From Chiloscyllium plagiosum (lineage: Eukaryota), in the NCBI RefSeq assembly GCF_004010195.1, contig NC_057719.1, positions 47,516,331 to 47,562,878 on the forward strand: a stretch of DNA of 46,548 nucleotides, in the 5' to 3' direction. This document shows, one piece after another, positions 1 to 46,548 of the stretch; the stretch's first letter is position 1; each line of letters starts with the position of its first letter. The notes below the pieces were generated by a model, which was not told the origin of the DNA, ran no database searches, and saw only the letters and a list, made by a program, of their open reading frames with translations. The translations under genes were made by a program, and so were the position numbers.

Positions 1-707
1 TTTATAAGGTCCTGGGGAGTGTTGCTGAACAAAGAGACCTTGGAGTACATGTTTATAGTTCCTTGAAAGTGGAGTTGTAGGTAGATAGAATAGTGAAGAA
101 GGTGTTTGGTATGCTTTCCCTTATTGGAAGAGTATTGTGTACAGGAGTTGGGAGGTCATGTTGTGGTTGTACAGGACATTGGTTAGCCCACTGTTGGAAT
201 ATTGCGTGCAATTCTGATCTCCTTCCTATTGGAAAGATGTTGTGAAACTTGAAAGGGTTCAGAAAAGATTTACAATGATGTTGCTAGGGTTGGAGGATCT
301 GAGCGACAGGGAGAGGTTGAACAAGCTGGGGTTGCTTTCCCTGGAGCGTCAGAGGCCGAGGGGGGGTGAGCTTAGAGATTTACAAAATTGAGGAGCATGG
401 ATAGGGTAAATAGACAAAGCCTTTTCCCTGGGGTTGGGGAGTCCAGTACTAGAGGGCATAGGTTTAGGGTGAGAGGGGAAAGATATAAAAGAGACCTAAG
501 GGATAACTTTTTCAGTATGTTATGTGTATGGAATGAGTTGCCAGAGTAAGTGGTGGAGGCTGGTACAATTGCAACATTTAGGAGGCATTTGGATGGGTAT
601 ATGAATAGGAAGTATTTGGAGGGATATGGGCTGGGTGCTGGCAGGTGGGACTAGATTGGGTTGGGATATCTAATCGGCATGGACGGGTTGCTGTACATCT
701 GATTCTA
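1..707 (+). mobile_element. CR1/HER1-like LINE, 3' portion of ORF2 plus 3' UTR, degenerate
   Basis: RDLGV, LEYCVQF, LERVQKRFT and WNELPE-type motifs with frameshifts. Same family as the antisense copy at 16664-17607. Confidence 0.9.
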
Positions 708-1144
708 AGTAAATGATTGTTGATTTGCTCTTTGTGTATCATTTAAGAAGGCCATGAATGGTGGTACCGAGTAAAGACGTGTGCATTAGAATAACATGGC
801 TTCAGACTCTGGTGAATATTAGTTTGACCCAACTCCATCTATAAGCCGAGGAGCAATTTTACATGGTTTTCAAGCTTCTCCTAAACTCTGTAGAACATGT
901 GGATTTTTTGGGAATATCAGTGAATTCCACTGGTGAGCAATAGATTTATGATATGTATAACCTAGGAAACAATGTTACAATGTTCGAATCACAAAATTTG
1001 GGTCTCAATGCAAAATTGTTACTGAATTAAAACTTCGAGTCATTTATGTACATGTTTGAAACTGACATTTGGTAAGTTTGCAAATTTTAGGCTTTGACAC
1101 TGCACTGCTTTCAATGAATAACTGTTGTTAAATATGTTTTCTAG

Positions 1145-1408
1145 TTCTCTCAGGCCAGACACACCACAGCCCTCTGAAGCGTTCAGTATCTCTTACCCCT
1201 CCAATCAATGTGCCAAATCAGCCTCTAGGTCATGGATGGATGTCCCATGAAGACCTGCGAGCAAGGGGACCTCAGTGTATCCCATCAGACCATGCTCCCC
1301 TCTCCCCACAGAGCAGTGTTGCTTCCTCGGGTAGTGGTGGAAGTGAGCATCTTGAAGATCAAGCAGTGACACGTAATACATTCCAAGAGGAGGGCAGTGG
1401 CATGAAAG
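1145..1408 (+). CDS. SAMD4A: SAMD4A (Smaug homolog 1) coding exon, pre-SAM linker; 264 nt, phase 1-1
   Basis: ctAG acceptor at 1143-1144, GTgggt donor at 1409. Translates (x)[87 protein letters not shown](D), which I recognise as nearly identical to vertebrate SAMD4A. Confidence 0.95.
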
Positions 1409-4400
1409 GTGGGTAATTGTTGTTAGAATGATGTTGACTGTAGAATATACATTTCTGAACAGGTTGTGCAGAAAGTGGAGTGGAGAGTCTGTTAATCAAT
1501 ACTACAGTGGATTTTGATAGTTGTTCTGCTTTTTACTGAAGTGTTGATTTTGTTCGAAACTTCAAGGATTACGTAACTCTGGATTCAGACACCAGATTTT
1601 AATGTAAGCTAACAATATGTTTGAGTCTAGAGTTTAATCAAAATAAGGCAACTTTTGTGAGGAAAACAAATGAGTGAATTAGTGAAAACTTGCACCACAA
1701 AGCAATTTGTTTTCATTGTTATTAATAGTTACTACTTCAACATGTAATGCGTCGTATTATGCTCCAGTGAATAGGGAAGAAAAGGAGCTTGTAATAATAG
1801 CCAAATAACACAAGTCAAATACTGGTACATATGGAACAGAGCAAAGAGGCTTTTCTTTCGATAACTGTTCAAAATCTGTGGTGCATTTGTTAGATAGCAA
1901 GTGGATTCAGTGTCAATAGGCAATTAATAAGCACTGTGTGGTATATAGCAATGGTATGTCTGTCTTATTGAATGTAAGGTCTCATAGAACTTGCAGATAA
2001 AAAAGGTTTCTATTTAAAACATCTAAATAATATTTGTATTAATATGCACAGCTGTTGAATAAGGATTTGTCTTTTACGCATTTTACGACACCCTAACTGC
2101 TGCTGATGAGTAGTAGAACAATTGTAAGTTCATCTTCCTGGTTGTTAGTTAATGGTATCCTTCCCTTTTGGAATGAAAAAGATGCATTTGATTTCAGTAT
2201 CCATATTTGGCTGGCCAAAATTAAAGTTTTAAGATCAGCTCAGTGTCATGTCTAGACTCTATGCAGTGCTACGCTTGTTCTTTCAAAAGAACAGTTATGA
2301 GTTGAGATTCCAACTTTTAGTGACTGAAAATAAATTGAGATCACAATAATGCTTTTATTTAGCTGACCAACCTGGCTGTTGTCTCAACTAGTGTTAATGT
2401 CAAAATAACTATTCTCTGGTCAAACGACATGGCCTTGGTATCCAACACAGCTGTTTGTGGTATGTGATCTTTCAGGAACTTTTTTGTCACTGTACTGCTT
2501 TCTCTCCTGGTAAATCAGTATATTGATAGCTCAGGACGATTAGCTTCAGATGGTTGCTAAGTGATAAAATATACCCAGTTAAAAGTCACCACAGGATATT
2601 GATGAGTTGGGTAGCTGAATGCGTCGTAAGTTGCAATAAATCTTTTTTATTAAAAAAAATTGTAGCAGCCGAGACCAAAATTATCCAAACAAAAGTTTCT
2701 GAAACAGACTTTCCAATTTTAAAATATTGGATGATGACATTGAAAGAACTTTGATAGAGGAAAAAATTTTTTTGTAGAACATTGTCACAGAACAAATTTG
2801 AAAGTGCATGCAGTTGATTTGTTTGCAATGAATGATTGTTCAATCTTCAAGAGGGTTCAAATGTTGTAGAAAATAAGCAGACATTCTTGCCAGGTTTGGT
2901 ATATTTACAGTCAAGGCTAATAATGTCACCAAGAGTTTCAGGTAGAAACTAGACTAATTCTTTTAGGCTTGTTCAGAAAAGATACATGTATGATGGCTTG
3001 AATCTTTCTCTCTAACTTGTAAGTGTTAAAAATAGCTGTATGATTGAATTGTGACAGTGCAATCCTCCAGAAGGCAACAGTATGCCTTACAATCTGGCAT
3101 GGTTATATGGAGGATCTTGGTTGTTATCTTTATATAGCATCACTGACTTCTGGTATGTTCACATTCTGGTTGGTCACTGGATAACTTTAAACTGTTGAAA
3201 CATTTTTTTCTTGACTAGTTAGCTATGTAGGCACCCTGTGGCAGGCATATTTAAGGAAAGTTGGGATGAGGTTTATGTTGCCATCTTCTGGTGATTAAAG
3301 ATGTATGGTAGTGGTCCAGCTTTAAGATTTAGAGAGCGAAATTCCATTTTAAGATTTCTTGTGCAGTAGGAGTTGTTCAAAAGCTCAACATCGTAGGCTG
3401 TTGCCATAAGTACTCGACTGAGAAAGGAAAAATAATTATTGTTTTATTGAGTGAACTAAATCAATTTTGACCAAGAGAGTAAGACAGGATAACAGATTGG
3501 TGAGAAGTGAAATATTTTCAATGAAAATAAATTCTTATGTGATAAAGCACCATCTAAATGCATTTGAAAATGCCTCCAATGCAATTAATTACTTTTCAGT
3601 ACAGTCAATGTTATACAGTGTGAGTAGGATTAAAAACTGGTTCCAAAATGCACATGTCTGTATGGGGACATATTTAAATAGATAAAATAATACTGGCACT
3701 TGTCTGCCAGGTTGCAAAAAAGTGACTAAGGAATCCTGTTGTGAAAACTTGGAGCTGTCTTTTGGTGGCACACCTCTCCCACTTGCTGGTACATCCACTC
3801 CCACCTTCTGCACCACCTCCAGCTGTTACAGAATGTATAAAATCCTAATTAGATCAAGGTGACCAATTTTCATGACTGACAAAATGAATCTGCACCATGT
3901 TGTTTCATTAACAGGAAGTAACTTATAACTGTTTCACACTAGCTTAATCAAATAACAAAAAAAAATCCCATTCCACTTAAACTATAACCCTTTTTAAAAA
4001 AAAACCCACGAATATGTACATACTCATTTGAAACAGACAGCTATAGATGCAAAGAAAAAATGAGCGAGATTATGCAATCAGCCCATTGAGCCCATTCTGT
4101 CATTCAACGTGATCTTTTCTCTTAGCATAGAACCATTACCGCCTCTTTCTTCCCCCCCCCCCGCCAACCATGCTTCTTAACACCTTTCTTTCTGTAGGAA
4201 TCTATTTATTAATTCTTAAATATATTCATGACTTTGCCTGAAACCACTTTGAGGGCAAGAATTCCACAGACTCACCATGCTGTATGATTGAAGAAAATTT
4301 GTCTTTTCTTTGTATGAAATGGTTTGCCACACATACTGAGTCAACAGTACTTTGTTCCGTACCTTCTTGGCAGACCAGACTTTATCTCTGCATTCAATTT

Positions 4401-4592
4401 GCATAGTTCTGTATGAATCATTGTACTTCTCAATATGACTTCTGTTTCTATGGCAAATATGCTTTTTCTTGGGTAAGGAGACCAAAGGTTCTTACAATAC
4501 TTAAGATTTGGTCACAAAGCCATATACAGCTACAGTAAAAATTCCTTGCTCTTGTACTAAAGCCCCTTTCAATGCCAGCATATCATTTGTCT

Positions 4593-4690
4593 GTTCTGAC
4601 AGAGGATCACAGAACCCAAAATGTTAACTCTGTTTTCTCTCCACAGATGCTGCCAGACATGCTAAGTTTTTACAACAATTTGTTTCAGAT
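4593..4690 (+). mobile_element. Penelope-like terminal (pLTR) fragment with a degenerate hammerhead
   Basis: gttctgacagaggatcacagaacccaaaatgttaactctg...cagatgctgccagac matches the right arm of the 9044-9463 element. Confidence 0.7.
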
Positions 4691-4871
4691 AGCATTTATC
4701 TCCATAATTGCTTCCTGTGCCAACATGCTTGTTTTCCATGACAGGTGTATAAGAACACCCAGGTTCTTTTGTACATTAACATTTCCCAGACTATTTGCTT
4801 TTAAACACTACTCAGCCATTCTATTTTTCCTACTGAAGTGGACTACTTCACCTTTAGCCATATTACCTGCC

Positions 4872-5199
4872 AGGGGTGGCACAATGGTTAGCACCGTTGC
4901 CCCCCAGACCCAGGGACCCAGGTTCAATTCCACCCTCTGGTGACTGTGGAGTTTGCACTTTCTCCCCGTGTCAGTGTGGATTTTCTCCAGTTGCTCGGGT
5001 TTCCTCCCACAATGCAAAGATTTGCAAGTTTGGTGGGTTGACCATGCTAAATTGTCTGTAGTGTCTACGGGTGTGCAGGCTAGCTGGATTAGCCATGAGA
5101 AATGCAGCATTACAGGGATGGGGTAAGGCGGTGGGACAGGATGGGATGCTGTTCAGAGGGCCAGTGTGGATCAGATGGGTCTAATGACCTGCTTCCACA
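4872..5199 (+). mobile_element. HE1-type tRNA-derived V-SINE
   Basis: tRNA-like head (tggttagcac A-box, ggttcaattcc B-box), V-domain (tgtggagtttgcac..tctccccgtgtc..gggtttcctccc) and CR1-like tail. Confidence 0.85.
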
Positions 5200-5207
5200 C
5201 TAAAGAT

Positions 5208-8063
5208 AGTATTACAGTGGTGGAAAGGACGATGGATGAGGACTTGCCATCTGAGGTAGTTTGGGCTGAGGTTAGGAATAGGAAAGGTGAGGTCACCCTG
5301 TTAGGAGTCTTTTACAGGCCTCCTAATAGTCCTAGAATCATTGAAGAAAGGATAGGGAAGGTGATTCAGGAGATGAGTGACAGTAATAGGGTGGTTGTTA
5401 TGGGGGACTTTAACTTTCCTGATATTGATTGGGAAAGCTATAGCTCAAGTTCGTTAGATGGGTCAGTGTTTGTTCAATGTGTGCAGGAGAGTTTCCTGAC
5501 ACAATATGTAGACAGGCCAACAAGAGGTGAGGCCATACTGGATTTGGTTCTGGGTAACGAACCAGGCCAGGTGTTAGAATTAGAGGAAGGTGAGCACTTT
5601 GGGGATAGTGACCATAATTCGGTGATTTTTACACTCGTGATGGAGAGGGATAAGTGTGTACTACAGGGCAAGAATTATAGCTGGGGTAAGGGAAATTATG
5701 ATGCGGTGAGGCATGACTTAGGATGTGTGGCTTGGAAAAGGAGACTCCAAGGCAAGAGTGTAAATGATATGTGGAACTTGTTCAAGGGGCAACTATTGAG
5801 TGCCCTTGATAATTATGTACCTGTCAGGCAGGAAGGAAAGGGTCGTGCGAGGGAGCCGTGGTTTAATAAGGAATTGGAATCCCTTGTTAAAGGGAAGAGG
5901 GCGGCCTATCTCAAGATGAGACGTGAAGGTTCAATTGGAGCGATAGAGAGTTATAGGGTAGCCAGGAAGGACCTGAAGAGAGAGCTAAAAGCAGCAAGGA
6001 GGGGACATGAAAGGTCCTTAGTAGATAGGATTAGGGAAAACCCTAAGGCTTTCTATAGGTATGTCAGGAATAAAAGAATGACTAGGGTAGGAATAGGTCC
6101 AGACAAGGATAGTAGGGGGAAGTTGCGTGTGGAGGCGGAAGAGATTGGGGAGACACTGAATGAATACTTTTCTTCAGTATTCACTCAGGAACAGGGCATT
6201 GTTGTCGATGAAAATACTGAGGCACAAATAAGTAGAATGGATGGCTTTGAGGTATGTAGAGAAGAGGTGTTGGAAATCCTGGAAAAGGTGAAAATAGATA
6301 AGTCCCCTGGGCCTGATGGCATTTATCCTAGGATTCTCTGGGAAGCAAGGGAGGAGATTGCAGAGCCATTGGCCTTGATTTTTATGTCCTCTTTGTCTAC
6401 AGGAGTAGTCCCAGAAGACTGGAGGATAGCAAATGTGGTTCCCTTGTTCAAAAAGGGGAGTAGGGATAGCCCTAGTAACTATAGGCCGGTGAGTCTCACT
6501 TCCGTTGTGGGCAAAGTCTTAGAGAGAATTGTAAGGGATAGGAGTTATGCACATCTGGATAGGAATAATGTGATCAAGGACAGTCAGCATGGTTTTGTGA
6601 AGGGCAAGTCGTGCATCACAAACCTTATTGAATTCTTTGAAAAGGTGACGAAGGAGGATGATGAGGGGAAAGCGGTAGATGTGGTATATATGGATTTTAG
6701 TAAGGCGTTTGATAAGGTTCCCCATGGTAGGCGACTGCAGAAAATACGGAGATATGGCATTGAGGATGAGTTGGAGGTTTGGATTAGGAATTGGCTAGAT
6801 GGAAGAAGACAGAGGGTAGTAGTTGATGGCAAAGTTTCTTCATGGAGTGCCGTCACTAGCGGTGTTCCGCAAGGATCTGTTTTGGGACCATTGCTGTTTG
6901 TCATTTTTATAAATGACCTGGAAGAGGGGTAAGNNNNNNNNNNNNNNNNNNNNNNNNNNNNNNNNNNNNNNNNNNNNNNNNNNNNNNNNNNNNNNNNNNN
7001 NNNNNNNNNNNNNNNNNNNNNNNNNNNNNNNNNNNNNNNNNNNNNNNNNNNNNNNNNNNNNNNNNNNNNNNNNNNNNNNNNNNNNNNNNNNNNNNNNNNN
7101 NNNNNNNNNNNNNNNNNNNNNNNNNNNNNNNNNNNNNNNNNNNNNNNNNNNNNNNNNNNNNNNNNNNNNNNNNNNNNNNNNNNNNNNNNNNNNNNNNNNN
7201 NNNNNNNNNNNNNNNNNNNNNNNNNNNNNNNNNNNNNNNNNNNNNNNNNNNNNNNNNNNNNNNNNNNNNNNNNNNNNNNNNNNNNNNNNNNNNNNNNNNN
7301 NNNNNNNNNNNNNNNNNNNNNNNNNNNNNNNNNNNNNNNNNNNNNNNNNNNNNNNNNNNNNNNNNNNNNNNNNNNNNNNNNNNNNNNNNNNNNNNNNNNN
7401 NNNNNNNNNNNNNNNNNNNNNNNNNNNNNNNNNNNNNNNNNNNNNNNNNNNNNNNNNNNNNNNNNNNNNNNNNNNNNNNNNNNNNNNNNNNNNNNNNNNN
7501 NNNNNNNNNNNNNNNNNNNNNNNNNNNNNNNNNNNNNNNNNNNNNNNNNNNNNNNNNNNNNNNNNNNNNNNNNNNNNNNNNNNNNNNNNNNNNNNNNNNN
7601 NNNNNNNNNNNNNNNNNNNNNNNNNNNNNNNNNNNNNNNNNNNNNNNNNNNNNNNNNNNNNNNNNNNNNNNNNNNNNNNNNNNNNNNNNNNNNNNNNNNN
7701 NNNNNNNNNNNNNNNNNNNNNNNNNNNNNNNNNNNATAAGATGATTAGGGGGTTAGATAGGGTTGACAGTGTGAACCTTTTCCCGCGTATGGAGTCGGGT
7801 ATTACAAGGGGGCATAGCTTTAAATTAAGGGGGGGTAGATATAGGACTGAAGTTAGGGGTAGGTTCTTCACTCAGCGAGTCGTAAGTTCATGGAATGCCC
7901 TGCCAGTAGCAGTGGTGGACTTTCCCTCTTTATGGGCATTTAAGCGGGCATTGGATAGGTATATGGAGGATAGTGGGTTAGTATAGGTTAGGTGGGCTTG
8001 GATCGGCGCAACATCGAGGGCCAAAGGGCCTGTACTGCGCTGTATTCTTCTATGTTCTATGTT
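5208..8063 (+). mobile_element. Young 5'-truncated CR1 LINE: partial APE endonuclease plus reverse transcriptase ORF2, spanning an assembly gap
   Basis: Uninterrupted frame to 6932 with [41 protein letters not shown] and [16 protein letters not shown]2 C-terminus ends at 7986, followed by a (ttctatg)n tail. Candidate TSD ctaaagat at 5200-5207 and 8064-8071. Confidence 0.95.
6934..7735. other. Assembly gap (802 N)
   Basis: Run of N inside the CR1 copy. Confidence 1.
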
Positions 8064-9043
8064 CTAAAGATTCAATGATGATTTGTCCACTCACTGAACT
8101 TAGAGCATGAAATGCAACTTAGATATGTCCTCCTAAGCAAACTTAATCCCACCGAGTTTTATGTCACATGTTTTTAATCCCTCATTCAAATTTTGATATG
8201 TATTGTGAATAGCTGGGGTTCAAACACTAACCACTGCAATACTTCACTCGTCACCTCTTTCCACTCTGAAATAGATCTATTTATTCCTACTCTGTTTCTT
8301 GTCTGCGAATTAATTGTCAGTCTGGTTAGCCTGCTAACAGTAGTAGGAAATGCTGGAGTCTATCCGAAAGGACTTCACATTCAGCCACCACAGTATTAAC
8401 GCAAATGTGATTTGCCCACTCAGTATATAGATTTAAATCACCCATATAAATCATGATTTATGTAGCACAATTGTTGGATGTATTTCTAATTTTCTGTTTA
8501 ATGCCATTCCCACTTGGTATAATTACTACAGTTGGACACTGATGCTTAACAACAACCATGAATGTTTTCTGCTCCTTGTTGCATCATAGCTGCACCTGGA
8601 CTGATTTGTACATCTAGATTTCCTGCATCAGTATCCTTTCTCATACTGCACTGGTTTTGTCTATCTTTAACAACATCATCCATCTTGTTTCCACTTGCCC
8701 CTCCTTAAAAGTTGAATGCACTTGATCACCCCATAGTCACCTCCTGTAATCAAAATTATATTGTACCTATTTATAATTCTGTACTGTGATCTTGGGTGGA
8801 TTTAAAGCATGAGGGTTGAAACTTGAGTTGGAATCCACATTGGGTTGATTCTGAGCTGGATGCAGTCACTGAGGAATGTGATATGGTTGTGGAAATGAAT
8901 TTTAGCAAATTCTTGGTCAAACACCAAGTGTGACAGTGAAATTAACTAATATCGGTGGATAAAAAAAACAATTGAAACAGAAATCCGATAGAGAGAAGCA
9001 GAACTTCAAGGTGAGCATGCCTAGAAGAGATGTGGCAGTAAGT

Positions 9044-9463
9044 TAAATGAAAACCGAAAGAACTATTTTTGTGTTACAGAAATGAAAAACCAATTGCTGG
9101 AAAAGCTCGGCAGTTATGGCAGCATCTGTGAAGAGAAATCAGTTAACATTTCTGGTCCAGTGACCCTTGCTCAGAACAGTTCTGAGGAAGGATTGCCACA
9201 CCCAAAACATTAACTCTGATTTCTCTTCACAGATGCTGCCTGACCAGCTGAGCTTTTCCAGCAGGGCAAAAGTGAAGACTGCAGATGCTGGAGATCAGAG
9301 TCTAGATCAGAGTGGTGCTGGCAAAGCACAACAGATCAGGCAGCATCCGAGGAGCAGGAAAGTCGACGTTTCAGGCAAAAGCCCTTCATCAGGAATGAGC
9401 TTTTCCAGCAATTTGTATTTTGTTTCTGATTAACACAAACACAGTTCTTTCGGTTTTTATTTA
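9044..9463. mobile_element. Palindromic PLE-derived mini-element (centre 9178) containing a nested insertion
   Basis: Ends taaatgaaaaccgaaagaact / agttctttcggtttttattta are reverse complements with 1 mismatch. Centre is ctcagaac-a-gttctgag. Both arms carry a degenerate CTGAGGA-AGGGTC-ACTG-GACCC-GAAACGTT-type hammerhead. Confidence 0.85.
9264..9395 (-). mobile_element. PLE pLTR insertion with hammerhead core, nested in the element above
   Basis: 15-bp TSD tgagcttttccagca at 9249-9263 and 9396-9410. Minus strand reads attc-CTGATGA-A-GGGC-TTTT-GCCT-GAAA-CGTC-gact. Confidence 0.88.
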
Positions 9464-9676
9464 GTACAATTTTGTACTGTTCATCAACCTTATTTGAAAT
9501 GTTCTGCATTTAGATGCAGTGCCTTGTGACTTGTCTTTTTGACATTTTTGTTTTTTTGTACTCCAGCCCTATTTAGTGTTCAAGGAGAAAGTGAGGTCTG
9601 CAGATGCTGGAGATCAAAGTTGAAACTTTATTGCTGGAACAGCACAGCAGGTCAGGCAGCATCCAGGGAACAGGAG

Positions 9677-9711
9677 ATTCGACGTTTCGGGCACAGGCCC
9701 TTCTTCAGGAA
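9677..9711 (-). ncRNA. Mirror-image minimal hammerhead motif on the antisense strand
   Basis: Minus strand reads UUC-CUGAAGA-A-GGGC-CUGU-GCCC-GAAACGUC^GAAU. Helix I is only 3 bp. Confidence 0.6.
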
Positions 9712-9712
9712 A

Positions 9713-9752
9713 GGATTCCTGAAGAAGGGCCTGTGCCCGAAACGTCGAATCT
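9713..9752 (+). ncRNA. Minimal type I hammerhead ribozyme motif, predicted cleavage after GUC 9746
   Basis: GGAUUC-CUGAAGA-A-GGGC-CUGU-GCCC-GAAA-C-GUC^-GAAUCU. Helix I GAUUC/GAAUC, conserved CUGANGA and GAAA, 4-bp helix II, loop-less palindromic helix III ACGU. Activity not demonstrated. Confidence 0.75.
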
Positions 9753-9999
9753 CCTGTTCCCTGGATGCTGCCTGACCTGCTGTGCTGTTCCAGCAATAAA
9801 GTTTCAACTATTTAGTGTTCAGCCTTGTGACCTCTGCCTTCCACTTTTCTAGATTTCCTTTGTCTTCATTCCCCTTATGCTTGTCTCTCCCCACTTAGGC
9901 TCCTGTCCCTTTGCTACTCTAACTCAAATCCTTCCCTGCTAATCTACAGATACTGTACAATGACTCCAGTTGCTACTCCAAATGTGAAATGGAATTTGT

Positions 10000-10095
10000 A
10001 GTGGCTGCAGCATAGATAAACTTCCTGCACATGTGGTTATCTTGGACACTGGAAGTGTCACTGACTTTCCACATCACACAGGAAGCATTCCATCT
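10000..10095 (-). mobile_element. Probable CR1 ORF1 zinc-finger-region relic
   Basis: Reverse complement translates to ..SCVMWKVSDTSSVQDNHMCRK.., resembling the C-x2-C-MW...CxKC motif of fish/shark CR1 ORF1. Confidence 0.45.
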
Positions 10096-10330
10096 GCCTG
10101 AGCTGGCTTGACATGACTTAGCCTTAAATTTAGTTTTGATTTACTTCGTCTGGTTTACAGAATAATAAATATTCCAGCAACCTTATCATTTTTCTTGTAC
10201 TTTAAACATGCTTAATCTAAACAAAGGCCCAATAATTATTTAGAGCACTGTGGAAACCTTAATCTTTTCATTTTTCAAGGTCTCTATTCGTCGTGTATTA
10301 GTTCCAGTGATGACCTTGTATTTTTTTCTA

Positions 10331-10779
10331 TGGTTGAAAAATGTGGTGCTGGAAAAACAGCAGGCCAGGCAGCATCCGAGGAGCAGGAGAATCGACGTTT
10401 CGGGCATAAGCCCTTCTTCAGGAATGAGGCTGGTGTGCCAAGTGGGCTTAGATAAAAGGTAGGGGGGAGAGAATTTGGGAGAGGGGCGCTGGGAATATGA
10501 TAGGTGGAAGGGGGTGAGGGTGATAGGCCGGAGAGGAGGTGGAGGCGAAGAGGTCAGGAAGATGATTGCAGTTCAAGAGGGCGGTGCTGAATCCGGGGGT
10601 TGGCCTCCCCCCTTCCTTTTATCTCAGCCCGCTTGGCACACCAGCCTCATTCTTGAAGAAGGGCTTATGCCCGAAATGTCGATTCTCCTGCTCCTCGGAT
10701 GCTGCCTGGCTTGCTGTGTTTTTCCAGCACCACACGTTTCAACTCTGGTCTCCAGCATCTGCAGTCCTCACTTTCTCTT
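10331..10779. mobile_element. Fold-back PLE element with inverted arms (about 10333-10469 and 10604-10743)
   Basis: Arms are near reverse complements. The minus-strand hammerhead core at about 10389-10426 is intact (CTGAAGA-A-GGGC-TTAT-GCCC-GAAACGTC); the plus-strand copy is mutated (TTGAAGA...GAAATGTC). Possible TSD tttttttcta at 10321-10330 and 10780-10789. Confidence 0.88.
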
Positions 10780-10871
10780 TTTTTTTCTAAAATATTGACA
10801 AAACTTGCCCTTTCTGGTCTCATCAAGGCTATTTCCCAGTTATGTACCACTTCTGATCTTTTAGGTTTCAA

Positions 10872-11490
10872 AGTGGCTAGGGTTTCTGGACGTGTTTTGT
10901 CAAACCCTAGCCACTGTCCCCTACATCAAAGACATGTCAGAAATGACTGCCAGACTACTCAGACCCCTTGGCATCACGGTAGCCCACAAACCCACCAACC
11001 CACTAAAACAGCAGCTGATGAACTTGAAAGACCCTGTACAGACACCAAGCAAAATTAATGTCATTTAGAAAATACCATGCAAAAACTAACAAACACTACA
11101 TTGGACAAACAGGCAGAAAACACCAGGATACATGAACACCAACTAGCCACAAAATAACATGACCCTATCACTAGTATCCTTACAGCTAAGGAAGGAGGAC
11201 ACCACTTCGACTGGGACAACATATCCATCTTAGGACAAGCCAAACAGAGACACTCAGAATTCGCAGAAGCATGGCATTCCAACTGGAATTCTATCAACAA
11301 ACACATCAAGTTAGACCCCATCTACCACCCCCCTGAGAAAAAGATCAGGAAATGACATCACCACAGGAAATGACATGACCAATCCAAAGAAACCCGAACT
11401 TATAAATAGAAAGCAGGCATCATGTACAGTTCTTCGCCTGAGGTCCACTGAAGATGTTACCTAGTAGGGTGATGAGCAAACCTACATCCA
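10872..11490 (+). mobile_element. Penelope-like retroelement 3' fragment (Poseidon-like), GIY-YIG endonuclease relic
   Basis: Broken frame reads PYIKDMSEMTARLLRPLGITVAHKPTN..LKDP..NVI*KIPC..HYIGQTGRK..RIHEHQ..HHFDWDNISILG..EAWHS..SINKHI. Truncated hammerhead ctgaagatgttacctagtagggtgatga near 11448. Short 5' inversion at 10872-10885 / 10902-10915. Confidence 0.88.
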
Positions 11491-12264
11491 TGTTCCCAAG
11501 TTGTGAAACTCTCCAGGTATTTTAGTTATATAACAACAGTCAACTTTCATCCTATTTTATAGTCCTAACAGGACAAATGTGGTCCCTTTCAACTAGCACA
11601 TAGTATCCAATTCCCATTTGTATCTTATCCACATTATTATTTTACACTATGTAAACTCCACACACACCAGCATCTTCTGTTACTAGTTAGTATGCTTAAT
11701 CCTTGTACATATTCTACATTTTTATTACTACTCCTTTAAACACAATACAAATTAATAATCATTCTTCTATGAAATGAATCATTGTTAATGGTTTATAACT
11801 TTGATTTTTATCTCAGATTTTTCCTCACGCCTGACATTTAATTATTTAGCTTATTGCTCTTGATTAATCTCCTTAAAGTATGATTGTCTGTTTCCTGATT
11901 ATTTCCATAGCATTCCTTAGCACTTTCACATTTATTAAACAAACAGTGAAAACTGCAATTTGTTAAAAGAAAATGATGAGAGAAAATTGCTTCCTATCTC
12001 AATATGGGGTTTAAATTATATTATCTTTAAGGCATCAAATGCAATTATTGAGACCCTAGTTCTTACAGTGAAGGGAAGCAAATGATCAAGATTATTCAAC
12101 CGAAAACCAAAGGAGAATCATATCAGACTGGAAACATTAGTTATTATTTCTTTCTGCAGAGATACTGCCAGACCTGCTGGGTTTCTCTTGCCCTTAGTGT
12201 TTTTTTTATTATTTCTTTTGGAGAGTGAGCTAGTTAATTCCAAACCACCAATATTTCTCCATGG

Positions 12265-12725
12265 AATCCGTTATAACAACATGGAAATAGACCCTTCAGT
12301 CCAACTTGTCTGCACTGACCAGGCATCACAATCTGACCTAATCCATTTGCCAGCATTTAGCCCATATCCTTCTAAACCCTTCCTATTCATATACTCTTGG
12401 AGATTCCTTTTAAATTTTGTAATTGTACCCTCCTCCACCACTACTTCTGGCAACTCATTCCATTCACGTACTACCCTCTGCATGAAAAGGTTACCCCTCC
12501 GGTCCTTTTTACATCTTTTTCCCCCTCACCTTAAACCTGTGCCATCTAGTTATGGACACCCATCCTAGGAAAAAGACCTTGGCCCCCATGATTTTAAAAA
12601 CCTCTAAGATCACTGCTCAACCTCTGACGTTTCAGTGAAGAAAAGCCCTAGCCTATTCGGCCTCTTCCTAGAACTCAAACCTGCAACATCTTTGTAAATC
12701 TTTCCCGCACCCTCTCAAATTTAGC
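12265..12725 (-). mobile_element. CR1 3' fragment
   Basis: ORF 12271-12483 reads QRVVREWNELPEVVVEEGTITKFKRNL, followed by a CR1 3' UTR. Confidence 0.85.
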
Positions 12726-13315
12726 ATCTCAAACTTCTTTCTTCAAATATTTAGTCCATTTCCTTTTTGAAAGCTACTATCTAATCTGTCCACCAGCCTA
12801 TCAGGTGGAGCAACATAAATGTGAGCCACGTGCTAGCTTTTTAAGAAATTTTTTTCCTCAAGTTGTTCTTGTTCTATTGCTAAGTATCTTGTCTGTGCCC
12901 TCTGGTTAATCAACACTTTAGCTTTCTGTTTATTCTATGTAAACCTGGGATCAGAATTTTTTTCAATATTCTTTAAGGTATACTTTAATACTTTTTGGTT
13001 TTTTTTCAGGGGTTTATTTTTCATTAATTAGTCATTTATTAGATGTTATCATTTAATAGCATTGCCTTCTGTATTTTAGTTTGGGGCTTTCTTCTTTAGA
13101 AACAAACATTTGTACCTTATATCCATACTAAATCATTTAACTTGAAACTGTAAATAAGCCATTTTTGTTTATTTTAATAAATAAATTCCCAAACTTTTTA
13201 AATAGAGGCTCATGAGCCTAAACTGACAAGTTAGTAGATGAATTAGGGCAGTCCTCACTTTCTCCTAATATAAGAGTTTCCAAATTGTAAATGTGACAGC
13301 TAATATGAAAATTCA

Positions 13316-13502
13316 AAGATGTGCAGGTTAGGTGGATTAGCCATGCTAAATTGTCCTGTAGTTTTCAGGAGTGTGCAGGCTAAGTGGATTAGCTATGGGG
13401 AAATGCAGGGATGGGGTGGGTCTGGGCAGATGCTCTTTAGAGGGTCAGTATAGGTCCAATGGACTGAATGGCCTGCTTCCAAAATTAATGGATTTCTATG
13501 AA
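13316..13502 (+). mobile_element. HE1-type SINE, 3' half
   Basis: aagatgtgcaggttaggtggattagccatgctaaattgtcc...gattttctatg-like tail, shared with 4872-5199. Confidence 0.8.
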
Positions 13503-16500
13503 TTGTTTTGAAAGAATTTCATTTTTTTCTCAATTTTCTTGTTGACCACAGCCATGCAAGCATCACATTCACTTCCTATTTCCTCCCTTCTTCCTTACCA
13601 CCATAAGCTCTAATGCCCATCTTCCAGTACCCTCCCACTCCACTTCTTTCTCCCTTCCACTTCTCCACCTTACACCCATCCATCTTAGCAGGTCCACTGC
13701 CATTTGACCCAATCCCATTTTGCAGCTCAAGAATAATATTTGTTATTATGGACTTGGTACACTTGAATTTTGTTATGGAAAAATTCTATAGTATCACTGA
13801 TCTCTACAAGGCACTCCAGAATACCTAGACGACTCCAATGTAGATAAGTTATCTCTTCTTCCAAAATAACATCTTTCCTTCTGCTCCAGTAGATTTGGAT
13901 TAATTGCACTGTTTCAGCCAAGGTTTGGGGCCCATATCCATTTTATAGTTTCAGTAGAAATCAGGGCTTGCCGCAATAGACACTCACCTTGCTCAACATC
14001 CCCATGAAGACTAAAACTTTGTTGTTGTTTTTCATTTTCTGATTCCTCCTCTTAACCTCCAAAAGGATGTCCAACAATTGATAAGTGTAGCTGAAAGCCT
14101 CCTGCATGATGGGTGCAGGACTAGCCTTAATTCCTACAATTCCAGGATCCCTCCCTCCTGGCTTTGCTGCTCCTACATTCATAGATTCCGCCCTTTGATC
14201 AGTAAGCAGCAAAGAAGGAATCTGTGATTGGAGGAGCCAGAGAAAGATAGTGTCTGAAGGGAACAGCAGCTCCTCACTGATTTGGTTTCTCTGAAGTACA
14301 GGGACAGCCTTACTCTGGTCACTCTCCAATTAGTTTTTCCTAGGCATTTTGGGGCTTTTAGGGGATGAATGCACCAATATGTCATGAGCACTGATCGAAG
14401 CCCTTTATGATTTTGAGAATGCCTCCATTAAATTGTTTCTCAGCCTCTAAAAAAGAGCAAGGGTGAAATCCAATTCTTTCTGAATAACCATTATTGTCAT
14501 TCCTGTAACTGCTACTAACAATCGTGTCTCTGTTCAAAAATGTGTAACAGAATAGCAGGAGAAAAGAACAAACTCTGCACGCAAGGATTTTGACCTTGAT
14601 AGTTGCAGTCAACAGAAGTCAACAAAGAACAGGATTTGATGTGAGAAAAGGATGTTGGTGCAGCAATTTGGATGAATAGGAATTTGTGTAGGGTATGTTA
14701 TAACTGGGTAGAATGTTTTGGTAATCATGTTTTCCCCTACTCCATGAGTTGCACCATTAGTGTAAATGTTTTGATTCAATCAACAAAATGACCAAATGCT
14801 TCCCTTTTGCACCACTATCCAGAGCAAGTCTTACACCAGACTGCTTTAATGTATTAAAAAAAAATGTTATGAAGCAACACTGATCCTGAAAAGCAAGTAG
14901 CAAAACTGGCTAACATTTTAAGGTTTATTACAGAATTAGAACTAAATCCCCATACTCCCAAAACCGAAACAGACAACACAAAACAGCAAAGGCTTTGCAG
15001 CAATGTTATAAAATGGGTAAAAGAAAAATCCCTTACTGGTCAGTGGTCTGAGAAATAAAAGATTGAATTTGGTGAATTCACACGGTCTGCTGGATTCCTT
15101 GACAAAATTGAATTACCAACAGCTGTAGATTGATGGAATGTTTTTTAAACATGGCTTTCATTTGGGGTGGAAATCATCCTGGATCCAAGTCTTTGGATGG
15201 TGGTCCAAGTTCAGCAGCCTGATTTGAGGTAGTCAAAATAGTGAAGTGAGAAAACTTTATCAGGATCCAAACTACTTCAAGAAGAAAGGGGGAGATAGCG
15301 AGAGAGAGGGAGACTGCAGCCTTTTTACAATTTTGGGGATTTTCCTCCTTGAGACACTCTGGGTGGCAAAATAGAAATCAAGTGTAGATATAGTTTGTCA
15401 GCAACCATCAGATCAGGAGTGCTGCAATCTCTTCCAAAACTGACTCTTCCTGCAATTCTGGAAAATAAATCCTAACACTTATCTCCCTAAATAGTTTGCT
15501 TGGCTATTTTCTGAAGTCATTTGACATTTTGGTAATCAGCAAGTGGATCAGAGTCCATATTAAACTGTTAACTTAACTTCAAAGTCATTTTAAATCCTTG
15601 TTAAAAATCCTCTTTCATCCAGAAATTGCCCAAACAGTTCAGTATTTTTCACATGTTCATACCTGTATATTCCCTACTGGCGGAAACCAGAAAGGAGAGC
15701 CAAGAGATGTTTGAGGCTCAGTCGTTTGAAATTTGAATGATTTGGCAGCATTTGGATGAAGCAAAGTGACTTGGAGATGGAAAGCATATTACATCAGAAG
15801 CACATTAGCATGCTTGTCATATTTTGACATTATCAAAAAGTTGTCAATTGGGGATTTGCATCAATCTGGTGCCTCTTCAGCACAATTCCGAATCAAATAG
15901 GCCTAAAGCCACAGGCATTTGAGATCAGGACCAGTTTGGAATTTTTGTCAATGGATATAAAGGTACGCTTCCTTTTTATATGCAGATTTGTATTTTTTCA
16001 TCATCTTTTTTTTAAAAAAAGAGATCCTTGTGTAATGTTCAAGGAAGACGTGGAGTCAAGTTTGCTACAAAGAAGTTTGAGGCAGAAGTGTCAGGATACG
16101 GTCTACAATTTTCCTGTTATCTGGTTAAACTAATCCAATATAAGTGGATCAGATTACAAAGTAGTAAGAACATACATCCAGTTTCGAAATGTAATATTGA
16201 AGCTTCCCCACATTTGAATATGAAATAAAATATGGTTGAATGCAGAACTTCAATATTAGGAATGCTGAGTTCATTAAACCATTTTACCATGTTGTGCTAG
16301 CTTTATCCTAAATAATTTGCAGAATACTTTCCTGCTATAATTATTGAATAGCCATATTGCATTCAAATGCATTTGGGCCAACTTCAGGTGGTAAATTGTA
16401 TGCATAGTCTGTTGCGAAGTGTTTAGCTCTTAGAAAACTTGTGAAGCTTTGAAAAGTACTTTCCTGGAAAAATGAATAATATTCTTGGTGCAGAAATACA

Positions 16501-16663
16501 ATTCCTGATACATTATCAGCAGAAATAATGGATCAAGGAATCACTGCATATTCCAGTTGGAATTGGAATATTTAAATGAGAATTGAGGTGATACTTGTAT
16601 TGAAAATATTCTTTACTCCAAAATCAGATATCACCATGGCTCAGTTGTGGCACTGTTGTTTGA

Positions 16664-17607
16664 ATCATAGTCAGAGATGTACAGCATGGAAACAGACCCT
16701 TCTGTCCAACCTGTCCATGCCAACCAGATATCCCAACCCAATCTAGTCTCACCTGCCAGCACCCGGTCCATATCCCTCCAAACCATTCCTATTCATATAC
16801 CCATCCAAATGCCTCTTAAATGTTGCAATTGTACTAACCTCCACCACATCCTCTGGCAGCTCATTCCATACATGTACCACCCTCTGCGTGAAAGAGTTGC
16901 CCCTTAGGTCTATTTTATATCTTTCTCCCCTCACTCTAAACCTATGCCCTCCCCAATCCCAGGGAAAAGACTTTGTCTATTCAGCCTTTCCATGCCCCTC
17001 ATAATTTTGTAAACCTCTATAAGGTCACCCCTCAGCCTCCGACGCTCCAGGGAAAACAGCCTCAGCCTGTTCAGCCTCTCCCTATAGCTCAAATCCTCCA
17101 ACCCTGGTAACATCCTTGTAAGTCTTTTCTGAACCCTTTCAAGTTTCACAACATCTTTCTGAAATGAAGGAGACCAGAATTGCATGCAATATTCCAACAG
17201 TGGTCTAACCAATGTCCGTACAGCCACATGACCTCCCAACTCCTGTACTCAATACTCTGACCAATAAAGGAAAGCATACCAAATGCCTCCTTCACTATCC
17301 TATCTACCTGCCACTCCACTTTCAAGAAGCTATGAACCTGCACTCCAAGGTCTCTTTGTTCAGCAACACTCCCTAGGACCTTACCATTAAGTGCATAAGT
17401 CCTGCTAAGATTTGTTTCCCGATTTGCATTTATCTGAATTAAACTCCATCTGCCGTTTCTCAGCCCATTGGCCCATCTGGTCCAGATCCTGTTGTAATCT
17501 GAGGTAATCCTCTTCACTGTCCACTACACCTCCAATTTTGGTGTCATCTGCAAACTTACTAACTGTACCTCTTATGCTCGCATCCAAATCACTTATGTAA
17601 ATGACAC
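16664..17607 (-). mobile_element. CR1/HER1-like LINE, RT C-terminus plus 3' UTR
   Basis: Minus-strand ORFs read [40 protein letters not shown] and WNELPEDVVE. Confidence 0.92.
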
Positions 17608-18089
17608 AAATGTTCTCTGTTCAGTCTCCATGTCAGAGTCTTGAGCATGAAAGTCTATGTTGACAATTGTATTGTGGTTCTTAAGACTTTGTACTGACTG
17701 GATGACATATTAAAATAAGGTGCTTGCTACCTTCAGAGCTGGGGTGTTCTCTATGATGACTGAAATATTTATTCCAAAACCACACTTTTAAGCCATTACT
17801 ACATTGTTACTTGTGGAATTTACCAGAGAGAATTATTTTTTAAAATCCAAATGGTTCATTTTGCAATAATGTTAGATATTACAACATTATAAAACCAGCC
17901 TAGCAACTTTGCACTCAAATAGTTTACTATTTTGTGCATCCCTGGAGTCATGAAAGTTTAAGACTTTATCAAAGTGTGCTAAATTGCCCAATTTACCCAT
18001 TGTTTAGACCCAGGTTGACAGCATGGTTCAGGTTTCTGTACTTAACAAAAATAACCATTTATTGCAAGTACATTGCAGAGTACTTGAAA

Positions 18090-18595
18090 AGTGCATAGTA
18101 AAAAAGGGCAGAATAAGCATGTCTTAATCAAAGGGAGATCATGCTTGACAAACCAGATTGATTGATTGCCTAACTTGATTGCTATCTCCTCAAAGAATTC
18201 AAAGAACCAGTGAACATGATAAATTTGAATTTTCAGAAGACCTTTGATGACCAGCCACAGATGAATCTGCTAAATAAGCTTAGAGTGTTAGAATTAGAGA
18301 CTGGCATGGATAGACTGGCAAGGTCACAGCCTCCGAGTGAAAGGATAACCCTTTAGAATTGATATGAGGAATTTCTTCAGCCAGAGTGGTGAATCTGTGG
18401 AACTCATTGCCACAGAATGCTGTGGAGGCATAGTCATTCTTTGTACTAAGACAAAGATAGGCTCTTGATTAGTCTGGGAATTAAAGCTTACAGGGAAAGC
18501 CAGGAGAATGGGGTTGTGAAACATTTCAGCTCTGATCTAATGGTAGAGCAGATTCACTGGGCTGAATGACCTAATTTTGCTCCTATGTCTTGTCA
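18090..18595 (+). mobile_element. Degenerate, internally deleted CR1 fragment
   Basis: gggagatcatgcttgacaaacc (GRSCLTN), ttttcagaagacctttgat (FQKxFD) and gtggtgaatctgtggaactcattgccacag (VVNLWNSLPQ). Confidence 0.7.
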
Positions 18596-18865
18596 TATGT
18601 TTCACAATGTATAAAGTATCTGACTTCTTGTTTAAAAGCAAGAGCTTAGAGCAACTAGTGATGGGAAAATAAACCAATTTTCTTTGGGCTTTAGGTGTTT
18701 TCTTTTAGTGCAAAGGCAAAGCTAGCACCTTCCTTTCCAGAGGTCCGAAGGCTTCTGACCATCCTATTCACACCCTGCTCAGTTACCTGAGAGACTATCT
18801 TAGTTGTTCGCAGATGGTTGGCGTTTGTCATCAACAACTGGGAAGGCAGCATGACAGTGTGGTTA

Positions 18866-18989
18866 GGAAGGGTTTTTGCCCGAAACATCTATTTTCCTGC
18901 TCCTCGGATGCTGCCTGACCTGCTGTGCTTTTCCAGCACCACTCTAATCTAGATTCTGATCTCCAGCATCTGCAGTCCTCACTTTTGCC
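18866..18989 (+). mobile_element. PLE pLTR insertion starting within the hammerhead core, inserted in a CR1 fragment (CR1 continues to about 19360)
   Basis: gaagggtttttgcccgaaacatc...ctgcagtcctcacttttgcc, flanked by tggtta(g/a)gaagg at 18860 and 18990. Confidence 0.82.
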
Positions 18990-21529
18990 TGGTTAAGAAG
19001 GCATACAGGACACTTGCCTTTATCAGTCTTGGCAAAGATTATAAGAGCAGGGGAGGGGTTTTTTGTTGTTGCGGCGGTTAGACTGCAACTGGAGTATTGC
19101 ATGCAGTCCAGGTCACTGTACTATAGGAAGAATGTTATCGCAGTAGATGGGGTGAGATTCACTTGAATGTTGCCTGGGAGGAGAGGTTGGATAAGCAGAG
19201 ATGGCTGAGAGGGACCTGATTGAGGTGTGTAAGACTGGGTTGTTGGAAAACAGCTGTGTCCCTTAACTAAAGGGTCATTAACAAGGGGCATAATTTTCAG
19301 TTGAAAAGCAGGGGGCTTGAGGAAAAACCTTTTCACTCCGAGGGTGGTACGAATCATCTGGTGTTAAGTGTGACAGTGGGTGAGAAGTGCCAAAGGTGTT
19401 GGAGCTACGAACAGTATCAGGAGTGGCAAGATTGTTGAAGAGTTTGGAAAGGGATATGTAGTGCAAAAGCTGAAAGGAAGGGTTGAACACATTTTTGTCA
19501 GAGGGCAGCGAAGGTGAAAAATGTTGCTGTACAAAGTTGCAAGTGGTGAAAAGTGTCAGGGTGACTTATTAATGGGAAGAATGAGAAATAATCATAGTTA
19601 AGTATTTAAAAACAGATCTAAAGTTTGACCTCAAGTGGTATGCCTTCAGCACAGGAGGTGAAAGTAGTATGGTGTAATTAGGATTGTGCCTTGCCAATAT
19701 GCCTTCAATTTCTAGCATCAGAAGGCTGCTGTTTTGAACAAGATCATTGGCATCCATTTTCACTCCACTGCTGATTGGTAATTCCAGATTTGTTTTTTTC
19801 CAAATTAGTGATAATTTTATGAATGAATGTCAACTTGTTTGATTGTAAAGCTATTCTTGGAGAATATCTCTCCTCCCTGGAGAAAAGTTTCCTTGCCTAT
19901 GTAATTGAGTAAGACCATTTTGGAGTTTGGGGTCTGTGTCAGAATCTGTTGAATATGGGCTAACAAATTTTTAAAAAGGTGCATTGGAGGTACAGAAATA
20001 TTGGACAAGAATATTGTCTGAAAGTAATATCACTCAAGGCACTGTGCAATTTCCAGTTTTTAAAAAAAAAACTTCCAGACCACACTGCTGAGGTCTACAT
20101 TGGTTGCTCAACTCTAATTTCCCATGGGAAGGTGCCTGTGTCATCTCGAGCTACTGTAACCAATCTGATGCAGGAGCATCCACAAACTGGGTGGGAATTC
20201 CAGGATCTTGATCCAATGAGAAATAGCAACACTGTTACAAGCCAGTGGGGCTTGGGGGAGAACTTGCAAATTATGCCTCTGCTTCCATGTCCTTCTAGTT
20301 GGTAGAGGTATTAGTTGGGTCATTTTGAAAGAAGTTTGGTAAACTTCCAAAATACATCTTATACTGGGTACACTAGACTGTGTGCTTTAGCAATGAAGGA
20401 AGTGCATGTTTAAGATGTTAGATGAGTACATCATCATTTAAATTTGCCTTTGATTGCATTGAGCATCTTGAGCACTGTTTTGCACCAAACTCCCCTAAGA
20501 AAGCAAAGAGTATTCCATCACATTCTGACTTCTATCTCATAAATAGATTGTGGGCTGACTAGGAAGACTGGTTATGAATTACATATTGTAGGTTCCTTGC
20601 CTGTACAATTTTTGGTCAATGGTATAGCCAGGAAGCTGCAGAGAATCTGTGATCATAATGCCATTAAATGTCAATGGGAGATGGTAAGACTGTCCCGTTG
20701 GACATGTGTAGTGTGAATGTTACTTATTAATCAAAGTCTGAATGATGTCTTCGTCTTGCTACATATGATCACAAGCCAATTAATGTTCAAACTTGGCAAC
20801 TCACTCTCCCATCTTTCTACTCTGGTGTTTACAGTCAATTTTTATGAATTGGCAAGTAATAATAAAAAAACAGTTTTGCTGTTATGCATTTGCTGCAAGC
20901 AACTACTGTTTTCTATTTGCAGATTGCTGCAACAATACACTGCACTTTGTTCTCTTTGCATTTTGAATGAGAATCTGGTTTCAGATTTGATTTTATTAAA
21001 TTAATTCGTGTTTTCTCAAGCTGGTACATCATGTTTATTGTCCATTATCTGCCAAGACTTGTGTTTGGAGAGTATTATTTTAAATTAGTAGCTTTGCCAA
21101 TATTGTGTTCAATGACACTTACAGTAATATTGCTAGATAAATCTCAGTGGGAATTTGCTAGTGAAGTGCCATTAATTATATTTTTTTAAAAGAACAGAAA
21201 TGATGTTTTCTTAAATTTTAACTTGTAGAATATTATTTGTGCAGCAAAATGGATTATCACCACTTGTAAATGTCAGAGTATTCTGATGCATCTTTAAGGA
21301 AAAATATGTAATTCCTCACCGGTGAAGTTCATTTTAAGCCAATGGATGAGGCAAGGAAAAAAACCTCAATCACCTTGATATTGCAACTTTTTTTCTTGCT
21401 CATTAGACGTGCATATTGCTGGCTAGACAATCATTTATAGTCTATCTCTAATTGCCCTGAAATAATTAGAGTTCTGCCTTGAGCTACTGCAGTTCTTGGC
21501 TTGTAGGTACATCTGCAGTGCTGAAAACT

Positions 21530-22845
21530 GGCAAGAAACATGAAACCTAACAGTAAAAGCTTCTACATTAAAGAGAGTTTCTAAAGTAACCTTTAGTTCC
21601 TAACTGGGGAGTTAATAATAGAGAACAAGGCAATGTCAGACACTTCGAACAAATATTTTGTGTCCATCCTCTCTCAAGGGAACCCAAAATTAGTATAAAA
21701 TCAAAGGTAAAATGAAGGGAGGAACTTTAAACTGGAGAAAAATGTATTGGGAGAACTAATGGAGCTTAAGGCTGATTTGAGATAGTAGATGCACTCATTG
21801 TAATCTTCCAAAATGACCTAATCCTGAAAATATCCCAGTGAAATAGAAAATTGTCAGAGTAACACCTCCCCTCCAGAAAGGAAATAGAGAAATCAGGAAA
21901 TAATAGGCTAAGTAACCTATCTATATAATCCATTATTAAGAGGAACTGGTTCAGAAAATCAGGGAGTGTCAACATGGTTTTATGAAAGGGAAATAATTTC
22001 TCACATATGAGTTGTTAAGGATATAACAAGCAAAGTGGATAAGGGGCAGTCAGTAAATGTAATATATTTAAACTTCCAGAAGACATTTGATGTGTCTCAA
22101 ATGTTACTATACAGGTGCATCTGATGTTGTGAGTAATATATTGAGTGACGTATCGGCTAACAGGAAACGTTGGGTCATTTTCAGGGTTTTTGGGTCCGAT
22201 TCTGTTGAGTGAACTGCCATGTCATATGAACAACAAAAAGTCAAGTAGACAAATGGAATGTTGGTGCTTTTTGTGAGGAGAATTGAGGAGAAAAAAGTAA
22301 GGAAGTCTTGTGACAACTATTAATGGCCTTGCTGAGACCACATCTAGAGGACTCTAATTTTGGGAGTTTAACATGAGGATTTTTACTGGAGGTAGTTGAG
22401 AAAATTTGCTGTTGAAATTTATGGGGTTTGGTAATGCGGGTTTGGCAGACTCATTGGAGTTTAAAAGAATGACAGGTGATCTTATTGAAACAATTAGGAT
22501 TCCAAGTTGGCCTAACAGGGTAGATATGGAGAGGATCTTCCTTCTCATTGGGGAATCTTGAACTAGCTGACACTGTTTCAAACTAACCAGTCTCCCACTT
22601 AATTCTAAGAGGAATTATTTCCTCAATCATTAATGTTTGGAATTGTCCCACTGCTCACTCATGGAGAGCTGGACTATTAAATATATTCAAGACTACGTAG
22701 ATACTTGATTGAAAAGGGAGTTTAGAATTATGGCACCAGGCAAGGAAGTTGAGTTATTGCCACGTAAGATAAATCATAATCTTGTTGAGTGGTAGAGCAC
22801 AATCAATGACTAGATACTCCTGCATCTGTTTCTTATGTTGATTGT
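21530..22845 (+). mobile_element. Highly degenerate CR1 ORF2 fragment
   Basis: Residual SQHGFMKGK, FQKTFD, RPHLE and RMTGDLIET-type motifs with many indels. Confidence 0.7.
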
Positions 22846-23421
22846 CCTATCTGGAACTCCGTACACCCACAGCCCTCCCATAATTTTATTATACTTCACT
22901 GAGGTGGATGTTGCCTGACCTGTGCTTTTCCAGCACCACACCCTCTACTCTGGCACATTGAATGTCAAATCCTGCTATTACTGGAGTCTTAACAATTAAC
23001 AACTTTAACAGGTGCAAAATTGCCCAATTTATCTGGTTTTTTTAACCCAGATTGACTGAGGCATAGAACAGGTTTCTGTACTTAATGATTATTATTTATT
23101 ACTAGTAAATAGATTCTAGCTACATGTAAATGACTATGAACAGTCGATGTAAAACCCTACTAATTAAAACACTAACCTTGCCAAGGGGGAAGACTGGGAA
23201 AGAATTTTAATTGTCCCTGTCTGCAGACTTTGCTAAGATTCTTTTTGTCTTGTCAGGTCCTGTTGCTTTTTGCTCTTCGTTCTTCTTTCTCCAGGAACTT
23301 TCACTTGCTTGTGGAGGTACAGGATGACTGGTTCACACTTGTGTTTTTGCTAACCTACTGGTTAAGCGCTATAGCTTACAGCAGTTGCTGAGGGAAACAA
23401 ATAAGCTTTCTTCAGGCATTC

Positions 23422-23719
23422 GATTAGATTCCCCATAGTATGGAAACAGGCCCTTCAGCCCAACAAGTCCACACTGACCCTCAGAGTAACCCACCAGAAC
23501 CATTCCCTGACCGTATATTTACCCCTGACTAATGCACCTAAAATGGGCAATTTAGCACGGCCAATTCACTTAACCTGCACATCTTTGAAACTGAGCGCCA
23601 GAGGAAACCCATGCAGACACGGTGAGAATGTGCAAACTCCACACACACAGTCACTTGAGGCGGGAATTGAACCTGGAACTGTGAGGCTACAATGCTAACC
23701 GCTGAGCCACCGTGCTGCC
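23422..23719 (-). mobile_element. HE1-type V-SINE
   Basis: Reverse complement starts ggcagcacggtggctcagcggttagca...ggttcaattcc...gtgtggagtttgcacattctc and ends in an (aatct)n tail. Confidence 0.9.
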
Positions 23720-24489
23720 TCTGTTTAGGTTTAAATTTTTTTTTTAAACTACAGAAGAAAGTAAGCTCCTCCTTTTTGAGGTCTGATGTCATCTTCCAGA
23801 CAATTACACAGGAGTTGATCATCTAGTTGATTGGAAGCAGTAGGTATTTGTCACCACTTCATAGACCAATTAGCTACTTGTTGATTATTGAATCTCCTTT
23901 CATACACATCCTTGGCTGCAGGTCATCTGCAACTAAACATCCTCCACTGCTTGAACAAACAGCAGTGAAGATAGTTATTGTAATAACTATCAGGAAACTT
24001 GCTTTCAAAAAGTGCAGCAATCCTTGATTTTAAAACCGTCCTGTTCCCATTTCAGCCTGCAATCAAAAATACAAAAATAAATTATCTTTAAAAAGTATAT
24101 TTTGATAGTTCTGGTCTCGAGCAGTCTTGGTTTTAATTGCTGTACCATATTGACTACATTTTCAACTGTCAAGGTCCCAAACACTCTAGAGCAACCTTCT
24201 GAACCCTTTTTTTTTGTCTCCAAGTCAATTCTCAAAAATAAGCTCTTTGGTCATCTGCCTAAATCTCTCCATGTGGGCCGGAGTCTAATTTTGCTTAGCG
24301 CTTCTGTGAAGTAATTTTAGATATTTCATTACTTTAAAGTATTCTATAAATGTATGTTATAAAATTGGGGTTTGAATTTTGAACTGAATTGAAGCTTTCC
24401 TCAAAGGAAAATTTTGATTCCTAGTACTTGCAGATTTAGTGAATGTTTTTATTTTAATTATTTTTGGGTTAGATTTGTTTTTTTAAAAA

Positions 24490-24790
24490 TTATTCATAGG
24501 CATCACTTGCTGAGCCAGCATTTATTGCCCATCCATAGTTGACCTTAAGCTGAGTGGCTTGCTTGGCCATTTCAGAGGGCAGTTAAGAGTCAACCATATT
24601 GCTGTGGACCTGGTGCTGCATGTAGGCCAAATCAGGCAAAGCTAGCAATTTTTAATGACAATCTGCAATGGTCATAGTTAGACTTTCGTTTCTAGATTTT
24701 CTTCATTGAATTCAAATTCTACTAGCTACTGCATTTATTATGGAAGGATTTGAACCCAGGTGTTTGGATTACAGACCAGTGTGCCATCGG
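24490..24790 (-). mobile_element. Second tRNA-headed SINE family; further copies at about 33755-33930 (+) and 39880-40340 (-)
   Basis: Shared blocks gcatttattgcccatcc, gagggcagttaagagtcaacca, catgtaggcca and ttgaattcaaattc, with a B-box-like ggatttgaaccc. Confidence 0.7.
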
Positions 24791-25007
24791 CAATCCTGAA
24801 TATTTTCAAGTTGTAAAATCTATTTTGGTGTTCTGTTTACTTCAAGAACCAGGGAATACTTTTGAGGGAAACCTGTTTTAAGAGAAGTTGTGATACGATC
24901 TTGACTTAAAAGGTGTGCTGTATGCACAGGATGTGCATTTGTAAAGAGGTGATGTGTGAAGGTTCTTTCACTCCTGAGCCTGTAATCTGTGTTATTGTGT
25001 GATATGA

Positions 25008-25102
25008 CCTAGACAGGGGACGAAACGTTTGCAACAAAAACTTCCAGCTCGGCGAACAGAACCACAGCAATGAGCACCCGAGCTACAAATCTTCTCTAAA
25101 AC
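25008..25102 (+). mobile_element. Short PLE (Poseidon-like) 3' end beginning inside hammerhead helix II
   Basis: cctagacaggggacGAAACGTTtgca..., with a 10-bp TSD tgtgatatga at 24998-25007 and 25103-25112. Confidence 0.75.
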
Positions 25103-25129
25103 TGTGATATGATCTGTTATAACATAAAT

Positions 25130-25880
25130 TAGTTAAAATGGGAACTGAGATAATAGTCATGGATTGAGCATTGGGAAATGGTCAGAAACCGAATAAGAAT
25201 AAACAGATCATTTGAGGTAATTGATGGGACACCTAAGGACCAGACTTGGGCCTCAGCTATTTTGCAGTCTTTGTCAATTATCTGATTGAGGGGGCCATCT
25301 TGACAATCTGAAGTTTTTGGGCTGTGATCAGATGCTGAGAAAAGATATTTAAATGTTTATTAAATGTCCAACAACATAATTATGGAATACAAGGTGGGGA
25401 GGTGCAAAGTTATCCACTTGGGTAGGAAATGTTTTTAAATAGATTGATACCTGGACTGAGACATTTGACTTGTGAGAAGAAGTTAAATAAATTAGTCCTG
25501 TATCCTTAATTTAGAAGCATGAGATGATATCATTGAAACTTTTAAAATTAAGGGCTTTGATGGGCGAAGGGCAAAAGGCATAGGTTTAGAATTAGTGCAG
25601 TCACTGAGTCATTAAGGAGCAGGCCATTAAACGGAGATGAGAAATTTCTTCATTCAAAGGGTTCGGCATCTTTAGAATTCTCCACCCAGAGACCTGTAAA
25701 TAGTCATTGAGTATATTCTAGGAAGAAGTTAACATTGTTTTTGGATACTAAAGAAATTAAACAATATAGGGATAGTCTGGGCAGGTAGAGTTGAGATAGG
25801 TAATCAGTCATGATATTGAACAGTGGAGCATGCTTGAAGGGCTGAAAGGCTTATTTATACTCCTATTTGTCGTATTCTTA
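25130..25880 (+). mobile_element. Degenerate CR1 fragment
   Basis: Residual CKVIHLGRK, IETFKI and RNFFIQRV motifs plus a CR1-like 3' UTR. Confidence 0.6.
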
Positions 25881-26536
25881 TGGAGTTCTAATCATATTAT
25901 CTGAAATTTTTATGTTAAAAGATGGATGTTCTACTGGGTAGTATTCCAAATTTGATAATCTGTTTAGTTATAAATGGGAATAATGAAATGATCAATATAT
26001 AAAAAATCTGCTATCCTGCTTTTTACATCTCTCCTAAAATTTGTAATTTTACGATTCAAAATCATCTTGGATTCTATGAATGGAGTTCCAAATAGTTCCC
26101 TTACAGCAATTCAACATCTATGTCATGAAGTATGCCATGAAATTTACGCATAATATTGTTTATCATCAGAGACAGCCTTTTGTGAAAGGCTGTTTAACTA
26201 AATATTTTTCTTCCAAGCAGAGTTTGGAATGTATGATACAAAAGTACACCAAACTGCTAAATTTAGAAAGTATTTGACATAGCAGATGTGTTGAGTCAGC
26301 CCAACCATTATTGGTTCTGCATTTATGCAGCTGCTCCGGACAATCTTCCGATGATTCAGAGGTAATTTAGCCAGTCACATGGGCTGCCAAATTCATTTTG
26401 AATACCTAGTGTTAAAATATTAGTACTGACTAAGAATTACGACTTCTTACTTTTTGATTAATAAATATGCTAAATACGTTTGATACATAATAAAGGTAAT
26501 TTATCTCTAATAAGCCTGCTATCATTTCAACTACAG

Positions 26537-26646
26537 ATGTTCCAGCATGGCTTAAAAGTTTGCGTCTACATAAGTATGCAGCTCTATTCTCTCAACTAAC
26601 ATATGAAGAAATGATGGCGCTTACAGAAGTACAGTTAGAAGCGCAG
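26537..26646 (+). CDS. SAMD4A: SAMD4A coding exon, N-terminal part of the SAM RNA-binding domain; 110 nt
   Basis: tacAG acceptor and GTatgt donor. G+AT completes Asp, giving [37 protein letters not shown] with the Smaug/Vts1 SAM signature [10 protein letters not shown]. Too short for the ORF track. Confidence 0.97.
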
Positions 26647-26944
26647 GTATGTTGATCATACTGACTTTGTTGCAAAAATATTAATTTTATTGTCTTCTAA
26701 CAATTGAGCTTTAGCAATATGATCTGTTAAATTTGTTATTTGAAATTTTGGGGAAGTTTCGTATTTCTTCACCTTTCTTTATTTACGTGTGTGTCTGAAT
26801 GATCTCTGATCCCTTTTCTGTTTGGAGACCCTTATAATAGTTATTTACCCATTTGTTTGATTTAGTTGTTGTCTCTGTCTCTGTCTCATACATTTCTATA
26901 TGTATTCTGGTAACTTACTATAGATCTGTTTGCCTTTTCCGGAA

Positions 26945-27330
26945 ATAAATTGTGTTTCTATATAGTGCCCTTAATGACCTCTGGATATTCCATAGTGCTT
27001 CACAGCCAATGAAATACATTTTAAACTGTAACCACTGTTCGAAAGTGGGGAATTTGCAGACAACCAAAATACCCAAACAGCAACAAGAAAAAATGACCAT
27101 GGTGGTTTTGCATGGTTGAGTGAATAATATTGACCAGGACACCTGAAAGCTCCCTTGATGTGTCAGTATTTCTAGGAAATTCCTTAAATTGCTGAGACCA
27201 GACTTAGTTTTCTCCCTCTTTCTACCCCCCCCCCCCCCCCCCCAATGCTGTCTTCAGTACGAATTTTTCTGCTAATTTGAGGTCTGGTCTCTAAAGTGGG
27301 GCATAACCTTCTGGCAGAGAATGCTCATAA
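26945..27330 (-). mobile_element. Old SINE relic, probably DeuSINE/SacSINE1-like
   Basis: Reverse complement contains ggtgtcctggtcaatattattcactcaacc...aatgtatttcattggctgtgaagcactatggaa...gcactatatagaa. A similar relic appears to flank the 16664-17607 CR1. Confidence 0.5.
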
Positions 27331-27525
27331 CACCATTTTTGAAAAAAAAACTTCATTCAACAATGTGCATTGTACTGGGTGGGCAGCAAATTGCCCTTGA
27401 TAACCTTCTTTTGTGTTGAACTGTCATCTTAACCACCTGAGTCCATTTTGATGGAGATATTTCCACTAGACTGTTAGGGAGTTCCAAGACTTTCATTTAG
27501 TCATGTGAAAGGGGTAGTGATATAT

Positions 27526-27656
27526 AGGCAAAAGTGAGGACTGCAGATGCTGGAAACCAGATTCTAGATTAAACTGGTGCTGGAAAAGCACAGCAGGACA
27601 GGCAGCATCCGAGGAGCAGGAAAATCGATGTTTCGGGCAAAAGCCCTTCATCGGGA
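27526..27656 (-). mobile_element. PLE pLTR insertion with a mutated hammerhead, inside an antisense LINE relic
   Basis: Minus strand reads ttc-CCGATGA-A-GGGC-TTTT-GCCC-GAAA-CATC. TSD agtgatat at 27516-27523 and 27657-27664. Confidence 0.85.
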
Positions 27657-28919
27657 AGTGATATGTCCTACATAAAAGTGGAATGTCACTTGGGATATCT
27701 GTGCAGGTAATGGTGCATGTATATGTCTGCTGCCCTTGTCTTGGTAAATTTCTACAGTGCATCTTGTAGCTGGGGATTATTATTATTAATAATAATAATA
27801 ATATCATCCTCCAGTCAAGGGGCTACATTGTCCTGGATGGTGTCAAGCTGCTTCAATGTTGTTGGAGCTGCATCTATACAGACAAGTAGGGAGTAATCCA
27901 TCACACTCCTGACCTGTGCTTTGTTGAAGTGTTGATAACACAAAGTTACCTGACTACCCACAATCTATTTTCATTTAGCCTTAACTCTGTGGAAGTTTAG
28001 TGTTATTGAATAGAGGTTCAGGTACATTGTTCTTTGAAAGTTGCGTCATAAGTAGACAGCGTGGTTAAGAAGGCTTTTGGCATGCTTGCCTTCATTGCTC
28101 AGACTATAGAGTATAGAAGTTAGGATGTTATGTTTAGGCTGTACAGGATGTTGGTGAGGTCACTTTTGGAGTATTGTGTACAACTGTATCAACATGTTGA
28201 CTTTCTGACTCCGTACAGGGCCACCCTGATCCCTCTGTACCTCCGAATTCTGTAGCCTCTTGATTTGAATAATATTCTATTTTGTGTATTCTTCATTACA
28301 AAATGGGGAGCTTAAAATTTCCCATGCTCTCTTCCATCTGAAGAACTATTGCTGATTTGTTTAATTATCCTTGGTATCTTTGCAGAATATTTGACTTGGA
28401 TCTTTCAGTTAGCGACAAAGCAAAGATGTATGTCACTGACTTTGTTTAAAAAGTATATTCTCACCTTTTCATAGACTATATCAGGAACTTGCTGTCCTGG
28501 TAGCAACATGGAGCAATTGTGAGTTTGGTGGGTGGGGGGAGATGTGGTTGCCTCATTCAGTTCTAGCTGAAGCCAATATACTCAAGCTCAATAACTGGTT
28601 TTATTTTTAATGATTTCAAACATTTTCTTGTAATGTGCATCTATTTCTAACTTAATTGTGCCCCCCCCCCCCCGCCTTGTTCCTCAAGCTCTGCTCATAG
28701 TCATACCACCCGCCATGCTTTGTACACCACTTCTTGCCCAGTCAATCCCTGACTCTGTTGTATTATTGGTGCTAATTTCAATCATTAAGTTGATGAGAAA
28801 ATGATCAGAGACCAGTGTCATGAACAAAGTAAAAATGGGGTGTGAATTTATGATTATCTTTTCTCTCAATTAAAAGACTGCAAAGTATTGTTTAATGTAG
28901 TCTTTTCTGAAGTGTTTAT

Positions 28920-30021
28920 TTCAGGTCACACAAAAGAGATTGGATGACAGGGTAATTTTTTTCTGACCGTATTGTTGATGTTTTCAGGGATGTTTTTAGG
29001 AATTGTTGCAGGAGAAAAGATTCAAAATGCTATTTCTACCTCCAAGCATATCCTGTCATTCAACCCATGGACCAGGGTGCAAAAGCAACTTTTAAAACTT
29101 ATTGTTTAAGGACAGCATTCAGGGAGCTGATTGTAGCTACTAAAAGGGATAATGAGGACAGTGTTCTTCAATTTTGGAAGAACTTTAATATTAAGAATGA
29201 TATTGGCATCACTATGGAGGCGTGGGGTGATGTCAGTGAGGTCTGCCTGCATGCAGTTTGGCGGAAGATTCTCCCACATTTTATCTTCAAGATTTTAAAG
29301 GTGTTGAACTATCCGAGGAGCTTCCAGCAATCAAAGAATATTGTGTCAGTCTTGCAAAGCAAGTTGGATTTGAAGAAGTGGTGACTGATCTACAACAAAT
29401 TGTTGCTGTGGGGGGAATTGAAGCTCAAGATGAAGACTATCAAGTCCAGGATCAGCACCACGAGAACTTCCCATTTCTATCCTGAGAAGTTGAGAAGCAG
29501 TGCAACTCTTAGAAGATAATGACTACAATGCAGAACACAGCAGGATAGCAGTTTGTGGCATAAAGTCTGATATGGCAGTCTATGAACAGCTGCTTCATGA
29601 AGGAAGAAAGATGGCAAAGCAGCAAAAACTAGATGCTTTTTTTTTAAGCCAACCCCTAATAAGCAGCCATCCACTTCTGGGCTAAATATTTTTGTCATAA
29701 TGCTGCACCCAGAATGGCACCTGAGAGTAATGATGCTGATAACACTCAGCCCCCGTCTTAATACAGTACTAAAACTCAGCAAACTCAAACTGATTTAAAG
29801 TGTCACGTTTATTGTATTATTTCACTAAAATATGACTTTAAAATTTATTGACAGTGCTAATGTTTGTTAGGCTAACTACTTTTATTTCAATTTTTACTGA
29901 TGTTTTTGCTCGGTTGCCTCAACTGTGTTTTTCCCATAGACCCGGTTATTTCTATTGCGTGATATTCTATAACACGAGTTTGCACGAGAACGCAACTACT
30001 GTGTTATAGCAGAACAGACTA
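28920..30021 (+). mobile_element. Tigger/pogo-like DNA transposon relic (DDE transposase C-terminal part and right end)
   Basis: IQPMDQGAKATFKTYCLR...FWKNFNI..EAWGDVS..AVWRKILP matches the pogo/Tigger QPMDQG motif. TIR-like end gttatagcagaacagacta at about 30003-30021. Confidence 0.8.
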
Positions 30022-31344
30022 TTGTTGCTGTAGGTCTGGTCTCCCCAGTGCCTTGTACATTTGTAGCAAAATTTCCCTATTTTTGTACTTCATCCTGCTT
30101 GCAATAAAGGTCAATGTTCCATTTGCCTTCTGAATTACTTATGCTAACTGCCTGTGAGCTTTTTGTGTTTCATGTTCAAGGACTTCCAGATTCAATTTAT
30201 GAACTTAGTTGAGAATAGTAACCATTTTTAAATAAAAGAAGAAATGTGAAATCAGAGCTCTTTTGCAGGAAGTGTGTAGAAGCCACAAGACTAGAACATC
30301 AAACAAAGCAAAATGCAATATCTTGGGTAACTGCCTATAAATGAAATTTGAATAAAGAGACAAACTATGCTTGATTATGAACTATGGATTCTGCATTCAA
30401 TGCTAGATATCACAAAGATCTTAAGAATTAGATCGGCAGTCAACTCAGCATGTATGTCATCAATTTTGGATACCATACCCTTTAATACAAGTCATTATGA
30501 AGAATTTTCAATTCTTCACCGAGTGTTTAGCCTGATATCCAGCTGACAGCAGTACGTAGCCAACCTGAATTTCATTGCCTTCCCCAAAAATGCGATATAT
30601 CTGCACAACATCTTCAACTTTGATGTTCTGAATAATGAGATCCACCTTCATGTAACAGAAACACAGCAGAAACTGTATATTTGCTTATTTGTAGCATCTA
30701 GATCTAGCCCCTGTCGTCTATAGCTAGCCGGCACTGCATCATCTGAATTCTAAAAGCTTTTAATGTCCTTATACATAACTTCAATCTCCCAGAAGTTTTC
30801 AATTTCAGTTTTAGTTCTCTTAGAAATTGAAAGGTCAGTTTCACTTCCAGTTAGAGGGGGGGGGTCTCAAAATAATACAAGCTTCCGAAACTTGGAATCC
30901 AATCACACTCCTGCTTTAGGGAAAAAGAAGATTTTAGTAAACATTTCTTCACAACAGTTTTGAAATACAGCAAGTTATCATTCTGAATATTTTTCAAAAT
31001 AGCTTCACATGTAATAGTGAAAGTTGAGTATTACACATTTTATAATTTATCAAATAAGAGCTTAACCAGAGCAGAATCATGTAAATATAACAATGGATTA
31101 GCATGTTTCAGACATCACAGAATTAACATAACTCAGGCTACTTTCTGTCCTACACATTTTTTTAAAACTTTGGCAGCTTGTCGGCATCATTGTCCACTGG
31201 CAACATGGTCACTCTTCTTAAGGGCTGAGTGCTGGCAAATGGGACTAGATTAGGTTGGGAAACCTGGTCGGCATGGACAAGTTGGACTGAAGGGTCTGTT
31301 TCCATGCTGTTCATCTGTCAACTGACCATAATAAGTCATAGTCA

Positions 31345-32644
31345 AAGTTGGAAATCTCACAACACTAGGTTATAGTCCAACAGGTTTATTGGGAAGCACT
31401 AGCTTTCGGAGCACTGCTCCTTTTATCAGGTAGTTGTGAAGTATAAGATCATAAGACACATCTTACAGCAAAAGATTACAGTGTCATAGTGATATATTGA
31501 ACAAACCTGGATTGTTAAGTATTTCTTCTTTTAGAAGGCAGGTTTTGGTTCATTAATATGTAAATCCCGAAACTACTTTAAGTCATTTTCTTGAGATAAT
31601 TTAAGGCTTTATAACAAAAGGTGATATCTCAGCTCAAACAATGCATTAAAGATGTGAGGCGTGACACCGGAGTGTCTATATCCCAGTCTTGAGTCAGACC
31701 AGTTCTATTTTAAAAGTTGAATTTAGAAAATATGACATGGATTGACTACCTGCAGATTGTGCATTTTTTGAGCAAAATAGAATGTATCTACAAATACAAA
31801 TTCATCCCATAGACTTTGTGTGTGAGAGAAAGCTTGGTAAATTGTGTGTGTGGGGGGGGGGTATGATGGATATAAGCCTGTGTGTATGTATGAGAGAGGG
31901 TCTGTGTTAGTGTGAGTATGTCAGTGTATGTGAGTGCGTATAGTGTAGTTGGGTTACCTGTCTTGCGACATGAACCCAAGATCTCTGTTGAGGCCATCCT
32001 CGTGTGTACGCCCACCCCCATACTTTCACCCACCCACCTCTCTCAGGCTTTTACTCCATTACACCGACCCCCACACTTCAGCTTTCACACATGCAAACGT
32101 GCACCCACTCACATGCACATGCTTGCACTCTGTCTCTCATGCACTCACACGCACAAGTTTATGGGGGAATTTATAATTGCAGAATTATATTTGCAGATAC
32201 ATTCTATTTTGCTCGAAAAATGCACAATCTGCAGGCAGTCAATCCATGTAATATTTTGTAAATTCCACTTTGGAAATAGAACCAGTCTGACTCAAGATTG
32301 GAATACAGACAGATCTAACCTCACATCTTTAATGTATTTGCTGAGCTGAGATGTCACTTTTTGTTATAAACCTTAATTTATCTCGAAAGTGACTTAAAAG
32401 AAGTTCTGGGATTTACAATGTTAATGAATCATCATCTTTTAGAATGCAGGTTTTGGAAGACTTAACAATCCAGATTTGATCAATCTATCATTATGACACT
32501 GTAATCTTTTGCTATAAATTGTCTTATGACTTTATACTCCACAACTACCTGACCAAGGAGCAGTGCTTTGAATATCATGTTGGACTATTACCTGATGTGT
32601 GGTTTCTAACTTTGTCCATCCCAATCCATCCCAGCTCCTCCACA
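31345..32644. mobile_element. Large fold-back PLE (Neptune-like) with diverged inverted arms of roughly 0.5-0.6 kb
   Basis: About 31345-31935 is the reverse complement of about 32050-32610. The central minus strand encodes HEDGLNRDLGFMS, a PLE GIY-YIG ORF end. Minus-strand hammerhead at 31396-31434. TSD tcatagtca at 31336-31344 and 32645-32653. Confidence 0.85.
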
Positions 32645-34121
32645 TCATAGTCAGTTGAGGAATGATTGGCTCCCCTCTTTGCCTCTTGGTTGGTAACCAC
32701 AGTGTTTTAAAAAGAATTTGCTTCCTAGCTCAATGAGTATTTATGACTGACAAAGGGGTACACAGATCAGTTTTAATACAAGCCTTTAAAGGAAAAAGGA
32801 ATAACTGGTATTAAGTTCAATCCTGCAATGTGGAGATAAGATTTTAAAAAAAACTTTTGAACTCTCGCTCTCCTGTATTCAAGAGTTCTGCATGAGGAAG
32901 TTGCAAAGAGAGAGATGGTTGATTAAATTTAGATCCAAAAGAAGGCCAATTTTACATTGACTTTGTGACTGACGACTTGGACAATTTCAGACCAGAGTTT
33001 TGGATTTTGCATACTTGGCCAGCCAGAATATATGCAGGTACATCATTTCAGAATAGCTAGAGTGATGGACTAAGTCTTCATTATCCACTTGATGTCTTTC
33101 TAGTCCGAGTGACCTGCAAAAAGTAGTTCTTTTCAATGCAATGGTTTATCCTTCTCTTCACATGATCTTCATTTGCAAACTAGCCAGTCATCAAATACAA
33201 TTAGAGGAAACTCTTATTGGCCTAATTGTTTGAACTGATAAGGTTACATGGCCATGGAGTTGCCTTCACAGTCTATTGTCCAAAATGATTGAAATTAGCC
33301 CTGCCTGCACCCAGCTGAATAAAATAATATATCTGTGAATGATTCAGTTGATGGGTCATTTATTCTCATTTAAGTTCATTTCTTTTTCAGCTGGGTAACT
33401 TCCAGACAGCCTGGCTTCTTTTTGATGGACTAGTATTTTTCAGAGTGAGAGCTGTGGCATAGGTCATTTTAAACACTGGTCAGCTTTTTCAAAATTATTC
33501 TACGGTATCAACCCCCACTTTAAAAAACAAGGAATTTTTTATTTAACATACGTTTGTAACACTTACCCTCCCGGAAGGAAATGCTGCAAGCAGTTGAGGT
33601 GTCATCTTCGGGTGTAATGAGGTGGGCATTAGCAAAATAGTTGGGGAAATAGTGAGAGATTGGCAGTAATTAGATTCTCAACATTAAAAACAAGTCTTCC
33701 GAATTGCCAACTTTGGCTTTTGAAGGCTTTTTGCATATATTAATTTAGCGGGGGGGGGAAGTGATGCCTATTACCACTAGACTATTAATCCAGAAAAAGT
33801 TTTGGGGATGGGTTAGAATCCCACTAAGGCAGATGGTGGAATTTGAACTCAATAAAAATTTTGAATGAGGTCTAATGATGACTGTGAAACAATTGTCAGA
33901 AAAACCCATCTGATTTGTGAATGTCACTAATCTCACCTCTAACTGTAAGTATTTGCCAAAATGTACTTGCATGCATGGCTGCTTTGAGACATGTGGAGGT
34001 GAGAGGACAAGCGAGCCTTACAGCCTCCTAATGTTTGTGACATGGCTCGTGCTGCATTAATTGGAATCCCTACGTCAAAGATTCACTTTGAGGCTTTTTT
34101 TAGAATCCTTCATCATTGTAC

Positions 34122-35323
34122 CTGGAGGATAGCAAATGTGGTTCCCTTGTTCAAGAAGGGGAGTAGGGATAACCCTAGTAACTATAGGCCGGTGAGTCTC
34201 ACTTCTGTTGTGGGCAAAGTCTTAGAGAGAATTGTAAGGGATAGGATTTATGCACATCTGGATAGGAATAATGTGATCAAGGATAGTCAGCATGGTTTTG
34301 TGAAGGGCAGGTCGTGCCTCACAAACCTTATTGAATTCTTTGAAAAGGTGACGAAGGAGGTTGATGAGGGGAAAGCGGTAGATGTGGTATATATGGATTT
34401 TAGTAAGGCGTTTGATAAGGTTCCCCATGGTAGGCTACTGCAGAAAATACGGAGATATGGCATTGAGGGTGAGTTGGAGGTTTGGATTAGAAATGGGCTG
34501 GATGGAAGAAGACAGAGGGTAGTAGTTGATGGCAAAGTTTCTTCATGGAGTGCCGTCACTAGCGGTGTTCCACAAGGATCTCTTTTGGGACCATTGCTGT
34601 TTGTCATTTTTATAAATGACCTGGAAGAGGGGTTAGAAGGTTGGGTAAGCAAGTTTGCGGATGATACGAAAGTCGAAGGAGTTGTTGACAGTGAGGAAGG
34701 ATGTGGCAGGTTACAGCAGGATATAGAGAAGCTGCAGAGCTGGGCAGAAAGGTGGCAAATGGAATACAATGTAGCTAAGTGTGAGGTGACTCACTTTGGG
34801 AAGAATAACAAAAAGAGACTCTGGTGCGGCCGGATCTGGAGTATTGTGTGCAGTTTTGGTCGCCATACTATAGGAAGGATGTGGTGGCACTGGAACGGGT
34901 GCAGAGGAGGTTTACTAGGATGTTGCCTGGTATGGTAGAAAGATCGTATGTGGAAAGGCTGAGGCACTTGGGGTTGTTTTCATTGGAGAAAAGATGGTTT
35001 AGGGGTGACTTGATAGAGGTGTACAAGATGATTAGGGGTTTAGATAGGGTCGACAGTGAGAATCTTTTTCCAAGGGGGCATAGCTTTAAATTAAGGGGTG
35101 GTAGGTAAAGGACAGTTGTTAGGGGTAGGTTCTTTACTCAGCGAGTCGTGAGTTCATGGAATGCCCTGCCAGTAGCAGTGGTGGACTCTCCCTCTTTATG
35201 GGCATTTAAGCAGGCATTGGATAGGCATATGGAGGATAGTGGGCTAGTGTAGGTTAGGTGGGCTTGGATCGGCGCAACATCGAGGGCCAAAGGACCTGTA
35301 CTGCGCTGTATTGTTCTATGTTC
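34122..35323 (+). mobile_element. Young CR1 copy (RT to 3' tail) with internal deletions, near-identical to 5208-8063
   Basis: [13 protein letters not shown]...SKFADDTKV; nucleotide sequence almost the same as 6419-6930 and 7736-8060; ttctatgttc tail. Confidence 0.95.
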
Positions 35324-35590
35324 ATCCCGATATGTCCACACCACCCAAACCCATGCCCGATTACTCTACTTTTACCCCTAACCTACACATCACTGAACAC
35401 TATGGGCAATTTAGCATGGTCTATTCACCTGAACTGCACATTTTTGGACTGTGGGAGGAAACTGGAGCACCGCGAGGAAACCCATGCAGACACGGGGAGA
35501 ATTTGTAAACTCCACACACAGTCGCCCAAGGCCGGAATTGAACCGGGACCCTGAGGTAGCAGTGCTAACCACTGAACCACCGTGCCGCCC
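35324..35590 (-). mobile_element. HE1-type V-SINE
   Basis: Reverse complement starts gggcggcacggtggttcagtggttagcactgctacctcag...cggttcaattccggcc. Confidence 0.9.
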
Positions 35591-35949
35591 CTCCCACTAC
35601 CTCTTGCATTTTATGATGGTCCTTGTCAGAGCTCTGCACGCCCCACTGTACTATGTTAAGCAGTCATGTGAGTCCTTCTCATGCTGATTGTTGCTATTAC
35701 TAAGGATCTGTTCTATTCCCCTCTGGTTCATTGAAAGGATCCAGCCACAGCAGAGAGCATCATTTTTGCTGCCATGCCAGAGGTATTAAAAAAAAATGAA
35801 GAACAACAAACATGTCAGCAAGTCCAAAACCAGTAGTAATGTCTAGTGGGTGCCTATTGGCTTCCACATGTGGAGGTTACAGCTGAACGTACCTTCAGGA
35901 TGTGCAGGAAATGAAGAGACCGGGAATCTGTCACCCTTGATACCATTTC

Positions 35950-36670
35950 CTCCAGATGAGTGATAAACAGTGTCACTGCAGACTGTGGATGTCCCAGGGC
36001 ACTGTTACAGATTAAGCCAGCTGCTGGAGTGGGACCTGAGAGAAGAAGCACTGAGTGGCCCCCTTATTCTGGTGGCTTTTAAGGTGGCAGCTGTGCTAAA
36101 CCTTTTATGTAATGGGCTGCATGCAAGGAGCCATTGGAGATCTGTTTGGGATTTCCCAACCTTAGACCAACAAATGTATTCAGGCTTGTTACTCTACCAA
36201 TTTGTGCCACATCCTGCTGCTTCATCTTGTTTGCCTATGACATGTCAGTGCTGCAACCTTTATTAATAGTTTTGTTAATATTGCTGGCATGCCCCAGTTG
36301 CAGACTGCCAATGTACAAGTGATCTGTGATCATAGGTACCGTAGCTTTGAAGTCTGTGCCAGATGTCCGTGTGCTTGAGGAATGTCACATTCCTGCATCA
36401 TTTAAAGGGCTTAGATGCCTTAAAAAGATGGTTACTAGGAGGCCAAGGCTATCCTCTGTGACATTGGCTGATATCTCCATTGTGCAATGCTTGACTGAGG
36501 CCCTGCATTGATACCCTGCTGCCAGTTCTCTCATCGGGGCCATCTTCAGATGTGGTTTGGTCCACAATGATGATCTGATGCTTGATCGTCAAAACAGAGG
36601 GGACCTTGCAATACAGTCCATGCAGAGTGTGTTGCACAGTCCTAGCATGCTGTACTTTGCACAACTGGAG
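35950..36670 (+). pseudogene. PIF/Harbinger (HARBI1-like) transposase relic
   Basis: Broken frames read QMSDKQC..RL..SQLLEWDL..VAFKVAAVLNL..QGAIGDLFGISQP, VICDH, WLLGGQGYPL*HWLISP and GTLQYSPCRVCCTVLACCTLHN, collinear with HARBI1-type DDE nucleases. Confidence 0.8.
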
Positions 36671-38943
36671 CAGACAACAAGGAAATCTAGTAATCGCTGA
36701 TCTTTGAAGAGCTGGCTAAATAAAAGCAGTCTTCCATGGAGGAAGATCTTTTTTGAGAAAGAGGAACATCACTTTCAGCTGAGAGCACTGCAGCATCAGA
36801 CTCAATAAGCCAGACAGTGCTGATTGATTTGTTTTGAAAAATAGCTCAAGAAACCTAATGCTCGGGCTCTCTAAGATATTCGATATGAAACCTTCCAAAA
36901 TTGACACGTCTGAATTTGATCATAAATCAGCTCTAAATTACAAATCCTGCTTTCAGGAAACAAAAGAATGCTTCTTTGCAGATTTAAACACTTTTTGGAA
37001 AGTGTTGGAGGCTTGCCCCTAGGAAGGCTTGTTTAGAAACCTGGTGCCTCATGTTTTTTTTCCCCACTTAAATCACTTGTGTTGTGGAATTAAGTTGTAT
37101 TTTTACCGGCATCAATTGTAATACATTGGGAATTTTAATGCCAAGAGATGTGGCTTTTAATAAGTTTTGGGCTGTGAAAAATGTGCGAATGAATTTCACA
37201 GGTTGCTGGACAGGTGGCTTTTCTGTTCTTCTGTTTTAATATGCCAGTTTCTATTACGAAGTTGTTCGAGGCTGTTGGCAAATTTCCACTAGTGAAGGCC
37301 ATAACTCCTTAACTATTGTTTCCATAATACATGGGTTTAGTAGTTCTGGTTCTGGCACTTTGATAATTGATTATCTTGATGTTGATAGTGGGTGATGATC
37401 TATCTTGGCTTTTGAGCGATGTCTGGGTTGTTCTCCAGCATTTGCTTCTTAGTTGGTTCCAAATCTAAATTGCTGTGTTCAATTAGCTTGGGATTAAAAA
37501 TTGACTTTTTAAATCTACACTAGGCAAATCCACACTGATTTCCCTTTTTTTTCTGTAGTTTTCACAGGTACTGTTTTTTAATATTGTATATTATGTTCTC
37601 TCCTTCCATCAAGTCAGGGTGGGATTCCCCCATTACCATCTGTCCCATGCCTTCTGAGACACTACTGCATCCTAATGGCTGTCTACCTTCACTACATTCT
37701 CTAGTGACACTTTTAAATGAAGCATCACCCTGATTTTCTGCTTGCTGTTTTGGGAACTTTCCTTGACCTATTTAAATCTTTGAAGAAGGCTTTTGCTAGT
37801 GTTGCCTCTGATGCATTCTCTTTGTCTTCTGTTTTGAATTCTACTTCTTTATTTTCCACTGCATCTATCTCAGTCTCTTTAAATTCCATTGACTATCTTT
37901 TAGACTCCTCCTTTCATCTTTACTGGACCAGTTGCCTTCTGAGAGATTTTTTGGGATTCCTTCAGCTCACTGTAGTAATGCAAAATTTTTTTTATTCTTG
38001 AACTTTTCCATACTCCATGACTGCACTGGGCATTCTGCAAACTGTATTTTGTGCTTCCTGTCAGATCATTGTAATAAGTTGCCCCTGCTGCGTTGCGAAG
38101 TTTAGTGTATGATCTCAGCTGTCACTACAGTGGTGGTTAATCTTTAACTGCGGGAACTGTCAAGCATTTGTAAAATATCGTACTTGCAAATACCTTGATA
38201 TTTGTTCTGATGTCAGGTGACATCTCTAATCTTTTGCTACAGGTAGTGTTCAAAAGCAGCTGCTACCCAGTTATCTCTATTTTCTTTCCCCCTCATGTCT
38301 GGGATGCAAAAGGAGACATTTTCCTTTTGTGTAGAAAAAAAAGGTTCTTGTAGTACCAGCTACATTGGAACAGATTTACAGCTTTCATGGCTGCAGACAC
38401 TGTTGTAACTGCAGTGCTCCACTGGTTTTCTTTTGCCAGACTGCTGTTACATGCCCAGGTTTTCCTTACTGAAAAGACACTGGGCATGTCCCTGCTGATT
38501 TACTAACCAGGTTTGTTCTTTCAAAAATTAGATTTTTATCTGTTTTTCCTCCTTTTTCTCTCAATTTAATTTCTGCTTCATCTATATTCACCCTGTCTCT
38601 CCCTAGCATGTATGAATTATTCAATCCAAGTTTGTTTTTACTGAAAGGCTTTTGTGTTAATTCATAGTCACCTGCTATGAGGCCTTTAATGATTCAGCCA
38701 ACAATGAAAACAGAGCGGGTACTTTATCCCCAGGTTCAAAAGTTTGGAATTTATTCTTTTGATTTTTCATTGACTTTTGGGAAAACTTTAAGATGTACCC
38801 AAGTTACTGGCATGTTTATGGCAGTCTTTTGTGAAACTTGGGCACCAAGTCTAAAAGAGAAATTTCCAACTTAGCAAAATGTGTAGGTTTTTGTTATTAT
38901 CCCTTCTATACATATTTATACATTGTGTATACAAGCATACCAG

Positions 38944-39443
38944 NNNNNNNNNNNNNNNNNNNNNNNNNNNNNNNNNNNNNNNNNNNNNNNNNNNNNNNNN
39001 NNNNNNNNNNNNNNNNNNNNNNNNNNNNNNNNNNNNNNNNNNNNNNNNNNNNNNNNNNNNNNNNNNNNNNNNNNNNNNNNNNNNNNNNNNNNNNNNNNNN
39101 NNNNNNNNNNNNNNNNNNNNNNNNNNNNNNNNNNNNNNNNNNNNNNNNNNNNNNNNNNNNNNNNNNNNNNNNNNNNNNNNNNNNNNNNNNNNNNNNNNNN
39201 NNNNNNNNNNNNNNNNNNNNNNNNNNNNNNNNNNNNNNNNNNNNNNNNNNNNNNNNNNNNNNNNNNNNNNNNNNNNNNNNNNNNNNNNNNNNNNNNNNNN
39301 NNNNNNNNNNNNNNNNNNNNNNNNNNNNNNNNNNNNNNNNNNNNNNNNNNNNNNNNNNNNNNNNNNNNNNNNNNNNNNNNNNNNNNNNNNNNNNNNNNNN
39401 NNNNNNNNNNNNNNNNNNNNNNNNNNNNNNNNNNNNNNNNNNN
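38944..39443. other. Assembly gap (500 N)
   Basis: Run of N ending about 107 bp upstream of a SAM exon. Confidence 1.
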
Positions 39444-39550
39444 CAAAAGTAATATTTTACTAGACGTGGACCATGTCATTTATATGATCAAATGTTTAAA
39501 ATTGCCATGATGAAATAGATATTTGAGGCCTTTGTTTGTTCTTGCTGCAG

Positions 39551-39637
39551 CATGTTACCAAAGGTGCAAGACACAAAATTGTCCTCAGCATACAAAAGCT
39601 GAAGGAGAGACAGAATGTGCTCAGATCATTGGAAAAG
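39551..39637 (+). CDS. SAMD4A: SAMD4A coding exon, C-terminal part of the SAM domain; 87 nt, phase 0-0
   Basis: tgcAG acceptor and GTaaga donor. Encodes [29 protein letters not shown] (Smaug TKGARHK motif). Confidence 0.97.
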
Positions 39638-40819
39638 GTAAGAAATATGCAGATATGTGTGACTGTTCTTCTATGTATTTATCTTGGCCATTTATCTTGG
39701 CAATCACCTCAGTGCTGAAACATTCAACATTCTCGTCTTTGCACTGGCAATGCTTCCATCTAATGTAGACTAATTTTCTGTTGTATGCATCCCAAATCGT
39801 ATTTTATTGTGTTCAAGATTGTCTAAGACTAACTGCTACTTTGCTCAAAAAATTTAGTTTTCTTCAATTTTTTTTTTATTTATTCATGGCATGTGGGCAT
39901 CTTTGGCTAGGCCTGCATTTATTACCCATCCCAACTGCCCCAGAGGACTGATAAGAGTCAACCAAATTGCTGTGGGTTTGAAGTAACATGTAGGCCAGAC
40001 CCAGTAAGGACAGCAGTTTCCTTCCCTAAAGGATATTCCTGAGCCTGACTTTTTTTTTCTAACTGTGAACAACAGCTTCGAGGTTATTATCAGACCCTTA
40101 ATTCCAGACTTGTCAAAGGTGTATGCCTTTTGATTTAGTTCCAAAACTACAGCATTGGCCAATAATGACATCGACCATTTGATATTTATTTGTAACCATT
40201 AAAAGATTGCTCCTAAGATGCAATATTTCAACCTAGTTCATATTTTGTATCAAATTATGGAACATTTTTCCACGGCACAATCCCAGAACATTATCTGGAT
40301 CTCTGGGTTAATAGTCTAGCAATAATGTCTCTAGGCCATCAGGAATGTTTTCCATTATATGTATTTTCATTAGATGTACATATATTTTCAACTATTAAAC
40401 TAAGTTTAAAATTTGTCAGAACAGTTTAATAGTGGTAATTTCTGTAAATGCTATTAATAGATGTTGGTAAGCAGTTCTTGTTCAAATTATCGATGTCTAT
40501 CACACCACAGGCTGAACTCTTCTTATTAACTTGCTTTTTGTATGTATTGTTACCACCAAACTCCAGACAAAGTTCCTCAAATAATTGTGATTTTTTTTAA
40601 AATGTGCACTGTCAAGAGTTAAAGCTCACCTCTTTGGAGTGTCACACTTGCAGATATCAGAGTTCCTCTCCAGACAGTCACTGGATTTAGGATCACTTTG
40701 TCATTTTGGGTCCATTACCTTTTCTTTAAAAAAAGTTGGAATTTTAATGGTTTGATTGTATACTTGGGTGATACAATCCAGTATTACAAGAATTTCTCCT
40801 AAACTGATCCCAGTAGTTC

Positions 40820-43180
40820 CCATTTGCTGGCTTGGCTAGGCTAGTATTTATTTCCCTTGAGATAGTGGTGGACAGCCGCCTTAAACTGCGACAATCATTT
40901 GAATTAGGCACATCCACAATGCTGTTAGGAAGGGACAGCTGAACTTTTGATCCCATGACACTGAAGGAACAGCTGTATATTTGCAATTTGCAAATCCCTT
41001 GCAACTTGCCTACTGGTGCAACAGGTCCATGGCAGATGCCATCTCCCTAGCCCTACACTCATCCCTGGAACATCTGAATAATAAGAATACCTATGTCAGG
41101 CTTCTACTTATTGACTACAGCTCTACCTTCACCATTATAATCCAAACTAATCTCCAAACTGTAAGACTTCGGTCTCTACTCTGCACTCTGCATCTGGATC
41201 CTCAATTTCCTTACCCGCAGACTGCAATCTGTGAAAGAATCATCAATGCTGATGCCCCACAAGGGTGTTTACTCAGCCCCTTACTGTATTTCCTGTATAC
41301 TCATGATTGTGGCCAAATTCATTAAACTGCACCTACAAATTTGCTGACTACACCACTGTTGCAGGCCAGGTATCAAACAATCGTGAGATAGAATAAAGGA
41401 GAGAGTGAGTGAGTTCTTGGTGGTGTGGCATAAAGATAACCATCTCTCCCTTAAAGTCAGGAAAACTAAAGAGCTGATCATCAACTTCAGGAAGCAAGGA
41501 GGTCGGCATGCCCTTACCTGCATCCACGGAGCTGAAGTGAAAATGGTCAAGAGCATCAAGTACTTTGGAGTGACAATCACCAATAATCTGTACTGGACCA
41601 TCCATGTTGATGTGAAGTCAAGAAGGCACAACAATGCCTCCTCTTCCTCAGGAGGCTAAGGGAATTCAGCATGTCTATAAGGACTCAATGACTTTTGTTG
41701 ATGCACCATAGAAAACATTTTATGTGGATGCATTGCAGCTCGGTACGGCTCCTGCTCTGCCCAAGACTGTTATTAAAAAGAACTACAGAGAGCTGTGAAC
41801 ACAAGCCAGTCCATCACAGAAGCTAGCCTTCCATCCATCGACTCAATCTACACTTCCCGCTGTCTCAGAAAGGCAGCAAACATCATCAAAGACCCCTCCC
41901 ACTCCAGTTATAATCTCTTTCAAACTCTTCCAACAGGCAGAAGATGCAAAAGCTTAAACACACGTACCAACAGGTTCAAGGACAGCTTCCCTGCTGTTAT
42001 TAGACTTCTGAATGGACCCCTCACATTCCAAATCTAATGTTGATCTTGCTTTTTGCACCTTCTTTGCTGTCCTAACTGTCTATTCCTCACTGTTCAATCA
42101 TCCTATGATCTTTGTATGGTATGGTCTGTCTGTACTACACGCAAAACAAAATATTTCACTGTACCAAGGTATGTGTGACAGTAATAAATCAAATCAAATA
42201 TTTTCACGTCAGGATGGTGAGTGGTTTGGAGGGGAGTTTTGAAGGTGAAGGTGTTCGCATGTATCTGCTCTCCTCGTCCTTCTAACTAGTGGATCATTTT
42301 GTTTAGAAAGTGCTGTCTATGGAACCTTGGTGAACCTCTGCAGTACACCTTGTAGATTGTACACACTGCTGTCACTGTACATTGGAAGTGGAGGCACTGA
42401 ATATATGATAGTGTGCTGCCAAAAAAGCAGGTTTCATTGTCTTGGAGATTGTCAAGCATCTCAAGTGTTGGAGCTGTACTTATCAAGGTATTTGTGTTGT
42501 ACTCTATCACAATCCTCATGTGACTTCTAGATGGTGGGCATGTTTGGGGAATTGCTTGTTACAGGTTTCTGAACCCCAACTTGCCTTCACATTTGCTGTA
42601 TTTGTATGACCAATCCAGTTCAGTTTCTGGACAATGTCAAGGGGTATGGTTAGATTCTTCCTTGGTGTATATGGTCATTGCCTGGCAAGTGTGGAATATA
42701 AATGTCATTTCCCATTTATCAATCCTAGTCTAAATCTTGCTGCGTTTGGACATGGATAGCGTCAATATCTGAGGAGTCGCAGATGGTGCTAAACATTGTG
42801 TAATCATCGCCCCCAAACACCCCCACGTCTGACCTTTATGATAGAGGAAGGTCTTTGATGAAGCAGATGAAGACTGTCAAGCCTAGGACACTACCCTGAG
42901 GAACTCCTGCAGGGACACCTGGAACTGAGATGACTGACTTCCAACAACCACAACCATCTCTTGATAGCACTATTGATGACTTCCTTCCATGACTTTGCTG
43001 TGGTTTGACCGTAAACTGATGGAGTGGTTATTGGTAGGATTGTATACCTCCTGTTTATTGTGAACAAGACAGACCCAGACAATTTTCCACATTGTCAGGT
43101 AGATGCTAGTGTTGTAACTATGCTGCAGAAGGTTGTCTAGGCACATGGCAAGTTCTGGAGCAGGACTTCAGTGTTATTTG
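40820..43180 (-). mobile_element. Old antisense non-LTR retrotransposon (L2/CR1 group), split by a Rex1 insertion; related relics at about 20060-20760 and 27360-27950
   Basis: Reverse complement of 42790-42920 gives [24 protein letters not shown]. The sequence is continuous across 40982/42204. Confidence 0.7.
40983..42199 (+). mobile_element. Rex1/Babar-like LINE, 5'-truncated and degenerate
   Basis: PLQLAY..NRSMADAISLALH..YVRLLLIDYSS, PQGCLLSPLLY, KTKELIINFRK and KAANIIKDPSH; (aaatc)n tail; possible atattt TSD. Confidence 0.88.
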
Positions 43181-43189
43181 AGATCATAG

Positions 43190-44720
43190 GTGTGCTAAAC
43201 ATTGATGATGAGATATTATTAGAAAGGCTAGCTGTACTTAAATTTGTACAGATCAGGATCAGATTGGAGGTATCTGAATCCGTTGAGGGAATGAAGAACT
43301 TAGCGTTGGTTGTAATCTTCGTCGTCCTTGTGTGGAGATAGTGTCAGATGACTGGAGAATTATAAATGTTGCATTCTTGATCAATAAAGGGTGCAAAATG
43401 ACACCACAATTACTGGAGAATCAGTTTACCCTGGTGGTAGAAATGTGTTTTTTTTTACCATCAGGTTTTTTTTAAATCTGTGGAAGTTATGATAAACCTA
43501 AATAAAGCACTAAATTGGCCTCTGCTGAGTACAGTTCCTTGTACGACTTTTAGCAAGAACGTGAAGGCACTGAATAGGATGCAGGAAAGATTTAGAAAAT
43601 CGTTCTCGGGCTAAGTAACTCCAATTATATCAAGAGATTGGAGAAGCTGGGCCTGAGTGATTTCCTTTTGACAACAGAAGGTTTGGAAAAAAGGGTGATC
43701 AAGAGAATTTAGACAATAGATGGGAAAACCTTCCCGTTGGCTCAAAGGTCCCAAGTCTCCAAAGGTGGCATGAAGAAAAACAGTTTTGTGCAATGAGAAT
43801 TGTAATCCACTGCTTGAGGTTATTATAAAGACAGATTCAATCAAAGCCTTCAAAAGAATATTAAACAATTATCTAGAAAAACAATTTAAAGGGCATTAAG
43901 TGGGAATATAGGGCTACGTGAGTTTGAGAGCCAGCACAGTCACAACAGGCGAATGATTTCCTCCTCTGTTGCAACCCTTCTATGATTGAGACCTGGACAA
44001 TGGTAGATTAATCCATTTAAAGCTGGCATGTTAAAGGCTAATCATTTTTCACTATTATCTCATCAAAAATTTAGTTGTTAGAGACTTCTAAAAGCTCACT
44101 TCCACAAAATTGGTTCCTCAGCAAAATTGAGACGCATTGAATAAATGGAACTGTGACTGCATGGATACCAAGTGGCTGAGTGACAGAAAGCCAGGAGTAG
44201 TGCTATATGGTTGTTTTTGGATTGGCAGAAAACAGGTGTTTTCCAGTACTCTTTTTATTGATTTTTATATTAACTTGGATTAGGATGCAAAGGACACATT
44301 TTTAAAACTTGCAGATGACACAAAAGTTTGAACATGGTCAATTGGACAAAGGAGATATAAGGTTTGTGGAATGGATAGACAAATGGTAGATCAAATTTAA
44401 TGCAGAAACGTGGAGTTAGACATTTTAGTATGTAGAATGAACATGCATGAAACTGAGGGTGCAATTCTAAAGGGTTGCAAGATGCAAGAAACCTGAAGGC
44501 ATACATGCACAAATTGAAGGGTTGTGAAAATGGTTGTAAAGACTTATGGACTCTGGACAAAAGCAAGGATATTGTGATGAGCCTTTACAGATTACTGCTA
44601 AGTCCTCAGCTGGAACACTTTCGAGAGGATATCAGAACAGTAGAGGGTGCAAAGATTAGTTACAGGAATGATTCTAGGGAAGAGAGATTCAAGCTACTTT
44701 AGATTGGTGAATGAGGTGAT
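43190..44720 (+). mobile_element. Two highly degenerate CR1 fragments (about 43190-43990 and 44080-44720)
   Basis: Residual DDWRIINV, aaacttgcagatgacacaaaa (KLADDTK) and SLYRLLLSPQLEH motifs. Confidence 0.6.
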
Positions 44721-44834
44721 TCTCCTAAAGACCATGGCCTTGAACCTCTGTATTGACTTTATTCCATTTCTTCTCAAAATATGGGCGTTGTTGACCAGGG
44801 TGATATTTACTGCCTGTAGCTAATTACACTCTTA

Positions 44835-45085
44835 AAAACGAAAAACTGCGGATACTGCAGGTCTGAAACAAAAAATCAGGAATTCCTTGAGAAACAAAGC
44901 AGGTCTGGTATCTGTGAAATGAAAGCACAGTCAACTTTTCACCATGTTCAGAACTTCAGTGGTTCTACAGAGTTCACTGGACTGGAAAGGTTGACTGTTT
45001 GTTTTCTCTAGGTAAAAACATTGACTGCAGATTTGTTTTCTCTGACAGATGCTGCCAGAGTTTCTCCACCAATTTCAGTTTCTTT
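44835..45085. mobile_element. Old degenerate palindromic PLE mini-element carrying a 22-nt nested insertion
   Basis: Arms agcaggtctgg..atctgtg / cagatgctgccaga. Insert aggtaaaaacattgactgcaga (45010-45031) lies between 12-bp repeats tttgttttctct. Confidence 0.6.
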
Positions 45086-45869
45086 TAGTTGTTCAATCAT
45101 GGTATGCAAGGCAGGATGTTTATGCAAATAGTTAATTTGCTGAATAGGTGGACTCCCTTGTTTTGCACAGTGCTAAGCTCTTGCCTGTTACTGAAGCTCC
45201 AAGATGAGTTTCCTTCACATTCCTCAATTGTGCATGTGTGTTTTGAAGAGGGTTGTCAAAATTTGGATGTCGACCCTTCTCAGCCTCTGGTCTGCTGTCA
45301 TCTATCACATTGAGAATTTGCATAGGAATGCAGGTTTCTGAATTGGGCTGTTCATGGAAACTGCCCTTACTTGCGAATACAAGGTTTAAAATACTGACCT
45401 GAAAAACTAACAGCTCACTTGCCCTATCTACTACCCCATCCCTACAATTTGTTTCAATCAACTGTTGCTGGATGGAATTGTTTGATCCCAATACTGTGAT
45501 AACTTGCAAAATAAAGAAAGTTATTTAAATTCAGCTGGTCAGATAATAACTCCTCATTATTGTAAATAAATTAATTGGAAAAGGTAACTGTCTTACAATG
45601 TTACAAGTGACCTATGCAATTTTTTACTTTAGGCTAGAAAGTACTTCTGCTATCTACTGTTAAGTATCTACTGTTTAGTACACTGAATTGAATGATGGAG
45701 TGAAAACACATCTGAAATATCCAAACTTTTCACTAATATCTGGATAAAAGGAAATAAAGTGCTCATTTAACAAAAGTTTTAGTGAATAATCTCCAGCAAT
45801 GTATTATATATTTCAATAAGTTTGTATACATTTGAATGGTATATTGATATTTTTCATTCTATTGTACAG

Positions 45870-46173
45870 GACATTCTTGAAGGTGGTAATCTGCGTAATG
45901 CACTCCAGGAGCTGCACCAAATGATTCTTACCCCTATCAAAGCTTACAATTTCTCTCATACCCAAAACTCTAGTGAACAAAACCAAGACTTGAATTCTCA
46001 GTCCTCTTTAATGAATTCAGACAACACCTTGGGAAGTGGACTACCTGATGCGAAGGATTCTGCTGCTGGGGGCATTCAGCAACAAAATGTGACAGGGTGT
46101 GAGGGTGAGTCGGGAGGTGCTACTGTTCCAGAAGGAGATCTGCCTGGACAGTTTACAAGAGTCATGGGCAAAG
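45870..46173 (+). CDS. SAMD4A: SAMD4A coding exon following the SAM domain (PHAT-like region); 304 nt, phase 0-1
   Basis: tacAG acceptor and GTaggc donor. Encodes DILEGGNLRNALQELHQMILTPIKAY...PEGDLPGQFTRVMGK; both ends match vertebrate Smaug proteins. Confidence 0.96.
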
Positions 46174-46321
46174 GTAGGCCTCTTTTTTGCAATGTCACAA
46201 TTTATCATTGTATGTTTTTACTTGGGTGATAAAGGTAAATCAATGGTTCATTGGAATCCAAAATAAAAGTGCATATTGGGGTTTTGGTGCCATTTCAGCT
46301 AACATTTTTTTGAGACTTTTG

Positions 46322-46548
46322 TTAGCAAGGTTAGATCTGGTGGAATGCAGGGAGAACTAGCCATTTGGATACAGAACTGGCTCAAAAGACAGAGGGCAGT
46401 GGTGGGGGGTTGTTTTCAGACTGGAGGCCTGTGACCAGTGGAGTGCCACAAGGATCGGTGCTGGGTCCTCTACTTTTTGTCATTTACATAAATGATTTGG
46501 ATGCGAGCATAAGAGGTACAGTTAGTAAGTTTGCAGATGACACCAAAA
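46322..46548 (+). mobile_element. CR1/HER1-like RT fragment running off the window end
   Basis: [42 protein letters not shown]. Confidence 0.93.

What the first reader, a model, noticed from the sequence alone, without database searches (positions are those of the whole stretch)
4593..32560. At least four PLE families with covarying minimal hammerheads; helix III palindrome switches ACGU to AGCU
Seen: helix II varies while staying paired: GGGC-CUGU-GCCC (9727), GGGC-UUAU-GCCC (10401 minus), GGGC-UUUU-GCCY (9373, 27635 minus), GGGUC-ACUG-GACC (9150 minus) and GGAGC-AGU-GCUCC (31408 minus). Helix I also changes in compensation: GAUUC/GAAUC, GUU/AAC, UAC/GUG. The post-GAAA segment is ACGU(C/U) in most families but AGCU(A) in the 31.4 kb family, each a 4-nt palindrome with no loop. 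Inference: selection maintains an obligately dimeric ribozyme across divergent shark PLE lineages. PLE hammerheads are known in general, but I do not know whether these shark variants, with an extra nucleotide after CUGANGA, have been characterised.
Basis: partly seen in the sequence, partly recalled or inferred. Interest (0 to 1): 0.7.

Follow-up and report, generated by a model that had tools for sequence, protein, structure and literature searches.

The report
Decayed Penelope hammerheads, published minimal type
These are scattered, mostly mutated end pieces of Penelope-like jumping genes carrying an already described minimal hammerhead ribozyme that likely cuts only as a pair; the ACGU/AGCU difference between families is real but already in print, and one family's RNA gets a poly(A) tail just past the predicted cut site.

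Summary
The motifs are real: 4 exact-descriptor hits against 0.02 in shuffles. They are 3' pLTR stumps of Penelope-like elements, with inverted arms, one-sided tails, 8-14 bp target duplications and endonuclease remnants.

The covariation is overstated. Three of the listed helix II variants share one stem. Helix I GAUUC/GAAUC occurs in one copy only, and UAC/GUG is a copy mutation of the family's CAC/GUG. ACGU is intact in only 4 of 10 readable F1/F2 copies. AGCU holds family-wide in two organisms.

The extra nucleotide, palindrome variation including AGCU, covariation and dimer model were published in 2014. No cartilaginous fish is among those 56 rows, so these are new members of a known kind. 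Selection is inferred to act on active elements, not on these decaying copies. Obligate dimer cleavage was not tested.

Side lead: an AAUAAA 10 nt past the F3 cut site is used for polyadenylation (1,575 of 3,027 laid RNA reads), and reads cross the cut site uncleaved. The scan found similar inverted insertions earlier on other pieces of this genome.

The parts
4593..4628 (+). F2 hammerhead remnant (C3 4596): core damaged, helix II 3/5, palindrome decayed to AUGU, helix I GUU/AAC
9095..9263 (.). F2 head-to-head inverted pair, arms 66/84 identical. Hammerheads at 9174 minus (G8>C, AUGU, helix II 4/5) and 9182 plus (G12>A, ACAU)
9264..9396 (-). F1 insertion nested at the end of the F2 plus arm, 14-bp target duplication (9250-9263 / 9397-9410). 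Hammerhead C3 9392, intact core, ACGU-C, helix I 2 bp
9583..9807 (.). F1 head-to-head inverted insertion: 94-bp perfect arms, 14-bp target duplication (9569-9582 / 9808-9821), tail on the minus arm only. Intact hammerheads at 9708 minus (helix I 3 bp) and 9719 plus (helix I 6 bp, predicted cut after 9746)
10331..10779 (.). F1 head-to-head inverted insertion: 10-bp target duplication (10321-10330 / 10780-10789), tail on the plus arm only. Hammerheads at 10421 minus (intact, ACGU) and 10653 plus (C3>U, AUGU)
10913..11331 (+). Frameshifted GIY-YIG endonuclease remnant of a PLE (Poseidon-like by recalled motifs)
   Evidence: tblastn to RT-bearing protein P0003, E 4e-18 and 3.5e-14
11448..11475 (+). 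F4 hammerhead 5' half (CUGAAGA, extra U, about 6-bp helix II). GAAA and palindrome lost. About 100 nt downstream of the endonuclease remnant
   Evidence: helix read by eye
18862..18990 (+). 5'-truncated F1 copy, core lost, palindrome decayed to ACAU
27524..27656 (-). F1 copy with 8-bp target duplication (27516-27523 / 27657-27664). Hammerhead C3 27654, U4>C, palindrome decayed to ACAU
31345..32644 (.). F3 head-to-head inverted insertion: arms 467/617 identical, 9-bp target duplication (31336-31344 / 32645-32653), tail-like extension on the plus arm
   Evidence: tail compared by eye with the DNA loose ends at 31343
31397..31432 (-). F3 hammerhead (C3 31429): helix II GGAGC/GCUCC, AGCU palindrome 31404-31401, A17 at 31400. 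This copy's core is broken; the family majority is CAC CUGAUGA A
31385..31390 (-). AAUAAA starting 10 nt 3' of the predicted F3 cleavage site
31370..31373 (-). Poly(A) addition sites of F3-family RNAs: oligo-dT loose ends in 884, 119 and 572 reads; no A-tract downstream in this copy
31963..32007 (-). Last 15 codons of a Neptune-like (recalled label) GIY-YIG endonuclease, 534 nt upstream of F3 C3 on the same strand
   Evidence: 10/15 identical to the C-terminus of P0001, E 0.06, weak by itself
32546..32590 (+). Second F3 hammerhead remnant (C3 32549), core mutated and palindrome region deleted

Best explanation
These are 5'-truncated, mostly mutated 3'-end (pLTR) insertions of three to four Penelope-like retrotransposon families, each carrying the published minimal type I hammerhead, which in the active parent elements likely cuts only when two copies pair through the 4-nt palindrome. 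SHOWN: the motifs, the PLE insertion anatomy, the family-level AGCU of F3, and the decay of most copies. INFERRED: A15.1-N-N-U16.1 cannot close a normal hairpin. Two hammerheads on one tandem transcript, or two RNAs held by the PLE protein, would swap strands, forming both helix I stems in trans and a 4-bp helix III from the two palindromes. Any self-complementary NN (CG, GC, UA, AU) would do, so ACGU and AGCU are likely equivalent lineage variants fixed in the active master elements. The likely outcome is slow, conditional cutting of tandem transcripts into unit-length RNA. The copies in this window are likely dead-on-arrival fragments: their paired hammerheads lie on opposite strands and could not dimerise in cis.
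For: Descriptor hits of 4 and 7 against shuffle means of 0.02 and 0.12.

PLE anatomy: head-to-head arms, a tail on one arm and 8-14 bp duplications at 5 of 8 sites examined, as described for PLEs. An endonuclease remnant lies upstream of F4 (E 4e-18).

An intact F3-type hammerhead (CAC/GUG, AGCU-A, downstream AAUAAA) in a marine metagenome lies downstream of a GIY-YIG-like ORF (L087).

With the palindrome left free, 24 of 35 metagenome hits (21 of 32 distinct) have a perfect 4- or 6-nt palindrome, and 13 of 35 also have H17 and helix I >=3 bp. Controls: 14 of 78 and 0 of 78 viral hits; 1 of 8 and 0 of 8 prokaryote hits (the viral pattern was looser).

The double-hammerhead fold is nested and fully pairable within a family. 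Across families only 2 of 4 helix III pairs and 1 helix I pair form.

Published: monomers inactive, dimers and trimers weakly active.
Against: No cleavage assay was run. Dimer energy is no better than two monomers: -22.1 versus 2 x -11.6 kcal/mol for 9719, and -21.9 versus 2 x -10.9 for L083. RNA depth does not drop at the F3 cut site (2,277 versus 2,175) and no pile of ends is reported. In the anole PLE, cleavage needs the protein, ribozyme-dead mutants still insert in vitro, and no RNA-seq reads end at the site. F1 and F2 have no ORF remnant in the window, so their PLE status rests on anatomy. Most F1 copies have only a 2-bp helix I. No target duplication was found for the F2 pair, 18.9 kb (7 bp only) or the F4 element.
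Confidence: 0.8

Rival explanations
1. The ribozyme is protein-assisted rather than RNA-dimer-dependent: the PLE protein refolds a single pLTR RNA into the active form, and the palindrome is only a by-product of the minimal helix III.
For: The anole PLE hammerhead shows no cleavage without the element's protein and cleaves with endonuclease-dead protein (PMC11167929). The nearest-neighbour model gives no dimer gain.
Against: A perfect palindrome recurs with different letters across families (ACGU, AGCU, AUAU, AAUU in Fig. S3; AACGUU in 21 of 35 metagenome hits). A monomer would not need this beyond one closing pair. Dimers and trimers cleave without protein. The protein is predicted to be a dimer, which is compatible with RNA dimerisation.
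Confidence: 0.12
2. The motif is kept as a structural signal (protein-binding or reverse-transcription landmark) or as a passenger, and self-cleavage has little role in transposition.
For: Ribozyme-dead mutants insert normally in vitro. Naiad elements thrive without canonical hammerheads, and the authors raise the possibility that hammerheads parasitise PLEs. F3 genomic 3' ends pile up 42-57 nt past the cut site, so those templates were not cut there, and RNA reads cross the site.
Against: The full catalytic core, NUH triplet and palindrome are kept across lineages whose helices share no sequence. C3G/G8C rescue shows true catalysis in the anole element.
Confidence: 0.15

Closest known systems
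Minimal hammerheads (min-HHR) of metazoan Penelope-like elements, Cervera and de la Pena 2014 (PMC4209133)
   Same: CUGANGA plus one extra nucleotide, G10.1-C11.1, GAAA-palindrome-UH with no helix III loop, short helix I, many covarying families per genome, dispersed single copies and close opposite-strand pairs. ACGU is the majority and AGCU is in 5 of 56 rows of Fig. S3 by my reading (Adineta, Philodina, two Schistosoma, Chrysemys). The Acropora Neptune row has nearly the F1 helix II.
   Different: No cartilaginous fish is among the 56 rows. Most F1 copies have a weaker helix I (2 bp then a mismatch). The paper calls the 3' flank AU-rich and does not report use of a poly(A) signal (0 hits for those terms).
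Small PLE hammerheads that cleave as dimers, Lunse, Weinberg and Breaker 2017 (PMC5785218)
   Same: By its title and a review's summary: palindromic, extremely short stem III, dimer cleavage.
   Different: The text was not held, so I could not check whether shark families or palindrome swaps are covered.
Poseidon PAc of the green anole, Frangieh et al. 2024 (PMC11167929)
   Same: Hammerhead in the pLTR, genomic 3' ends and tail downstream of the cut site, no RNA-seq ends at the cut site.
   Different: A different family, tested biochemically (protein-assisted cleavage). Nothing here was assayed.
PLE insertion unit with inverted pLTR, tail and target duplication (Arkhipova 2013 PMC3846280; Craig 2021 PMC8557442)
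   Same: Head-to-head arms, a 30-40 bp tail on one arm, 8-10 bp duplications.
   Different: Here the units are short stumps without a full ORF; two duplications are 14 bp.
Rfam hammerhead families (Hammerhead_1 and relatives)
   Same: Same catalytic core and type I topology, by inspection.
   Different: No Rfam hammerhead model matched at E <= 1.
Non-LTR retrozymes (bioRxiv 10.64898/2026.07.22.740005)
   Same: Type I hammerheads related to PLE pLTRs; reported in the one chondrichthyan sampled.
   Different: Retrozymes are head-to-tail tandem arrays. No hammerhead-bearing tandem array is in this window.

Membership tests
PLE minimal hammerhead (Cervera 2014) | CUGANGA core and GAAA | tested here: met
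   Exact in 4 of 7 F1 copies; family majority in F3; damaged in 3 of 3 F2 copies
PLE minimal hammerhead (Cervera 2014) | [quoted passage not shown] | tested here: met
   Extra A in 7 of 7 F1 and 3 of 3 F2 copies; extra U in F4. G-C in 6 of 7 F1 and 2 of 3 F2 copies
PLE minimal hammerhead (Cervera 2014) | Palindromic 15.2-16.2 with no loop, NUH triplet | tested here: met
   ACGU-C in 4 F1 copies; AGCU-A/U family-wide in F3; inferred only for F2; unreadable in F4
PLE minimal hammerhead (Cervera 2014) | Helix I of about 3-5 bp | tested here: inconclusive
   Met in F2, F3 and at 9719 and 9708; only 2 bp before a mismatch in 4 of 7 F1 copies
PLE minimal hammerhead (Cervera 2014) | Self-cleavage, dimer-dependent | not testable with these tools
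   Only a fold model and poly(A) reads that would not show the short 3' product
PLE minimal hammerhead (Cervera 2014) | Statistically significant covariation | tested here: inconclusive
   Three lineages only; alignments out of register; R-scape not available. Two-sided changes seen by hand between families, none within F1
Endonuclease-positive Penelope-like elements | Hammerhead 3' of an RT/GIY-YIG ORF on the same strand | tested here: met
   F4: E 4e-18. F3: 15-codon match at E 0.06 plus L087. No remnant found for F1 or F2
Endonuclease-positive Penelope-like elements | Inverted pLTR, one-sided tail, target duplication | tested here: met
   Three inverted pairs with 9-14 bp duplications and a one-sided tail; two single copies with 8 and 14 bp; none found for 3 of 8 sites
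Endonuclease-positive Penelope-like elements | Full-length ORF flanked by direct pLTRs | tested here: not met
Lowers 'active element', not 'PLE-derived'
Rfam hammerhead models | Match to the covariance model | tested here: not met
   3 matches at E <= 1, none a hammerhead family
Non-LTR retrozyme | Head-to-tail tandem units each with a hammerhead | tested here: not met
   5 tandem-repeat rows, none with a hammerhead; pairs are inverted

The most novel reading that the evidence does not exclude
In the F3 lineage the dimer-gated hammerhead is a switch placed 10 nt upstream of a working poly(A) signal. A lone pLTR stays uncut and yields a polyadenylated RNA. Two same-family pLTRs recognise each other through helix I and the AGCU palindrome and cut the poly(A) end off, changing the RNA from messenger to a ligatable or circular intermediate. 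Palindrome plus helix I would act as a family barcode that stops ACGU and AGCU families in one genome from activating each other. The many dispersed copies would also supply poly(A) sites to host transcripts.
Probability: 0.12. Interest if true: 0.55.

Novelty: new member of a known kind. Interest (0 to 1): 0.22.

Why it matters
The in vivo role of these ribozymes is still called unknown in reviews, so two things here have some use. First, ACGU and AGCU families that coexist in one genome are natural reagents for testing palindrome-specific dimer cleavage. Second, the F3 family places a used poly(A) signal 10 nt past the predicted cut site, which gives a concrete test of what cutting would do to the RNA. 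I did not find that pairing in my searches, but two key papers could not be read.

Tried and rejected
Rfam scan: no hammerhead family; the MIR2118, potC and mir-1471 matches are below gathering score, and the first two fall on the 9.7 kb palindrome.

No whole genome was held, so no genome-wide family sets or covariation statistics could be made. MAFFT alignments A1 and A2 put F3 and F4 out of register, so no pair-count or covariance model was built on them.

The viral scan with a general pattern gave 78 chance-like hits, the F1 pattern gave 0 in viral contigs and 8 chance-like hits in prokaryote genomes. These served only as controls.

Pfam found no family on the window's endonuclease fragments or the L087 ORF; homology came from the protein searches and tblastn.

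No RNA holder was listed for window 27400-32700. Expression of this particular locus is unknown, because the RNA reads laid are family-wide (132 of 3,027 at 95% identity or more). Reads were laid on F3 only; F1, F2 and F4 family majorities were not checked outside the window.

Rejected: 'five helix II variants equal four or more families'; retrozyme (no tandem array); MITE-like inverted element (arms point outward from a truncation junction and carry a one-sided tail); chance motif.

Not held: Lunse 2017. Arkhipova 2017 on Terminons did not come up in a search. bioRxiv supplements are closed and may list the chondrichthyan consensus sequences.


Full report
OBSERVATION. All cited strings are present. 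A descriptor for a minimal type I hammerhead finds 4 copies with an exact core (C3 at 9719+, 9708-, 10421-, 9392-) and 7 with one core mismatch. 100 dinucleotide shuffles give means of 0.02 and 0.12, maximum 1. Similarity searches and inspection give 13 copies with a recognisable hammerhead: 7 F1, 3 F2, 2 F3 and 1 F4. More degraded F1/F2-like remnants near 12.1, 22.9 and 44.9 kb were left out of the counts. Of the 13, 4 are intact in core, helix II and palindrome. Rfam finds no hammerhead at E <= 1.

The three GGGC/GCCC entries share one stem; only the loop differs, and the copies are 84-90% identical. Within F1 the 3' strand of helix I varies (GAA, GAU, GAC) with no matching change on the 5' side. 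The 5-6 bp helix exists only at 9719, next to the inversion junction; 4 of 7 copies pair 2 bp before a mismatch. ACGU is intact in 4 of 10 readable F1/F2 copies. The rest read AUGU or ACAU, the two products of CpG deamination (established knowledge), so ACGU in F2 is an inference. The AGCU claim rested on one copy with a broken core. Between families, helices I, II and the palindrome do keep pairing with different letters. But three lineages cannot give significance, and the alignments were out of register.

TEST OF THE AGCU SWITCH. I laid 4 of 24 listed runs on 31310-31600 at 80% identity: 25,323 contigs of organism A, 25,892 of organism B, 3,988 of a further run and 3,027 RNA reads. No other letter is listed at 31401-31404 (23 weaker rows hidden, some with support as low as about ten reads shown), whereas the neighbouring CpG shows 19-26% decay in the two DNA runs and the loop position about 50% variation. 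Position 17 is U instead of A in 6%, 10% and 25% (X1, X11, X21 plus-strand mates), which keeps NUH. Position 31432 reads G in 97% of X1 depth, so family helix I is CAC/GUG. Loose ends behind 31422 (823, 892, 1,407 and 216 records) show an intact CUGAUGA core. AGCU is therefore a family trait.

A metagenome scan with the palindrome left free gave 35 loci. Two of them (L083, L087, one element) have the F3 design with AGCU-A, CAC/GUG extended to 5 bp and a downstream AAUAAA. In L087 it lies downstream of a GIY-YIG-like ORF whose relatives carry RT. Of the 35, 21 have a 6-nt AACGUU palindrome. Overall 24 of 35 are perfect palindromes, against 14 of 78 viral and 1 of 8 prokaryote chance hits; palindrome plus H17 plus helix I >=3 bp is met by 13 of 35, 0 of 78 and 0 of 8. 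The metagenome hits are related repeats, not independent events, and the viral pattern was looser.

WHAT THE COPIES ARE. Four clear head-to-head pairs occur. Three have target duplications of 14, 10 and 9 bp and an extension on one arm only; two single F1 copies have 14 and 8 bp duplications; none was found for the F2 pair, the 18.9 kb copy or the F4 element. This matches the PLE insertion unit: inverted pLTR, optional 30-40 bp tail, short duplication (passages of PMC3846280; PMC8557442). F4 lies about 100 nt behind a frameshifted endonuclease remnant (tblastn E 4e-18 and 3.5e-14 to P0003). F3 lies 534 nt behind a 15-codon match to the C-terminus of P0001 (E 0.06, weak but correctly placed). 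The labels Poseidon-like and Neptune-like are recalled from protein motifs and come from no call. F1 and F2 have no ORF remnant here.

MECHANISM. Shown: anatomy and decay. Inferred: A15.1 and U16.1 are separated by two nucleotides, so helix III is expected to form between two copies. The double-hammerhead fold is fully pairable within a family; across F1 and F3 only 2 of 4 helix III pairs and 1 helix I pair form. Against a simple RNA-only dimer, its energy equals that of two monomers (-22.1 versus -23.2; -21.9 versus -21.8 kcal/mol), so tethering in a tandem transcript or protein help is likely needed. That fits the low activity reported in 2014 and the protein-assisted cleavage, dispensability in vitro and lack of RNA-seq ends reported for the anole element. 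The paired copies here are on opposite strands and cannot be cis partners. Conservation most likely reflects selection on active parents, followed by neutral decay of inserted stumps.

SIDE FINDING. In the poly(A)-primed single-cell run X21 (about 2% of the run read), oligo-dT loose ends sit before 31370 (884 reads), 31371 (119) and 31373 (572): 1,575 of 3,027 laid reads. These sites are 12-15 nt past an AAUAAA that begins 10 nt after the predicted cut, with only 3-5 A in the next 20 nt of this copy. Depth across the cut site is flat (2,277 versus 2,175) and no pile of ends is reported, so hammerhead-sense RNAs of this family are polyadenylated there and many are uncut. Caveats: one sample; reads come from many copies and may include duplicates; a cut 3' product of about 30 nt would probably be lost; 664 loose-end rows were hidden, so genomic A-tracts in some copies are not excluded. 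DNA ends pile up at 31358, 31352 and 31343-31344, beyond both sites, so insertion templates ran through them. The spacing is not general: AAUAAA is at +49 in the 9.7 kb F1 pair and absent within 140 nt in 3 of 6 copies checked.

COMPARISON. Cervera and de la Pena 2014 (PMC4209133; main text parts 1-2 of 4, supplement parts 1-2 of 3) list as class features the covarying consensus families, the nucleotide between 9 and 10.1, G10.1-C11.1 and the palindromic 15.2-16.2 positions. They also note close opposite-strand pairs and show weak cleavage of dimers but not monomers. Fig. S3 has ACGU, AGCU (5 of 56 rows by my reading), AUAU and AAUU, and no cartilaginous fish. Lunse 2017 was seen as a title and through a review passage only. 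Also seen: PMC11167929 parts 1-2 of 4; bioRxiv 10.64898/2026.07.22.740005 part 1 of 5 and passages; passages of PMC6765202, PMC8557442, PMC3846280, PMC7761336, PMC6431247, PMC2377424 and PMC11014351. A search for hammerhead ribozyme, Penelope and shark gave one review, listing only. Searches pairing PLE hammerheads with poly(A) signals found no such report, in a library that lacks most subscription papers.

VERDICT. Real, PLE-derived, and a new member of a known kind. The ACGU/AGCU difference is real at family level but already documented for the class. Interest 0.22, most of it from the poly(A) lead. Two earlier notes on other pieces of this genome reached the same reading of the inverted insertions; they are not independent evidence.

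Noticed in passing
window 31370-31390 (minus): AAUAAA 10 nt past the predicted F3 cut site, with poly(A) addition at 31370-31373 in 1,575 of 3,027 laid RNA reads. The AAUAAA is also present downstream of the F3-type hammerhead in L083/L087.
   Followed up: partly
L079-L113 except L083 and L087: Repeat families in animal-rich metagenomes share helix II GGAGC/GCUCC with F3 but carry a 6-nt AACGUU palindrome (21 of 35 loci). No clear PLE ORF was seen in their flanks.
   Followed up: partly
window 9250-9410: An F1 copy is inserted at the end of the F2 plus arm with a 14-bp duplication: a nested PLE insertion.
   Followed up: yes
window 9365-10421 (minus): Three intact ACGU hammerheads from separate insertions lie on one strand within 1.1 kb; a read-through transcript would carry potential cis partners.
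   Followed up: no
window 5127-8057 and 34003-35323: Two related LINE copies with RT (one also with an APE-type endonuclease), 94-97% identical in shared parts. The first spans an 802-N gap. CR1-like is a recalled label.
   Followed up: no
window 44860-45075, 12105-12195, 22903-22941: Heavily degraded F2-like inverted pair, an F2-like remnant, and an F1 fragment lacking the hammerhead.
   Followed up: no
window 10835-10910: Short inverted repeat at the 5' end of the endonuclease remnant, probably the inversion junction of the F4 element (seen by eye).
   Followed up: no
F1 and F2 cut sites (e.g. 10394, 9365, 9145): A second short palindrome is centred on the predicted cut site in several F1 copies (UCGA) and in F2 (GUUAAC), but not in F3. 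It may be coincidence.
   Followed up: no
window 4875-5120, 13300-13450, 23540-23650, 35380-35520: Dispersed short repeat family, SINE-like by recall.
   Followed up: no

What the first reader, a model, noticed from the sequence alone, without database searches (positions are those of the whole stretch)
9569..9821. Perfect 94-bp fold-back mini-retroelement with a hammerhead core on both strands inside the SAMD4A intron
Seen: zero-mismatch inverted arms (9618-9711 / 9716-9809, 4-nt spacer), a perfect 14-bp TSD, and on the gene's sense strand GGAUUC-CUGAAGA-A-GGGC-CUGU-GCCC-GAAA-C-GUC^GAAUCU. Known: PLEs carry minimal type I hammerheads with palindromic helix III that work as dimers, PLE insertions often have inverted ends, and an extra A after A9 is tolerated in a viroid hammerhead. 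Inference: this is a recent, non-coding insertion of about 227 bp. Its transcript in either direction contains both the ribozyme and its exact antisense, so the hairpin would lock the ribozyme and form long dsRNA. Such self-silencing cassettes could be tolerated in introns and might spread as their own MITE/retrozyme-like class.
Basis: partly seen in the sequence, partly recalled or inferred. Interest (0 to 1): 0.8.

Follow-up and report, generated by a model that had tools for sequence, protein, structure and literature searches.

The report
Twin-primed Penelope retroelement stub hairpin
This perfect hairpin is two short copies of the end of a very common Penelope-like jumping gene joined head to head, not a new self-spreading element, and the many such scars in this genome likely form when the element copies the front of one RNA from both sides of the cut chromosome.

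Summary
In detail: 94-bp perfect arms, a 14-bp target duplication and a minimal hammerhead motif on both strands, in an intron of a SAM-domain (SAMD4A-like) gene. The idea that it spreads as its own MITE/retrozyme-like class is not supported. Both arms are letter-for-letter the 3' end of an RT + GIY-YIG Penelope-like element (Neptune-type linker). An arm 25-mer has 19,180 exact hits, but the exact centre occurs only twice. In the first 100 hits, 3' ends sit at two sites (+94-97 and +129-135) and 49 of 100 5' ends sit at -3..+5, just before the hammerhead; only 6 lie near its cut site. All 30 of 30 head-to-head insertions pair one tailed with one tail-less arm. Arms share a subfamily marker (688 AA, 41 BB, 4 AB; 81 AB expected at random). 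Best reading (inferred): both cut target strands prime reverse transcription at two sites on same-source RNA, run off its 5' end and are end-joined, so each hairpin is built anew. The architecture is known for Penelope-like elements; the value is genomic evidence on an open mechanism. Cleavage, RNA start, editing and polymorphism are not shown.

The parts
9569..9582 (.). Target-site duplication, left copy (14 nt)
9583..9711 (-). Tailed arm: positions +2..+130 of the parent Penelope-like element's end unit (+1 = the A four letters before the hammerhead core)
   Evidence: exact match to the 3' end of RT/endonuclease-bearing copy L146 and to L051
9583..9617 (-). 35-nt 'tail' between the two inferred reverse-transcription start sites (+95 and +130)
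   Evidence: bimodal 3' ends in 100 arms; meaning of the tail from PMC11167929
9677..9711 (-). Minimal type I hammerhead motif on the - strand (helix I 3 bp; predicted cut 9681/9680)
   Evidence: activity untested
9712..9714 (.). Three junction letters not present in the parent at this place; likely a short templated insert made during end-joining
   Evidence: similar inserts at other centres
9715..9809 (+). Tail-less arm: positions +1..+95 of the parent end unit
   Evidence: exact match to L146, L150, L149, L140, L051
9715..9750 (+). Minimal type I hammerhead motif: helix I 5' 9715-9718, core 9719-9725, extra A 9726, helix II 9727-9738, 9739-9746 with palindromic helix III, predicted cut after 9746, helix I 3' 9747-9750
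   Evidence: matches the min-HHR features in PMC4209133; activity untested
9808..9821 (.). Target-site duplication, right copy (first 2 nt shared with the element's end)
1132..1416 (+). Frame holding the upstream host exon (SAMD4A-like; name recalled)
26527..26637 (+). Downstream host exon, start of the SAM domain

Best explanation
The insertion is two short copies of the end unit of an abundant RT + GIY-YIG Penelope-like element joined head to head, likely built in one event when both strands of the cut target primed reverse transcription on same-source RNA. Shown: both arms are exact pieces of the parent's end; 3' ends fall at two sites 35 nt apart; 5' ends pile up at +1, just before the hammerhead core; each pair has one tailed and one tail-less arm; the arms share subfamily markers; centres are not inherited. 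Inferred: the endonuclease makes a staggered cut of about 14 nt; one strand primes at +130 and the other at +95; both cDNAs run off the RNA's 5' end at +1 (probably a transcription start in a TCATTCC initiator-like motif, comparable to retroviral strong-stop DNA); the two cDNA 3' ends are joined through 1-2 nt of microhomology or a short templated insert. The hairpin is then most likely a dead-end scar, and the hammerhead rides along because it is the first 36 nt of the RNA.
For: Parent: L146 (749-aa frame) and L150 (893 aa) carry RVT_1 plus a C-terminal GIY-YIG match, with a CX4CxxC linker; L146 ends in both arms exactly. Ends of the first 100 listed hits: 3' at +94-97 in 36 and at +129-135 in 57; 5' at -3..+5 in 49 (25 at +1/+2), against 3 in the 8 nt upstream of that and 6 near the ribozyme cut. 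30 of 30 head-to-head insertions are tailed + tail-less; free choice of start site gives about 2e-10. The same holds for 14 of 14 older-subfamily copies picked by centre. Marker counts AA 688, BB 41, AB 4 against 81 expected; none of the 4 is a clean A/B chimera; rare variants are mirrored in 3 of 15 AA loci. 26 of the 50 listed AA centres and 32 of 41 BB centres leave a loop of only 0-1 nt, which fits annealing of two ends and not self-priming. The tail-less arm reaches further 5' than the tailed arm in 17 of 30 (16 after removing L066, an indel artefact); the reverse in 7. L121 has two full arms separated by 135 nt of neighbouring LINE DNA inside a 15-bp duplication. Tail-less single arms exist (15 of 39). 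In vitro, the anole element PAc extends both strands and starts at two sites that bound the tail (PMC11167929).
Against: No biochemical test here. Raw poly(A) single-cell reads (X22: 536 laid; X23: 0) show no place where many molecules begin, so the RNA start at +1 is not shown. No consistent extra G (cap mark) precedes +1. 17 of 100 arms extend upstream of -3, so some templates include upstream sequence. Marker concordance is also expected if subfamilies A and B were active at different times, or if the arms were homogenised afterwards. Unequal arms could come from later deletion at the centre. The 17:7 asymmetry is not significant (p = 0.064). PAc showed no strand difference in start-site use in vitro. 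L056 and L077 share 577 bp, including centre and flank, so a palindromic copy was duplicated at least once.
Confidence: 0.7

Rival explanations
1. Fold-back: one cDNA is primed at the tail, runs off the RNA, snaps back and is copied as DNA; the second arm is trimmed or resolved at +95 by the endonuclease (akin to the self-priming and endonuclease-resolution ideas in PMC3846280 and PMC8557442).
For: It explains 30 of 30 tailed + tail-less pairs and mirrored variants equally well. Short templated inserts at centres show that ends do realign.
Against: 0-1 nt loops in 26 of 50 and 32 of 41 centres are sterically unlikely for self-priming (established knowledge). In 16-17 of 30 the tail-less arm holds sequence absent from the tailed arm. 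L121 has foreign filler between two full arms. L100 has only a +109..+130 stub beside a near-full tail-less arm.
Confidence: 0.17
2. One reading: the 227-bp hairpin is transcribed and re-inserted whole, as its own MITE/retrozyme-like class.
For: BLAST's top 40 places have the same outer ends and similar centres. One other copy has the identical centre. L056 and L077 share centre, flank and an arm-specific variant.
Against: The top BLAST hits are chosen for likeness to the query. Unbiased hits have centres anywhere from upstream of +1 to beyond +60, and 39 of 72 insertions are single arms. The exact centre occurs at 2 places against 19,180 arm hits. Recurrent centres appear in both haplotypes and both orientations (9 tail-left, 5 tail-right). 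Apart from L056/L077, no arm-specific variant is shared on the same arm type among 30 pairs. There are no head-to-tail hammerhead tandems of the retrozyme kind at this locus.
Confidence: 0.05
3. Twin priming as in the best explanation, but the pile-up at +1 is a reverse-transcriptase block or a processing site (bound protein, splice or nuclease end), not a transcription start.
For: No RNA start seen in reads; no cap mark. The Drosophila Penelope intron ends at the 5' edge of helix I (PMC4209133).
Against: No AG precedes +1. The motif there fits an initiator (consensus recalled). 6 of 30 copies that run on into the ORF also begin at -1..+3. A structure block would be expected at the 3' side of the ribozyme, where few arms end (6 of 100).
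Confidence: 0.08

Closest known systems
Insertion units of endonuclease-positive Penelope-like elements: pseudo-LTR, adjacent inverted 5'-truncated copy, 30-40 bp tail at one end (PMC8557442 and PMC3846280, passages seen)
   Same: Head-to-head arrangement, 35-nt tail on one end only, target duplication, RT + C-terminal GIY-YIG parent, hammerhead in the terminal unit.
   Different: Here the whole insertion is only the two inverted stubs (no ORF); arm lengths are stereotyped at 95 and 130 nt, and they are counted in the hundreds to thousands.
PAc (Poseidon of Anolis carolinensis) in vitro, PMC11167929 (abstract and main text read; Fig. S2 not seen)
   Same: Two internal RT start sites bounding the tail; both target strands cut and extended; extension length set by the RNA 5' end; hammerhead cleavage not needed for insertion.
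   Different: The parent here has the Neptune/Nematis-type CX4CxxC linker; the ORF appears to start after the tail, not in helix II; genomic pairs use one start site each, a coupling not reported in vitro.
Minimal hammerheads (min-HHR) of metazoan Penelope-like elements, PMC4209133 (results and discussion read)
   Same: Core, extra base after A9, G10.1-C11.1 pair, palindromic helix III; mostly solo motifs; the paper already notes dual motifs about 100-700 bp apart on opposite strands.
   Different: Helix II is 4 bp and helix I 3-4 bp; the two motifs here are back to back.
L1 twin priming (Ostertag and Kazazian 2001; recalled, not read)
   Same: Both target strands prime, giving an inversion inside a target duplication.
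   Different: In L1 the two cDNAs copy different parts of the RNA; here both copy the same 95 nt, which makes a perfect hairpin.
Metazoan non-LTR retrozymes, PMC7229834 (passages seen)
   Same: Short, non-coding, type I hammerhead, may depend on Penelope-like machinery.
   Different: Retrozymes are head-to-tail repeats with canonical hammerheads that give circular RNAs; this is head-to-head, has a minimal hammerhead and is a piece of the autonomous element.

Membership tests
Endonuclease-positive Penelope-like element (parent) | Single ORF with RT followed by a C-terminal GIY-YIG endonuclease | tested here: met
   L146, L150: RVT_1 above cut-off; GIY-YIG E about 3e-4, 21.2-21.5 bits against a cut-off of 22.6 in the long frames, and 27.5 bits in the L074 piece
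Endonuclease-positive Penelope-like element (parent) | Terminal unit repeated before the ORF (pseudo-LTR tandem) | tested here: met
   144 exact tail-to-ORF-start junctions; the unit precedes the ORF start and follows the ORF end. No gap-free full-length copy was recovered.
Endonuclease-positive Penelope-like element (parent) | 30-40 bp tail at one end; inverted 5'-truncated copy | tested here: met
Neptune clade | CX2-5CxxC linker before GIY-YIG plus the CCHH motif | tested here: met
   L146 residue 597 and 635 onward; definition in PMC8557442; the linker is shared with Nematis
Neptune clade | RT groups with Neptune in a tree | not tested
   no reference RTs were fetched
Minimal type I hammerhead | Core boxes, extra base after A9, helix II, palindromic helix III | tested here: met
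   helix II 95.7% paired in 23 copies
Minimal type I hammerhead | Helix I of 4-5 bp kept by covariation | tested here: inconclusive
   69.6% paired; third pair unpaired in 18 of 23; pairs changed on both sides no better than shuffles (69 of 500)
Minimal type I hammerhead | Self-cleavage (as dimer or with protein help) | not testable with these tools
   only 6 of 100 arms begin at +29..+36; no read-end pile-up
MITE | Terminal inverted repeats at both ends; moves as a unit through a DNA transposase | tested here: not met
   35-nt one-sided tail, variable duplication length, centres not inherited, retroelement parent
Non-LTR retrozyme | Head-to-tail repeats of 150-450 bp with canonical hammerheads | tested here: not met
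   head-to-head, minimal hammerhead, part of the autonomous element
Non-LTR retrozyme | Circular monomer RNA | not tested
   the one RNA lay was poly(A) single-cell data on L051 and listed no joints

The most novel reading that the evidence does not exclude
Penelope-like elements integrate by 'one RNA, two primers': a protein dimer holds one RNA, primes one target strand at +130 and the other at +95, and both cDNAs run off the RNA's 5' end as strong-stop DNA. Failing to jump onward leaves these hairpins (roughly 6,000 of this young subfamily by extrapolation). This single mechanism would explain the one-sided tail and the inverted 5' copy seen across the group, and it would seed host introns with perfect dsRNA against the element itself.
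Probability: 0.4. Interest if true: 0.7.

Novelty: new member of a known kind. Interest (0 to 1): 0.45.

Why it matters
How Penelope-like elements make their tails and inverted ends is named as open in PMC8557442, and the steps after priming are unvalidated in PMC11167929. This genome holds a very large, young, near-identical set of such insertions, and it gives sharp rules any model must meet: one tailed plus one tail-less arm, same-source arms, run-off just before the hammerhead, and 0-1 nt loops. These rules can be tested directly in the existing in vitro system. The single locus itself is an ordinary transposon scar with no shown effect on its host gene.

Tried and rejected
Rfam scan: no hammerhead family at E <= 10, only chance hairpin hits. 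An early idea of a separate 134-nt mini-RNA with its own fixed 5' leader (13 hits picked by that leader) was dropped once unbiased hits showed the leader is a recurrent junction insert. BLAST's top 40 places looked like a unit family but are selected for likeness. Run search: no RNA holder listed. The raw-read lay gave reads in both orientations, no start or end pile-ups, and A>G/T>C differences that cannot be told from subfamily variants. Covariation in the hammerhead and in two downstream helices (98.8% and 96.5% paired, mostly invariant): no support beyond shuffles. Search for a gap-free full-length parent among 20 long-frame loci: none found; many have N gaps. A recalled statement on palindromic Penelope remnants in crocodilians was not found in PMC5753468 (passages) or search 20. 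The supplements of PMC11167929 held as text had none of my terms; its Fig. S2 may bear on genomic 5' ends. Literature searches listed no paper proposing twin priming or strong-stop DNA for Penelope-like elements (listings only for papers not named as read); Arkhipova 2006 and Repbase entries were not seen. Presence/absence polymorphism of this insertion remains untested.

Full report
OBSERVATION. The arms 9618-9711 and 9716-9809 are perfectly complementary over 94 nt, with a 14-nt target duplication at 9569-9582 / 9808-9821. The insertion also has 35 unpaired nt (9583-9617) on one side. The RNA is predicted to fold as a single 94-bp hairpin that buries both hammerhead motifs; a 49-nt piece alone forms helices I and II. 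Host exons lie on + at about 1150-1410, 26527-26637 (SAM domain), about 39550 and about 45850, so the site is intronic. The name SAMD4A is recalled. The genome is G000, 3.56 Gb, and the window is on C10; earlier notes call it shark-like, which I did not test.

WHAT THE ARMS ARE. A 25-mer of the arm has 19,180 exact matches, reversed control 0. I fetched the first 100 listed matches (C1, first 18 Mb). Longer copies continue upstream into a pyrimidine-rich 3' region and an endonuclease frame. [quoted passage not shown] L146 ends in both window arms letter for letter. The same unit also stands before the ORF start: 144 exact junction hits, and 6 of the 30 fetched begin at -1..+3. Numbering the A four letters before the hammerhead core as +1, the window element is +2..+130 on the - strand, three junction letters, then +1..+95 on the + strand.

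ENDS. Of 100 arms, 36 end at +94-97, 57 at +129-135 and 7 elsewhere. 49 begin at -3..+5 (25 at +1/+2), 17 upstream of -3, 19 at +6..+28, 6 at +29..+36 (the predicted ribozyme cut is +32/33) and 9 further in. Several older-subfamily copies also begin at +1/+2 with unrelated flank (for example L048, L143, L214, window 27657), though others continue upstream. The copied RNA therefore seems to begin at the front of the hammerhead and to be uncleaved. This fits PMC11167929, where hammerhead mutants did not affect insertion.

NOT A UNIT. The 100 hits give 72 insertions, leaving out the four hits of the gapped cluster L074: 30 head-to-head, 39 single-arm and 3 other. L063 (counted single-arm) and L123 (other) are also head-to-head, each tailed plus tail-less. 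The window's exact centre exists at 2 places, with different flanks. There are 688 hairpins with centres of up to 7 nt; of the 50 listed, 16 have the perfect 6-nt palindromic centre and 10 the 5-nt one. A second haplotype shows the same two centres in 32 of 41. The 5-nt centre occurs in both orientations to the tail (3 and 2 among 15 loci), and a centre like the window's occurs 14 times in an older subfamily, 9 one way and 5 the other. Recurrent centres are thus preferred joining products. One exception: L056 and L077 share 577 bp at 99.3%, including centre and about 125 bp of flank. A rough extrapolation from the first 18 Mb of one contig gives about 14,000 insertions of this subfamily, about 6,000 of them head-to-head.

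RULES OF THE PAIRS. All 30 of 30 pairs have one tailed and one tail-less arm; with the single-arm frequencies (24 tailed, 15 tail-less) free choice gives about 2e-10. A marker at +17 gives 688 AA, 41 BB and 4 AB hairpins against 81 AB expected by random pairing; three of the four are single changes on an A background and one is B on both arms. Rare variants are mirrored in 3 of 15 AA loci. Duplications of 10 nt or more were found automatically in 25 of 30 pairs (12-17 nt) and in 19 of 39 single arms (Fisher p = 0.005). The tail-less arm reaches further 5' in 17 (16 without the indel artefact L066; L056 and L077 are not independent), the tailed arm in 7, p = 0.064. L121 holds two full arms around 135 nt of LINE sequence, 89 nt of which match a neighbouring stretch at 97.8%.

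MECHANISM. In vitro, PAc cuts and extends both target strands, starts at two internal sites that bound the tail, gives products whose length follows the RNA 5' end, and is predicted to be a dimer (PMC11167929). Combining that with the counts above, I infer a staggered cut, priming of one strand at +130 and of the other at +95 on same-source RNA, run-off at +1, and end-joining of the two cDNA ends. Fold-back of one cDNA explains the one-each rule and the mirrored variants as well, but it fits poorly with 0-1 nt loops, with tail-less arms longer than their partner, and with L121. Later central deletion or arm homogenisation cannot be excluded. One RNA molecule against two from the same source cannot be told here, since A and B may not have been active together. 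That +1 is a transcription start rests on an initiator-like motif (consensus recalled; PMC3846280 and PMC2377424 passages report initiator-like or internal promoters in pseudo-LTRs). Reads did not show it: X22 gave 536 laid reads in both orientations and no start pile-up, X23 gave none.

HAMMERHEAD. The motif has the min-HHR features of PMC4209133. Across 23 diverged copies helix II is 95.7% paired and helix I 69.6%, with no covariation beyond shuffles. Activity is untested; that paper found single min-HHRs inactive in vitro.

KNOWN OR NEW. An inverted 5'-truncated copy, a one-sided tail and opposite-strand hammerhead pairs are all described, so this is a new member of a known kind. Eight library searches listed no paper proposing paired priming or strong-stop DNA for these elements; Arkhipova 2006, Repbase and Fig. 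S2 of PMC11167929 were not seen. Papers seen: PMC4209133 and PMC11167929, parts 1-2 of 4 of the text; PMC8557442, PMC3846280, PMC2377424, PMC5753468 and PMC7229834, passages only. Earlier notes of this scan on other windows of the genome reach similar readings; they are not independent support and were seen after my tests.

VERDICT. Interest 0.45.

Noticed in passing
window 10333-10777: Head-to-head insertion of an older subfamily with unequal arms that both extend upstream of +1 (117-nt arms, 94%); again one tailed and one tail-less arm.
   Followed up: partly
window 9044-9463: Old head-to-head insertion of a more distant hammerhead-bearing family, interrupted by a nested copy (9264-9410) with a 15-bp duplication; both arms end in the same 33-nt piece, also seen in L193.
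   Followed up: partly
L056:1367-1943 and L077:640-1216: Two loci share 577 bp at 99.3%: a longer palindromic copy plus about 125 bp of non-element flank, preceded in L077 by endonuclease-region sequence; a palindromic locus was re-copied at least once.
   Followed up: partly
L091, L165, L182, L183: Short copies join the first ~30 codons of the ORF to the 3' region at about the same point, between two end units; possibly a non-autonomous internally deleted derivative.
   Followed up: no
L150:1383-4061 (-): The 893-aa frame starts with four to five near-tandem repeats of a ~40-aa piece of the RT N-terminal region, which suggests repeated template jumps at the 5' junction.
   Followed up: no
L121:757-891: 135 nt of neighbouring LINE DNA captured between two full-length arms.
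   Followed up: yes
window 9764-9795 and the mirrored arm (unit +50..+112): Two nearly invariant predicted helices downstream of the hammerhead frame the +95 start site in all 23 aligned copies; a candidate protein-binding element, no covariation support.
   Followed up: partly
window 5127-6932 and 34003-34938 (+): CR1/L2-type LINE frames (identity recalled from motifs); the first is interrupted by an N gap.
   Followed up: no
window 28956-29384 (+): Frame resembling a pogo/Tigger-type transposase fragment (motif recalled).
   Followed up: no
L138-L157, L160-L184: Long copies of the element often abut N gaps, so long inverted copies are probably under-assembled.
   Followed up: no
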